This document shows, piece after piece, positions 1 through 43,842 of a stretch of DNA of 43,842 bases. Each line of letters opens with the position of its first letter. Position 1 is the first letter of the stretch. Both the position numbers and the translations under genes were made by a program. Where the stretch lies: the NCBI GenBank assembly GCA_003510895.1, contig DOKE01000011.1, forward strand, positions 35,821-79,662, written 5' to 3'. Source of the DNA: Candidatus Moraniibacteriota bacterium. GTDB lineage: Bacteria; Patescibacteriota; Minisyncoccia; Moranbacterales; GWC2-37-73. The notes beneath the pieces were generated by a model. That model worked only from the letters and a program-made list of their open reading frames with translations. It searched no databases and was not told the DNA's origin.

Positions 1-26
1 CGCCGATTTGGCAGAGCGGGATTTTT

Positions 27-58
27 TTGCAATAAGTGTCGATAAAAATATGTAATAC
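27..58 (+). promoter_or_regulatory. candidate sigma70-like promoter upstream of first gene
   Basis: TTGCAA at 27-32, 16-nt spacer, TATGTA at 49-54 (alternative -10 TAATAC at 53-58). It lies only 5-9 nt before ATG 64 and there is no Shine-Dalgarno. Chance matches are likely in this AT-rich context. Confidence 0.25.
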
Positions 59-63
59 TAAGT

Positions 64-939
64 ATGAGTAAAAGCATATCATTTTTTTCGGTGATAATTA
101 TTATATTTCTAGTAGTTGTCTTTAGGGGCGTTTTTTTCACTAAGAAAGACGTTGTTGTTGATGATAATTTGAATCCGCAAAAAAACACTTCGCAACGGCA
201 ACAAATGGAAGAAAAAATTCCTGATGATGCGGAAATGGTTGTTTTGAAAAAACCGAAATCCAATGAAACAATTTCCAGCCCATTGAAAATTGAAGGGGAG
301 GCTAGGGGTAATTGGTTTTTTGAGGGAATTTTTCTGATTAAATTAACAGATAAAGAAGGCAATGTTTTGTCGCAATCTAACGCTAAAGCGCTTTCTGACT
401 GGATGACAACTAAATTTGTTTCATTTGAATCGGAGATTATTTTTGACAAAAAAAATTTCAGTGAAGGAATTTTGGTTTTTGAGAAAAGCAATCCCTCTGG
501 AATTCCAGAAAATAATCAAAGTTTCAAATTGCCGGTATTTTTCGATTTCAGCGAGGAAACTTCAATAGAAGTGTATTTTGGAAAAAGTCGGTCTGATTCG
601 CAAAATGAAGATTGCAATAAGGTTTATCCGGTAACAAGAAAAGTAAAAAAAGTTCAAAAAATAGGTCAATCGGCAATAGAACAGCTTTTAGTTGGACCGA
701 CCGATGAAGAAAAAGAAGATGGTTATTTTACTTCAATACCGGAAGACGTTCAGCTTATGGGTTTATCCATCCAACACGGCATTGCTTTCGTTGATTTTAA
801 TGATAAACTTGATCAGGAGGCAGACAAGTCCTGCCGATCTGTTATGATTCGGGCTCAAATAACAGAAACTCTGAAGCAATTTTTAAATGTGGATGACGTG
901 CAAATATATATCGGGAGCAGAATAGAAGATGTTTTGTAG
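64..939 (+). CDS. membrane-anchored Gmad2 Ig-like + GerMN domain protein
   Basis: N-terminal TM helix (FFSVIIIIFLVVVF). PLKIEGEARGNWFFEGIF...DWMTTKFVSF...SNPSG fits the Gmad2 Ig-like domain pattern. LLVGPTDEEKEDGYFTSIP...AFVDFN...IRAQITETLKQF fits the GerMN pattern. Confidence 0.7.
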   Translation: MSKSISFFSVIIIIFLVVVFRGVFFTKKDVVVDDNLNPQKNTSQRQQMEEKIPDDAEMVVLKKPKSNETISSPLKIEGEARGNWFFEGIFLIKLTDKEGNVLSQSNAKALSDWMTTKFVSFESEIIFDKKNFSEGILVFEKSNPSGIPENNQSFKLPVFFDFSEETSIEVYFGKSRSDSQNEDCNKVYPVTRKVKKVQKIGQSAIEQLLVGPTDEEKEDGYFTSIPEDVQLMGLSIQHGIAFVDFNDKLDQEADKSCRSVMIRAQITETLKQFLNVDDVQIYIGSRIEDVL

Positions 940-959
940 AAAAGATAATCTTTTTGAAA

Positions 960-1514
960 ATGAGAATAGTTTTAAAAAATATTGAAATTGAATATGAATT
1001 AAAAAAAAGTAAAAGGGCGCGTCAAATGCGGTTGGTGGTTGATTATTTCGGAAAAATATCAGTAACAATTCCTTGGCGGTTAAATGAAAAAACAGCAGAA
1101 GATTTTTTGATTAAAAAATCCGATTGGATTCTTGAAAGAAAAGAATATTTTTCAAAATTTAAAGACAAAACTTTTATAAAAACCAGTCGAAAGGATTATT
1201 TGAAACACAAGGAAACAGCCCGAAAAATTATTACGGAGAGAGTGAAATATTTTAATGGATTTTATAATTTTAAATTCAATCGCATTAATATAAAAAATCA
1301 AAAAACTTTGTGGGGAAGTTGTTCTCAGGGAGGCAATTTGAATTTTAATTATATCTTGGCTTTGGTTTCCGCGGAAATTGTTGACTATATCGTTGTGCAC
1401 GAATTATGCCATCTTTGGGAATTCAATCATTCCAAGGAATTCTGGCGTTTGGTCGGTCTGACTATTCCCGATCATAAAGAAAAAAGAAAACTAGTTAAAA
1501 ATATTCATTTCTAA
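960..1514 (+). CDS. YgjP-like DUF45 / M48-family zinc metallohydrolase
   Basis: C-terminal HExxH motif (VHELCHLWEFNHSKEFW) and the size and layout typical of DUF45. The ORF track starts at TTG 954; the first ATG is at 960. Confidence 0.75.
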   Translation: MRIVLKNIEIEYELKKSKRARQMRLVVDYFGKISVTIPWRLNEKTAEDFLIKKSDWILERKEYFSKFKDKTFIKTSRKDYLKHKETARKIITERVKYFNGFYNFKFNRINIKNQKTLWGSCSQGGNLNFNYILALVSAEIVDYIVVHELCHLWEFNHSKEFWRLVGLTIPDHKEKRKLVKNIHF

Positions 1515-1525
1515 CTTATTTTTAT

Positions 1526-2644
1526 ATGAAAATTGCAATTCAAGTTGCGGATTTAGATCATAGTCGAATTGACGGAACTCGCGTTTATATTTTTAACTTG
1601 CTTAAATTTTTTGGTAAGTTGGATATAAATAGTGAATTTTTTTTATATCATCGAAAAGATTTTAATTCGGAATTGATTCCGCCGAAATTCGCAAATTATA
1701 AGATTATCCGGAAATCATTTCCTTTTTTGTGGACGCAAATCAGGTTCGCGTATGAGATTTGGAAAGAAAATCCGGATGTATTGTGGATGCCAATGCACAA
1801 TTTGCCGATTTGCAGAAGAAAAAATTTGAAAACAGTTGTGACGATTCATGATTTGGCATTTAAGATTTTTCCTGAATCATTTGCGAAACGTGATTTGCGC
1901 AAGTTGAATTTTTTTGCGGATTATTCAATTGCGAATGCTGACAAAATAATTGCGATTTCCGAAGCGACCAAGAATGATATTTTGAAATTTTATCCCAAGA
2001 TTGATGCGAAAAAAATCAAAGTTATCCATCATGGATTCAGCGCGGATGTTTTTTCGCAGCAGCGCGATAGGGAATATGAAAGTGAATTGAAAAGAAGACT
2101 GGGAATAGTCGGGGATTATATTTTGTATTCCGGTGCATTGCAACCAAGAAAAAACGTTGAGAGATTGATTGAAGCCTTTGAAATGCATAAAAAACGTTCC
2201 AGGTCGGATGTTAAATTGGTGTTGGCGGGAGAAAAGGCTTGGCTGTGGGATAACATTGAGAAAAAAGTTAAAAATAGCCCATATTGTGCAGATATCATAA
2301 TGCCCGGTAAACTCAAATTTTGCGATATAGGACATTTATTTCGGGGGGCGGGTGTAGTTGTCTACCCTTCATTATATGAGGGTTTTGGCATTACAATTTT
2401 GGAAGCTTTTGCTTCCAATGCCCCGCTTATAACCGCTTCGAATTCGTCTTTGCCGGAAGTGGGCGGGGATGCGGCTTTATATTTCGACGCAATCAATGCG
2501 GATGAATTAAGCGCGCAAATAGAAAAAGTTTTGAGCGATGAAAAACTGCGAACCGATTTAATTGAAAAAGGCAGAGAACAACTAAAGAAATTTTCTTGGG
2601 AAAAATGCGCCAAGGAAACCCTGAATTTTTTACGGGAAAAATAA
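1526..2644 (+). CDS. GT4-family (group 1) glycosyltransferase
   Basis: Canonical GT-B C-terminal motif YPSLYEGFGITILEAFASNAPLITASNSSLPEVGGDAALYFD (EX7E). Confidence 0.85.
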   Translation: MKIAIQVADLDHSRIDGTRVYIFNLLKFFGKLDINSEFFLYHRKDFNSELIPPKFANYKIIRKSFPFLWTQIRFAYEIWKENPDVLWMPMHNLPICRRKNLKTVVTIHDLAFKIFPESFAKRDLRKLNFFADYSIANADKIIAISEATKNDILKFYPKIDAKKIKVIHHGFSADVFSQQRDREYESELKRRLGIVGDYILYSGALQPRKNVERLIEAFEMHKKRSRSDVKLVLAGEKAWLWDNIEKKVKNSPYCADIIMPGKLKFCDIGHLFRGAGVVVYPSLYEGFGITILEAFASNAPLITASNSSLPEVGGDAALYFDAINADELSAQIEKVLSDEKLRTDLIEKGREQLKKFSWEKCAKETLNFLREK

Positions 2645-2666
2645 TCGGATAGAATGGGAAGATATT

Positions 2667-3065
2667 TTATTTTTTATTGGGAAAGATTGGGAATATATCG
2701 TGAAAAAGAAAAAAGAAAATCAATAGTGTCGCGCTGGTGATGAGGATGTTTTGCCAGAGAGAAAATTTCAAAAGAGAATTGCCGATTAAGAGAAAAGAAA
2801 ATAATATTACAAGCGGAAAAAGATGATTTTTTTCCGGTTTATTGAAATTAATATTTATTTTTCTTCCAATATGGGAAATTATCCAAAGATTGGCAAAGAC
2901 TAAAAAAGAAATAATCAAAAAACCTTCGTTTTGGGAAACTATTCCCGGCAGCACTGCTTCCAGAAGAAGCGCTACAAAAAAAGAGAACAGCAACCAAAAC
3001 AAACTATCGTGAAGAAGTTTATACGCAAGTATGGATAATTGTTTTTTGTCTAACTCTTTTTTCAT
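2667..3065 (-). CDS. small polytopic membrane protein, unknown function
   Basis: 132-aa ORF with about 4 hydrophobic helices. It is last in the minus-strand operon starting at 6222. I recognise no family. Confidence 0.5.
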   Translation of the reverse strand: MKKELDKKQLSILAYKLLHDSLFWLLFSFFVALLLEAVLPGIVSQNEGFLIISFLVFANLWIISHIGRKININFNKPEKNHLFPLVILFSFLLIGNSLLKFSLWQNILITSATLLIFFFLFHDIFPIFPNKK

Positions 3066-3085
3066 TTCTTTGGGTGTAGTTTTTA

Positions 3086-4417
3086 TTATTTAGATATGTA
3101 ATTTCTTGCAATATTATTTCGCAGAGACAATAGGGATAATTTCAAATTTGTCAGATTGATGTTTTGATTGAAATGCGCATCAAGAGAAGCAATTTCTGTC
3201 GGTTTTTCAAAATTTATGGAAAATAAATAGGAATTTCCTTTGAAATTTTTGATGTTATCCAAGCTTGTTTCGCAGCCATAATTTCTGGCAAGAAAAGAAG
3301 CTTTTTTTATTTTGCAAGTATTCTCTGCTATTAAGCTTTTATTTTCAATTAAAACTGGATTATTTCTCAGATATGTTTTTAAGATGGATTCACTTTTTAT
3401 TTTTCGTTTGGTTTTTCCTTGAATATAATAGTATTCATTAGTTTCGCTGTTTTTGAATATTGTTCCCGATGGATGGGCGCCTCTGATTGTGAAAAGTTTT
3501 GCTTTTTGATACATTCCAATTTCTTCGCTGTTGGCTTGCAATATATCAGACCAAATGTAACCCATTCCTTCGAAGGTAGCCGGATTGTCTATTGGATTAA
3601 TAAAACCGTCGCTTGCGATGTAGGCAGATTCTCCCGCCGCTATCAATGTTCCGTCATTAAATCCAAGCATATCTTCCGAAACAGTAAAATTATTTATGAA
3701 AGAAGGATCTTTGTCGATTGCTTGTTCGATTGAATATTGAGTCAGATAAGCGTTTTCACTGACAAATTGTCGAAGATTTGAATCTTGAAGCTGATAATAA
3801 ATATCAGCTATTCGGAAAATTGAATTATTGGGATAGGTTGTCTCTGAAACTATGAGAGCATCTGTCGCATTATATTTTAAGTCTTCTAAAGAAACTTCCA
3901 AGAAAGCTTCTTTTTTGAAACCCATTTTATAAGCTAAATCAGGAGAAGAAAATTTTCTGAGTTTGTCATTGGAAACAATAAAAAGATCCACATTGTTTTT
4001 CAAAAGAGTTCCATTCTTGAATCCCAAATCATTTCTATCCGGATAGAAAAAAGACGCGTAAGATTTTTTAATGCTTATTTCTCCAATAATTGAATCATTA
4101 AAATTTTCTGACGGAACAAAATTTATGCTGGCGGTGGAATATATGCCAGTTGCAGCAGCGTTAAAAAAAAGATTTTTTCCTTCAGGTATTTTTCCGTTTT
4201 CATATAAATTTCCATTGGACATTTTCATTTCATTGATTGAATTTTTGGATGAATTGATATTTTGAAAGGAAAAATTGAAAGATTTTTCGGGAAATAATAT
4301 TTTATAAGCAACGAATATCCCGGTTGTTAAAAAAATAATAAAAACAAAAAATCTGGAAAATATATATATTTTCCTCAATGATTTTTCCAGTTGTATTTCT
4401 TTTGTAAACTCAAACAT
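3086..4417 (-). CDS. N-terminally anchored extracytoplasmic protein, unknown function
   Basis: 443-aa ORF with one N-terminal TM (IYIFSRFFVFIIFLTTGIFVAY) followed by about 400 aa of hydrophilic sequence. Its ATG overlaps the stop of the upstream GT-C gene by 1 nt (TAATG at 4417). Confidence 0.6.
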   Translation of the reverse strand: MFEFTKEIQLEKSLRKIYIFSRFFVFIIFLTTGIFVAYKILFPEKSFNFSFQNINSSKNSINEMKMSNGNLYENGKIPEGKNLFFNAAATGIYSTASINFVPSENFNDSIIGEISIKKSYASFFYPDRNDLGFKNGTLLKNNVDLFIVSNDKLRKFSSPDLAYKMGFKKEAFLEVSLEDLKYNATDALIVSETTYPNNSIFRIADIYYQLQDSNLRQFVSENAYLTQYSIEQAIDKDPSFINNFTVSEDMLGFNDGTLIAAGESAYIASDGFINPIDNPATFEGMGYIWSDILQANSEEIGMYQKAKLFTIRGAHPSGTIFKNSETNEYYYIQGKTKRKIKSESILKTYLRNNPVLIENKSLIAENTCKIKKASFLARNYGCETSLDNIKNFKGNSYLFSINFEKPTEIASLDAHFNQNINLTNLKLSLLSLRNNIARNYISK

Positions 4418-6222
4418 TATTGTTTTTTTAATTTTAAAATGTATCCTTCAATCGCGACATTTTCCTTGGCCGGATATCTTATGATGGGCAATATGTCATT
4501 TTTTTTGAATTCAGAAAGGCGAGTAGTTTGGAATATATATTTCTCTTTAATTTCCAAGCGATTGCCCAATTCGCTTCCCGCATAATAGGCTAAATTTTCT
4601 TTGGGCGAAAGGAGATAGATATTTTCAAATTTTTGCAGGTCTATTTTTTTTATATCGGATGGATTGAAAAAATAAACAGCTTGTTTCTTGAAAATACTTT
4701 CCAATGGTCCGGAAATCATTGACCATCCGTCTCCGCTAGCTAATCTGTCCACTAAAATCAAATCTTTGTCTGAGAATTTTGCGCTTATTTTTTTCGTTTG
4801 CTCAATCAGATTTTGGTTTTCCGAATAAAAAGCGTAGCGAGAAAACGATTTGAGATTTAAAAATAGCAAAGTGATGATTGCAATAGTGGAAAAATATTTG
4901 GAAAATGCCGGACGCCTAGGTTCGCCTTCTTTTTTGCTTAGCAACATTTTGAATAAATATGTTGTATAAAAAATAAAAAGGGGCAGGATCGCAAAGACAA
5001 ATCTTCTCAGCATCCAAGGATGGTCCGAAGATATATTTGAATCAATAAGATATATGAGGGCGGGGAATGTGACTAGCAATGGAATTAAAATAAAAATCGA
5101 TTTTTCCCAGAAAGATTTTATCGCGCCTATGAATCCCAGAATTAAAAATCCAGCAAGTCCATATAGAATGTATATCTGGGAAACGCGTATGGCCGGAGAA
5201 AAAACTGTATGGGAAAAATCTTGAGTCCTGACTTCTGGTTCAGAGAATTGATTGATAACCGCTTTGGCTATTTCCCTAAAAAATGGCAGATCTTTTTGAA
5301 AATTAATGACAAATATGACAAAAAAAGCCAGAAGAGCGATTAATATATTTTTGTAATTTATTTTTATAAATTTTCTAAAATGTTTGCTTAACGAAAGAAT
5401 AAGTAAACTGGCTGGCACAAAAGCGTAGCTTTCTATTCGAGTGAATATGAGCAAAGTGGATACTGCGAAATATAGAGAAAATATTTTTAAATCAGGTTTT
5501 TTTATTAAATAAAAAACAGTCAAAATCATTATCCATAAAAGCGGCATAGTCAGATTTTCGCTGAGAGTGGATTTGAAAAACCATACAAATGAAAAAGATG
5601 TCAGTGTGAAAAACAAGAGAAGGTAGGAATATTTTGTTCCAAGAAGTTCTTTTCCAATAAAATAAAAAGAAAGTAAAAACAAATAAAAAGCTATGGCATT
5701 GGCGATGATCATCCCCGTGAAACCAAAAACAGAGAAAAAAGCTCCCAGCCACGAAATGTATCCCAAAGGAAATTGGGTTGTCAATTCTCCATTGTTTGTG
5801 TAGTGAAATCCGGGAAAGTTTAGGGCCTTGCCGGATCCGTATATGGAAAAAAATTCTTCGGAAGCGATATTTGAAAAAGCTAAATGATGATGACTACTTA
5901 AATTTATGGCGGCATTACTCAAAGAACCCTGGTCTCTTCCTGAGAAAATGGTGGGAGTAACAAAAAAAGAAAATAGTGTAATTAGGGCAATAAATATTAT
6001 GTTTATAATTATGAAACTTCTGGAAAGTTCGAATCTAATTTTATTTTTTAGAACAGCCCAGGAAGAATACAATATTCCCAGTGAGAAATAGGAGATAAAA
6101 ATCCATCCATAGAAAAAATTAAGCAATGTTGATAGCAACGCCAGTATGCCGAATATTCCCCAGAACAAGGAAAAATTCAAAAAAAATGTTTGATCGCTTA
6201 TGATCCTTTTAGTTTCTTTCAT
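4417..6222 (-). CDS. GT-C-fold-like integral membrane glycosyltransferase (ArnT/PMT-like), putative
   Basis: 601 aa with more than 10 TM helices, an early extracytoplasmic loop carrying an acidic residue (SGRDQG) and a C-terminal soluble domain of about 150 aa. The assignment rests on architecture only, not on a recognised signature. Confidence 0.55.
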   Translation of the reverse strand: MKETKRIISDQTFFLNFSLFWGIFGILALLSTLLNFFYGWIFISYFSLGILYSSWAVLKNKIRFELSRSFIIINIIFIALITLFSFFVTPTIFSGRDQGSLSNAAINLSSHHHLAFSNIASEEFFSIYGSGKALNFPGFHYTNNGELTTQFPLGYISWLGAFFSVFGFTGMIIANAIAFYLFLLSFYFIGKELLGTKYSYLLLFFTLTSFSFVWFFKSTLSENLTMPLLWIMILTVFYLIKKPDLKIFSLYFAVSTLLIFTRIESYAFVPASLLILSLSKHFRKFIKINYKNILIALLAFFVIFVINFQKDLPFFREIAKAVINQFSEPEVRTQDFSHTVFSPAIRVSQIYILYGLAGFLILGFIGAIKSFWEKSIFILIPLLVTFPALIYLIDSNISSDHPWMLRRFVFAILPLFIFYTTYLFKMLLSKKEGEPRRPAFSKYFSTIAIITLLFLNLKSFSRYAFYSENQNLIEQTKKISAKFSDKDLILVDRLASGDGWSMISGPLESIFKKQAVYFFNPSDIKKIDLQKFENIYLLSPKENLAYYAGSELGNRLEIKEKYIFQTTRLSEFKKNDILPIIRYPAKENVAIEGYILKLKKQ

Positions 6223-6229
6223 TGATATT

Positions 6230-6258
6230 ATTATATCTTTGATTTATCTATTTGCCAA
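6230..6258 (-). promoter_or_regulatory. sigma70-like promoter for the 6222 minus-strand operon, probably leaderless
   Basis: The minus strand reads TTGGCA (6258-6253), a 17-nt spacer, TATAAT (6235-6230), then 7 nt and ATG at 6222. Confidence 0.55.
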
Positions 6259-6280
6259 GGCGCGACAGAAGCGTTAAAAT
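6252..6280 (+). promoter_or_regulatory. sigma70-like promoter for the Clp-like ATPase gene
   Basis: TTGCCA (6252-6257), 17-nt spacer, TAAAAT (6275-6280), about 65 nt upstream of ATG 6345. Its -35 box overlaps the -35 box of the divergent promoter. Confidence 0.45.
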
Positions 6281-6344
6281 AGAAAAAAGGTTTGCTTCGA
6301 AGCGTGATTTTTTCAGTTTTCAAAAACTAAAATCAAAATCAAAA

Positions 6345-8846
6345 ATGACAAAAAGAAAAACATTTCATTACACCAGATTGCTTGATGATAAAAAAAACAA
6401 AAAAACAAGTTTTTTTAGTTGGTACTATGAAGACGGGTTGCGCGAGTTTTTGGAAATTTGGAAAAATTTTTTGAAATTTATTTTGGTTTATTTTTCAATT
6501 TTTGATCTTTTTCACACAATTATTTCTCCCTGGAAAAGAGATGCGCAGGCGGGGAATTGGCGCGGTTGGCATCCTTTGAAAACTGCGCAGCTTTTGTTTA
6601 ATAATTTGTTTTCAAGATCTGCTGGTCTTTTAGTCAGAACGGCGACTATTTCAGTCGGTTTATTTTTATTTTTTGCTTTATTTTTCTTGGGAGTTTTCCT
6701 GTTAATGTTGTGGTTGATTTTCCCGGCGTTATTTATTTTTTTAGCGTTAAAAACCGTTAATGGAACTTCGATGGCTTTTGGATTTTTCGGAACAAGTGTT
6801 ATTTATATAGTTATTGTTAAATTAGCGCATAGTTTGGACACGAAAATTCCTTATGAAAATATGGATAAGGATGTTCTGAGCAGAAAGAAAATATTTGAAC
6901 GTATTTGCAATAGACTTGGAATGCCCAAAAGAATTTTTCCCAAAAGTGTTTTTAAAAGTGAAGAGTCTTTGAAGATATTTTTAAAATCGGAAAACTTGAC
7001 TCTTTCGGATTTTGAAAAAATATTAGATTGGGAAATAAAACTAGCCAATAATTATGAATCCAGGAATTATTTTTGGCGTTGGGATAATTTGAAGAAAATT
7101 TCTCCGATTGGATCGCAGTGGAAATATGCCTATACGGTTAATCTTGATAACTATTCAACTGATCTTTCTGTTTTTGATCTCACTGAATATAGGGATAAAA
7201 AATTAAATGGCAGAGAAGATGAGGAGGAACTTTTGAATTTGATTTTGCAAAGACCTGATCAAAATTGCGCTCTCATTGTTGGAGGTTCGGGAATAGGAAA
7301 AAGCACGCTTGTTCATTCGTTTGCGGAAAAAATACGACTGAATAAAGCTGATCGTTTTTTTAAAAATAAAAGAATGGTTATTTTAGACGCAAGTAGAGTT
7401 ATTGCCGGAGCGATCAACAAAGGCATTGACGCAGAAAGCGTTTTGCGAGAATTATTTGCGGAAGTTTCTTATGCTGGAAATATAATTTTGGTTATTGAAC
7501 ATCTTGAGCAATATCTTGGCAAGAGTGGAAATGTTTTTCATCCGGATATAGAATTGGTGATGAGCGAGTTTCTTGCCCATCCGAATTTTCAAGTTATAGC
7601 CACTTCTTCCAATAAAGAATATCACCAACTTATAGAAAAACATGATCAAATTTTGAAATATTTTGAAGTTATTGAAATGCGAGAACCATCACTTGATGAA
7701 ACTCTGGACATTCTATATGGCACATTGAGATTATATGAATCCAAAAATGTTATTTTCACTCACGAAGCCTTGAAATCCATCATAAAAGAATCCGGCAGGT
7801 ATAACTGGTCTTCTCCGCTTCCGGAAAGGGCAATTGATTTGGCTATGGATGTTTTCACTTATTGGGAAAAAAAATCGCAATCTCTTTTTATTAATGAACA
7901 AACGGTTTTGGATTTTATTTCACTTAAAACAGGAATGCCCCACGGAGAAATCAGACCGGGAGAAAGAAAGCAGCTTATGAATTTGGAAAAAAATCTTCAT
8001 CAGCAAATAATAGGTCAGGAAGAAGCAGTCAATCAAATAGCTGAAGCGCTAAGAAGAACCAGGAGCGGAATTTCCAATTCAAAAAAACCGGTGGGCAGTT
8101 TTCTGTTTTTAGGTCCGACTGGAGTGGGAAAAACTGAAACAGCCAAGGCTTTGGCGAAAATATATTTTGGAGATGAAGAGAAAATGATCCGATTTGATAT
8201 GAGTGAATTTCAAACTCCCAGTTCAATTGACAGGTTGATTGGATCGAGCCAATTGAATCAACCGGGGAGACTAGCGACACAAGTGAAAGATAATCCTTAC
8301 TCGCTTATTCTTTTGGATGAAATCGAAAAAGCGTATCCGGAAATTTTGGATATTTTTCTTCAAATTCTTGACGAAGGTTATGTTACAGACGCCTTTGGAG
8401 AGAAAATAAATTTTAGAAATACGATAATTATCGCCACTTCAAATGCTGGCGCGGCGCTTATTAAAAACGAAGTTGAAAAAGGGATGGCTCCAGAATTGAT
8501 CAAGAAAGACATTATAGATTATGCTGTTGCTAATAATATATTCAGAGTGGAATTTTTGAATCGTTTTGATGGGGTAATATTTTTTCGTCCTCTTATGGGA
8601 AGCGAGTTGACAAGCGTGGTCAAGCTTATGCTTAAAAAATTAGCCAGAAGATTGTTGAATGAAAAAAATATTGAGGTTGAATTTTCAAATGAAATTGCGG
8701 AAAAAATAATTGAAGGAGGATATAATCCGATTTTTGGAGCCAGATCGCTCAATCGTTATATTGAAGATACGGTGGAAGATATTTTAGCTAAAAAAATAAT
8801 TTCCGGAGAGGTGAAAAAGGGAGAGAAAATAAAATTAGGAATATGA
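6345..8846 (+). CDS. membrane-anchored Clp/Hsp100-family double AAA+ ATPase (atypical ClpB/ClpC-like)
   Basis: D2 is canonical: FLFLGPTGVGKTE Walker A, LILLDEIEKA Walker B, ATSNAG sensor-1, FLNRFD Arg finger, GARSLNRYIE sensor-2. D1 has Walker A GGSGIGKST but a degenerate Walker B (ILVIEHLE). The N-terminal roughly 170 aa contain several TM helices. The ORF-track TTG at 6252 is better read as a -35 box, so I start the CDS at ATG 6345. Confidence 0.8.
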   Translation: MTKRKTFHYTRLLDDKKNKKTSFFSWYYEDGLREFLEIWKNFLKFILVYFSIFDLFHTIISPWKRDAQAGNWRGWHPLKTAQLLFNNLFSRSAGLLVRTATISVGLFLFFALFFLGVFLLMLWLIFPALFIFLALKTVNGTSMAFGFFGTSVIYIVIVKLAHSLDTKIPYENMDKDVLSRKKIFERICNRLGMPKRIFPKSVFKSEESLKIFLKSENLTLSDFEKILDWEIKLANNYESRNYFWRWDNLKKISPIGSQWKYAYTVNLDNYSTDLSVFDLTEYRDKKLNGREDEEELLNLILQRPDQNCALIVGGSGIGKSTLVHSFAEKIRLNKADRFFKNKRMVILDASRVIAGAINKGIDAESVLRELFAEVSYAGNIILVIEHLEQYLGKSGNVFHPDIELVMSEFLAHPNFQVIATSSNKEYHQLIEKHDQILKYFEVIEMREPSLDETLDILYGTLRLYESKNVIFTHEALKSIIKESGRYNWSSPLPERAIDLAMDVFTYWEKKSQSLFINEQTVLDFISLKTGMPHGEIRPGERKQLMNLEKNLHQQIIGQEEAVNQIAEALRRTRSGISNSKKPVGSFLFLGPTGVGKTETAKALAKIYFGDEEKMIRFDMSEFQTPSSIDRLIGSSQLNQPGRLATQVKDNPYSLILLDEIEKAYPEILDIFLQILDEGYVTDAFGEKINFRNTIIIATSNAGAALIKNEVEKGMAPELIKKDIIDYAVANNIFRVEFLNRFDGVIFFRPLMGSELTSVVKLMLKKLARRLLNEKNIEVEFSNEIAEKIIEGGYNPIFGARSLNRYIEDTVEDILAKKIISGEVKKGEKIKLGI

Positions 8847-8868
8847 GAAAGCGAGCAAAGACCGCTAA

Positions 8869-8896
8869 TTGATTTTTTTGTATAGTTTGATAATAT
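8869..8896 (+). promoter_or_regulatory. candidate sigma70-like promoter for the DUF4012 gene
   Basis: TTGATT (8869-8874), 16-nt spacer, TAATAT (8891-8896). GTG 8903 lies 6 nt after the -10 box and ATG 8927 lies 30 nt after it. Confidence 0.3.
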
Positions 8897-8926
8897 AGCT
8901 AAGTGAGTTTTGATTGGAAAAAATAT

Positions 8927-10333
8927 ATGGTAAAAATTTTTTTAGGCAGAATAAACAAAAAGTGGGCAAGAATCGCCCTCTTATTTGTTGTGATATTTTT
9001 TTTGGGTTTTTACTTTTTTTCCTACGCGAAAGAAAACAAAAAGAGTTTTGCCATAAACTCGCTTGCGGTTTTGGACAAGTTTTCGAAATTTCTTCCGATC
9101 GAAAGCGATACAAAGAAAGAAATTGAGGCTGCGAACAAATTAGTTGAAAAATTCACCAATAAAGATGACAAAGAATATTCGTTTTTAGTGCTTTTGCAAA
9201 ACAATATGGAATTGCGTCCTGGAGGGGGATTTTTGGGGCAATATGCGGTAATAAAAATAAAAAATGGCGAAGTGACTTCATCCTTTGTTGAAGATGCCAA
9301 TCTTTTGGATCAAAGAATTTCAGCAAAAATTCCCGCTCCATATCCTTTCTTGCAAACAATGCAAATCAGGAATTGGAAATTTCGAGACTCAAATTTTTCT
9401 CCCGATTTTCCAACCAATGCGGAAAAAGCCAAATATTTTTATCGCCTTAGCGGTCGAAACAGCGATGGTTTTGACGGGGTGATTGCCGTGAACGCTTCTG
9501 TTTTGAATGATGTTTTGGAATTGACAGGACCACTGACTGTTCCGGGATATAATGTTGAATTCAATAGCGATAGCGCCGTTTTGAAATTAGAGGAGATTGT
9601 GGAAAAAAGATATTTGGAAAATCCTGATCTGGATACTCAAAATCGAAAAGCTATAATGAAAAAAATGACTCCGCTTTTGATTGATAAGTTGACAAGCTTT
9701 GGAAACATAATGAAATTGGCAAGTTTTGCGCAGTCGCAAATCAATAAGAAAAATATAATGGTGAATTTTGCCGATGCGGAACTTCAAAAAATGGTTGAGA
9801 AGGTTCATTGGGATGGTTCGGTTGACAAGCAATGGGACGGAGACTATTTGATGGCGGTTGACGCGAATATGGGAGCGTTGAAATCAGACTACTATATGAA
9901 AAGGGAAATGACCTATAATATTGATTTAACTGCGCCGAAACCTGTTGTTGAGTTGAAAATTCTCTATACGCATACGGCAAAATATGGAGACTGGCGAACA
10001 AGCGACTATCATTCATATCTTCGGGTGTATGTTCCGGAAGGTTCAAATTTGTTGGAAAGGAAAATGGTGGGATATCCAAATGTCCAAAATGATTTTGGAA
10101 AAACTTATTTTGGCTTCAAGCTCGATGTTCTAATCGGCGGTCAGACCGAAGCCTATGTCAAATATGAACTTCCGGAAAGATTTTCCAATATTGAGGAATA
10201 TAAATTATTAATTCAAAAACAATCAGGAGTAGGAGCTGTGCCGGTCAATATTCACATCAAAGCGGAAGACGGAGAATTTGACGCTCAGAGCGTTTTGGAA
10301 AAAGATTCAAAGTTTGAATTTAAAAAGTCCTAA
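8927..10333 (+). CDS. DUF4012 domain-containing membrane-anchored protein
   Basis: N-terminal TM (IALLFVVIFFLGFYFF) and the hallmark DUF4012 motif LLQNNMELRPGGGFLGQYAVIKIKNGEV. The alternative start is GTG 8903 (ORF track). Confidence 0.75.
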   Translation: MVKIFLGRINKKWARIALLFVVIFFLGFYFFSYAKENKKSFAINSLAVLDKFSKFLPIESDTKKEIEAANKLVEKFTNKDDKEYSFLVLLQNNMELRPGGGFLGQYAVIKIKNGEVTSSFVEDANLLDQRISAKIPAPYPFLQTMQIRNWKFRDSNFSPDFPTNAEKAKYFYRLSGRNSDGFDGVIAVNASVLNDVLELTGPLTVPGYNVEFNSDSAVLKLEEIVEKRYLENPDLDTQNRKAIMKKMTPLLIDKLTSFGNIMKLASFAQSQINKKNIMVNFADAELQKMVEKVHWDGSVDKQWDGDYLMAVDANMGALKSDYYMKREMTYNIDLTAPKPVVELKILYTHTAKYGDWRTSDYHSYLRVYVPEGSNLLERKMVGYPNVQNDFGKTYFGFKLDVLIGGQTEAYVKYELPERFSNIEEYKLLIQKQSGVGAVPVNIHIKAEDGEFDAQSVLEKDSKFEFKKS

Positions 10334-10342
10334 TTATAATTA

Positions 10343-10369
10343 CTTGGAAATCAAATTTCTAAGTTTTTT
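10343..10369 (+). terminator. weak rho-independent terminator candidate
   Basis: CTTGGAAAT / ATTTCTAAG 9-bp stem with one G-U pair, loop CAA, then TTTTTT (10364-10369). The stem is AT-rich and therefore weak. Confidence 0.35.
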
Positions 10370-10374
10370 CTCAT

Positions 10375-11556
10375 ATGCAATCATTTTTGATTAAAATTGG
10401 AAAAATTTTAAATGTTTTAAAAAGAGACGGTTTTTTTCGGGGTTTGAAAAGAATTTTTCGTGTATTTTCTTTGCGGTTTCGCAGAGTAGGAGAGGGTGAA
10501 GTTCTTTTTGTGACCGGCGGGCTCGGGGATAGCGCGATGTATCGGGCGCGCAATGTGGCTGAAGAACTGGATCTCAATGGGATTTCGACGGCTGTAGCTT
10601 ATGCCGATAATCCGCTTTTTGAAAAATACGTAAAACAATTTAATATTTTTGTTTTTCATCGCGTTTTATATTCCAAAAAAGTCCAAAAATTTATCGAAGA
10701 AATAAAAAAACAAAAAAAGGAAATTATTTTCGATACGGATGATCTTTTGTATGAAGAAGAATTTATCAAAAATACTGATTATTTCAAAAACATAAATTCA
10801 TTGGAAAAAAAATTATATGAAAACGGGCTGGGAAGTGAGATAGTCAATGATGATTACGTGAAAGTTTGCACAACAACCACAAATTTTTTGGCGGAAAAAT
10901 TGAGGGAAAAGGGCAAAAAAGTTTTTGTCGTTCCAAATAAATTATCCCAGCAGGATTTGGAAATTGTTCAGGCGGTCAATTATAAACGCTCCGCATCGCA
11001 TATCCCGCATTCTTCGATTAGAATTGGATATTTCAGCGGGACGGCAAGTCATAATCAGGATTTTGCTCAAATAACTCAGCCATTGGAAGATATTTTGGAG
11101 AAATATAAAAATGTCGAATTGTTTTTAGTCGGTCCATTGGATGTGGAAAGCAGTCTGAATAAATTCAAGGAGAGAATTGTTCAGTTACCATATGTTCCCA
11201 GGGAAGATCATTTTGAAAATATTTCCAAGGTCGACATAAACTTGGCGCCTCTTGTTGTTGGCGATCCTTATTGCGAGTCAAAATCAGAATTGAAATTTTT
11301 TGAAGCGGCGATTCTGGGCGTGCCGACAGTGGCAAGCGCTACGCAGACTTTTTGTGAAGCAATCTTGGATGGCGTGGACGGTTTTACGGCAAAATCAGAA
11401 AATGAATGGTTTGAAAAATTGGAAAAATTGATTTTAGAAAAGGAATTGAGAAAGAAAATGGGAGAAAAGGCGAGAGAGAAAGTTTTGAAAAAATATACAA
11501 CGCAAAACGCAAAAAATGAAGAATATTATAATTATTTAAAAAACAAAACAAGATGA
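10375..11556 (+). CDS. group 1 (GT4-like) glycosyltransferase
   Basis: C-terminal GT-B motif CESKSELKFFEAAILGVPTVASATQTFCEAILDGVDGFTA. Its end forms an ATGA overlap with the next gene. Confidence 0.75.
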   Translation: MQSFLIKIGKILNVLKRDGFFRGLKRIFRVFSLRFRRVGEGEVLFVTGGLGDSAMYRARNVAEELDLNGISTAVAYADNPLFEKYVKQFNIFVFHRVLYSKKVQKFIEEIKKQKKEIIFDTDDLLYEEEFIKNTDYFKNINSLEKKLYENGLGSEIVNDDYVKVCTTTTNFLAEKLREKGKKVFVVPNKLSQQDLEIVQAVNYKRSASHIPHSSIRIGYFSGTASHNQDFAQITQPLEDILEKYKNVELFLVGPLDVESSLNKFKERIVQLPYVPREDHFENISKVDINLAPLVVGDPYCESKSELKFFEAAILGVPTVASATQTFCEAILDGVDGFTAKSENEWFEKLEKLILEKELRKKMGEKAREKVLKKYTTQNAKNEEYYNYLKNKTR

Positions 11557-12506
11557 AAATTCTGATCACGGGAGGGGCGGGGTTTATTGGGTCTAACTTG
11601 GCTAAAAAGTTGATGGACAGGGGCGACGAAGTGGTGCTGATTGATAATTTCAATGATTATTATGACGTTCAGCTCAAAAAAGATCGCATTAAAAAATATC
11701 TCAAGGGCTATAAGTTCAAGCTATATAAGGGCGATATTCGCGATAGTAAACTTTTGGAAAGAATCTTCAAAACAGAGAAATTGGATAAGGTGATGAGTTT
11801 GGCGGCTTTGGCTGGTGTGCGCAATTCTTTATTGGATCCGATTGGCTATGAAGACGTGAATATTAAGGGAACTTTGAATCTGTTGGAAATGTCTCGAAAA
11901 TACAAGATTAAGAATTTTGTATATGCTTCCTCGTCTTCAGTTTATGGAAATAACAAGAAGCAACCATTTTCTGAATCAGATAGCGTTGATACGCCAATTT
12001 CACCCTATGCGGCCACCAAGAAGGCCACAGAGCTTCTGGCGCACGTTTATAGCCATATTTATGGTCTGAACACGACCGGATTGCGTTATTTTACGGTTTA
12101 TGGACCTTGGGGCAGACCGGATATGGCTCTTTTTCTTTTTGCGGATGGAATTACGAAAGGCAAGCCGATCAATGTTTTTAATAAAGGCAAAATGAGTCGC
12201 AATTTCACCTATATAGATGACATCGTTTCTGGCACAATTACGGTAATTGACGCTAATCTCAAATGCGAAATAATGAACATTGGAGGTGATCGCGAAGAAA
12301 CTCTGATGCGTTATATCGAAGTGCTGGAAGAGAATCTCGGCAAGAAAGCCAAGAAGAATATGTTGCCGATGCAACCAGGCGATGTTCCGGCAACCGTGGC
12401 GGATATTCGAAAATTACGTAAGCTCGGCTGGAAACCAACCACTCGCATTGAAGAGGGAATTAAGAATTTCGTGAATTGGTACAAAGAATACTACAAAGTA
12501 AAATAA
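11553..12506 (+). CDS. NAD-dependent epimerase, UDP-glucuronate 4-epimerase-like (CapI/LpsL type extended SDR)
   Basis: MKILITGGAGFIGSNL Rossmann motif, NFNDYYDVQLKKDRI, catalytic SPYAATKKATE (YxxxK), and the C-terminal PGDVPATVADIRKL...NFVNWYKEYY typical of this subfamily. Confidence 0.8.
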   Translation: MKILITGGAGFIGSNLAKKLMDRGDEVVLIDNFNDYYDVQLKKDRIKKYLKGYKFKLYKGDIRDSKLLERIFKTEKLDKVMSLAALAGVRNSLLDPIGYEDVNIKGTLNLLEMSRKYKIKNFVYASSSSVYGNNKKQPFSESDSVDTPISPYAATKKATELLAHVYSHIYGLNTTGLRYFTVYGPWGRPDMALFLFADGITKGKPINVFNKGKMSRNFTYIDDIVSGTITVIDANLKCEIMNIGGDREETLMRYIEVLEENLGKKAKKNMLPMQPGDVPATVADIRKLRKLGWKPTTRIEEGIKNFVNWYKEYYKVK

Positions 12507-12526
12507 CAAAAAATATTTCTTAATAT

Positions 12527-12555
12527 AAAAACCATCAAACAAATTGATGGTTTTT
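12527..12555. terminator. bidirectional rho-independent terminator between convergent genes
   Basis: Perfect 12-bp inverted repeat AAAAACCATCAA (12527-12538) / TTGATGGTTTTT (12544-12555) with loop ACAAA. The A-tract and T-tract arms give a U-run in both orientations. Confidence 0.6.
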
Positions 12556-12574
12556 ATATTTTACTTGTTTTTTG

Positions 12575-13252
12575 TTAAATAGCAGTTAGGATTATTACCA
12601 GTCCTATAGATAAAAATAAAAATAGAATTATAATTGCCCATAGATAGTAGTGTTTCAAGAAAAATGGTTTGTATTGTGAAATTCTTTGATTGAGTTCGCG
12701 TAAATCTTGCAATACGCCAGTATTTTTATATACGGGACGCATTGAAAGTTGTTGTCCGCTTGCTTCTTTTTCAGTCGAAACTTTTTCAAGCGGGAAAGAA
12801 AAATAATTTTTGTCATTAGTGAAAAACCTTGCATTTTTGTCTTTTTTTTCTTCAAGCGTTGCAATTAAACAGAACGTTTTTTCTTTTGAATTATTTATTT
12901 TCGGAAAATTAAAGATATGCAGATTTTCTGAACTTAAAAATCCTTTTTCTAGTTCGTTTTCGAATATAATGTTGGCGCAATTTTCATCCGCTATTTGCAT
13001 TTTGATAATATTGCCTTTATTTATTCCAGAGTGTCTCATTAAAACCTGGATCCTCATTAATCCATCGTATTTAGCGATGAATTTTTGTTGCAAAGATTGC
13101 TTTTCTTTAAGCTGCATATCTTCTTCTTTCTCTAGAACAATTTCGGAATCCGGAAAAGCCAGAAGTGAGAATAATTTAAAAAATATCAAAACAGTCAAGA
13201 TTATAAAAATCGCTATTAAAATATTTTTTTTGGCGATGTATTTGTTAAACAT
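12575..13252 (-). CDS. bitopic membrane protein with extracytoplasmic domain, unknown function
   Basis: 225 aa with N-terminal and C-terminal TM helices flanking about 170 aa of hydrophilic sequence. It lies 12 nt downstream of the GT-C-like gene. Confidence 0.5.
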   Translation of the reverse strand: MFNKYIAKKNILIAIFIILTVLIFFKLFSLLAFPDSEIVLEKEEDMQLKEKQSLQQKFIAKYDGLMRIQVLMRHSGINKGNIIKMQIADENCANIIFENELEKGFLSSENLHIFNFPKINNSKEKTFCLIATLEEKKDKNARFFTNDKNYFSFPLEKVSTEKEASGQQLSMRPVYKNTGVLQDLRELNQRISQYKPFFLKHYYLWAIIILFLFLSIGLVIILTAI

Positions 13253-13264
13253 ATATTGTTTATA

Positions 13265-14728
13265 TCAAAGATAAAATCTGTACATTATTACATTAAAAAT
13301 CAGATATGTTGTTATGGAAAACATAAAAATCAATCCAGTTTTAAGCGCTGTGTCGAAATAGTGTTGTTTCTTGAAATAATGGAAGAGCATTCCTAATCCA
13401 ACAAAAACAAGGATTATATGCGAAGCCAGGTTAGGCAGGAAATATCGTCCAGGAAGACCGAGCGCAAAGCAATCGCATTTACTAAAAATTCGCCAATCAA
13501 AAGAGCGAATTCCAATTTGAAGGGCGAAGATAATAATTAATAGAAAAACAATATATTTTTTTTCCGGAAGATACGCGGGCTTTTCTTTTTTTGAAAAAAA
13601 GAACAATCCGAGTCCGGCAAAAGCGAAGAATTGAATAAGCCAAATTAAATACGTTACTTTATCCAGGAAAAAACTGTTTGTCCAGCTAAGCGCTCCCCAA
13701 TAAGTATTGGCTGATGCTAAAAATCTTCCAACTGTCATTGTTGCGCCAAGATATTTAAAAAGCGAAGAGAATGTTTGCAAAATAGATCGATCTTCAAAAG
13801 GCATAAATTTTTTGAAATATGCAAAAAGCAAAACCAACGCGATTGCAAAAAATGCATAGAAAGCGTAGCGGAATTTTTTTTCTTTTGCTTTGATTTTTTC
13901 ATTGATGAAATATAGGAATAGAAGAGCTAGTATTCCGAAAAGGACAATACCGGAGCCCTTTGCCTTAAAGCCTATTAATGCCGCAAAAAACATAATTGCC
14001 AAGTTTTTCCAACCCAGTCCATTTTTTAGTGCCAAAATTCCCCCCAGAGTAAAAAGAAAAAACATCGGGATCATTAATACGTCATAATTTATATTAGAAA
14101 AATACTCCGAAAGTTTTGGGTGAAAAGAAATAATAGTAGTCAGCAGGAGACTGTTTTTTTCCGAAAAACCCATATTTTTGGCAATGAGATACGCAAAAAG
14201 AATTGCCAATGTTCCCAGGAAAACGGAAAAAATTCTGATCGTATAATATCTAAAAAAAATATTTTGATTTTCCAGAATTTTTTCAATAAAAGAAGCGGTT
14301 TTGTGATATAGAGAACCATTAACTATGTCGGGCGGATAAAATTTGTTTATCGGCGGGAGATTATTTTGATTGATTTCATTTTCATTCTTGCCAATATAAT
14401 CTTTGGAAAAAATTATGGTATTGGAGATGCTCGAACGCAATAAATTGTTATTTGTCAGTGTTGCAGTGTTTTTTATTTCCTCAGAGAAGTTATAAGTTTC
14501 AAAATTGTCTCTGTCTTTTTCCTCCATTTGTTTTTGGATTATTTCCCAATCTTTTTTTGCGGGTTCAGTTAAATATTGGATGGAGTTATAGTGTCTAGCT
14601 TCGTCTTGACCAACAAAAATCGGTCGAAGAATTGCCAAAAAAACTCCCTTAAAGAAAAAAACGGACAAAATCAAAAAAAGGATAAATCCTGATTTTTTGT
14701 AGAAATTTTCTGATTGCGAAATGTTCAT
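13265..14728 (-). CDS. GT-C-fold-like integral membrane protein (DUF2142/PMT-like), putative glycosyltransferase
   Basis: More than 10 TM helices and a first-loop acidic motif (VGQDEARHY) like the DE motif of GT-C enzymes. The ORF track starts at TTG 14824, abutting gmd. I prefer ATG 14728 (MNISQSEN...), which leaves a 97-nt divergent intergenic region. Confidence 0.55.
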   Translation of the reverse strand: MNISQSENFYKKSGFILFLILSVFFFKGVFLAILRPIFVGQDEARHYNSIQYLTEPAKKDWEIIQKQMEEKDRDNFETYNFSEEIKNTATLTNNNLLRSSISNTIIFSKDYIGKNENEINQNNLPPINKFYPPDIVNGSLYHKTASFIEKILENQNIFFRYYTIRIFSVFLGTLAILFAYLIAKNMGFSEKNSLLLTTIISFHPKLSEYFSNINYDVLMIPMFFLFTLGGILALKNGLGWKNLAIMFFAALIGFKAKGSGIVLFGILALLFLYFINEKIKAKEKKFRYAFYAFFAIALVLLFAYFKKFMPFEDRSILQTFSSLFKYLGATMTVGRFLASANTYWGALSWTNSFFLDKVTYLIWLIQFFAFAGLGLFFFSKKEKPAYLPEKKYIVFLLIIIFALQIGIRSFDWRIFSKCDCFALGLPGRYFLPNLASHIILVFVGLGMLFHYFKKQHYFDTALKTGLIFMFSITTYLIFNVIMYRFYL

Positions 14729-14825
14729 AATTGGATTATAATATATAAGCGAGAAAAAGAAAACCCAGGAGGGTTTATTTTGATTTAATAGAAAGAAATA
14801 AAACAGTAATACTAAAATAAGCAAT

Positions 14826-15869
14826 ATGAAGCAAAAAAAGGCGCTGATAACAGGAATAACTGGGCAGGACGGATCTTATCTTGCAGAATTTCTTTTAGAG
14901 AAAGGGTATGAAGTTCATGGGATAATTCGCAGGTCAAGTTCTTTCAATACAAGCAGGATAAATCATCTTTATAAAGATCCACACCTTAAAGATGTTAAGC
15001 TATTTTTGCATTATGGTGATTTATCCGATGGTAGCAATATCAGTCGTTTGATTGAAAAAATCCAACCAGATGAGATTTATAATTTAGCCGCGCAGAGTCA
15101 TGTGAAAGTTAGTTTTGATGTTCCGAAATATACAGCTGATGTTACTGGAATTGGAACTCTCAGATTGCTGGATGCAATAAAGGAGTCGGGAATTAAAACA
15201 AAATTTTATCAAGCTTCCACTAGCGAACTTTTCGGAAAAGTTCAGGAAACTCCCCAAAAGGAAACTACTCCTTTTTATCCTCGCTCTCCTTATGGATGCG
15301 CAAAAATGTATTCATATTGGATAACGGTTAATTATAGAGAAAGTTATAATTTGTATGCGTGCAATGGAATTCTTTTTAATCATGAATCTCCTAGAAGAGG
15401 AGAAACTTTTGTTACTAGAAAAATAACCAGAGGTTTAGCAAGAATATTGGCAGGAAAAGATAATTGTCTTTATTTGGGAAATCTTGAATCAAAGAGAGAC
15501 TGGGGTTATGCAAAAGATTTTGTAGAAGGAATGTGGTTAATGCTTCAGCAAAAAAATCCTGATGATTTTGTTCTGGCAACAGGAGAAACCCATACAGTAA
15601 AAGATTTTATAGAAGAAAGTTGTAAAGTGGCTGGTATTAAAATTAAATGGAAAGGAAAAAAAGAAAAAGAGGTTGGAATAGATGAGAACACCGGAAAAAC
15701 AATAATTAGAATAGATCCTAAATACTATCGACCGTCGGAAGTGGATTTATTATTAGGTGATCCATCAAAAGCTATGAAAAAATTAAAATGGAAGCCAAAG
15801 ACAAAGTTTAAGGAATTAGTGAAAATAATGATGGAATTTGATTTAGAAAAAGAAGGTGTGATAAAATGA
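14826..15869 (+). CDS. gmd: GDP-mannose 4,6-dehydratase
   Basis: Near-textbook Gmd sequence: [72 protein letters not shown]. Confidence 0.95.
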
Positions 15870-15924
15870 ATTTTAAATAAGCATAAATAAATAAAAATTT
15901 AATTAATAATATTAATAAGAAAGT

Positions 15925-16701
15925 ATGAAGGAAATAAAAGACATCATAAAAAAGATTTTAAGAATGGTTGGGTTATATAAAATTTGGATTGAAGTATTCT
16001 CATTTTTTACGACTGATCCCAGGAAAGAACGAGAAAGAATGGACGATATTTTGAAAATATATTCAAAATTTGTAAAAAAAGGAGATGTTTGTTTTGACAT
16101 TGGGGCTAATATGGGAATAATTACTGAATTACTTTTGAAACTGGAAGTAAAGGTAGTGTGTGTTGAGCCTCAAAAAGACTGTCTGATTATTTTGAAGAAA
16201 AAATTTGGAGATAATGAAAATGTTTTTATCGTAGATAAAGCTGTAGGAGAAAAAGAAGGCGAAGCCGAAATAGCTATATGTGAAGATGCTCCAACTATTT
16301 CAACTATGTCTGATAAATGGAAAGAGGCAGGTCGATTTTCTACTAATTATGAGTGGAATAAAACTCAAAAAGTTGAAATGATTACTCTTGATAAACTCAT
16401 AGAACAATATGGAATGCCATCATTTTGCAAAATTGATGTTGAAGGTTTTGAAGTATCTGCCCTGAAAGGATTAACTAAGGCGATACCTTTTATCTCTTTT
16501 GAATTCACGAAAGAATTTTTTGAAGATGCTAAAACTTGCATAAATCATATTTCCTCCATTGGGAGAGCAAAATTTAATTGTACTTTTTGTGAATCAGAAA
16601 AATTATTATTTCCGAACTGGGTTCCTTCGGAAGAGTTGATATCGAAACTTGAAAATGATAACAATTCTTCTATGGCCGGAGATATTTATGTGAGTTTTTA
16701 A
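15925..16701 (+). CDS. FkbM-family SAM-dependent methyltransferase
   Basis: CFDIGANMGIITE SAM-binding motif and FCKIDVEGFEVSALKG, the FkbM signature. Confidence 0.85.
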   Translation: MKEIKDIIKKILRMVGLYKIWIEVFSFFTTDPRKERERMDDILKIYSKFVKKGDVCFDIGANMGIITELLLKLEVKVVCVEPQKDCLIILKKKFGDNENVFIVDKAVGEKEGEAEIAICEDAPTISTMSDKWKEAGRFSTNYEWNKTQKVEMITLDKLIEQYGMPSFCKIDVEGFEVSALKGLTKAIPFISFEFTKEFFEDAKTCINHISSIGRAKFNCTFCESEKLLFPNWVPSEELISKLENDNNSSMAGDIYVSF

Positions 16702-16713
16702 AACATTTAATTG

Positions 16714-17610
16714 ATGAATAATCTTGATCATAATGAAATAGGGAGTTCGGAAATTTTGAAGTGCCCTTTTTGCAATAGTAGTAAATGTATATTGAGGAGA
16801 ATTTTTTTTTCTGAATTAAATAGGAAAGAATATAGACATTATTCTTGCTTGGGATGCGGAATTGAGTTTTTTGATCCATTGATCTTTGAGAATGTTTATG
16901 ATAACGAAAAAATGGGCGCGTATAAAGAATTTCATAAAGGGAGAATTGAATATCCCGAATGGACAAAGGCCTTTTTGAAGTTTTTGAAAGAGAGGGAAAT
17001 TATTTTAAGCGGAAAGAAAATATTAGAGGTTGGAATGGGTGATGGAATTAATTTTTTAGCGCTTGGTGAAAATTTCAATATCAGCTCTAAAGATTTTTTT
17101 GGAATTGAATTAGATAAAAAAAGTATAGAAGTTTGCAAAAGAAGAAAAGTGGAAAATATTTTTCAAGATTTTTTCAATAAGGAAATATTAGTTAGAATAA
17201 AAGAAAAGTTTGATTTTATTATCGTTACGGAAGTTCTTGAGCATCAAACAAGCCCAAGGGATTTTATGGACACGATTTTCAAATTATTGAAAAAAGATGG
17301 CACAATAATAATTACTGTGCCAAATAGAGAAAGATTTTTTTTACGTTTTAGAGAATATGGCGATGTTCCGCCTCATCATTTTCTTAGATTTGACAAGTCT
17401 TTTTTTGAAAATAATTTTAAAAAAGATTTAATTTATCTTAAAGATTATTCTTTTAACAATAAGAACTTAAAAAATTCTTGTAAGGCGTTGAGTGAAAAAA
17501 TTTTTAGAAATGAAAAAAAATACATATTATTTTTCCCTATTGTGTTAATATTGAGAATTTTGGATGCGATAAGGGGAGAAGGAATAATTGCAGTAATAAA
17601 AAAAAATTAA
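16714..17610 (+). CDS. class I SAM-dependent methyltransferase with N-terminal CxxC...CxxC zinc ribbon
   Basis: CPFCNSSKC...CLGCGIEFF zinc ribbon, ILEVGMGDGINF motif I, IIVTEVLEHQTSP. The ORF track starts at TTG 16711; the ATG is at 16714. Confidence 0.8.
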   Translation: MNNLDHNEIGSSEILKCPFCNSSKCILRRIFFSELNRKEYRHYSCLGCGIEFFDPLIFENVYDNEKMGAYKEFHKGRIEYPEWTKAFLKFLKEREIILSGKKILEVGMGDGINFLALGENFNISSKDFFGIELDKKSIEVCKRRKVENIFQDFFNKEILVRIKEKFDFIIVTEVLEHQTSPRDFMDTIFKLLKKDGTIIITVPNRERFFLRFREYGDVPPHHFLRFDKSFFENNFKKDLIYLKDYSFNNKNLKNSCKALSEKIFRNEKKYILFFPIVLILRILDAIRGEGIIAVIKKN

Positions 17611-17622
17611 TCTGGATAAAAA

Positions 17623-18900
17623 ATGGAAAAAATTATTAGAGCAATACATATAAACATCTTTGGGCATGAAATGAGCGATGCTATGAGAATTTTTTTAAAA
17701 AATCTTTCTTGGTCTTTTTTTGGAGGAATATCGGCAGCGTTAATAATGTTTGTTTTGAGTGTGATGGCAGGGAAAACGTTGGGCCCAGATGCTTTTGGAC
17801 AGTATAACTCACTTCTTTCTTTCGCAACAGCGCTAACCTTTTTATTTTTAATGGGAAATGATGTTAGTAGTGTAAGATATTTGGCTGATAATAATTACGA
17901 AAAAAATAAAGGGGAAATTTTTACCACCTCGATTGTCTTGGTATTAGTGCAATCTTTTGTTTTTGGTTTGTTTTTTTATATATTCTTTAATTTTGTAAGA
18001 ATAAATTTTTCACTGGAAAGTGATAGTTTGCTCTTGGGAATAATTTTCTCTTTTTTTCTGGCGATAAAGAGTCTATTTGATGGATATTTGAGAGCTTTTA
18101 ACTTAATAAAAAGGCAGAGTTTTATAAGAATATCGGATGCGATACTAGTTATATGCTTTTTTTATTTTTTCTATTATTTTTTAGATAAAAGTGATTATTA
18201 TTTTTATGCGATATCTGTATTGTTCGGATCGTTCTTTTTTATTTCTGCTAGTCTAATTGCTCTTAGGGGTAATTTAAGAAAGTTTAGCTTCAAGATGGCA
18301 AAGCTTCTTTTTGGGTATAATAAATTTCTTATTTTTGGAGCTGCAATAGGTTTCATAATAAGTCTGGAGAAATATTTTATAGGTAAATATGTTGGCGCAT
18401 ATGAACTTGGAGTATATAGTGCTTATCATGCAGCTTCTTTTCTTATAATTTCCAATATCGGAGCAGTTTTTATGAATGTTTTTTGGCCAAGTTCAATAAT
18501 GGAAAAAAATAATTTAGAGGCAATATTAAAAAAAATAAATATTTTATTTTTAAAAGCATTTCCTTTTTGGATAATTTTAAACTCGCTCTTTATTTTATTG
18601 GTAATATTTTTAATGGGAGAGAGTTATCCTTTGAATTATGTTTATATTGTATTTTTTTCAATTGATGCGTTTTTATCTTTTGCATTTTCAATTTTTAATG
18701 GGCTACTCAAGATTAATAGGATTAAAGAATTTGTTATTATGTCTTATCTTTGTTATTCCTCTTTAATTATTTTGATAATTTTGTCTAGAAACGTTATGTA
18801 TTATTTGGTTGGACAGGTTTTTATTTATTCTATTTTTATTTTATTTGCAAACAAGAGATTGGGGAAAGATTTTGTCAAAAATAATGAAGTTATAAGATAA
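17623..18900 (+). CDS. Wzx-like oligosaccharide flippase (polysaccharide biosynthesis protein, MOP superfamily)
   Basis: 425 aa with about 12 TM helices and an N-terminal pattern FLKNLSWSFFGG...AGKTLGPDAFGQYN typical of the Polysacc_synt family. Confidence 0.7.
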   Translation: MEKIIRAIHINIFGHEMSDAMRIFLKNLSWSFFGGISAALIMFVLSVMAGKTLGPDAFGQYNSLLSFATALTFLFLMGNDVSSVRYLADNNYEKNKGEIFTTSIVLVLVQSFVFGLFFYIFFNFVRINFSLESDSLLLGIIFSFFLAIKSLFDGYLRAFNLIKRQSFIRISDAILVICFFYFFYYFLDKSDYYFYAISVLFGSFFFISASLIALRGNLRKFSFKMAKLLFGYNKFLIFGAAIGFIISLEKYFIGKYVGAYELGVYSAYHAASFLIISNIGAVFMNVFWPSSIMEKNNLEAILKKINILFLKAFPFWIILNSLFILLVIFLMGESYPLNYVYIVFFSIDAFLSFAFSIFNGLLKINRIKEFVIMSYLCYSSLIILIILSRNVMYYLVGQVFIYSIFILFANKRLGKDFVKNNEVIR

Positions 18901-20075
18901 TGAAAAAAATCCTATTTACATTATATAAAAATAGAAGTCATTCTTTGTATAAAGAATTTATTGATAATCCTCCGGAGGGATACCAGTATTTTACATTAGA
19001 TGATTTTTTTGATTATTTTATTTTTGATAAACCTGCTAATCTTTTTTTGGATATAAAAAGAAAAATAGAAAGAGACAAGAAAATAATAGAAGCTGCCAAA
19101 AAAAATGGCATTGATATTATTTATTGTTCTGATGGATTGTTTTTTCTAAATTCTCCTATTCCGTGGGTTATGGACTTAGAGCATGTTACCGGGCTAATAT
19201 CCAATTGTTATAAATTATGGAAAATTGGAAAGTTAATAATGCCCATTATTCTTAGTCAGAAGAATTTAAAATATATAATTCCTTGGACAAAGACAGGAGC
19301 AAATGTTCTTGAGGATAATTTCAAAATAAATGACAGTGTAAGAAAAAAAATTAAGCCAATAAATTTATGTCTCAAGAAAATTTATGACTATGGGTATATA
19401 GAAAAGAAAAAGATTAAAGGGGTAAAATTTTCAATCATTTTTGTTACTAGTGTGAACTATAATGGAGAAGATGAATTTTATGCCAAAGGTGGCGCGATAA
19501 TAGCGGAAGTTTTTAAAAAAATAAATACAAAAGTTGATATTAGGTTGATTTTGAGAAGTAAAATTCCTAAAGAGTTTGATTACCTAAAGAAAGATCCTTC
19601 CGTGGAAGTTTATGAAGAGACGCTTAATGATGATGAATTTCAGAATTTGTTTTTGGGTGCGGATTTATTTTTTTATCCCGGATATCAAAGTCCCGGTATG
19701 GCTTTTCTTGACGCTATGAATTATAATTTACCTATCGTTTCCACTCGGGTTTTTGCCAACCCAGAGATGGTAAGAGATGGTTGGAATGGTTTTCTTGTTG
19801 ATTTTCCAATATCAAGCATTGCTTTCTATTTAACTGAAGAATTTAATATAAAAGGTGTTCCGTCTGGAATAAGAGCAAGAGAGGATAAATTAAGCGAGAA
19901 AATGATTGATGATTTTGCGGAAAAAATAATTCAGTTGCAAAAGAATAGGGAAGTGCTGGAGGAGATGGGGGTAAATTCAAAGAAGTTGCTTTTAAATAGC
20001 TTCTCTCTGGCCAAAAGGAATAGGGCGTTAGAAGATATCTTTAATGAGATAATAAATACTAATAAAAAAATATGA
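18900..20075 (+). CDS. divergent GT-B (GT4-like) glycosyltransferase, paralog A
   Basis: C-terminal FFYPGYQSPGMAFLDAMNYNLPIVSTRVFANPEMVRDGWNGFLV. This is the GT1/GT4 motif with Q...D in place of E...E. TAATG overlap with the flippase gene. Confidence 0.7.
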   Translation: MKKILFTLYKNRSHSLYKEFIDNPPEGYQYFTLDDFFDYFIFDKPANLFLDIKRKIERDKKIIEAAKKNGIDIIYCSDGLFFLNSPIPWVMDLEHVTGLISNCYKLWKIGKLIMPIILSQKNLKYIIPWTKTGANVLEDNFKINDSVRKKIKPINLCLKKIYDYGYIEKKKIKGVKFSIIFVTSVNYNGEDEFYAKGGAIIAEVFKKINTKVDIRLILRSKIPKEFDYLKKDPSVEVYEETLNDDEFQNLFLGADLFFYPGYQSPGMAFLDAMNYNLPIVSTRVFANPEMVRDGWNGFLVDFPISSIAFYLTEEFNIKGVPSGIRAREDKLSEKMIDDFAEKIIQLQKNREVLEEMGVNSKKLLLNSFSLAKRNRALEDIFNEIINTNKKI

Positions 20076-20839
20076 AAAAAGAATTAAGAAGATTTGCAGG
20101 CTTTGTTTATCGCATGATTTCTCCCATAGTTGATCCTATAAATTTTACATTTTTTATTCCAAGATATGTATATTTTTGGATAGATTTTTTTAGTTTTTAT
20201 AGCAACAAGGAATCTCCAAAAATAAATTTATTAGATATGCATCCCGTGATTAGTGATAAAACATCAACCACAAGAATTGATGCTCAATATTTCTACCAAG
20301 GAGTCTGGGCTTTTAAGAAGATTTATAATTCAAAAGTGGTTGAACATGTTGATGTTGGATCGCAAACCAATCTAGTTAGCTTTCTAACGGTATTTACAAA
20401 TGTAAAATTTGTAGACATAAGACCATTGGAGGCTAAGCTTGATAATTTTGTTTCAATTAAGGGAAGTATTCTTGAATTACCTTTTACCGATAACTCAGTG
20501 CATTCTCTTTCTTGTCTTCATGTTGCTGAGCATATAGGTCTAGGTAGATATGGTGATCCATTAGATCCGCTTGGGACAGAGAAGGCGTGCAAGGAACTTT
20601 CTCGCGTATTAGCGTCTGGCGGAGATTTATATTTTTCTTTGCCTATCGGTAAGCCGAGGTTATGTTTCAATGCTCATAGAGTTCATTCAATTAGTCAGAT
20701 AATGGAATTTTTCAAAGAGTTGGAGCTTTTAGAACTTATAGTTATTGACGATAAGGGAGGATTTGTCGAAAGACCAGGAGTGCATGATTTTGATGATGCA
20801 ATATATTCAGGTGGTCTGTTTCACTTCAGAAAAAAATAA
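20072..20839 (+). CDS. DUF268-type SAM-dependent methyltransferase
   Basis: LPFTDNSVHSLSCLHVAEHIGLGRYGDPLDPLG matches the DUF268 GLGRYGDP signature. ATGA overlap with the upstream GT gene. Confidence 0.75.
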   Translation: MKKELRRFAGFVYRMISPIVDPINFTFFIPRYVYFWIDFFSFYSNKESPKINLLDMHPVISDKTSTTRIDAQYFYQGVWAFKKIYNSKVVEHVDVGSQTNLVSFLTVFTNVKFVDIRPLEAKLDNFVSIKGSILELPFTDNSVHSLSCLHVAEHIGLGRYGDPLDPLGTEKACKELSRVLASGGDLYFSLPIGKPRLCFNAHRVHSISQIMEFFKELELLELIVIDDKGGFVERPGVHDFDDAIYSGGLFHFRKK

Positions 20840-20852
20840 TCTTATCAATGAA

Positions 20853-22004
20853 ATGAAAAAAATACTATTTACTTTATATAAAAATAAGTGCCATTCATTA
20901 TATAAACAATTTATTTCAGTCCCGCCATCTGGATATCAATATTTTACCCTGGATGATTTCACTGATGAATTTATCTTTAGTGAATCAGAGAATATTTTTG
21001 TTGAAATTTTCAATAAAATAAAAAGAAATTTTGTAATTATAAATATTGCAAAAAAAAACAATATTGATATAATTTATTGCACTAGCGGAATGCTTTTATT
21101 TAATTCTCCCATACCATGGGTAATAGAATTTGAAAGTGTGGTGAGTTTCATTATACATAAACTTGAATATTGGAAAATTGCAAGAAAAATATTGCCAATA
21201 ATGTTAAGACAAGACAACTTGAAATCATTGATACCCTGGACAGAGGCAGCGGCTAGATCACTACTTTCTAATATTAAAGAGTCAAAAGAAATTAGCAATA
21301 AGATTACCCCGATTCATCTGTGTTTGGCAAAAATTGGTGACCAAAAAAAGAAGGAAAATGATAAAATATTTAAAATATTATTTGTTACTACAGTAAATGA
21401 TAATGCAGTTGATAAGCAATTTTATGTTAAAGGAGGAAGAATCTTAATAGAAATTTTAAAAAAACTAAAAGACGAAGTAAATATTAAGTTTATTATCAGA
21501 TCAAAATTACCAAAAGAATATGAATATGTGAAACATTATTCGAACGTTGTTATTTATGAGGATTTATTACCTAAAAATGATTTTGATAAAATTTTTTCAG
21601 AAGCTGATATTTTTTTGTTTCCTTGTTATCAGAGCCCAGGATTAGTATTTCTTGATGCAATGAGCTTTGGATTACCTATTTTGACTACCAATATTTTTGC
21701 TAATGCAGAAATGGTTATTGATGGATATAATGGATTTCTGGTTGATTTTCCAATAGCAAGTAGCGTTAATTATCTTGATAAGGAACTTGGAATAAAGAAT
21801 CTACAAACAGGCAGAAAGGCGGGAAATGATAACATTTCCAATGAAATGGTTGATATTTTTTGTAAAAAAATACTTTTATTATATAACGATATTGATTTGA
21901 AAAATGAGATGTCTAAAAAATCAAGAGAACTTCTTGAAAGTAAATTTACTATTGAGAAGAGAAATGAGAAATTAAAAAAAATATTCGATAATATTGTTTT
22001 ATAA
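20853..22004 (+). CDS. divergent GT-B (GT4-like) glycosyltransferase, paralog B
   Basis: It starts MKKILFTLYKNKCHSLYKQF...GYQYFTLDDF, matching the N-terminus of the 18900 protein, and has the same QSPG...LDAM motif. The ORF-track start at 20745 would overlap the preceding gene by 95 nt. Confidence 0.7.
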   Translation: MKKILFTLYKNKCHSLYKQFISVPPSGYQYFTLDDFTDEFIFSESENIFVEIFNKIKRNFVIINIAKKNNIDIIYCTSGMLLFNSPIPWVIEFESVVSFIIHKLEYWKIARKILPIMLRQDNLKSLIPWTEAAARSLLSNIKESKEISNKITPIHLCLAKIGDQKKKENDKIFKILFVTTVNDNAVDKQFYVKGGRILIEILKKLKDEVNIKFIIRSKLPKEYEYVKHYSNVVIYEDLLPKNDFDKIFSEADIFLFPCYQSPGLVFLDAMSFGLPILTTNIFANAEMVIDGYNGFLVDFPIASSVNYLDKELGIKNLQTGRKAGNDNISNEMVDIFCKKILLLYNDIDLKNEMSKKSRELLESKFTIEKRNEKLKKIFDNIVL

Positions 22005-22016
22005 AATATTTTTGTT

Positions 22017-22820
22017 TTATTGGTTTCTTTTAAAGACCTGCAAAATTGCATGAGCGCTAAATGGGGCTAATATTTTTGCTCCAAAGTAGTTAAGTGCTCT
22101 TACAAAGAAATTTTGACTGTTGTAAATTTTTTGCAATGGTTTGTTTAAAATTGAAATTTCATCTTTTAGGCCTTTTATTCCCTCTAGCTGTCTAGAATAA
22201 ACCATCCTAAAACCTAATTTTTCTAGATCACTTTTTACTTTTGCAGGGTCTAATGCGAAGTGATAAAATAAATTCATATCAAAAACGTTCGCGTTAAAGG
22301 GTGGGTATAATCCCATTTTCATTTTTAGCTTTCTTAGAAAAGACATATGGGGAAATGTCAAAAATAGATAACCATTTTTTTTTATTACCCTCTTCATTTC
22401 GCTTAATATTTCATCATAGCCTTCAAAAAAATGCTCTATAACTCCTAGCGACCAATATCCATCGAAAAAATTATCTGGAAAATCTAAGTGTCTCACGTCT
22501 CCGATGTTGACTTTTAAATCTGGCATAACCAAATTTATTTTTTTAATAGTTTCTTTTGCGAAATCTACGCCATAAGCATCATACCCATTATATTTTAAAG
22601 AATACACAAAATGACCCCTTCCGCAGCCTCCTTCAAGAATCTTTTTAGTTTTATCTGGTTTGATAAATTTTGCAGTTATGTTTGAAACAAAACGTTCGTT
22701 TCTAGCGCTTTCTATGTGTTTCTTTAATTCTTTAATAATAGATTGTTCATCCCAGAATTCTGGAGTTGGACTTCCTCCTTCAATAATTATTCTATTGTTT
22801 TTTTTATCACAGTATCTCAT
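22017..22820 (-). CDS. class I SAM-dependent methyltransferase
   Basis: ILEGGCGRGHFVYSL motif I and GVIEHFFEGYDEILSEMKRVIKKNGYLFLTFP. Starting at ATG 22820 gives an ATGA overlap with the upstream gene (the ORF track starts at 22844). Confidence 0.8.
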   Translation of the reverse strand: MRYCDKKNNRIIIEGGSPTPEFWDEQSIIKELKKHIESARNERFVSNITAKFIKPDKTKKILEGGCGRGHFVYSLKYNGYDAYGVDFAKETIKKINLVMPDLKVNIGDVRHLDFPDNFFDGYWSLGVIEHFFEGYDEILSEMKRVIKKNGYLFLTFPHMSFLRKLKMKMGLYPPFNANVFDMNLFYHFALDPAKVKSDLEKLGFRMVYSRQLEGIKGLKDEISILNKPLQKIYNSQNFFVRALNYFGAKILAPFSAHAILQVFKRNQ

Positions 22821-23452
22821 ATTTTTTTTGAAATTAATATCCAATAACTTTGACTTGCATTATCAATATTAAAAACTTTTATTGTGGTGCGAACAAGATT
22901 TCCCTTGAGTGTATTGCTGTAATTGCAGTGGAGGAATTTAGTTACAATTTCATAATTATTTTTTTTGCAATAATGTTGAAAAAATAAATCAATATCCCGA
23001 TATCCGAAAAACCAGCGATGACGATCCATTGGTTTTTCAAGAGGTAATCCATAAAATTTGCCTGCTTGATGATATCTGAACATATCCCATTGAGTAAAGA
23101 TATTCAAACAATTTGGAAGAGATATTAAAATGAAGTGGTTGGATACGCGTACAAGTTCATCTAACACTTCATAGAATCCTTCTAGGTGCTCTAGAACCTC
23201 TGTGCATACAACAAAATCAAACTCTCTATCTTTGAAGATAGAAAGACCATCTTTTTCAAGATCGACTTTGTAATCAGGCTTTCCATAAAGATCGATACCG
23301 GTGACTTTTTCTCCAACAATTTTTTTTAATGTATTGATGTCACATCCAACATCAAGGACGTTTTTTGATTCAGCTATTTCTTTATAAAATGTCTTGGCTA
23401 TAAAAGCTGCGCGTCCTTCACGATTGTTAAAAAAATCGAAGTTTTTTTGCAT
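22817..23452 (-). CDS. class I SAM-dependent methyltransferase
   Basis: VLDVGCDINTL motif I and FVVCTEVLEHLEGFYEVLDEL. Confidence 0.8.
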   Translation of the reverse strand: MQKNFDFFNNREGRAAFIAKTFYKEIAESKNVLDVGCDINTLKKIVGEKVTGIDLYGKPDYKVDLEKDGLSIFKDREFDFVVCTEVLEHLEGFYEVLDELVRVSNHFILISLPNCLNIFTQWDMFRYHQAGKFYGLPLEKPMDRHRWFFGYRDIDLFFQHYCKKNNYEIVTKFLHCNYSNTLKGNLVRTTIKVFNIDNASQSYWILISKKI

Positions 23453-23459
23453 ATTTTTT

Positions 23460-24461
23460 TTAAATGTTTCTTAATATGTTAATATATTTATCGAGCATAT
23501 AATCTATGGAAAAATGTTTTTCAGCAATGTTTCTTGCTGTAGTACTATAGTACTCTTTATCTAGAATAATCTTATTAAGGTTGTTTGTAAAATCTTTTAA
23601 ATTTAAAACTCTTTGTTTCCAAAACGCATTACCTGAGGTGGTTATAAGTAAACCTCCCTTTTTGTTTTTGATAATTTCCGGCATTGCTCCGTCCGCTACT
23701 CCGCATATTGGCAGACCACAGGCCAATGCTTCTATTATATTATTGGGACAAGGGGGATTAATTTGGGTAAACAGGAAAACATCTGCCGACCTTTCATATT
23801 TTGGAATTTCTTTGTTATCTATTTTCCCAATGAATTTGATATTTTTAAAATACGAATATTTCTTGGGAATGTATTCAATATTAGGCGTAAATGTTCCAGC
23901 TACTATAAACTTGAAGTTATTATTATATTTATCATAGTATATTTTTAGAGCTTCTAGCAAGGGAATTATTTGCTCTTCTCTTCGAAAAGCGGAAACAGTG
24001 AAGAAAATTTTCTGATCATGGTTGTCTCGAAGATTATTTTTTTCTCCTTTCGGAGAAAAAATATTTAAATCTACGCCATTAAAAATAATAGTAGATTTTT
24101 CACCAGCGTTTTTCTTTAAAAATTTTTCAGCAGTATATTTGCTATACTCGCTTTGATATACGGTAAAATCAGCAAAAAAGTATTGAATAATTTTTGCCTT
24201 TAAGTTGTAAAGAAAATACTTTGGACCGACTGCTGACCAATAATATACACCGTCTAATCTTTGTATTATTTTCTTGTTCTTTATTTTTGCTTCGAAGAGA
24301 TATTTAAATGGTGCTTGCACGATTAAAAAAATAACATCATAGTCGGATTGATGTTCAAAAAAAACTTCATGACCGCGTCTCTCCATTCCTTCTTTAAATT
24401 TTTTTGCAAAGGATGATGGTCCCCCGACATCCTTAATTGCGAAAGGTAAGAAAATTTTCAT
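23460..24461 (-). CDS. GT4-like (group 1) glycosyltransferase
   Basis: GT-B layout with C-terminal NIIEALACGLPICGVADGAMPEIIKNKKGGLLI. ATGA overlap with the upstream GT2 gene. Confidence 0.75.
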   Translation of the reverse strand: MKIFLPFAIKDVGGPSSFAKKFKEGMERRGHEVFFEHQSDYDVIFLIVQAPFKYLFEAKIKNKKIIQRLDGVYYWSAVGPKYFLYNLKAKIIQYFFADFTVYQSEYSKYTAEKFLKKNAGEKSTIIFNGVDLNIFSPKGEKNNLRDNHDQKIFFTVSAFRREEQIIPLLEALKIYYDKYNNNFKFIVAGTFTPNIEYIPKKYSYFKNIKFIGKIDNKEIPKYERSADVFLFTQINPPCPNNIIEALACGLPICGVADGAMPEIIKNKKGGLLITTSGNAFWKQRVLNLKDFTNNLNKIILDKEYYSTTARNIAEKHFSIDYMLDKYINILRNI

Positions 24462-25261
24462 CCCAATAGTGATCTTTTTAAATTACGTATAAATTTCGGA
24501 GTGAAGGCTATAGCTAAAAGCTTAATGATATGAACATAGTTGATTTTAGACAATTTGTATTTTTTAATATATTTAATTTGAGTTTTAGCTCCTTGAATCA
24601 TTTGTTCATGCTGTCTCTTTATAGATATTCCTTCGTTTTCAATCATTCTGAAGCATAAAAAATCTTGCATATTGTGAAACTTGGTAAAAGGGAATAAGCG
24701 CATATATAAATCATAATCTCCGCCGTATTTTATGGATTCGTCATATCCACCAACTTTCTTTATTAATTTAGTTTCATAGATGACGCAACTATGGGCAAAT
24801 GGATTTTGTTTAATTATATTTTTTCTGATTGTTTTATTATCTTTTTGAGTATATATTTCTTTTTTTATCTTTCCGTTATAGTTTATGTAGTTACTTCCAA
24901 TAATTTTATAATCAGGATTTTTCGTTAAAAAATCTACTTGTTTAGTTAATTTCGTGTTGTCCCACCAATCGTCGATATCTATTCTGGCTGTATATTTACT
25001 GTTGATTATATGCAATCCTTTATTTAAAGATATTGTTACTCCACAATGATTCTTGTTTGTGATAACTTGAAATATCTCAGATCCAATTTTCTTTTCCCAT
25101 AGGGCAAGTTTTTCTGCGGTATCATCACTAGAAGCGTCATTTATACAGACAATACGTTTGTTTTTGTAGGTTTGATTGCATACACTTTCTAAACATTGGT
25201 CAATAGTTTTTGATCCATTAAGTATGGTTATGAGAATGGTAACCTCTGGTAGTGACTTCAT
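24458..25261 (-). CDS. GT2-family glycosyltransferase
   Basis: VTILITILNGSKTIDQCLESVCNQTYKNKRIVCINDASSDDT and RIDIDDWW (DxD). Confidence 0.85.
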   Translation of the reverse strand: MKSLPEVTILITILNGSKTIDQCLESVCNQTYKNKRIVCINDASSDDTAEKLALWEKKIGSEIFQVITNKNHCGVTISLNKGLHIINSKYTARIDIDDWWDNTKLTKQVDFLTKNPDYKIIGSNYINYNGKIKKEIYTQKDNKTIRKNIIKQNPFAHSCVIYETKLIKKVGGYDESIKYGGDYDLYMRLFPFTKFHNMQDFLCFRMIENEGISIKRQHEQMIQGAKTQIKYIKKYKLSKINYVHIIKLLAIAFTPKFIRNLKRSLLG

Positions 25262-25938
25262 TTGTTTAGGATAAAAAAATAATGATTTGAATTAAAGGGG
25301 GGATGAAATTCGCTTGATATATTAAAATATTTTTTGATAATATTTCTGATAGTTGATTTTGAACAGTCTTTCGATCCTAATTCCCAGTAATGTTCCTTAT
25401 TTTTATTATTTAATTTTATTTTAATGAAAAAATAAGGAATTTTAATAGAAAAATTAAGCTTTTTTTGAAAAAAGGGAATGTTTATTTTTAAGTTATTTTC
25501 TAAATACGCGCAAGAATATGGAAGAGAAATAATTAATGTTCTTCGTGTTACTCTTCGCAGCTCCTTTATCGTTGATTCAAACTCTGAGAAGGGTAAATGC
25601 TCTAAGATTTCACATGCGACTACAGTATCAAAAGAATTGTTCTTTAACGGAAGATTTTTTATGTCTGCAACGATGTCTGGTTTTAACTCTTTATCGAAAT
25701 CACAAGTTATTATTGTGTAGCCTGCTTCCTTTAAGTAATTTGAAACAGTTTTATTTCCCACGCCAATTTCAAGAATATTTTCTGGATTTGTTTTCGTAAT
25801 AGATGTTATTTGATAATAATATGAAATAAATCGTTCAATATTATCATATTGGGTGAAATAATGGCTTCTGTCTACCTGGATGGTGATATTTTTCTGGTTA
25901 TTTTTCATATAGTATGAATCTTCAATTTTTTTATGCAA
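25258..25938 (-). CDS. class I SAM-dependent methyltransferase
   Basis: ILEIGVGNKTVSNYL motif I and VVACEILEHLPFSEF. An alternative ATG lies at 25908. Confidence 0.8.
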   Translation of the reverse strand: MHKKIEDSYYMKNNQKNITIQVDRSHYFTQYDNIERFISYYYQITSITKTNPENILEIGVGNKTVSNYLKEAGYTIITCDFDKELKPDIVADIKNLPLKNNSFDTVVACEILEHLPFSEFESTIKELRRVTRRTLIISLPYSCAYLENNLKINIPFFQKKLNFSIKIPYFFIKIKLNNKNKEHYWELGSKDCSKSTIRNIIKKYFNISSEFHPPFNSNHYFFILNK

Positions 25939-26764
25939 GTTTTTTCAATAGGAACTCGTTACATCCTATGCTTCTGGCCGGTGAAATATTGATGCAAGAG
26001 AACCCTTCTTTTTTGAAGTAATTAGTTATTGTTGTAATACTTGCATACTCATATGGATATCCACCTATCCAATCAATTAGATCATTAATCCAATTCATTC
26101 CGCGGTTAGATTTATAATTTTTTATATATTTATAAGGATTTTTTCCTGAAAAAATTAAACCTGAAATAAACCAAAAAATATAGATAGATAACATAATTTT
26201 TTTTATCAAAAAATTAGATTTATTATAAAATTCTTTTATTTTAAGCCATAGTTTTGAAGTGCCTTCTTTTTTTTCATTGATATTTTCATTGTAAATAGCC
26301 AAGTAAAATAAACCCTCTTGCTTAACAAGATTTATGATGTTGGCAAAGGCTTTATACATATCGCCACTGTGATGAAGAACTCCCCATGAATATACTATAT
26401 CGAATTGACCAAGTGTTGTGATAAAATTTTTATTTAAAGCAGATCCTTTGACAATTTTCCAGTTAAGGGGGTTACCATGTTCTTTTTTTAGGTATTGAGT
26501 GCAAGCAATTGAGAAATCATCAACATCCACACTAACAATTTCGGAAGCTCCTAGTAGATATGCTGCAAGAGAAAACAAACCGCTTCCGCAGCCTATATCA
26601 ATAAATGTTTTATCTTTTATTTTATCTTTTCCTCCTAAAAAGATAATTAAGGATTTTTTAGCTTCTTCGATTTTTTCCTGAGTAAGGGTTTTAAGAAAGT
26701 TTTGCCAATTTTTTCCAAAGCTAAAATGATTTTCTTTGTTGTATGAATTTTCGTACAATTCCAT
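25931..26764 (-). CDS. class I SAM-dependent methyltransferase with internal hydrophobic segment
   Basis: FIDIGCGSGLFSLAAYLLGA motif I and WGVLHHSGDMYKA, plus a hydrophobic stretch (IMLSIYIFWFISGLIF). Confidence 0.8.
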   Translation of the reverse strand: MELYENSYNKENHFSFGKNWQNFLKTLTQEKIEEAKKSLIIFLGGKDKIKDKTFIDIGCGSGLFSLAAYLLGASEIVSVDVDDFSIACTQYLKKEHGNPLNWKIVKGSALNKNFITTLGQFDIVYSWGVLHHSGDMYKAFANIINLVKQEGLFYLAIYNENINEKKEGTSKLWLKIKEFYNKSNFLIKKIMLSIYIFWFISGLIFSGKNPYKYIKNYKSNRGMNWINDLIDWIGGYPYEYASITTITNYFKKEGFSCINISPARSIGCNEFLLKKLA

Positions 26765-26765
26765 C

Positions 26766-27869
26766 CTATTCTTTAATTAATCTATCAAGTAAATTTGAAA
26801 ATTTTTTCTTGATAATGTTTATGTCGAAATTATTGCGGATTGTTCTTAATGAACTTTCTTTAAGTATACTCCTTAATTCGGGATTTGACAAAAGAAAGGC
26901 AATTTTATCAGCCGTGTCATTTGCGTTACTCGTTTTAAATAAACAGCTATTTTTTTCATTTAGAATTTCGCGATTTTCAGGTATATCAGTTGTGGCAATG
27001 GGTAATCCGCTAGCCATTGCTTCCATTATGGCATTGCTCATTCCTTCAAAAAGGGTAGGTAATACAAAAATATCTGAAATCTTTAGAATCTTCGGAACAT
27101 CGTTTCTTTTTCCTAAGAATAAAACGTTATTCTTAGAAGAATAATTATCAATTTGTTTTTTTAAATTTATTTTTTCCTTTCCATCACCGACAAGCAGGAG
27201 TTTTATATTTGGATTATTTTTGTAATTTATTTCAAACGCTTTTAATAAATATTGATGACCTTTATTGATATGTAAGTTAGCAACACAAACAATAATTTGC
27301 TCGCCTTTTCTTATGCCCAGTTCTTTTTGTAAATTTTCATCTTTTCTTATTTTTTCATAAAATTTAACATCAATACCATTGTTAATTATTGATATATTTT
27401 CTTTTTTTACCCCTATATTGTTAACGTAAAAGTTTTTTACAGACTCTGAGTTCGCAATATATCTTTGCACAAGATTTTTTGTTATTTTTTCAAACAATCT
27501 AGCTACCAAATATTTCTTGTGATTGTAGGTTGTTCTAAGAAAAGGAATTATTTTATTTTTAGTTATGATTCCTAGAAATAATCTCCCAATCATATCTGCA
27601 TGAAAGAGATAGGTGATTATAATGTCAGGTTTATTTCTTTTGACTTCTTTTAGTAATCGCGCATAGGAAAAAAAATCAAAAACATTTTTTTGACCTATAT
27701 TAATAATGGGGATATTTTTCTGCTTGAATTGTTCTGATAATTCTCCTGGATGATGCAGTGTGATTATTATATGCTCAAAATCTGAAAGAAGTGGTAGTGT
27801 TCGAAGCATCATATTCTCACAGCCGCCATTATCCACCGCTTGAATTAAGTGAAGTACTTTATTTTTCAT
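26766..27869 (-). CDS. GT4-family glycosyltransferase
   Basis: Canonical VLPTLFEGMSNAIMEAMASGLPIATTDIPENREIL (EX7E). Confidence 0.85.
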   Translation of the reverse strand: MKNKVLHLIQAVDNGGCENMMLRTLPLLSDFEHIIITLHHPGELSEQFKQKNIPIINIGQKNVFDFFSYARLLKEVKRNKPDIIITYLFHADMIGRLFLGIITKNKIIPFLRTTYNHKKYLVARLFEKITKNLVQRYIANSESVKNFYVNNIGVKKENISIINNGIDVKFYEKIRKDENLQKELGIRKGEQIIVCVANLHINKGHQYLLKAFEINYKNNPNIKLLLVGDGKEKINLKKQIDNYSSKNNVLFLGKRNDVPKILKISDIFVLPTLFEGMSNAIMEAMASGLPIATTDIPENREILNEKNSCLFKTSNANDTADKIAFLLSNPELRSILKESSLRTIRNNFDINIIKKKFSNLLDRLIKE

Positions 27870-28953
27870 ATATTCCCTGACAAGTTATTCCAGCTTCTGG
27901 ATGTTCGTATGACTTAATATCTTTAAGGTTTGCATCTTGAAACCACTTCTCAATTTCTTCTACGAAATAATAATTGCTTTTAGGCGTAGCTATGATATCA
28001 AAAGAATCATTGAGTTTCATATTAAAAGGAAAATTGGCATAATAGGAGAAAGGTATTTTTTTAGCTAAGTTATTAAATCCCAAGAAATTAAAAAAATGTG
28101 TAAGGTAATTCAATAAATGGGCGATAATTCCTGGTAAATAAGAAAATTTATACAGGAGTGGCTTTGGAAATTTTTTTAGAATATTTCTTATTGGTTCATA
28201 AAAGTATAACGCACGTTTATTATTTCTTCTATTATAAACCCATATAGCCATAGTTCCTCCATTTTTAAGAACCTTGGGCAATCTTGAAAATCCATCCTGA
28301 GGTTTTGGAAGGTGATGTAGAACTCCAATTGAATAAGCTAGGTCAAATTGGTTAAGAAATGGCATATTGTATATATCGGCTTGCACTATGCAAGCGTTTT
28401 CCATATCTCTTGTTAATTTATAGGCAAATTCTACACTTTCTCCAAGATCAGCTCCAAAAGCTAGGGCTGCGCCGCAGGAAAGGGCATGCTTGGTGAATCG
28501 ACCAGACCCGCAACCTATATCAAGAATAACTTTGTTCTTTATATCCGACTCTTTTATGAATGGTCCTATGAAATGCAAATAGTTTTCTTTTTCAAAGTTA
28601 CTTTCCTTATAAATATTGTTCCATTCGTAGGAGAAGCTTTCTGCTGTTTTTTTCTGATGCTCTAAAAAATTATCAAGGTTATTTATTTTTTTTATTTCAT
28701 TTTCCCATTCTTTTTTAGATCTTTCATCTAATTGATTCTTGTATTTTTCAAAAAAATTATAATGAGATTGAAGTAGATTAGTTTTTAGCTCATTGATGAT
28801 TAATCTGGGAATTCCATTGATGATAGGGTACCAACTTTCAGAATTGAATAATATTCCTGAAATTATTTGTCCATTATCTTCTTCAAAAACTTTCATTTCA
28901 AAACCTTGAAAGGAAACAGGATCTTTTAAGTGTGGAAGGAATTTGCTTCTCAT
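27859..28953 (-). CDS. class I SAM-dependent methyltransferase with N-terminal Trm112-like (cysteine-less) domain
   Basis: N-terminus ...SESWYPIINGIPRLI resembles the Trm112/DUF343 fold ending. ILDIGCGSGRFTKHAL is motif I; IGVLHHLPKPQDGF follows. Confidence 0.75.
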   Translation of the reverse strand: MRSKFLPHLKDPVSFQGFEMKVFEEDNGQIISGILFNSESWYPIINGIPRLIINELKTNLLQSHYNFFEKYKNQLDERSKKEWENEIKKINNLDNFLEHQKKTAESFSYEWNNIYKESNFEKENYLHFIGPFIKESDIKNKVILDIGCGSGRFTKHALSCGAALAFGADLGESVEFAYKLTRDMENACIVQADIYNMPFLNQFDLAYSIGVLHHLPKPQDGFSRLPKVLKNGGTMAIWVYNRRNNKRALYFYEPIRNILKKFPKPLLYKFSYLPGIIAHLLNYLTHFFNFLGFNNLAKKIPFSYYANFPFNMKLNDSFDIIATPKSNYYFVEEIEKWFQDANLKDIKSYEHPEAGITCQGIYEK

Positions 28954-28997
28954 TTTTTTATTTTTTTTAAAATTATTAATTATTTGTTAATTGCTGA

Positions 28998-30890
28998 TTA
29001 TTTATCAAAATACTCCTGAAACCATAGTTCGAGTGTTATAAGCGCCCAAATATGATATGCAAAACTTATTTTAGTATTAACATGAGTGTCTAGAATTTTT
29101 TTTACTGCTTCTTTTTTAAATATATTTCTTTTGACAGCTTTTTCGGATAGAAGTGTGTCATAGGCATATTTTTTTAATTTGCCACGAAACCAAATATCAA
29201 TTGGCGCTCCAAATCCCATTTTTGGTCGATACATAACTTCATTAGGAATAATTCCCTCCAGTGCTTTTTTTAGTATATATTTTTTATTATTCCATCCTTT
29301 CAGCTTTAAATTAAAAGGCACTTTAGCTGTAAGTTCAAGCATTTCATGATCTAGAAAAGGAGATCGCCCTTCAAGTGCCACTGACATTGTATCTATATCA
29401 ACTTTGACCATTAAATCATCAGGTAGATAAGTTGCTAAATCTGCATAAACTGCTTGCTCCGTCTTGTTTTTGGAGCCTGATTCAGAGAAATGATTAGCTA
29501 TAATATCGTATGAATCAATACCTTTCATTCTATCATTAAATTCATCAGTGTATAAGTTTTTCTTCATATCGTTATTAAAATAACAGCCATAATTTACAAA
29601 ACGATAATTATATGGTTGAAATAGACTTTCTGAAAAACGCAATGCTCTATTTAAGAAAATATTTTTTGAGATTTTTTCAATGATCCTTATTGCTGGAACA
29701 ACAATGAATTTATGAAGAATGGAAAAATTTTCATACATAAGCGCAAATTTATGAATGCTATATCTTCCGTAGCCTGCAAAGTTTTCATCTCCGCCGTCGC
29801 CGTTAAGAGCGACTGTTACATAATCTCTTGTCAACTTACTGACATAATAAGTTGGTAAAGCGCTAGAATCAGCATAAGGCTCTTCATATTGATATACTAG
29901 CTTAGGCAGCATTTCAATGGCGTCTGGCTTCACTATGAATTCTTTATGATCAGTTTTGAATTTATTGGAAATAATCTTGGCATACTTTAGTTCATTGTAT
30001 TTTTCTTCTTCGAAACCAATAGAAAAAGTTTTAATCGGTTTATCGGATAATTTGCTCATAAGCGCAACAACAGCGCTGGAGTCAATGCCACCAGAAAGAA
30101 AAGCTCCAAGCGGAACATCAGCAATCATTCGCAGCTTAATCGATTCCTCTAATTTTTCAATTATTCTTTTTTTCCATTCATTTTCGGATAAATTCAATTT
30201 CTTGGAATAATCCAATTTCCAATATCTTTCCTTTTCAATTTTTTTTGTTTTTAAATCAATAAAAAGATAGTGGGCTGGTTCGAGTTTTTTGAGATTTTTG
30301 AAGCCGGTAAGGGGGGCGGGACAATATTGTAAGGTTAGATAATGATGAATGGCGACATAGTCAACTTCTTTTTTGTATTCCGGTTGTGTGAGAATCGCTT
30401 TGAGTTCAGAAGCGAACATAAAAACATTTTCGTCCAAATAATATTTGAATGGTTTTTTGCCAACGCGATCACGGGCGCAGAAAATTGTTTTTTCTTGTTC
30501 GTTGTAAATAGCAAAAGCAAACATCCCTCGCAAGTGATCGAGACATTTTTTTCCGAATTTATCATATAGCGCCATTATTATTTCAGTGTCGGAATGGGAT
30601 TTGAATTTGTAGCCCTCCTTTTCCAGAAGCTCTCTTTTTTCTTGAAAATTATATATTTCACCATTAAAAACGATCCAATATTTATTCATATATGCCATTG
30701 GCTGATGTCCAAGAGGGGAAAGATCAATAATTGAAAGGCGCCTATGACCCAAACCAACCTTTTTATCAGGAGAAATATACACTCCTCCATCATCCGGTCC
30801 GCGGTGGATAATTTTTTCGTTCATAGTCAAAATATCCGCTTCGGATAGTATACTGTTATTAAAATGTATTTTTCCTGTTATTCCGCACAT
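28998..30890 (-). CDS. asnB: asparagine synthase (glutamine-hydrolysing) family amidotransferase
   Basis: MCGITG with the N-terminal nucleophile Cys2, and the SGGIDSS PP-loop. At 630 aa the length is typical of AsnB. Confidence 0.9.
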   Translation of the reverse strand: MCGITGKIHFNNSILSEADILTMNEKIIHRGPDDGGVYISPDKKVGLGHRRLSIIDLSPLGHQPMAYMNKYWIVFNGEIYNFQEKRELLEKEGYKFKSHSDTEIIMALYDKFGKKCLDHLRGMFAFAIYNEQEKTIFCARDRVGKKPFKYYLDENVFMFASELKAILTQPEYKKEVDYVAIHHYLTLQYCPAPLTGFKNLKKLEPAHYLFIDLKTKKIEKERYWKLDYSKKLNLSENEWKKRIIEKLEESIKLRMIADVPLGAFLSGGIDSSAVVALMSKLSDKPIKTFSIGFEEEKYNELKYAKIISNKFKTDHKEFIVKPDAIEMLPKLVYQYEEPYADSSALPTYYVSKLTRDYVTVALNGDGGDENFAGYGRYSIHKFALMYENFSILHKFIVVPAIRIIEKISKNIFLNRALRFSESLFQPYNYRFVNYGCYFNNDMKKNLYTDEFNDRMKGIDSYDIIANHFSESGSKNKTEQAVYADLATYLPDDLMVKVDIDTMSVALEGRSPFLDHEMLELTAKVPFNLKLKGWNNKKYILKKALEGIIPNEVMYRPKMGFGAPIDIWFRGKLKKYAYDTLLSEKAVKRNIFKKEAVKKILDTHVNTKISFAYHIWALITLELWFQEYFDK

Positions 30891-31744
30891 TGTTTTTTTA
30901 TTAAAACCATATTAAATGATAATGTTTGTAAATCTTTATTTGGATATTTTTTTATCAAATTTTTTGGTATTGCTTCTTTGAAAATAATATTTTTTTCTAA
31001 ATTTGTAATTTTTAAGTTATGTTTATTTGCTAAGTATTCATAAAAATCCAATCTTTTCCTGTTGACATATTCACCTGTATTTTTAAATAAAGCATTAAAC
31101 CAAAAATCACTGATATTTAGAAACCATAATTTTTTTTGTGAAAATACGTGGTCTCTTAAATCGACTTGATGGTTCATAATTCCTCCTAATTCGAGAACCC
31201 GAGTCATCTCCTGAAAGCAGAGCTCTAAATTATGTACATGTTCTAATACTGCGCAGGAGTATATTAAATCAACTGAATTATTGGCAATACTATATTTTGA
31301 ATTTTGATTTATTTTAACAAACTCAACCATTTGAGGATTATATGTATAAATCTCATTCTTCTTATTGAAAAATTTATTTATTAATAATGTATTATTATCG
31401 AGTAATTTCTTATAGGATTTAATTTGACCCGGGGTAATAAAGGAGTGTTGTCCGTTTTCAATAGCGTAGTATTTTCTTGCTCCATTTTTTAGAGCTAAAA
31501 TCCCAAAACCTATTGATCCTCCGGGACCAAGCTCGAGCAATACTTTGTCTTTTATTGAATTGATTCCCCCGACTTTTTGTAGAAAATCATCAAATTGTTT
31601 TTTTGAGTATTCTAGATGTTTGTCATTGAACTGGTAAGGATTATATATGTATTTTTCAATTATTTCTCTGAATTTAGGAAATAATGAAAATAATATGTTT
31701 TCTATCAAAACCAAAGGAATCTTTAAGAATGTCTTTATAGTCAT
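30878..31744 (-). CDS. class I SAM-dependent methyltransferase
   Basis: LLELGPGGSIGFG motif I and IYSCAVLEHVHNLELCFQEM. I start at ATG 31744 (MTIKTFL...); the ORF-track start at 31828 would overlap the upstream GT gene by 74 nt. Confidence 0.75.
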   Translation of the reverse strand: MTIKTFLKIPLVLIENILFSLFPKFREIIEKYIYNPYQFNDKHLEYSKKQFDDFLQKVGGINSIKDKVLLELGPGGSIGFGILALKNGARKYYAIENGQHSFITPGQIKSYKKLLDNNTLLINKFFNKKNEIYTYNPQMVEFVKINQNSKYSIANNSVDLIYSCAVLEHVHNLELCFQEMTRVLELGGIMNHQVDLRDHVFSQKKLWFLNISDFWFNALFKNTGEYVNRKRLDFYEYLANKHNLKITNLEKNIIFKEAIPKNLIKKYPNKDLQTLSFNMVLIKKQCAE

Positions 31745-31754
31745 GGAGGGTCTT

Positions 31755-32897
31755 TTATTTAAGATAATTAAGATAGGCGCTAATTGTTTTTTCCCAAGAA
31801 AATAATTCTTGCACATCATTTTTAGCATTTGTGGCTAACATTTTAATCTTGTTTCTATCGCAAAGCAATTTTTCTAATTTTCCAGCAATTAATTTTGAAT
31901 CGGAAGAATTTATCAATAGACCATTTTCTTCATTCTTAATAATCTCACTGGCTCCTTCATTTAATGTAGCGATGATAGCACATTCACAATACATAGCTTC
32001 AAGTAAGGAGGTGGATAGACCGCCTCCTGGTTTGGCTGAATGGAGATAGATATCGGTAACCTTCAAGATGCTAATAACTTCTTTTCGAGACATTTTTCCG
32101 AGCATTTTAATAGAAGCTTCATTTTTAGATAATTTTTCCAATTTTAGGTAATCTTCACCATCACCGATAATCAAAAAAATGAGGTTATTTTTAATTATCT
32201 GAGGCAACAGTTGAATTGCCTTAATACTATTTTCTACCCCCTTCCATTCATATAATCGTCCAGCAAAAGAAATAATTGTCTTATTGGAATATTCATTTTT
32301 TATTTTTTGATTGGGCTTGATTTTATCTATTTCTTTTGTTTCTAATCCTCTATAGATAATAGGAGACTCGCGTTTATCAAACTTGTAAACGAATTTTTGC
32401 ACAGCCTTTGAGATGGAAATATTTTTATCGGAATACTTGAAAATAATCCAACCTAGAGTATAGTCATAAAATTTTGCAATGAATGTTTTAAAATTACTGG
32501 AAAGCCTTACAAAATCGCTCCCATGTTCAATATGGATCCATTTTACTCTCTTCTTTATCTTAGCATAAATAAAAGCAAGTAGCGAGGTATTGAAAAATCG
32601 CGTTCTTGAAATTACAATATCGTAATCTTCATTGAAAAGATTAAAAAAAAGTTTCCAAAATTCAGTTTTCCAAAATTTTGGAACAGGATAGTTTGAAATT
32701 ATTTCAAATGCGGGGAATCTTATTATTTTAACCTTATTATATTTAATTTTAATTTCTGGTGATTCTTTCGGTAATCTTGGTGTAAAAACAACAATATCTG
32801 AATCTTTTTGTGATAGATATTTATTGAATTCATCAGCATGCGATTCTAGTCCGCCAATATGAGGCGGATAATAAGGGGAAAAAATTAATATTTTCAT
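31755..32897 (-). CDS. GT4-family glycosyltransferase
   Basis: MKILIFSPYYPPHIGGLESH N-terminus and C-terminal GGGLSTSLLEAMYCECAIIATLNEGASEIIKNEENGLLI. ATG 32897 forms an ATGA overlap with the upstream gene. Confidence 0.8.
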   Translation of the reverse strand: MKILIFSPYYPPHIGGLESHADEFNKYLSQKDSDIVVFTPRLPKESPEIKIKYNKVKIIRFPAFEIISNYPVPKFWKTEFWKLFFNLFNEDYDIVISRTRFFNTSLLAFIYAKIKKRVKWIHIEHGSDFVRLSSNFKTFIAKFYDYTLGWIIFKYSDKNISISKAVQKFVYKFDKRESPIIYRGLETKEIDKIKPNQKIKNEYSNKTIISFAGRLYEWKGVENSIKAIQLLPQIIKNNLIFLIIGDGEDYLKLEKLSKNEASIKMLGKMSRKEVISILKVTDIYLHSAKPGGGLSTSLLEAMYCECAIIATLNEGASEIIKNEENGLLINSSDSKLIAGKLEKLLCDRNKIKMLATNAKNDVQELFSWEKTISAYLNYLK

Positions 32898-35104
32898 AGT
32901 ATTTTCCAAATTACAATATCATTTTTTTTGTCTTCATATATGCGTATAAATTTTTCTGGATATTGGTCAAAAATTAAATCATTTTTATTAATACTGTTTT
33001 CTTTATAATAAGGCCTATTAAGGTATGGATTGAGTTTGTTGGGTTTTGCGTAATAAATATATAAGGCTGGTTCGTAGGCGTCATTATTTGCTTCTAGATT
33101 TAATAAGGAAAGTAATGCATTTGATTGCTGAATATTTTCTTTGAGCATAGTTACAAATAGTTCTTTTTCCGTGTAAGGATTTTTAATAATTAGTTCATTG
33201 GCGTTTTTTTTGATTGATTCAATGTAAGACGAATAGTCTTTTTTTGAAATCGATTTATCTGGGATGTTTTTGTTTATTATTTCTGTTGCTACTAAATTGT
33301 TGAAAAAAAATTCTGTGGGAACTTTTTGTACTTCTGATTTTCCATAGTATTTTAATAAATTTCTATCTAGATCAGTAAAAAATAATCTATTGGTTGGTAA
33401 ATTTTTGTTTATCCATTCAGTTGATTGAATCTTTGCGCTTGTTATTATGTATTTTTTTAAATTATTAATGTACAAAGCTCCACCGACGCTTATGAAAATA
33501 AGAAATATTAATAAAAAATAAACATATTTAAAATCGTTTTTTAAGACATTTAACATTACAAATAAAAATGTTAGTGAAAAAATTCCTGTAAATACCCATG
33601 CTCTCTCAGGAAGCAGCGCAAAATTTAAAAGTCGTGGTAAAATTTCCGAGATAGAAAAAAATATTAAAAAACAAAGAGTAAGGATTATAAATTCCTTCTC
33701 TGTTTTTAATGAATAAAAATGTTTTCGGAGAACTTTATTCTTAATGAAAAGATACACAAAAAACAATATTAAAAAAATCAAAGCTGGACCAATATAATAA
33801 AGATAATATTTAGATACACCTATAAATCCCTCCCATCCCATACTTTGTCCATTCATATTTACGTAATATGCAGGAAAAATAAAATTAAATTTTGCAGAAA
33901 ATGAATATTTCAATACTAATTTAACCCAATAGGAGATGAATATAGCCTGGTTTTTTATAAAAGGAATATTTGAAGTAATGAAAAAAATGACAATCAGCGT
34001 GGTGAGTCTATTTTTTAATATAAATGTAACAATATTTTTTATATTAAAAAATATTGTTACTAAAATCCAGACAGTAAAAGCAATCGCAAGCATCTCATGA
34101 TAAGACGATCCGAGAAGCACTATGATTCCGGATAAATAATAGAAAAATGATTTTTTAAATAACCAGGAATAAATTAAAAAGAAGAAGAAGTAAAAGATTA
34201 ATATTATTGCAATTGCTTGTGGTATTGGAGTTTGCAGATATAAAATTGTTGATGAGCTGATTAATGGTGTTAACAGTATGAGTATTTGTGTGATTTTTTG
34301 TGGATATTTATTGGCCACTAGTGACGCTGGTATTAATATTACAAGGGATAATAATGGAAGTATATATTTAAAAACTGTATACATTCCAATATCAGACCCT
34401 TGGTTTAATATGTATATTAGCGATGAAAAAAGATACCTATCTGAAGATATTTTTGTGACAGACTTTGCTGCAAATTCTTCGGAATATCTTTGCATCCAGT
34501 AAAATGGATCAAGGTCAGACAGCGCATAATAGGTTAAGAAAATGATAGTAGTTAGTGATATATAAAAAAGTAAAATCCAAAAAAAAGTTGAAGAAAAAAG
34601 GGAAGTAATTATTTTTTTGTTAAATCTTTCGATTTTAAAATCCAATTTGTTTTCTACGTCCTTATTTTTAAGATAGTAGGCTAGTGTTGTTATCAAAAAA
34701 ATTATAAAAGAGTTTATGGCTGGTAACTCTGGTGATAATATTTTTATTTCAGAGAACTCAATTGTTATCAGAAGCGGTGGTAGGAGCAGGCTTATTGCGG
34801 AAGATATACTTATAAATTCCCAAAAATTAAAATCTTTATTAAAAAATAATTTAATTAAAATAGTCGAATTTATTCCAAACAGGACTAAAATAGCTATAAA
34901 TTTTATTAAAGAATGTAGAAAATGGAAAGCAAAAAAATAATCCAGTTTTCCTAGAAGTTGAAATAGAATATAAAATATAAAGAATATAATGTTTAACTTT
35001 ATTAGTAATTTTAAATTACTCTTTTTCATTTGTGTATTTTTTGATATTAACAAGTACAATTTTAACATAAAAGTGAACAAAAGCAAGGCGTGGTTGATGG
35101 GCAT
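32894..35104 (-). CDS. large polytopic membrane protein with C-terminal soluble domain; GT-C-like transferase or polymerase candidate
   Basis: 736 aa with about 15 TM helices followed by about 180 aa of hydrophilic sequence. A loop carries the acidic motif SDLDPFYWMQRY. The start is uncertain (ATG 35104 or ATG 35029, MKKSNLK...). Confidence 0.55.
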   Translation of the reverse strand: MPINHALLLFTFMLKLYLLISKNTQMKKSNLKLLIKLNIIFFIFYILFQLLGKLDYFFAFHFLHSLIKFIAILVLFGINSTILIKLFFNKDFNFWEFISISSAISLLLPPLLITIEFSEIKILSPELPAINSFIIFLITTLAYYLKNKDVENKLDFKIERFNKKIITSLFSSTFFWILLFYISLTTIIFLTYYALSDLDPFYWMQRYSEEFAAKSVTKISSDRYLFSSLIYILNQGSDIGMYTVFKYILPLLSLVILIPASLVANKYPQKITQILILLTPLISSSTILYLQTPIPQAIAIILIFYFFFFLIYSWLFKKSFFYYLSGIIVLLGSSYHEMLAIAFTVWILVTIFFNIKNIVTFILKNRLTTLIVIFFITSNIPFIKNQAIFISYWVKLVLKYSFSAKFNFIFPAYYVNMNGQSMGWEGFIGVSKYYLYYIGPALIFLILFFVYLFIKNKVLRKHFYSLKTEKEFIILTLCFLIFFSISEILPRLLNFALLPERAWVFTGIFSLTFLFVMLNVLKNDFKYVYFLLIFLIFISVGGALYINNLKKYIITSAKIQSTEWINKNLPTNRLFFTDLDRNLLKYYGKSEVQKVPTEFFFNNLVATEIINKNIPDKSISKKDYSSYIESIKKNANELIIKNPYTEKELFVTMLKENIQQSNALLSLLNLEANNDAYEPALYIYYAKPNKLNPYLNRPYYKENSINKNDLIFDQYPEKFIRIYEDKKNDIVIWKIL

Positions 35105-35153
35105 AAAATAGTTAATTTATGAGTAATTTGGATTTAAATCTAATTAAGTCTGG

Positions 35154-35180
35154 TTGCATTTTGAATGAAAATAATATAAT
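35154..35180 (+). promoter_or_regulatory. candidate promoter for the carbamoyltransferase operon
   Basis: TTGCAT (35154-35159), 15-nt spacer, TATAAT (35175-35180). The spacer is shorter than optimal. Confidence 0.3.
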
Positions 35181-35284
35181 ATGAATATTGAAAAGCTGGC
35201 AACAATCAATTGCGCACTAGAATTTTTTAAATACCAATAGCTTGGTGGTGTTCTAGGCATTTTTTAATGGTTAGTGGTTAAAAT

Positions 35285-35488
35285 ATGTTAGAAAAAAATG
35301 AAAAAATCAAAATATTAAATATTGGATGGATCTTGGGGTTTTTAATAAGTTATTTTCTATTTACTTCCATTTTGTTTTTTATTTTAAATAAGAATAGGAT
35401 TTTTTTAGATTTAATTTATTTTAAATCTATCTTGATTACAATTAGTTTGCTTTTAACAAGTAAGCTGATAAAACAGCTTTTAAAATAA
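35285..35488 (+). CDS. small 2-TM membrane protein (possible N-terminal half of an SxtJ-like protein)
   Basis: 67-aa ORF with two hydrophobic helices, first in the plus-strand operon, 4 nt upstream of the next small ORF. Confidence 0.45.
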   Translation: MLEKNEKIKILNIGWILGFLISYFLFTSILFFILNKNRIFLDLIYFKSILITISLLLTSKLIKQLLK

Positions 35489-35492
35489 TATT

Positions 35493-35729
35493 ATGAAATA
35501 TTTTATACAAGAATTTAAAGAGGGAATGAGGTATTTCGGAGATAGTATTAGTTTTTTGGTCAATGTTTTTTTATTTTCAATAGTTTATTTGATTGGTATT
35601 GGAATAACTTCGATTTTTATGAAAATTTCTAGAAAACATTTATTGGAAATTAAAAATTCCAAAAAGGATTCTTACTGGAAAGATTTGAATTTAAAAGGCG
35701 ACATAGATAATTATTATAATCAATTCTAG
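35493..35729 (+). CDS. small membrane protein, SxtJ-like C-terminal region (tentative)
   Basis: 78 aa. The TM segment plus LFSIVYLIGIGITSIFMKISRKHLLEIKNSKKDSYWKD resembles, from memory, the conserved C-terminal part of SxtJ-family proteins found beside carbamoyltransferases. Confidence 0.45.
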   Translation: MKYFIQEFKEGMRYFGDSISFLVNVFLFSIVYLIGIGITSIFMKISRKHLLEIKNSKKDSYWKDLNLKGDIDNYYNQF

Positions 35730-35731
35730 GT

Positions 35732-37492
35732 ATGTATATATTAGGAATTAGTTGTTTTTATCATGATTCATCCGCTGTTTTATTAAAGGATGGAATGATT
35801 GTCGCTGGAGCTGAAGAGGAGCGATTTTCTCGCAAAAAACATGACAATGGTTTTCCTGAAAAAGCCATAGACTTTTGTCTTTTGAGCCAAGGCATTCTTA
35901 TTGAAGATATTGATTATGTGGCTTTTTATGAAAAACCTCTGCTTAAGTTTGAAAGAATATTGAGTCAACATATAGAAGTTTTTCCTAGAAGTTTTAAGAC
36001 CTTTATCAGTTCAATGCCTTCTTGGGTAAATGAAAAAGTTAGAGTTCAGGGAATAATTCAAAAAAAATTAAAATTTAAAGGGGATATTTTTTTTATTGAA
36101 CATCATCTTTCCCATGCTTCGAGCGCTTTTCTGCCTAGTCCCTTTGAAAAAGCCGCTATTTTAACGGTTGACGGAGTAGGCGAATGGTCAACAACTACCC
36201 TGGGAAGGGGTATTGGTAGTAAAGTGGAATTAATGAAAGAAATAAGATTTCCTCATTCATTAGGACTTTTATATTCAACAATAACAGCTTATTTGGGTTT
36301 TAGTGTAAACAATTCAGAATATAAAATAATGGGCTTAAGCGCCTATGGAAATATGGACAGGAATTCGAATGAATATTATCGAAAAATTTTAAACGTCGTT
36401 AATATAAAAGAAGATGGAAGCTATGAAATGGATATGTCATATTTTAAATATCATTATGCTGACAAAATGCCTTCTAAAAAACTATGTAATTTATTAGGTG
36501 GCCCTGTTTTTAAAAGAAACAGTGAGGTGACTAAGACGCACAAAGACATAGCAGCTGCAATTCAGATGGTTACGGAAGATATTATGACAAAAATGTTACA
36601 TTATCTTTATTTAATTACTGGTCTTGAAAATGTAGTATTAGCGGGAGGGGTCGCTTTGAACAGTGTTTATAACGGTAAAATTATTTCAAAAACTCCTTTT
36701 AAGAATATTTGGATACAACCCAATGCTTCAGATGGAGGAACGAGTATGGGAGCTGCTTTATTTGCATATAACTCAATCTTGGAAAATGAGAGAGTATATG
36801 TATTAAAAAATGCTTATTTAGGACCTCAATTTTCAGATAAAGAGATAGAAAACTTTTTAAAAGAGAATAAAATAAAATATTCTGAATTTTCTTCTGATTC
36901 TGAGATTGTTAAGAAAGTAGCAAGATTGATTTTTGAAAATAATGTTATCGGGTGGTTTCAAAAGGGAATGGAATGGGGTCCAAGGGCTCTTGGAGCAAGA
37001 AGTGTTTTGTCTAATCCGGCTAATATTAAAATGAAGGAAATACTAAATTTGAAGGTGAAACATCGTGAAAAATTTAGACCATTTGCTCCTGTTGTATGCG
37101 CCGATGATGCTGATAAATATTTTGATTGCGATAAACCTATTCCTGATTCAGCAGACTTTATGCTTATGGTATATCCGATTAAAGAGGAATTTCGTGATAA
37201 AATACCAGCAGTGACTCATGTGGATGGATCAGGAAGACTTCAAACGGTGAAAAGAAATCAAAATCCATTATATTATGATTTAATAAAAGAATTTGGTAGT
37301 ATAAGTAAAATGCCAATACTCATCAATACTTCTTTTAATGTAAGAGGAGAGCCTATTGTTTGTACAATCGAAGATGCTTATCGCTGTATGATGGGAACCG
37401 AAATTGATTATCTTGTTGCTGGAAAATTTATAATTAAAAGAGCAGACAATGCAAGGGATATATGGAATAGTGAATTAACTGCTAATGATTAA
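35732..37492 (+). CDS. NodU/CmcH-family carbamoyltransferase
   Basis: MYILGISCFYHDSSAVLLKDGMIVAGAEEERFSRKKHD, EHHLSHASSAF, and a C-terminal YrdC-like/Kae1-like organisation typical of O-carbamoyltransferases. Confidence 0.9.
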   Translation: MYILGISCFYHDSSAVLLKDGMIVAGAEEERFSRKKHDNGFPEKAIDFCLLSQGILIEDIDYVAFYEKPLLKFERILSQHIEVFPRSFKTFISSMPSWVNEKVRVQGIIQKKLKFKGDIFFIEHHLSHASSAFLPSPFEKAAILTVDGVGEWSTTTLGRGIGSKVELMKEIRFPHSLGLLYSTITAYLGFSVNNSEYKIMGLSAYGNMDRNSNEYYRKILNVVNIKEDGSYEMDMSYFKYHYADKMPSKKLCNLLGGPVFKRNSEVTKTHKDIAAAIQMVTEDIMTKMLHYLYLITGLENVVLAGGVALNSVYNGKIISKTPFKNIWIQPNASDGGTSMGAALFAYNSILENERVYVLKNAYLGPQFSDKEIENFLKENKIKYSEFSSDSEIVKKVARLIFENNVIGWFQKGMEWGPRALGARSVLSNPANIKMKEILNLKVKHREKFRPFAPVVCADDADKYFDCDKPIPDSADFMLMVYPIKEEFRDKIPAVTHVDGSGRLQTVKRNQNPLYYDLIKEFGSISKMPILINTSFNVRGEPIVCTIEDAYRCMMGTEIDYLVAGKFIIKRADNARDIWNSELTAND

Positions 37493-37495
37493 AAT

Positions 37496-38656
37496 ATGTC
37501 AAAAATAAAAAATATTATAATTGGTTTTGGTATTTCTTTGATAACCTTCTTAATTTTATTTTTTGGAACAGAATTTTATTTCAGGTTATTTAATCCTCAA
37601 ATAAAAAGTTTTCTTAAGCCCGATTTAGTCTTAGGAACAAAACATATTCCAAATATGATATTGGAGGAATCAGATTCTTGTGTAGAAGCGATTTTTAGCT
37701 TTAACTCGGAAGGAATGAGAGATATAGAACATTCAATTGAAAAACCGGAAGGGGTATATAGAATTGCGATTATTGGAGATTCTTATGTTGCAGCAATGCA
37801 TTATAATTTTGAGGATGCATTTTTTAAACAAATGGAATCAAATTTGAATAAAAAAGGAAAACGTGTCGAAGTATTATCTTTTGGAGTTTCTGGTTTCGGT
37901 ACTGCCCAGGAGTATTTGCTTTTGCGAGATTATGCTTTAAAATATTCTCCTGATTTGGTGATACTTTCTTTTTTTTCAGCTAATGACATTAGAAATAATT
38001 CTTTTGAATTGGAAAAAAGTCCGAATATGCCATATGCTTCCTTGGATAATTCCGGCAATTTATTTTTTAATGATTTTAAAATATCTAATTCATATTTAAA
38101 TCAATATAATAGCAAATTGAGAACTTTATTCTTTGATAAATTACACGTGGTTAGATACATTTACAGGCTTTCAAACAAATCAATCCCTTTTAGAAATTTA
38201 CTTGCTAGATTTAATTTGCATACCCAAACAGAATCAACTGAAAAATCGACCGACAGTTATGCTGTGTATTTCAAGGATATTCCTTTAGAATGGGAGCAAG
38301 CGTGGAAAACTACCGAATCATTAATTTTAAAAATAAAAAAGGAATCGGAGGATAATGGGGTTGGATTTTTGTTATTTTCTCTTTCCAATCCTGAACAAGT
38401 TTCTCAAGAATTGTTTAGTCAGTTGGAAAAATCTCACGAGGGAATAGAATTAGATAAATATGAACCGGAAAAAAGACTTTTAGAATTTACAAATAAAAAT
38501 AATATAAAGTATTTGTCTGCTCTTTCCGCGATGGAAAGTTTAAATTATCAGAAAATTGTCGTACATCCTTCTTGTCATGAGCACTGGTCAAAAGAGGCAA
38601 ATCATTTAGCAGGAAATTTATTATCCGATTATATTTTAAAAAATATTTTAAATTAA
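37496..38656 (+). CDS. membrane-anchored SGNH/GDSL-like hydrolase or acyltransferase
   Basis: N-terminal TM, block I YRIAIIGDSYVAA (GDS), and an ND-containing block LSFFSANDIRNN. Confidence 0.6.
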   Translation: MSKIKNIIIGFGISLITFLILFFGTEFYFRLFNPQIKSFLKPDLVLGTKHIPNMILEESDSCVEAIFSFNSEGMRDIEHSIEKPEGVYRIAIIGDSYVAAMHYNFEDAFFKQMESNLNKKGKRVEVLSFGVSGFGTAQEYLLLRDYALKYSPDLVILSFFSANDIRNNSFELEKSPNMPYASLDNSGNLFFNDFKISNSYLNQYNSKLRTLFFDKLHVVRYIYRLSNKSIPFRNLLARFNLHTQTESTEKSTDSYAVYFKDIPLEWEQAWKTTESLILKIKKESEDNGVGFLLFSLSNPEQVSQELFSQLEKSHEGIELDKYEPEKRLLEFTNKNNIKYLSALSAMESLNYQKIVVHPSCHEHWSKEANHLAGNLLSDYILKNILN

Positions 38657-38741
38657 AAAATGTCAGGAGAGCTAGATAAGATTAACGCTAATATTTCTTA
38701 GTATGTGTAATTTTATTTTAATTCTTGGATTAATATAGATT

Positions 38742-38903
38742 ATGAAAAAAAACACAGGGCTTCTAATTCAGGCATGTATTTTTTTAAAGGAAAAAAGAGC
38801 TTGGTGGATGGTGCCAATTATAATTATGATATTTTTTGTTGGAGCTCTTGTTATCTTTGCTCAAAGCAGCGCAATAAGTCCTTTTATTTATAGCTTATTT
38901 TGA
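38742..38903 (+). CDS. DUF5989-family (SxtK-like) small membrane protein
   Basis: This ORF is not in the supplied track (53 aa). My own translation is MKKNTGLLIQACIFLKEKRAWWMVPIIIMIFFVGALVIFAQSSAISPFIYSLF. It fits the DUF5989 pattern (KERKxWWxxPII...ApFIYxxF). Confidence 0.75.
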   Translation: MKKNTGLLIQACIFLKEKRAWWMVPIIIMIFFVGALVIFAQSSAISPFIYSLF

Positions 38904-39250
38904 TTTGGGTTTATTTCCTTTAAAGAATCCGTTCTTGTTATTGTTGAGATATTTTGTTCCAGTCTTTCAATAGCTGAAAGAAGCTTGAAAATCATCAAGA
39001 ATATTAAAAGAAATCCGGTTAGGATTACAGCATTTATATTTCCTTTTATGCCTATAATATTGGCAAGAAAATTTGTAAAAGATGGAAATAGGGCAACCAA
39101 TGCCATTCCTCCCCAAACCGCTATTCTGATGAAAAGTTTAAAAAATGTTTGCCCATTTTTTTTCTTAAAATAGTTAACGGATCCCTGATAAAGCATAATA
39201 GCGGCAACAACTACGATAATAATTTGATAAAGGTGGATTGTTGGGTTCAT
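38888..39250 (-). CDS. DUF2304 domain-containing membrane protein
   Basis: 120 aa with 4 TM helices and a C-terminal LLSAIERLEQNISTITR helix. It sits directly downstream of a GT2 gene, the usual DUF2304 context. Confidence 0.7.
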   Translation of the reverse strand: MNPTIHLYQIIIVVVAAIMLYQGSVNYFKKKNGQTFFKLFIRIAVWGGMALVALFPSFTNFLANIIGIKGNINAVILTGFLLIFLMIFKLLSAIERLEQNISTITRTDSLKEINPNQNKL

Positions 39251-39262
39251 AAAATTTTAAAA

Positions 39263-39958
39263 TTAAGCAATTATTTTCCAAATCATTTTGTAAACGGTTT
39301 TTATTCCATTTATAAGTCCTTGTTTTTGGAGTTTTCCCATTGAATATTCCGTATAGCGAACTTTAATTGGAATTTCTTTATATTTTAATTTATAAATATA
39401 AATTTCCTTAATTATCTCGCTGTCATATTCATAGCGATCGCCTTTGGTATTTATAACATCGGAGGCTTTTCTGGAATATGCTCTGAAACCTGATTGACTG
39501 TCTGTAACCCAAAGTCCATAGAGATACCAGGTGATTGCATTGCCAATTTTATTGTGCAAAATTTTATACCAGGGCATACCATCCGGATTCATAAGGCGAG
39601 AACCTAGAACAACATCACAATAATTGTTCACGATGGGATATACCAGGTTTTTTATGTCAGCCGGGTCATGTTGTCCGTCGCCGTCCATAGTCACGATTAT
39701 ATCCGCTTTCAGAATTTTAGCTGCTTCAATCCCTGTTTTGGTGGCGGCTCCTTTGCCTCGGTTAATTTTATGTCTCAGAGCGACAACATTCATTTCAGAG
39801 GCTTTTTTTTGGGTCTGATCGGCGCTTCCATCGTCAACTACAATGATGTTTTCGTAGCCAGCTTTTTTTATCTCCAGAATGACATCTTGAATGACCTTTT
39901 CTTCATTATAGGCGGGGATTACGATAAATATTTTTTTGCTTGGATAACTATTAGTCAT
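39263..39958 (-). CDS. GT2-family polyprenol-phosphate glycosyltransferase-like (DPM1/GtrB-like)
   Basis: IFIVIPAYNEEKVIQDVILEIKKAGYENIIVVDDGSADQT and MDGDGQHDP (DxD region). It is small (231 aa) and soluble. Confidence 0.85.
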   Translation of the reverse strand: MTNSYPSKKIFIVIPAYNEEKVIQDVILEIKKAGYENIIVVDDGSADQTQKKASEMNVVALRHKINRGKGAATKTGIEAAKILKADIIVTMDGDGQHDPADIKNLVYPIVNNYCDVVLGSRLMNPDGMPWYKILHNKIGNAITWYLYGLWVTDSQSGFRAYSRKASDVINTKGDRYEYDSEIIKEIYIYKLKYKEIPIKVRYTEYSMGKLQKQGLINGIKTVYKMIWKIIA

Positions 39959-39979
39959 TTATATTAAAACTATAATATT

Positions 39980-40008
39980 TTTATATATTTCTTTGTTTAT
40001 TGTAGCAA
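39980..40008 (-). promoter_or_regulatory. candidate sigma70-like promoter for the GT2-DUF2304 pair
   Basis: The minus strand reads TTGCTA (40008-40003), a 17-nt spacer, TATAAA (39985-39980), 21 nt upstream of ATG 39958. Confidence 0.4.
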
Positions 40009-40050
40009 ATAAAAAAAGAGCAGTAAATACTGACTATTTTTTTAAGTAAA

Positions 40051-40599
40051 TCACTGCATTGGGCTTCCGGTTTCCATTATTTCTTCCAGGATTCTATTGT
40101 GGCAGGTCTTGGCAATATTTTTATCCACGATTTTTTCACATAGGGAAAAATCCGTGTTTTTAATTCCCAGGTCTTTTAAGCAATAATCTTTTTTCAGTTC
40201 AGACAGTCCATCACATTCGGTTTTTTCAGTCGAGGGATTTTCAGAATCCGCCAAGCCGCAGACTTGTTTGCAATATTGGACATCTTCTTGATCTGTATAT
40301 TCAGAACAATTATTGTTGCAATCATCTTTGGTTATTTCCAAAAATTCATTCTCACTCTCATCTTCTGTGGAAAATTCCTCATCCTCATTTGAATTTTCTT
40401 CGAGCAATTCGGAATTGTTAGTGAAATCTTCTTGTTTTTTTGTTTCGGAATTATTTTTGTTTGAAGATTTTTCTTCGGAGTTTTCTATTGATGAATCATC
40501 GAGATAGCGTTTGTTTATCACGGGAAAAGCCCAAGCAATCAAACCGATTAGGGCAAGAAAAAAAACAAGCGAGAATATTTTTGAAAAACGAAAAGACAT
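40051..40599 (-). CDS. anchored or secreted acidic, Cys-rich protein, unknown function
   Basis: N-terminal hydrophobic helix, an E/S/N-rich acidic linker, and a C-terminal region with 10 cysteines in repeated C...C spacing (DYCLKDLGIKNTDFSLCEKIVDKNIAKTC). Confidence 0.55.
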   Translation of the reverse strand: MSFRFSKIFSLVFFLALIGLIAWAFPVINKRYLDDSSIENSEEKSSNKNNSETKKQEDFTNNSELLEENSNEDEEFSTEDESENEFLEITKDDCNNNCSEYTDQEDVQYCKQVCGLADSENPSTEKTECDGLSELKKDYCLKDLGIKNTDFSLCEKIVDKNIAKTCHNRILEEIMETGSPMQ

Positions 40600-40610
40600 T
40601 ATTTTTTTAG

Positions 40611-42062
40611 TTAATATTCTTTAACTAGATTTATGTCAGTGTAGTAGTAGTTTAGTATCTTTGTCCAATCCCAATTGTGATCTCTGGCTAAAATTAATGA
40701 TCCGTTGGCGGAAAGTCCAACCATATGGTTTCCATTGGCAGCCAGTTCGCAAGTGGAAAGGGAAGGATGTTTTCCATAATTGTCAGATACGCTGCTAAGT
40801 TCGGGATAGACTGAAGATTTCGTTCCGGTGGGAGTTTCGCAGGTATTGCCCCAATGACCATCTTCATATCTTCTGGTTTTACCGTCTGTCCATGAACCAT
40901 AAGCCGCCAGAGCGATATTGTTTCCGCTTTTCATTATGATTCCATTGGTTTTTTGGGCTAATTCTCTGATGGAAGTGTGGTCTTTTTCGTAATCATAACC
41001 TTGATAAATTTGTGATCCGGAGTTGGAAAGTAAATGAAATCCTTCGGCAGCCCATTTGGTCGCATATTCCATATACCATCTGCCATATGTTCGAAAAGCT
41101 CCAATCATAGTCTTGGTATGTTCTGTTATTCCTCCTCCCGCTTCTCCTAATCCCCAAACATAAAGCTCAAGAGGAAGTTCGTTGATGACCCAGATTCTGC
41201 GGGCGCTGCCTTCCTGTGTGTTATTGTCAGAGGTGTTACTGTGTTGAACTTTTATTTTTCCTCGATATTGATCATAAGATGAATTAGGACGATTAACATC
41301 AAAAATCATATTTTCATTGTCTCCATCGGAAGCCTGGAAACAAATTTTTTCTTCAATTTCCGTGTCGGGAATTACCAAATTGCTGTTATAGACCAAGAGA
41401 TGGCCATCTGAATCGTCGACATAGGTAACGCGGGCATTTTCTCCGGGAAGAATTTCTCCAATAATAGTTGAGCTGCAGTCGGTTATTTTGAAAGCTTTGG
41501 CAGATTCAATTTTTATTGGACTGGCAATTAAGTCGTCTTTGCTGTAACTCCAAAGACCAACGCGGATATTGGCGCCTCGATTATTGGTCACATTAGTTAT
41601 ATCTTTTAGAAATGCTTGGTATCTGTCGTAGCCATCTTTATAAGTATCGGAGCCATAATCTTTGTATTCTTTATATTGTTTGTCATTATATTTTTTGTAT
41701 TTTTTGTAGTCTTTATATTTTTTATTGGGAAGATAATTTTCTTTATATTTAGTATATTTTTTATACTCATCTTTTAGTTGAGCATATTGGGGAAAACGAG
41801 AAGGACTTTTTTTGTATTGACGATATTTGTCATAAGCGTCTTTATATTCCGCCCTTTCTTTGGCGCTTTCAAAAGCATATTTTTCTTTGTATTCCAAATA
41901 GTCCTTATATTTTTGGTAGTTGGAATATTTTTCGTATTCCTTATATTGCTCGTATTTTTGATGCAAGTCATAGTCCGAAGCGGCGGATTTGGAAGAAGGA
42001 AAAAACAAGAAGAAAACAAGAAGCAATAGCGAGGATATTTTTATATGTAAGCCGGTTTTCAT
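40611..42062 (-). CDS. SpoIID/LytB-domain protein with N-terminal Lys/Tyr-rich region
   Basis: Signal or anchor sequence (SSLLLLVFFLFFPSS). The C-terminal segment ELPLELYVWGLGE...MIGAFRTYGRWY...SQIYQGYDYE...TNGIIMKSGNNIALAAYGSWTDGKT fits the SpoIID stage II sporulation D-like amidase-enhancer domain pattern. Confidence 0.65.
   Translation of the reverse strand: MKTGLHIKISSLLLLVFFLFFPSSKSAASDYDLHQKYEQYKEYEKYSNYQKYKDYLEYKEKYAFESAKERAEYKDAYDKYRQYKKSPSRFPQYAQLKDEYKKYTKYKENYLPNKKYKDYKKYKKYNDKQYKEYKDYGSDTYKDGYDRYQAFLKDITNVTNNRGANIRVGLWSYSKDDLIASPIKIESAKAFKITDCSSTIIGEILPGENARVTYVDDSDGHLLVYNSNLVIPDTEIEEKICFQASDGDNENMIFDVNRPNSSYDQYRGKIKVQHSNTSDNNTQEGSARRIWVINELPLELYVWGLGEAGGGITEHTKTMIGAFRTYGRWYMEYATKWAAEGFHLLSNSGSQIYQGYDYEKDHTSIRELAQKTNGIIMKSGNNIALAAYGSWTDGKTRRYEDGHWGNTCETPTGTKSSVYPELSSVSDNYGKHPSLSTCELAANGNHMVGLSANGSLILARDHNWDWTKILNYYYTDINLVKEY
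41610..41978 (-). repeat. coding low-complexity Lys/Tyr-rich degenerate period-3 repeat
   Basis: In residues 29-151 of the 40611-42062 protein I count 29 Tyr and 28 Lys among 123 residues. Tyr often recurs every third residue (KYEQYKEYEKYSNYQKYKDYLEY, KKYKDYKKYKKY). Confidence 0.85.
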
Positions 42063-42072
42063 TTATTGTTTT

Positions 42073-42384
42073 TTAGAGATCATTTTCTATATCGGAAAGA
42101 TCTTCCAAATCAACATCTGTGGCTGAATTTATTTCTTCATCAATATTGCTTAGTTCGCTTTCAATAGCCGCTGTGTTATCGGCGGGAAGCGCTTCCAATT
42201 CATTTTTTGGTGTTTCAGTTGTTTTGCTGGTGTCTGTTTTAGGAAGAATTGTTTGTCTCGTTTTTATTTCATCGGATTGTGTGGAAGGAACATCTTTATT
42301 TATGGATGAATAAATAAAAAATATAACAGTAAGTGCTATCAATATTATCAAACCTGATACCAATAAAACTCTTTTTTTCGACAT
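42073..42384 (-). CDS. small N-terminally anchored acidic protein
   Basis: 103 aa with a TM (VLLVSGLIILIALTVIFFIY) followed by a T/E/D-rich tail. Confidence 0.5.
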   Translation of the reverse strand: MSKKRVLLVSGLIILIALTVIFFIYSSINKDVPSTQSDEIKTRQTILPKTDTSKTTETPKNELEALPADNTAAIESELSNIDEEINSATDVDLEDLSDIENDL

Positions 42385-42419
42385 ATTTTTGTTTTTTAGA
42401 AATATTTATTAAGAATTTT

Positions 42420-43139
42420 TTAATTTAAAATTTCAGTTTCAGCTGTCGTGGTTGTTTCGCTGGAAGGCGTTGTTGTGTCTGTTGTTTCGTTTTGTTTTAT
42501 TTTGTTTTTCGCTTTAATTTTAGCTTGTTCAGCTTCTTCTGCAATTTCGGCTTTGAGGGATTGCAACTCGGGCTTGATTGTTGAGTTGAAAAAATCTTTT
42601 ATAGCCGTGCGATCTTTTTTGATTTGAGCTGTTTTGGCGCGCGCCTCTGTGAATTGATTTTTAAATTCAACTTTTGTTTTTTCGCAAGCGGCGGTTTCAG
42701 TTCCTTTAAATTCCGTTGCGAAAGCGGCATAGTCTGTGTGAAGTTTTTCTATCATTGTGTTTAATGTTGCCAAATCAGTTTTGAGTTGGGTTGTATCCAG
42801 TTTCGCTTCATCAAGTCTTTGAACAAGTCTGGTCAGACGGGAATTCATATTAGCATAAACTGTCTGATACATTTTTCTGTTATTTTCAAGTTGACCGAAT
42901 TTGGTTGAAATTCTTTTTTGAGCAACTTCACATCTTTTTTGTTGCAGTTCTTCTTTTTTCGCGGCAATGTTTTCTTGCCATTCTGTTTTTTTCGCTTCGA
43001 TTGCGGCTTTTCTTTCTTCTAGAATATCAGCCTTGCTTTTGGCAGAATCTATTTGGTTATTTGCTTTTGTGATTTTTGTTTGAACCAGTATTATGGTCAT
43101 AAGCGCGACAACCATAAATAATGTTGTTTTTTTGTTCAT
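42420..43139 (-). CDS. secreted coiled-coil protein with Thr-rich C-terminus
   Basis: Signal-peptide-like N-terminus (TLFMVVALMTIILVQT), long heptad-like K/E/A/Q-rich helices, and a C-terminal TTDTTTPSSETTTTAETE. Confidence 0.55.
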   Translation of the reverse strand: MNKKTTLFMVVALMTIILVQTKITKANNQIDSAKSKADILEERKAAIEAKKTEWQENIAAKKEELQQKRCEVAQKRISTKFGQLENNRKMYQTVYANMNSRLTRLVQRLDEAKLDTTQLKTDLATLNTMIEKLHTDYAAFATEFKGTETAACEKTKVEFKNQFTEARAKTAQIKKDRTAIKDFFNSTIKPELQSLKAEIAEEAEQAKIKAKNKIKQNETTDTTTPSSETTTTAETEILN

Positions 43140-43165
43140 ATTTTTTGTTTGTATTAATTATTTTT

Positions 43166-43450
43166 TTAGGCGAATTTTTTTTCTAACCTTTCTACTTGAT
43201 ATGTGAGCGTGTTATGGTCGATTTTATCAACTTTTTTATTCAGATCAGCTTTAATGTTATTTACTGTTAGTTTTATTTCTGTAACATCAGTCTTGAGTGT
43301 CTGAACATCAGTTTCAACTTTGTCCAGCCTTTCTGTAACATTTTTAAAACCATTGTCCATTTTTTCATTAACCTCATTAAAACCTTTGGCAACCATTAAT
43401 GCCAAGTCGTCAAGAGTTATTTCTTTTTTTGCTTGTATTTTTTTATTCAT
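43166..43450 (-). CDS. small cytoplasmic coiled-coil protein, unknown function
   Basis: 94-aa ORF with no hydrophobic segment and heptad-like repeats. It is preceded by a perfect consensus promoter. Confidence 0.6.
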   Translation of the reverse strand: MNKKIQAKKEITLDDLALMVAKGFNEVNEKMDNGFKNVTERLDKVETDVQTLKTDVTEIKLTVNNIKADLNKKVDKIDHNTLTYQVERLEKKFA

Positions 43451-43456
43451 AATTAA

Positions 43457-43485
43457 ATTATACTATCGAGAAATTTTGATGTCAA
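43457..43485 (-). promoter_or_regulatory. consensus sigma70 promoter driving a leaderless transcript
   Basis: The minus strand reads TTGACA (43485-43480), a 17-nt spacer, TATAAT (43462-43457), then 6 nt (TTAATT) and ATG at 43450. Both hexamers and the spacing are consensus. Confidence 0.7.
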
Positions 43486-43498
43486 ACCCTTTTTTTGT

Positions 43499-43842
43499 TT
43501 ATGTGATTATTGCTTGCGATTTTTTGAAAACAAATTTTTTGCGCATAAAAAAATTCCAATTTAGAACCAGGGCGATGGCGATTAATTTGGAAAACATTAC
43601 CGGTACGCCAAGATTATCCACAAAAATCCAGAGAATAAGTTCTGTCCAGAGCAATCCTCCGATTCCAATCAGGGCGAAAAGAGAAAATTCTGTTTTCTTT
43701 TTTCTTGAACTTTCAAAAACAATCAGCGTGTTGATGGTGTAGTTGGTTGTTACGCCAGCCAAGAATCCGAAAGCGGCGGCAATTAAATAATTAACGCCGA
43801 GCAAATGATAGAAAATAAAGAGAATAACTAAATCGACAACGC
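43499..43842 (-). CDS. GtrA-family membrane protein (5'-truncated by window edge)
   Basis: ...NYTINTLIVFESSRKK...LIAIALVLNWNFFMRKKFVFK is the typical GtrA C-terminus. The reading frame stays open upstream of the track's TTG (43804) to the window end (VVDLVILFIFYHLLGVNY...). Confidence 0.75.
   Translation of the reverse strand, partial: VVDLVILFIFYHLLGVNYLIAAAFGFLAGVTTNYTINTLIVFESSRKKKTEFSLFALIGIGGLLWTELILWIFVDNLGVPVMFSKLIAIALVLNWNFFMRKKFVFKKSQAIIT

Follow-up and report, generated by a model that had tools for sequence, protein, structure and literature searches.

Features of the locus

The window, a stretch of 43,842 nucleotides from a Candidatus Moraniibacteriota bacterium, carries at 6345..8846 on the plus strand (stop codon included) the gene for an 833-aa membrane-anchored, ClpC-like double-AAA+ ATPase, an assignment based on the ORF, Pfam, NCBIfam, phmmer, AlphaFold and Foldseek. 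The stop-to-stop ORF covers 6252..8846 on the same strand. A start at TTG 6252 was considered and rejected: this codon overlaps a promoter-like site (6252-6280), and homologues begin at or after ATG 6345; the ATG, which gives the 833 aa, is thus the likelier translation start. The promoter-like site belongs to a divergent intergenic region (6223..6344) where a consensus scan, our only method here, placed two face-to-face sigma-70-like sites, at 6252-6280 on the plus strand and 6258-6230 on the minus strand (10/12 and 11/12 matches). On the far side of this region, a gene at 4417..6222 on the minus strand encodes a 601-aa polytopic GT-C-like membrane protein (weak PMT_2 match, 6e-4; NCBIfam LA_3751/3752 putative glycosyltransferase, 4e-9), which we treat as context and not as a proven part of the system. 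A DUF4012 protein (8903..10333, plus strand; Pfam DUF4012, 8e-24) is likewise listed as context only.

In the ATPase, Pfam recognised AAA_2 (PF07724) at residues 581-742 (1e-47) and ClpB_D2-small (PF10431) at 753-830 (3e-21), while D1 gave only generic P-loop matches but could be aligned to ClpC residues 159-404. With two AAA+ modules in tandem, D1 and D2, the latter of AAA_2 type and followed by a ClpB_D2-small lid, the protein belongs to class I of the Clp/Hsp100 ATPases. The best PDB match in phmmer was S. aureus ClpC (6em8; E 6e-107), and in Foldseek the AlphaFold model (pLDDT 82) matched ClpC chains over ~575 residues with a TM-score of ~0.83 relative to the target. It is well supported that the ATPase is a Patescibacteria-specific ClpC paralogue turned integral membrane machine, and its homology predicts a hexamer of two tiers beneath the cytoplasmic face of the membrane. 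Our literature searches found no description of a membrane-anchored Clp/Hsp100 protein in CPR/Patescibacteria.

The N-terminus was found to consist, in this order, of a mobile family-specific module, either fused or encoded by a separate gene, a TM hairpin and a trimmed Clp_N remnant. The first of these, which we call the N-module (residues ~22-135; 6408..6749, plus strand), was delimited by conservation and by its occurrence as a stand-alone ORF elsewhere. It comprises conserved juxtamembrane helices with FFSWYY, IWKNFL, YFSI, TLFSPWKRD and N..SR..G..VR and, after them, the first hydrophobic helix, which contains W123/P127; query residues 22-135 match the family pattern W[HY][YF]...W.NFL.F...FS[IV]..L..TL[FI]SPW[KR]R...N..SR..G..[VI][RK] plus a hydrophobic W...P helix. 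The N-module is new: no known family was matched in Pfam, NCBIfam, a PDB profile search, Foldseek against the PDB (with a pLDDT-84 model) or PADLOC. A phmmer search with the N-terminus returned 511 representative clusters, some of them stand-alone proteins (~125-135 aa).

The hairpin (residues 99-165; 6639..6839, plus strand) is seen in hydropathy as two hydrophobic segments, 99-135 and 143-162, separated by a short outside loop at 136-142, and in the AlphaFold model as helices 77-138 and 142-165. The K+R counts of 11.6 for the N-flank, 0.5 for the loop and 7.7 for the C-flank put both flanks in the cytoplasm by the positive-inside rule, which supports a two-pass hairpin acting as membrane tether. 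The first-pass annotation had proposed that about 170 aa with several TM helices replace the usual Clp N-domain; the membrane anchor stands, but the non-AAA N-terminus is ~262 aa long and crosses the membrane twice. The replacement, too, holds in part: neither a Clp_N (PF02861) match nor the N-terminal double Clp repeat was found in the query by Pfam, but besides the distinct conserved module there is a helical linker (residues 170-262; 6852..7130, plus strand), assigned by hhalign, in which a trimmed Clp_N remnant and the family motif FWRW.NL...PIG.QW.YAYT lead into D1. In hhalign, the fused and split forms of the N-region described below correspond with a probability of 98.9% and a ~39-aa deletion in the fused form, and the split N-region is weakly similar to the canonical Clp_N repeat (E 1.9e-4, probability 47%). 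One relative (P0438) has a precomputed Pfam match to Clp_N (PF02861), while Pfam, applied to the first 300 aa of seven split-type ATPases, gave no Clp_N match.

The D1 and D2 modules

The D1 module (7131..7874, plus strand, as are all motifs below) is catalytically degenerate, as judged from the alignment to ClpC and from the columns of a family alignment of 111 full-length fused homologues and 30 canonical ClpC sequences. Its Walker A motif is GGSGIGKST (7281-7307). Three replacements in D1 had been read by eye in the first-pass annotation, and all were reproduced in a HMMER alignment to S. aureus ClpC (6em8): the pore loop AGTKYRG becomes AGAINKG, with Tyr to Asn (AGAINKGID, 7404-7430), the Walker B motif FIDELH becomes VIEHLE, with loss of the glutamate (ILVIEHLE, 7485-7508), and the arginine-finger region ERRFQ becomes LKYFE, with loss of the arginine fingers (KYFE, 7656-7667). 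D1 consequently has neither an hhhhDE Walker B nor ERRF fingers. Among the 111 homologues, position 319 is Lys in 100 and Arg in 11, E385 is kept in 94, position 386 is His in 62 and Asn in 39, K438 is present in all and Y439 in 93. An aromatic residue occurs in the D1 pore loop of 8/111 fused homologues as against 30/30 canonical ClpC, and the loop region is polar/acidic (S-D-A-x-N-R-G-x-D-V-E-N). In representatives of the wider family D1 degenerates in differing ways, which indicates relaxed catalytic constraint. D1 keeps its P-loop but, lacking the Walker B glutamate and arginine fingers, probably does not hydrolyse ATP normally; most likely, it would serve as a nucleotide-stabilised assembly ring.

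The D2 module (7962..8594; Pfam AAA_2 1e-47 and family conservation), in contrast, is canonical apart from its pore loop, as first proposed. Walker A (GPTGVGKTE, 8112-8138), Walker B (LILLDEIEKA, 8304-8333), sensor-1 (ATSNAG, 8433-8450), the arginine finger (FLNRFD, 8553-8570) and, in the D2-small lid domain (8601..8834, plus strand; PF10431 3e-21 and family conservation), sensor-2 (FGARSL, 8733-8750) are intact and vary little or not at all among the 111 homologues, with the arginine finger R740 kept in 110. With every catalytic element kept, D2 is predicted to be the only motor of the ATPase. The pore loop (GSSQLNQPG, 8241-8267) is, as had been noticed by eye, shorter and devoid of aromatic residues: ClpC GAPPGYVGHDDGG aligns to GSSQ----LNQPG, a four-residue deletion relative to GYVG, so that the query has neither the K-Y-R of a canonical D1 nor the G-Y-V-G of a canonical D2. 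The D2 loop is aromatic in 4/111 fused homologues, in 26/84 split-type members and in 30/30 canonical ClpC. The joint conservation that the first-pass annotation had wanted surveyed was confirmed, as loss of the aromatics and the TM anchor hold together across the 111 full-length homologues.

The shortened D2 loop is nevertheless conserved within the fused clade (S634 in 107/111, L637 in 76/111 with Leu, Ile or Met at this position in 90/111, N638 in 82/111 and G641 in 111/111), which argues that it is in use and not decaying. Across the family the loop forms a series, from GSPAGY through GSPTGS and GSPPAAGAEG to the deletion, and since some split-type relatives still carry the D2 tyrosine we regard the erosion as stepwise. 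Many split-type loops are rich in Gly and acidic residues and have no hydrophobic residue (QDDVPGE, EGGEELPG, ADGGEG).

Two further elements of Clp proteins had been called absent, and we agree on both. The M-domain residues 405-465 of ClpC have no counterpart in the HMMER alignment, where the query passes from 509 to 511, those of ClpB are left unaligned as well, and the AF2 model has no helix longer than 17 residues between 450 and 530. In ClpB the coiled-coil M-domain is an insertion in the D1 small subdomain. The ATPase also scores far below the NCBIfam cut-offs for ClpB (TIGR03346, 414 bits vs 1232) and ClpA (TIGR02639, 392 vs 993). A ClpP loop of the form [IVL]GF or, more broadly, [ILVM]G[FL] between D2 sensor-1 and the arginine finger was found in 0/111 fused and 0/84 split-type sequences, as against 30/30 canonical ClpC. 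From these sequences, docking to ClpP would be ruled out, and there is no M-domain for control by DnaK or MecA.

Distribution and gene organisation

Moranbacteria encode N-module and ATPase as one fusion protein. The N-module of Berkelbacteria, Portnoybacteria and Saccharibacteria-labelled genomes has a gene of its own, a 124-146-aa ORF directly upstream of, and abutting the start of, the gene for a ~840-aa membrane-anchored Clp-like ATPase (14/14 loci; N-module hmmsearch E 1e-21 to 1e-46), and this N-module gene is the only constant neighbour across the split-type loci. A genome scan found 74 species-representative loci, a set biased towards Moranbacteria by the use of six closer N-module sequences as queries; the 62 loci that contain the whole unit all agree with the coupling of N-module and ATPase, and in the remaining 12 the unit is truncated or interrupted. 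The ORF is full-length in >200 clusters. We propose a Patescibacteria family defined by an N-module together with a TM-anchored Clp ATPase with degenerate D1 and canonical D2, all of which are present in the query.

A candidate member exists in a cultured organism. In Southlakia epibionticum, a 127-aa ORF (SEML1_0701) overlaps the beginning of SEML1_0700, an 860-aa 'AAA family ATPase' with two AAA modules and no Clp_N that is flagged 'core family'; both genes have the same Tn-seq call, NE/NE/GD, a mild fitness defect, and canonical ClpC and ClpP are encoded elsewhere in the genome (PMC10633639, Tables S1/S2). The pair appears to have the same architecture, by analogy in gene sizes, overlap and the Pfam coordinates in those tables as opposed to sequence homology. 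Protein searches with the 'Saccharibacteria'-labelled ATPases returned only generic Patescibacteria/Berkelbacteria entries, with no sequence link to cultured Saccharibacteria.

Proposed mode of action and alternatives

With about even confidence, we propose that the ATPase is a membrane remodelling machine, driven by D2, independent of ClpP and working with the N-module. ATP turnover by D2 at the membrane surface would remodel or dislodge membrane-associated proteins, or the enzyme's own partner module, without proteolysis. Six copies of the N-module would lie between the bilayer and the D1 entrance, a collar position suggested by homology; each protomer is held in the membrane by the hairpin and carries this conserved, Trp/Arg-rich juxtamembrane module, fused or as a separate protein. 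Since the D1 tyrosine is gone family-wide and the D2 GYVG is eroded, and here deleted, a weak grip on polypeptide is expected, and short-stroke tugging or clamping would be likelier than processive, high-force threading. The earlier description of an active, tethered D2 ring that cannot thread substrates in the canonical way is borne out for the intact D2 and the tether, while the inability to thread is something that we infer. The ATPase may still thread with a weak grip, because the D2 loop is conserved and split-type relatives keep GSPAGY; the fused clade might do so via L637, and the ancestral activity was probably ordinary threading, as some split-type relatives retain the D2 tyrosine. 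Pulling proteins from the bilayer normally needs a strong grip, and FtsH and Msp1 keep aromatic pore loops, which makes the loss of aromatics awkward for an extraction role.

The strongest alternative, one that deserves weight although we think it unlikely, is an ordinary hand-over-hand translocase, acting as disaggregase or unfoldase at the membrane, in which the aliphatic residue at 637 of GSSQLNQPG replaces the tyrosine. The invariance of all D2 elements for sequential hydrolysis, the conserved loop with its aliphatic 637, the GSPAGY of close relatives and a fold that Foldseek does not distinguish from substrate-bound ClpC/ClpB protomers would all fit such an enzyme. However, the D1 loop lacks a hydrophobic residue to grip with in every lineage, many split-type D2 loops are equally devoid of one, and the four-residue deletion shortens the D2 loop, which may not reach the axis. 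Moreover, a small or aliphatic residue in place of the pore-loop tyrosine impairs ClpX, HslU and ClpB, which counts against this alternative.

Genomic context bears on a second alternative, that the ATPase is a dedicated accessory of surface-glycan or envelope machinery, for example in assembling, activating or recycling a GT-C glycosyltransferase complex or a glycan exporter. The gene is transcribed divergently from the 601-aa GT-C-like protein out of a shared 122-bp region, and no other neighbour in the fused clade is as persistent. Within 6 kb of the ATPase, homologues of this protein lie in 42/69 loci, those of a 443-aa protein in 37/69 and those of the flanking GT4/GT1 genes in 33/69, a synteny that persists at ATPase identities as low as ~40%. 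More distant members, too, have envelope genes beside them: MurI/MurD in L001, and MurT, GatD, OpgC and GT39 near SEML1_0700 (PMC10633639). Nonetheless, synteny with glycan genes is confined to the fused clade, whose members are mainly labelled Moranbacteria and where it may reflect simple inheritance, and these neighbours, including the GT-C-like and 443-aa proteins, occur in no split-type locus. The first-pass annotation had placed the gene among glycosylation genes next to DUF4012; the DUF4012 adjacency is not conserved, being found in only 6/69 loci, and DUF4012 was rejected as functional partner. Because neighbour genes vary between lineages the context gives no consistent functional pointer, and because envelope genes are common in these small genomes proximity is weak evidence; we consider an accessory of this kind improbable.

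A third alternative, speculative and quite improbable, is a Torsin-like switch, in which the ring has no free clients but cycles on the N-module, its stoichiometric partner, pulling or clamping the basic SPWKRD loop in an acidic pore, and so gates or reshapes a 12-24-helix membrane collar that could form a channel or conduit. It would account for N-module and ATPase being either fused or strictly coupled 1:1 as genes and for the pairing of polar/acidic pore loops (D/E/G-rich in D2 of the split clade) with a strongly basic N-module (K+R 11.6), and Torsins set a precedent as Clp-D2-like, membrane-associated ATPases with membrane cofactors and no aromatic pore loops (PMC5425593). D2 differs from Torsin, though, in supplying its own arginine finger and in its canonical active site, and AF2 confidence for the loop at 64-71 is below 50. 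On an equally long shot, the ATPase and its N-module could make up a membrane-integral Clp/Hsp100 machine, the first of its kind, in which a D2-only motor coaxial with the 12-24-helix collar either gates the collar via the SPWKRD loop or moves a polymer, be it a protein or, conceivably, an intermediate of envelope glycans, across the membrane or out of it; polar/acidic loops would fit a non-canonical substrate.

Least probable by far is that ATPase and small membrane effector form an anti-phage cassette, or that the gene is a Clp paralogue in decay that has lost its function. The layout of an ATPase with a small TM protein resembles some defence systems and PADLOC gave partial matches to DolB (2e-36) and PDC-M37B, but these cover only the generic ClpB-like D2 (residues 528-719) and are far weaker than those to ClpC, with no full-length match to either and none for the N-module. 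The gene has a stable chromosomal position between housekeeping and envelope genes and has been inherited in several Patescibacteria lineages, and its candidate counterpart in Southlakia is flagged 'core family' (PMC10633639). As for decay, D1 is degenerate, but invariant D2 motifs and a full-length ORF in >200 clusters exclude it.

Significance and relation to known systems

In the textbook view, Clp/Hsp100 motors are soluble machines that thread polypeptides by means of aromatic pore loops. The lineage described here has, as a whole, moved into the membrane, silenced D1, eroded the remaining pore loop stepwise and gained an obligate partner module. With the tyrosine kept, substituted or deleted, the family provides a natural series for a Clp ring without its 'paddles', and it opens a way into the membrane proteostasis or the envelope assembly of the ultrasmall Patescibacteria, which account for a large part of bacterial diversity and are poorly understood. 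Should SEML1_0700/0701 prove to be members, the system would be testable in a cultured, transformable Saccharibacterium.

Our preferred reading, a D2-driven remodelling machine working with the N-module, can be set against known systems. ClpC (S. aureus, B. subtilis, M. tuberculosis ClpC/ClpC1), with the best match at 6e-107, shares the D1-D2 order, an AAA_lid_9 trace, the AAA_2 D2, D2-small and all D2 catalytic motifs; the ATPase differs in lacking the Clp_N pair, UVR/M-domain, ClpP loop, KYR/GYVG tyrosines, D1 Walker B glutamate and D1 arginine fingers, and in having a membrane anchor and the extra N-module. Like ClpB/Hsp104, to which the D2 region aligns at 1e-101 to 1e-104, it is a ClpP-independent two-ring Hsp100, but it is membrane-bound, its D1 is inactive, the pore tyrosines are missing and, as there is no coiled-coil M-domain, no Hsp70 coupling is expected. 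ClpA, which also lacks an M-domain, can be aligned continuously (query 266-829 to ClpA 168-731), but its D1 is active, its N-domain is soluble, both pore tyrosines are in place and it has a ClpP loop, IGL.

The division of labour resembles NSF/p97, where one ring mainly binds nucleotide for assembly while the other works, and the structural ring has no aromatic pore residues; however, the working ring keeps its aromatic pore loops, and these proteins are soluble and belong to a different AAA+ clade. In FtsH and Msp1/ATAD1, too, an N-terminal TM anchor puts a hexameric AAA+ ring at the cytoplasmic face of the membrane, but both are single-ring members of the classical AAA clade with aromatic pore loops, and FtsH carries an M41 protease, whereas Pfam found neither Peptidase_M41 nor any other protease domain in the ATPase, whose D2 is of the AAA_2/Clp type. 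Torsins are Clp/Hsp100-derived, membrane-associated AAA+ proteins that likewise lack aromatic pore loops, have small membrane partners and are thought to be non-processive (PMC5425593). They consist of a single AAA module in the ER lumen whose arginine finger is supplied by LAP1/LULL1, while the ATPase has two modules on the cytoplasmic side and a D2 with its own arginine finger, so the likeness is one of analogy and not of family-level homology.

A ClpC-derived ATPase with altered motor motifs

The ATPase gene lies in a single long open reading frame on the + strand (6252..8846), in which the ATG at 6345 gives a protein of 833 aa. An upstream TTG was considered as the start and rejected: it is overlapped by a sigma-70-like site (6252–6280) and most homologues begin at about residue 18 of the ATG-started protein, so the ATG is the sensible choice. 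The longer N-terminus is common to the two nearest homologues (84% and 70% identity). Pfam placed AAA_2 at residues 581–742 (1e-47) and ClpB_D2-small at 753–830 (3e-21), with AAA_lid_9 (450–499) sub-threshold and only generic P-loop matches to D1, one of the two AAA+ modules (D1 and D2). The NCBIfam models for ClpB, ClpA and ClpV matched strongly, all far under their equivalog cut-offs (ClpB 414 vs. 1232; ClpA 392 vs. 993). The top PDB-sequence match was Staphylococcus aureus ClpC (6e-107), aligned in two stretches with its M-domain skipped; ClpA, which has no M-domain, aligned in one. An AlphaFold model from 60 homologues (pLDDT 82, pTM 0.78) gave TM-scores of ~0.8, relative to the target, against ClpC, ClpC1 and ClpB protomers, with no long stretch of coiled coil separating D1 from D2.

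Fold and D2 signature place the protein in the Clp/Hsp100 class I superfamily, and the fold is that of a ClpC-derived double ring. It departs from ClpB in M-domain and score, from ClpA and ClpC in ClpP loop, N-domain, pore tyrosines and score, and from FtsH in the protease. Homologues are labelled in databases as ClpC/ClpA-type 'Clp protease ATP-binding subunits'. In the literature searched we came across no account of a Clp/Hsp100 anchored in the membrane of Patescibacteria, and the partner module is undescribed.

The first-pass annotation had described an ATPase with a sound D2 site that lacked pore-loop aromatics, M-domain and ClpP-docking loop, and HMMER alignment to S. aureus ClpC bore this out. 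In D1 the pore loop AGTKYRG becomes AGAINKG, Walker B changes from FIDELH to VIEHLE and the Arg-finger region from ERRFQ to LKYFE; the catalytic glutamate and arginine fingers are gone, and the P-loop is kept. In D2 the pore loop GAPPGYVGHDDGG is shortened to GSSQ----LNQPG, while the catalytic site is canonical, with Walker A, Walker B, sensor-1, Arg finger and sensor-2 all preserved. Searching protein sequences brought up about 120 homologues, 43–84% identical and nearly all full-length, labelled, where a label is given, as Moranbacteria, Parcubacteria or Patescibacteria. Among 111 full-length members of this family, in which the N-terminal module described below is fused to the ATPase, an aromatic residue is found in the D1 loop of eight and the D2 loop of four, and the [ILVM]G[FL] ClpP loop in none (0/111); in the same alignment canonical ClpC has each of the three in 30/30. 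The D2 motifs GPTGVGKTE, LLLDEIEKA, ATSNAG, NRF and FGAR are invariant or nearly so, whereas D1 has settled on E-[H/N] in Walker B (E in 94; H in 62, N in 39) and K-Y at the Arg-finger site (K in 111/111, Y in 93/111), with the P-loop kept (K in 100, R in 11). Judging from the alignment, these departures are family traits rather than accidents.

The D2 loop is itself conserved in its own form (S634 in 107/111, L637 in 76/111 or L/I/M in 90/111, N638 in 82/111, G641 in 111/111), which argues for use and not decay. Conservation of this kind would also suit ordinary threading by means of L637; set beside it is the rarity of aromatics in both loops, and we consider threading possible, although unlikely.

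An N-terminal module that forms a genetic unit of its own

The best conserved part of the N-terminal 262 residues is residues ~22–98, with the motifs FFSWYY..GL...LEIWKNFL.F...YFSI..L..TLFSPWKRD...NWRGF.P...N..SR..G..VR. Hydrophobic segments follow at 99–135 and 143–162, with a short loop between them, and AlphaFold places helices at 23–49 and 52–57, then a low-confidence loop, a long helix at 77–138 and a return helix at 142–165. Mean K+R counts over the family (11.6 in residues 1–98, 0.5 in the loop 136–142 and 7.7 in 163–200) fit a predicted N-in/C-in membrane hairpin with cytoplasmic flanks and a cytoplasmic ATPase; the exact helix ends are uncertain. Residues 170–262 form short helices and end in the family motif FW.W.NL...PIG.QW.YAYT directly ahead of D1.

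Residues ~22–135, here called the N-module, had no match in Pfam, NCBIfam, PDB sequences or Foldseek-PDB. With residues 1–262 as query, an exhaustive phmmer search of 1.84 billion representatives found 511 clusters (E<=1e-3), among them Clp-like proteins of ~800–870 aa and numerous stand-alone ones of ~125–135 aa that match residues 22–135 only. Each stand-alone gene that could be placed lies directly upstream of a gene for a ~815–850-aa Clp-like ATPase, overlapping or abutting its start, and this split-type ATPase carries two N-terminal TM helices of its own. A module HMM matched the small ORF in all 14 split loci (L007, L008, L009, L049, L066, L077–L079, L081–L083 and L085–L087; 1e-21 to 1e-46). 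A scan of GTDB species representatives, with search patterns that bias the sample to Moranbacteria, yielded 74 module-bearing loci, and the whole unit is present in 62 of them: 54 fused, mostly with Moranbacteria labels but also Paceibacteria and Parcubacteria, and 8 split, in Portnoybacteria, Berkelbacteria, Saccharibacteria-labelled and unlabelled bins. The other 12 comprise 10 cut by a contig or ORF end and two that received no call in the ORF analysis. N-module and ATPase are obligately coupled genetically. Such a pattern, fused in one lineage and side by side in others, is a classic sign of proteins that work as one complex.

A few bins with non-CPR labels, namely Bdellovibrionales, Micavibrio, Fimivivens, Omnitrophota and Verrucomicrobiae, carry the Patescibacteria-type gene (L016, L022–L024, L031, L032, L063, L069 and others; also the relative protein P0358). 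Several of these loci have Moranbacteria-type neighbours, which suggests mislabelled bins, as we suspect, and not true occurrence outside Patescibacteria.

The usual Clp N-domain had been thought to be replaced by the TM region. The TM region stands, predicted as a hairpin; a clean replacement does not. By hhalign, residues 170–262 are homologous to the N-region of split-type ATPases (prob 98.9%), with ~39 residues fewer, and that N-region in turn shows a weak match to canonical ClpC at its first Clp_N repeat (E 1.9e-4, prob 47%). In the relative P0438 the TM hairpin is followed by a Pfam-detectable Clp_N. The N-domain has thus been displaced to a place behind the hairpin and, in the present protein, cut down to a remnant. 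Two further relatives, P0453 and P0454, show another architectural variant, an N-terminal CxxC...CxxC zinc-ribbon before the TM segments and Clp_N-like region.

Apparent stepwise erosion of motor features

Of 34 fused representatives and 84 ATPases of the split type, none has the D1 pore tyrosine, D1 Walker B has DE in a few and otherwise DG, DN, DD, EN, EH, KE etc., and the D1 Walker A lysine is often Arg. The D2 loops can be arranged as a series, from GSPAGY[SG][QE]KIEG with its tyrosine in a Berkelbacteria-type clade, through GSPTGSGQ and GSPAGSGQ, to loops rich in Gly and acidic residues and devoid of hydrophobic ones (GSG-QDDVPGE, GSN-EGGEELPG, GTADGGEG) and the GSSQLNQPG of the fused clade, four residues shorter. 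An aromatic is present in the D2 loop of 26/84 split-type proteins, which makes a ClpC-like enzyme that threads its substrates the probable ancestor. The 'paddle' would have been lost after the move to the membrane; this order, like that of fusion and tyrosine loss, is read from patterns rather than from a rooted phylogeny.

The glycan neighbourhood is lineage-specific

Nearly the whole window (1500–40000) is a surface-glycan biosynthesis island with 10 or more GT1/GT2/GT4 glycosyltransferases and nine or more SAM methyltransferases, together with an epimerase (11553–12506), GDP-mannose 4,6-dehydratase (14826–15869), Wzx-like flippase (17623–18900), Asn-synthase-like amidotransferase (28998–30890, −), carbamoyltransferase (35732–37492) and DUF2304 protein (38888–39250, −). 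In or beside it, ORFs of 519 aa (13265–14824, −), 736 aa (32894–35104, −), 483 aa (40611–42062, −) and 239 aa (42420–43139, −) drew no Pfam match (E<=1e-4). A Germane/Gmad2-domain protein (64–939) and a YgjP-like metallopeptidase (954–1514) are encoded at the window's left edge; a YgjP-like gene also lies upstream at L006, the locus of a 66%-identical relative.

A 122-bp region divides the ATPase gene from the divergently transcribed gene for a 601-aa polytopic GT-C-like protein, which has a weak PMT_2 match and matches the NCBIfam LA_3751/3752 putative glycosyltransferase. In a consensus scan, sigma-70-like promoter matches overlap face-to-face in this region at 6230–6280 (11/12 on the − strand, 10/12 on the +), which suggests that transcription of the two genes may be coupled or competing. 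The 601-aa gene forms an operon with genes for a 132-aa polytopic protein (2667–3065, −) and a 443-aa protein (3086–4417, −), the latter with an N-terminal TM anchor and no Pfam or NCBIfam match.

Counting homologues within 6 kb of the ATPase at 69 comparable loci, we found the 601-aa membrane protein at 42, the 443-aa protein at 37, the upstream GT4 and the downstream GT1 at 33 each, and the epimerase at 21. The glycan setting noted earlier applies to the window, but the DUF4012 neighbour named with it is seen at only 6/69 loci. None of these six neighbours occurs at the split-type loci, where surroundings vary, examples being a cold-shock protein, an integrase, a Zip transporter with CsoR-like repressor, a YkuD transpeptidase, and ClpP with trigger factor ~5 kb upstream. 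One distant member of the fused type has GAPDH on one side and MurI/MurD on the other. In two Berkelbacteria-type genomes, at L085 (4618–4902, 11013–12443) and L086 (4445–6136, 10152–11594), the flanks of the two-gene unit agree: upstream lie genes for a Zip metal transporter and a CsoR-like metal repressor, downstream those for a YkuD L,D-transpeptidase and a CAP-domain protein. The N-module is the sole universally linked partner, and the glycan link is a lineage-specific lead. That the ATPase specifically serves the GT-C and glycan machinery beside it would suit the counts and is at odds with the split-type loci; we regard it as improbable.

A candidate in cultured Southlakia epibionticum

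The start of SEML1_0700, a 2583-bp gene annotated as 'AAA family ATPase', is overlapped by SEML1_0701, whose 384 bp encode a hypothetical protein of 127 aa (PMC10633639 Tables S1/S2). Pfam hits in the ATPase are AAA at 276–381, lid_9 at 415–471, AAA_2 at 544–706 and D2-small at 713–792, and do not include Clp_N (PMC10633639). The pair is a probable split-form member, an exact match in layout known from table data rather than sequence. In Tn-seq both genes were scored NE, NE and GD over three passages, and reads dropped from 4124 to 1638 and from 258 to 51 (PMC10633639). Elsewhere in this genome are a canonical ClpC (SEML1_0512), which carries a UVR motif and a pair of Clp_N repeats, and a ClpP (SEML1_0493); neither is essential (PMC10633639). 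If the membership is true, the membrane Clp would be an extra paralogue with a modest fitness contribution, and not the cell's only Hsp100.

Proposed mechanism and comparison with known systems

We infer a hexamer beneath the membrane, in which D1 would be an assembly ring stabilised by nucleotide and D2 the only motor, with six N-modules forming a juxtamembrane collar over the D1 entrance. Through ATP turnover, membrane-associated proteins or the partner module itself would be remodelled or dislodged, with no proteolysis involved, and the grip would be weak, with short-stroke action instead of processive threading. Taken jointly, this D2-driven, ClpP-independent membrane remodelling with a partner module seems to us evenly balanced between right and wrong. 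A Torsin-like switch or gate working on its own module would draw on the same coupling of module and ATPase, and is set against a D2 Arg finger that is intact; it appears quite improbable. A defence cassette or relic is hardly credible, the PADLOC matches being partial and limited to the D2 of DolB and PDC-M37B, with none to the N-module.

The closest parallel in function is Torsin, a membrane-associated, Clp-D2-like ATPase that has no aromatic pore loops and relies on cofactors in the membrane (PMC5425593). Torsin has one module and a borrowed arginine finger, however, whereas the Patescibacteria ATPase has two, D1 and D2, and retains the arginine finger of D2.

Follow-up and report, generated by a model that had tools for sequence, protein, structure and literature searches.

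A methyltransferase-rich glycan island in a Moraniibacteriota-like bacterium is an expanded form of a cassette conserved across Patescibacteria

The window analysed here is a 43,842-nucleotide stretch of DNA from a Moraniibacteriota-like Patescibacterium (Candidate Phyla Radiation), an uncultured, ultra-small organism. Its glycan island is not a one-off: it is the richest version, among the loci compared, of a lineage-wide Patescibacteria cassette. The reading of the locus as a cell-surface glycan biosynthesis and tailoring cluster, taken whole with the lipid-linked assembly mechanism proposed below, is moderately probable, and its product is most likely a cell-surface sugar chain bearing extensive methylation as well as amidation and carbamoylation. 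The unusually high methyltransferase load for which the island was singled out is supported.

Where homologues of MEM736, the GT39-type protein and MT8 have a named source, it is Moraniibacteriota/Patescibacteria. The GC content is 29.5% inside the island versus 34% in its flanks, and a plus-strand operon (14826 to 22004) converges on a minus-strand operon (35104 to 22017). In one assembly the contig stops at the left edge of the window. The genes annotated between 14826 and 38903 are real, but relevant genes extend past that interval (DUF2304, GT2p, the GT39-type GT-C and a GtrA-like fragment). Positions from 22017 to 31755, initially given as gene starts, are 3' ends because these genes lie on the minus strand. 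True ATGA overlaps occur at 5 of the 19 same-strand junctions in 14826-38903: 20072 (MT3 with upstream GT4a), 22820 (MT4 with MT5), 24461, 25261 and 32897 (GT4d with the GT-C gene MEM736). To describe most genes as chained in this way was thus an overstatement; four further junctions overlap by 1-13 nt and the remaining ones are gaps of 2-85 nt. The features are as follows.

13265-14824, minus: GT39/PMT-type GT-C glycosyltransferase, from homologues' families; divergent from gmd
14826-15869, plus: gmd, GDP-mannose 4,6-dehydratase, source of 6-deoxyhexose (PF16363, 524.9 bits, full length)
15925-16701, plus: MT1, FkbM-family methyltransferase (TIGR01444, 91 bits, cut-off 37.7; PF05050; motif FDIGANMG)
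16711-17610, plus: MT2, class I methyltransferase (Methyltransf_23/11; motif LEVGMGDG; likely ATG at 16714)
17623-18900, plus: Wzx-type (MOP superfamily) flippase (PF01943 Polysacc_synt, 57 bits, cut-off 28.2)
18900-20075, plus: GT4a, GT-B glycosyltransferase (Glyco_trans_1_4/Glycos_transf_1)
20072-20839, plus: MT3, DUF268-type methyltransferase with divergent motif I (PF03269, 46.7 bits, cut-off 25; Methyltransf_11)
20853-22004, plus: GT4a2, tandem paralogue of GT4a (Pfam GT-B)
22017-22820 (ORF to 22844), minus: MT4, class I methyltransferase (Methyltransf_11, 63.5 bits; start ATG 22820)
22817-23452, minus: MT5, MetW/Methyltransf_23-like methyltransferase with degenerate glycine motif
23460-24461, minus: GT4b, GT-B glycosyltransferase (Glycos_transf_1, 73 bits; orthologues in 11 relatives)
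24458-25261, minus: GT2e, EpsE-like GT2 glycosyltransferase (PF00535, 83.5 bits)
25258-25938, minus: MT6, class I methyltransferase (Methyltransf_11, 45.6 bits)
25931-26764, minus: MT7, class I methyltransferase with hydrophobic segment (Pfam, hydrophobicity scan)
26766-27869, minus: GT4c, core GT-B glycosyltransferase (Glycos_transf_1, 133.7 bits; orthologues in 26 relatives)
27859-28953, minus: MT8, core methyltransferase with Trm112-like N-terminal domain (Pfam, NCBIfam)
28998-30890, minus: AsnB-type glutamine amidotransferase, core gene (PF00733, 317 bits)
30878-31744 (ORF to 31828), minus: MT9, class I methyltransferase of 288 aa in the gene calls of the source contig (Methyltransf_11; motif LELGPGG)
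31755-32897, minus: GT4d, core GT-B glycosyltransferase (Glycos_transf_1, 111 bits; orthologues in 36 loci)
32894-35104, minus: MEM736, predicted GT-C-fold membrane glycosyltransferase, 736 aa (AF2, Foldseek; start 35104 or 35029)
35285-35729, plus: pair of small membrane-protein ORFs (67 aa and 78 aa) at the head of the carbamoyltransferase operon; only the 78-aa ORF is called on the source contig
35732-37492, plus: NodU/CmcH-type carbamoyltransferase (PF02543, 274 bits; PF16861, 234 bits)
37496-38656, plus: membrane-anchored SGNH/GDSL-like hydrolase or acyltransferase (PF13472 Lipase_GDSL_2, 26.4 bits, cut-off 32.9)
38742-38903, plus: DUF5989 small membrane protein (PF19451, 61.9 bits)
38888-39250, minus: DUF2304 (GacJ/Rv3632-like), small membrane partner of GT2p (PF10066, 58.3 bits)
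39263-39958, minus: GT2p, polyprenyl-phosphate sugar synthase-like GT2 of PpgS/AglJ/GacI type (PF00535, 94.7 bits)
43499-43804, minus: GtrA-like protein truncated by the window end (full-length counterpart on L010)

Profile searches with Pfam and NCBIfam uphold the gene assignments, and all nine methyltransferase ORFs exist and match class I SAM-methyltransferase models. None reaches the cut-off of an NCBIfam equivalog (housekeeping family), in keeping with the initial view that they are not housekeeping orthologues: the best NCBIfam match of MT2 is UbiG (48.5 bits versus a cut-off of 103), and MT6 partially matches MftM (37.5 versus 200). By sequence the nine are mutually very divergent, the best-matching pair being 26% identical over 286 aa; sequence and fold searches do not separate O-, N- and C-methylases among them. 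MT2 has an N-terminal zinc ribbon of two CxxC motifs (CPFC, CLGC) and a C-terminal hydrophobic helix (segment 269-296 in a hydrophobicity scan); searches of PDB and NCBIfam find no relative of MT3. The glycine-rich motif I is retained in seven of the nine; MT3 and MT5, with degenerate SAM motifs, might be inactive.

Across 40 related loci 26% of the ORFs on the downstream side of the GT-C gene are methyltransferases, versus 2.4% on the upstream side. Relatives have a median of 3 and a maximum of 4 in the 10 kb downstream, and the window has 5, or 9 in 20 kb. At a base rate of 2-3%, at least 9 methyltransferases among 24 ORFs would arise by chance with a probability of about 5e-10 to 2e-8. The norm of zero to two per locus assumed initially is too low, a locus of T. 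forsythia having three. Nor do the data show a glycan methylated at nearly every residue: three methyltransferases act on one fucose of M. tuberculosis PGL (PMC3594219), and three in T. forsythia add two methyl groups (PMC6120980). Nine divergent enzymes imply a large number of different methylation sites, several of which may fall on the same sugar, and not necessarily nearly every residue.

Some 35 related genomes have the cassette (35 loci found in GTDB species genomes), in the conserved order GT2p-DUF2304-GT-C-GT4-(MT)-AsnB-MT-GT4-(MT)-GT2-GT4-MT(s). L046, whose MT8 homologue is labelled Saccharimonadales, repeats the order from AsnB onward and has two UDP-sugar dehydrogenases upstream, an enzyme absent from the window. 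Comparison of related genomes, proposed as a check on conservation, shows a conserved core, with the remaining genes semi-variable or with one counterpart or none in most or all relatives. Orthologue counts for the core, which is common to dozens of related genomes, are GT4d 36, MEM736 30, GT2p 27, GT4c 26, AsnB 24 (52-83% identity), DUF2304 23 and MT8 18 (58-77%); MT8 has 781 homologues, the few with a source name being Patescibacteria, and an AF2 model with pLDDT 86.6. The semi-variable arm after the core comprises MT7 (6 relatives, 54-73% identity, fused to GT2 in two), GT2e (14 relatives; in L005 and L006 as a fusion with the MT7 orthologue), GT4b, MT5 (3 relatives, 52-66%), MT4 (5 relatives, 48-57%) and MT9 (L002, L005 and L006, 61-71%). 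Five of the nine methyltransferases thus have orthologues in relatives' cassettes. Counts fall to 0 for the other four, MT1, MT2, MT3 and MT6, in the flanks fetched, and for distal plus-operon genes this absence is weak because flanks cover only ±10 kb. MT6 is a window-specific insertion between MT7 and GT2e. For the GT4a/GT4a2 duplication, the Wzx gene and the SGNH gene, too, the flanks fetched from all or most relatives show no counterpart; gmd and the carbamoyltransferase have one each (L029, 48% identity, and L038). The carbamoyltransferase operon sits between DUF2304 and the GT-C gene in the window; in L002, L003, L004, L006 and L007 DUF2304 lies directly upstream of the GT-C gene. The cassette is common to many relatives and not yet studied.

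All six Leloir glycosyltransferases are confirmed by Pfam, five (18900, 20853, 23460, 26766 and 31755) as GT-B/Glycos_transf_1 and one (24458) as GT2, the latter nearest to EpsE in NCBIfam (121 bits, cut-off 450). GT4a and GT4a2 are 50% identical; in the GT4a2 ORF called from a TTG, the alignment starts at residue 37, which places the ATG at 20853. GT2p best matches PpgS (147.6 bits, cut-off 370) and AglJ (114.8, cut-off 325). The GT39-type protein has no direct Pfam match and about a dozen partly overlapping hydrophobic segments; of the homologues listed at 45-56% identity, most have PF02366 and/or PF13231, and GT family 39 is the name given to some. MEM736 matches neither Pfam nor NCBIfam, its family (393 representatives) lacking a Pfam model. 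Its AF2 model (pLDDT 83.7, pTM 0.83) bears out the GT-C likeness first noted, with oligosaccharyltransferases as the closest folds: the top 17 Foldseek PDB matches (E 2.5e-7 to 6e-3, TM about 0.4) are PglB/STT3/AglB, bar one C-mannosyltransferase DPY19, followed by ALG9/12 and ArnT. Beyond the first core TM lies an acidic [DE]xD motif, and [DE]xDP occurs in 122 of 167 family members.

Pfam also confirms gmd, Wzx, AsnB, the carbamoyltransferase and DUF5989 where they were annotated. Wzx has many partly overlapping hydrophobic segments along its length. The carbamoyltransferase scores 154 bits against the NodU model (cut-off 1000), and the 67-aa and 78-aa ORFs have no family match. The SGNH protein is present with its GDS block (IIGDSY) and an N-terminal TM, but its Pfam match is weak and below cut-off; it also matches the LA_2490 SGNH family at 30.7 bits. 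The full 150-aa GtrA-like gene on L010 matches PF04138 GtrA_DPMS_TM. AsnB begins MCGI, so its nucleophile Cys2 is intact, and among NCBIfam models it comes closest to the EPS-associated TIGR03108 (616 bits, cut-off 817); it also passes the generic asparagine synthase model (TIGR01536, 486 bits, cut-off 267), which leaves a metabolic role conceivable.

In the proposed mechanism, GT4 and GT2 enzymes would build an oligosaccharide on polyprenyl phosphate at the cytoplasmic face; among its roughly 5-7 sugars would be a 6-deoxyhexose derived from GDP-mannose and probably a uronic acid. Position-specific methyltransferases, two of them with hydrophobic segments and one, MT7, fused to GT2 in relatives, may tailor the oligosaccharide while it is lipid-linked; AsnB would amidate it, probably at the uronic-acid carboxyl, and it would be carbamoylated. 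After flipping by Wzx, MEM736 might transfer the glycan to a surface acceptor (protein or cell-wall polymer), methylation producing a hydrophobic, strain-specific surface epitope. Because WWDYG occurs in 0 of 167 family members and TM-scores are only about 0.4, this en bloc transfer stays an inference; a single-sugar, GacL-like role for MEM736, tightly linked to GT2p-DUF2304, fits equally well. The assembly logic, initially called unclear, becomes clearer with the genes that flank the interval. As first reported, the window has no initiating phosphoglycosyltransferase, Wzz or ABC exporter detectable by Pfam/NCBIfam, nor a Wzy, and six Pfam-annotated relatives have none of these families. GT2p and DUF2304 could supply a polyprenyl-P-sugar donor or could make the first lipid-linked sugar, as in haloarchaea, which would explain the missing phosphoglycosyltransferase; that enzyme, a polymerase or a ligase may also lie elsewhere in the genome.

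One or two methyltransferases suffice for a repetitive polymer. The four genes listed for the MMP cluster encode one mannosyltransferase, two methyltransferases and a hydrolase, and include neither a flippase nor a GT-C (PMC9883506). Mycobacterial polymethylated polysaccharides are cytoplasmic, whereas Wzx, three GT-C enzymes and the GacI/GacJ-like pair indicate that the glycan here is lipid-linked and exported; MMP/MGLP, first named as the closest analogue, is therefore a poor one. GT2p and DUF2304 resemble the GacI/GacJ and PpgS/Rv3632 pairs, with precedents in GacI (GT2), GacJ (DUF2304), GacL (GT-C) and GacK (Wzx-like) and in PpgS with Rv3632 (bioRxiv 10.1101/180810). In haloarchaea AglJ begins the glycan on dolichol phosphate, in a system that also includes the methyltransferase AglP, AglR and AglB (PMC3871713); the MEM736 fold is nearest PglB/STT3/AglB but lacks the WWDYG of N-oligosaccharyltransferases. 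A further precedent, the T. forsythia locus, combines Wzx, five Gtf, three Mtf and AsnB (PMC6120980).

The gene calls for the glycan island (14826-38903) are based on an ORF listing with Pfam and NCBIfam scans, which bear out the gene list of the initial annotation: nine methyltransferases, six glycosyltransferases, gmd, a Wzx flippase, an AsnB-type amidotransferase, a carbamoyltransferase, and DUF5989. By Pfam, the six Leloir glycosyltransferases comprise five GT-B (Glycos_transf_1) enzymes (GT4a, GT4a2, GT4b, GT4c, and GT4d) and one GT2 (GT2e, EpsE-like). The family calls are solid for gmd (14826-15869, plus strand), the Polysacc_synt (Wzx, MOP) flippase (17623-18900; PF01943, 57 bits), the AsnB-type amidotransferase, the NodU/CmcH-type carbamoyltransferase, and DUF5989; the SGNH call is sub-threshold (26.4 bits vs. 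32.9), with a GDS block seen. The amidotransferase AsnB (28998-30890, minus strand) has the N-terminal Cys nucleophile and both the GATase and Asn_synthase domains; among specific models it comes nearest to the EPS-associated TIGR03108 (616 bits, under the 817 cut-off).

Methyltransferase ORFs of the island; all nine contain a class I SAM-methyltransferase domain
15925-16701, plus strand, MT1, FkbM family
16711-17610, plus strand, MT2
20072-20839, plus strand, MT3, DUF268
22017-22844, minus strand, MT4
22817-23452, minus strand, MT5
25258-25938, minus strand, MT6
25931-26764, minus strand, MT7
27859-28953, minus strand, MT8
30878-31828, minus strand, MT9

The layout differs from that first described: the genes between 22017 and 35104 lie on the minus strand, and the island consists of two convergent operons, one running from 14826 to 22004 on the plus strand and the other from 35104 to 22017 on the minus strand. 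The description of most genes as chained by ATGA overlaps was overstated; true ATGA overlaps occur at only five junctions, and four more overlap by 1-13 nt. Functionally linked genes sit just outside the interval. The flanks have a GC content of ~34%, compared with 29.5% in the island; neither tRNA genes nor Rfam elements were found in the window. At a base rate of 2.4%, the methyltransferase share of ORFs in the upstream flanks of related loci, nine methyltransferases among 24 genes corresponds to P ~1e-9 to 1e-8; the feature is real and non-random, and the initial annotation was broadly right in proposing a hyper-tailored glycan. A phage or plasmid origin was rejected, as all neighbors are of chromosomal type and MAG chromosomes carry the cassette in syntenic form; a natural-product glycoside cluster was rejected because PKS, NRPS, and aglycone genes are absent from the window (Pfam).

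The island is not a one-off, as orthologue counts and a shared gene order identify it as the expanded form of a cassette held in common with relatives. A scan of GTDB species genomes finds 35 loci with a cassette of the type that includes MEM736, the 736-aa membrane protein encoded at 32894-35104 (minus strand); most are labeled Moraniibacteriota/Moranbacteria, Patescibacteria group, Andersenbacteria, Berkelbacteria, or Saccharibacteria, and a locus like L046 has a Saccharimonadales label. The named homologues of MT8 and of a GT39-type protein of the window belong to Patescibacteria; homologues of MEM736 are few in a word-indexed search, and one of them comes, by its name, from a Candidatus Moraniibacteriota MAG. 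About 15 loci from TPA MAGs are labeled "uncultured Bdellovibrionales" (L012, L014, L016, L018, L021-L023, L026, L028, L030, L031, L035, and L036 among these), a label that looks taxonomically wrong for MAGs with a Patescibacteria-type cassette. A literature search found no description of this cassette or glycan locus in CPR/Patescibacteria.

Comparison of Pfam-annotated contexts, together with local BLAST of 40 related loci, gives a recurrent order: GT2 (PpgS/AglJ-like)-DUF2304-~700-aa membrane protein-GT4-(MT9)-AsnB-MT8-GT4-(MT7)-GT2-GT4-one to three methyltransferases-GT4-Wzx. In the comparison of related genomes, as proposed in the initial annotation, the core genes are conserved and the distal arm is variable, with orthologue counts falling to zero.

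Orthologues of window genes in related loci (at least 30% identity and at least 60% coverage)
GT4d, GT-B glycosyltransferase, 36 loci
MEM736, 736-aa membrane protein, 30 loci
GT2p, PpgS/AglJ/GacI-type GT2, 27 loci
GT4c, GT-B glycosyltransferase, 26 loci
AsnB, amidotransferase, 24 loci (52-83% identity)
DUF2304, GacJ/Rv3632-like small membrane protein, 23 loci
MT8, methyltransferase, 18 loci (58-77% identity)
GT2e, EpsE-like GT2, 14 loci
GT4b, GT-B glycosyltransferase, 11 loci
MT7, methyltransferase, 6 loci
MT4, methyltransferase, 5 loci
MT5, methyltransferase, 3 loci
MT9, methyltransferase, 3 loci
gmd, 1 locus
Carbamoyltransferase, 1 locus

MT1, MT2, MT3, MT6, GT4a/GT4a2, the Wzx of the window, and the SGNH protein have no orthologues in the related loci, although the lack of the distal plus-strand operon genes in relatives is weak evidence because flanks were fetched only to +/-10 kb. 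Methyltransferases make up 26% of the ORFs downstream of the membrane-protein gene in relatives vs. 2.4% of those upstream (~11-fold), and the downstream ratio of methyltransferases to glycosyltransferases is 0.61. Per 10 kb downstream, relatives have a median of three methyltransferases and a maximum of four, compared with five in the window, where there are nine in 20 kb. These counts come from BLAST closure with propagation through long proteins blocked; they agree with the Pfam annotation of L002-L007 and miss one end-truncated FkbM ORF in L008. Given this enrichment across relatives, methyltransferase richness is a property of the lineage's cassette, and the window has the extreme methyltransferase load among the loci seen.

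The overall picture that we consider probable is that of a non-repeating lipid-linked oligosaccharide that is tailored, flipped by Wzx, and moved to a surface acceptor. GT4d, GT4c, GT2e, GT4b, and GT4a/GT4a2 would build the oligosaccharide on polyprenyl phosphate at the cytoplasmic face, with gmd leading to a 6-deoxyhexose precursor; no GDP-fucose synthase, Rmd, or aminotransferase partner is recognizable alongside gmd. Position-specific methyltransferases, the AsnB homologue, and the carbamoyltransferase would tailor the glycan; the likely target of AsnB is a uronic-acid carboxyl, because UDP-sugar dehydrogenases flank the cassette in four relatives (L002, L003, L006, and L046). Wzx would then flip the tailored glycan, and MEM736, as an oligosaccharyltransferase-like GT-C enzyme, would hand it to the surface acceptor; this en bloc transfer step by MEM736 is about half as probable as the picture as a whole. 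The GT2p/DUF2304 pair may either provide a separate polyprenyl-P-sugar donor in the style of the Gac system or add the first lipid-linked sugar, as does AglJ in Haloferax; an AglJ-like start by GT2p would explain the missing phosphoglycosyltransferase.

MEM736 is predicted to have a multi-span GT-C fold. Its AF2 model, made with 17 homologues (pLDDT 83.7, pTM 0.83), has oligosaccharyltransferases (PglB, yeast and human STT3, and AglB) as 16 of its top 17 Foldseek matches, the remaining one being the C-mannosyltransferase DPY19. These matches have E-values of 2.5e-7 to 6e-3 and TM scores of 0.36-0.41 over 590-770 columns, with a Foldseek probability of 1.00 against PglB, STT3, and AglB; ALG9/12 rank lower, followed by ArnT (E 0.23), and then Emb and Pmt4. 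The family has ~393 representatives at 50% identity, and members whose source could be checked (the P0001-P0022 and P0263-P0407 set) belong to Patescibacteria. There is no Pfam or NCBIfam model for the family: Pfam scans of 17 family and 10 distant members assign no family and give only sporadic sub-threshold matches to PMT_2 and DUF6798, the family profile has no meaningful match among PDB sequences (including no HMMER similarity to any oligosaccharyltransferase), and the best 150 of 393 profile matches contain no bridge to a known GT-C family. A conserved acidic motif, DLDPFYW at residue 172 of the family protein P0001, follows a TM helix, and [DE]xDP is found in 122 of 167 family members; it appears to occupy the usual position of the GT-C catalytic Asp, with a putative extracytoplasmic sidedness. 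In family members of ~590 aa the motif comes directly after the first TM helix and the first four MEM736 helices are missing, so these four N-terminal helices are an add-on. The WWDYG motif is lacking (none of 167 members has WWD or W[WYF]D[YWF]G), and an SISEILPR motif may be akin to SVSE/TIXE.

The family type of GT2p (39263-39958, minus strand), a predicted short polyprenyl-phosphate sugar synthase GT2, is clear; its best NCBIfam matches, below equivalog level, are PpgS (147.6 bits, cut-off 370) and AglJ (114.8 bits, cut-off 325). DUF2304 (38888-39250, minus strand; PF10066, 58.3 bits) is encoded directly downstream, a pairing kept in 23 loci. In the GacI/GacJ and PpgS/Rv3632 systems such a small protein stimulates the polyprenyl-phosphate sugar synthase, whose product is supplied to a GT-C enzyme (bioRxiv 10.1101/180810). 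An arrangement of the GacI/GacJ/GacL or PpgS/Rv3632/Rv3779 type is less likely here but is the main rival: GT2p and DUF2304 would make a polyprenyl-P-monosaccharide, GtrA or Wzx would flip it, and MEM736 would add one sugar to a glycan outside, the methylated oligosaccharide being attached by another enzyme, such as a GT39 GT-C or an unlinked ligase. The documented GacI/J/L precedent and the PpgS and AglJ matches of GT2p fit this arrangement, as do the contiguity and common orientation of GT2p, DUF2304, and the ~700-aa GT-C gene in five relatives (L002, L003, L004, L006, and L007), the orthologues of all three in 23-30 related loci, the GtrA-like genes near the cassette, and the two further GT-C proteins encoded in the window. 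It is opposed by the Foldseek ranking, in which ArnT falls far behind the oligosaccharyltransferases (E 1e-7 to 1e-4), and by the position of MEM736, which stands at the head of the oligosaccharide-building operon, ATGA-coupled to its first core GT4; moreover, the separate ligase or oligosaccharyltransferase that it calls for is not recognizable.

Features of the window outside the two convergent operons
1526-2644, further glycosyltransferase
2667-3065, 132-aa protein with four membrane segments
4417-6222, minus strand, 601-aa protein, weakly PMT_2/LA_3751-like
6252-8846, plus strand, ClpB/AAA_2-type ATPase of 864 aa with a TTG start; its first 190 residues include hydrophobic TM-like segments, unusual for Clp ATPases
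10375-11556, further glycosyltransferase
11553-12506, plus strand, extended-SDR epimerase/dehydratase, under all specific NCBIfam cut-offs (best dTDP-glucose 4,6-dehydratase, 183 bits, and GalE)
13265-14824, minus strand, 519-aa GT39/PMT-type GT-C membrane protein, divergent from gmd
35285-38903, plus strand, carbamoyltransferase operon
39263-39958, minus strand, GT2p, further glycosyltransferase outside the island
40051-43139, minus strand, upstream of GT2p, run of four proteins, secreted or TM-anchored, that match no family
43499-43804, minus strand, GtrA-family gene (polyprenyl-P-sugar flippase-like), cut off by the right end of the window

With MEM736, the 44 kb encode three GT-C-type membrane glycosyltransferases, all on the minus strand (4417-6222, 13265-14824, and 32894-35104). 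The GtrA-family gene is complete in L010 (876-1328); to the right of the window there are only 2.6 kb of sequence, with DUF948 beside GtrA, and on the left the contig of one assembly stops at the window end. The proteins encoded at 40051-43139 comprise one of 483 aa whose N-terminal half is repetitive and rich in Lys and Tyr, an acidic one of 182 aa that is rich in Cys, one of 103 aa, and one of 239 aa with a repetitive and charged sequence of helix-like character; L029 shows synteny for the first two, and all four might be acceptors or surface components. The contig as a whole is given over to envelope glycosylation.

Pfam scans uphold the initial annotation in finding no initiating phosphoglycosyltransferase, Wzz, or ABC exporter in the window: Bac_transf and Glycos_transf_4 have no match among window ORFs of at least 100 aa or in six relatives (L002, L003, and L005-L008), and Wzy_C, Wzz, LCP, and ABC exporter models have none in the window or six annotated relatives. 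The latter result makes improbable a Wzx/Wzy-type repeat-unit polymer (capsule, O-antigen-like, or secondary cell-wall polysaccharide), for which the polymerase, chain-length regulator, and initiating transferase would have to be divergent or elsewhere, with MEM736 or another multi-pass protein as polymerase or ligase. Such a polymer would accord with the presence of Wzx, the lower GC content of the island, and the drop in conservation from core to distal genes, which resembles the pattern of serotype-variable polysaccharide loci. The several unannotated membrane proteins of the window also left room for a polymerase, but three of the four multi-pass proteins with no significant Pfam match turned out to be of GT-C type (GT39-like, PMT_2/LA_3751-like, and MEM736), the exception being the 132-aa protein at 2667-3065.

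The initial annotation named the mycobacterial polymethylated polysaccharides (MMP/MGLP) as the closest analogues, and the window resembles them in having many methyltransferases beside GT4-type transferases, methylated glycans in both cases coming from GT4-like enzymes and SAM-methyltransferases. The MMP cluster, however, consists of four genes (ManT, MeT1, MeT3, and the hydrolase MmpH) for a repetitive homopolymer, with no flippase, export, or GT-C function (PMC9883506). By gene set the window does not match it, having export-type genes (Wzx, three GT-C enzymes, the DUF2304/GT2 pair, and GtrA) and no recognized hydrolase, and a repetitive homopolymer does not need nine different methyltransferases; the mechanistic match is poor, and a cytoplasmic polymethylated storage or lipid-binding polysaccharide is highly improbable.

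The methyltransferases themselves are diverse. The most similar pair, MT7 and MT8, is only 26% identical, so they are not recent duplicates; the glycine-rich motif I is recognizable in seven of the nine, MT3 and MT5 being divergent. The sole NCBIfam model passed is the generic FkbM domain, by MT1. None of the nine reaches the NCBIfam equivalog cut-off for UbiG, BioC, CmoB, PrmA, MetW, RsmA, or other housekeeping enzymes (UbiG 48.5 vs. 103, CmoB 48 vs. 209, and PrmA 36.5 vs. 183), and the housekeeping orthology that the initial annotation had raised as the countercase is thus not found. Sorting into O-, N-, and C-methylases by Foldseek or sequence, also proposed there, failed: in sequence searches of the PDB, MT1, MT3, and MT8 match nothing or generic class I methyltransferases (CmoB and UbiG), and the AF2 model of MT8 has more than 1000 about equal Foldseek matches across O-, N-, and C-methylases, RebM and AtmM (which methylate sugar oxygens) among them, so that the substrate class of MT8 is not assignable by fold.

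MT8 has a Trm112-like N-terminal beta-domain, confidently modeled (NCBIfam scan and AF2), and 781 homologues, the best 120 of which are all at least 59% identical; its conserved neighbors are AsnB and GT4c, and it is almost always beside a highly conserved AsnB paralogue. By homology, MT8 is a predicted Patescibacteria-wide enzyme, and MT8 and AsnB have the appearance of a conserved pair that functions together. A four-Cys ribbon at the N-terminus and a hydrophobic helix at the C-terminus mark MT2, a hydrophobic segment is present in MT7, and in two relatives the orthologues of MT7 and GT2e form one 550-aa fusion protein (L005, 8952-10604; L006, 18229-19887). These hydrophobic parts and fusions suggest that methylation may take place at the membrane on lipid-linked intermediates. 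In the window (24458-26764) MT6 is placed between MT7 and GT2e, and since their orthologues are fused in the two relatives MT6 looks inserted. GT4a and GT4a2, tandem paralogues that are 50% identical, flank MT3 at 18900-22004 (plus strand); elsewhere, the DUF268 family of MT3 has been described in glycosylation-gene clusters of C. elegans (PMC7614267). That some or most of the methyltransferases act elsewhere than on glycan, as housekeeping, lipid, or protein methylases or inactive paralogues, is hardly credible: weak sub-threshold likeness to the UbiG, BioC, CmoB, PrmA, and MetW models, degenerate motif I in MT3 and MT5, and the very wide conservation of MT8 in Patescibacteria stand against scores far under all curated cut-offs, operon positions between glycosyltransferases with many overlapping stop/start codons, the MT7-GT2 fusions, the neighbors of MT8, and the ~11-fold enrichment downstream of the GT-C gene.

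The comparison defines a conserved and recognizable cassette (GT2/DUF2304, the new GT-C family, AsnB, the Trm112-domain methyltransferase, and GT4s) with a variable methyltransferase-rich arm, of which the window has the most elaborate form among the loci seen. The kind of system, a lipid-linked, Wzx-dependent glycan assembly with tailoring, is already known; what is new is the unexplored lineage and a GT-C family that has no Pfam model and could enter domain databases. A bolder reading, which we regard as rather doubtful, is an undescribed, lineage-wide Patescibacteria pathway of archaeal logic, in which GT2 and DUF2304 start the glycan on polyprenyl monophosphate with no phosphoglycosyltransferase, GT4/GT2 enzymes extend it, AsnB, the Trm112-domain methyltransferase, and up to eight more methyltransferases tailor it, and the WWDYG-less GT-C family (~390 clusters) acts as oligosaccharyltransferase onto surface proteins or wall; the resulting coat would be near-permethylated, hydrophobic, and strain-variable. 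Candidate Phyla Radiation bacteria are thought to live attached to host cells, and we know of no experimental data on their surface chemistry; if the bolder reading is true, a near-permethylated coat could matter for episymbiont-host attachment and phage evasion. An oligosaccharide with several methyl groups as well as amide and carbamoyl modifications, if that is the product, would rank with the most heavily tailored bacterial glycans predicted from gene clusters known to us. The cassette would offer a well-defined object for heterologous expression or, in the few Saccharibacteria-type lineages that can be cultivated, for genetic work, for which a system has been published.

Among known systems, precedents exist for parts of the locus. 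The carbamoyltransferase operon encodes two small membrane ORFs, the carbamoyltransferase (154 bits on the NodU model vs. a cut-off of 1000), a TM-anchored SGNH/GDSL protein, and DUF5989; it is placed between DUF2304 and MEM736, which are adjacent in the same five relatives in which the GT2p-containing trio is contiguous, and in L038 the carbamoyltransferase is divergent from the GT-C gene. In the saxitoxin cluster sxtL is a GDSL lipase, and DUF5989 may, by its length, correspond to SxtK. The carbamoyltransferase gene sxtI is listed there beside sxtJ (134 aa), sxtK (54 aa), and sxtL (PMC2679770), the same parts list as at 35285-38903, in a likeness by gene lengths only. By analogy, this suggests a portable four-gene carbamoylation module. 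The Nod-factor enzymes (NodU/NolO, NodS, and NoeI) share with the window a NodU-type carbamoyltransferase and, in the window beside gmd, an FkbM methyltransferase, NoeI being an FkbM-type fucose 2-O-methyltransferase; the substrates are a chitooligosaccharide for the Nod-factor enzymes and an alkaloid for the saxitoxin module.

PGL tailoring, to which that of glycopeptidolipids is similar, concerns actinobacterial glycolipids on PKS/NRPS cores, and its cluster is not known to include Wzx or GT-C. For PGL-tb, three methyltransferases per-O-methylate one terminal fucose (PMC3594219). The window, with gmd beside MT1 and MT2, may be alike by enzyme role, with several regiospecific O-methyltransferases for few sugars; a methyltransferase to glycosyltransferase ratio near or above 1 therefore has precedent, often on 6-deoxyhexoses.

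The GacI/GacJ/GacL and PpgS/Rv3632/Rv3779 systems share with the window a ~230-aa GT2, a DUF2304 partner, a GT-C, and a flippase, the trio being adjacent in relatives. There the three components attach a single sugar to a polymer built by a separate machinery, whereas in the window the GT-C heads an operon of GT4, GT2, methyltransferase, and AsnB genes. GacL is assigned an ArnT-type GT-C fold; by structure, MEM736 appears closer to oligosaccharyltransferases than to ArnT. In Haloferax volcanii, glycan synthesis begins with AglJ (GT2) on polyprenyl monophosphate and involves no phosphoglycosyltransferase; soluble glycosyltransferases (AglG/I/E) extend the glycan, the SAM-methyltransferase AglP modifies a hexuronic acid, the Wzx-like AglR takes part in flipping, and the GT-C oligosaccharyltransferase AglB transfers the product (PMC3871713). 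GT2p matches the AglJ model, and AglB and STT3 are among the best structural matches of MEM736; however, GT2p is under the AglJ cut-off and scores higher on PpgS, MEM736 has no WWDYG, one methyltransferase there compares with nine in the window, and the lineage of the window is bacterial.

Patescibacteria are not known to have an outer membrane, and T. forsythia (Bacteroidetes) belongs to a different phylum. Its genes for general protein O-glycosylation form one polycistronic cluster with Wzx, five Gtfs, three Mtfs, and an AsnB-type amidotransferase; the genes listed include no initiating transferase or oligosaccharyltransferase, and the glycan is non-repeating and species-specific (PMC6120980). 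The window differs in having nine methyltransferases rather than three, gmd in place of nonulosonic-acid genes, and a carbamoyltransferase, a GT-C, and a GT2/DUF2304 pair, of which the first is not mentioned for T. forsythia and the others are not in the listed gene set. Among the systems compared, the T. forsythia O-glycosylation locus is closest to the window in gene content, and either the haloarchaeal Agl pathway or the Gac/Ppg three-component systems are closest in logic.
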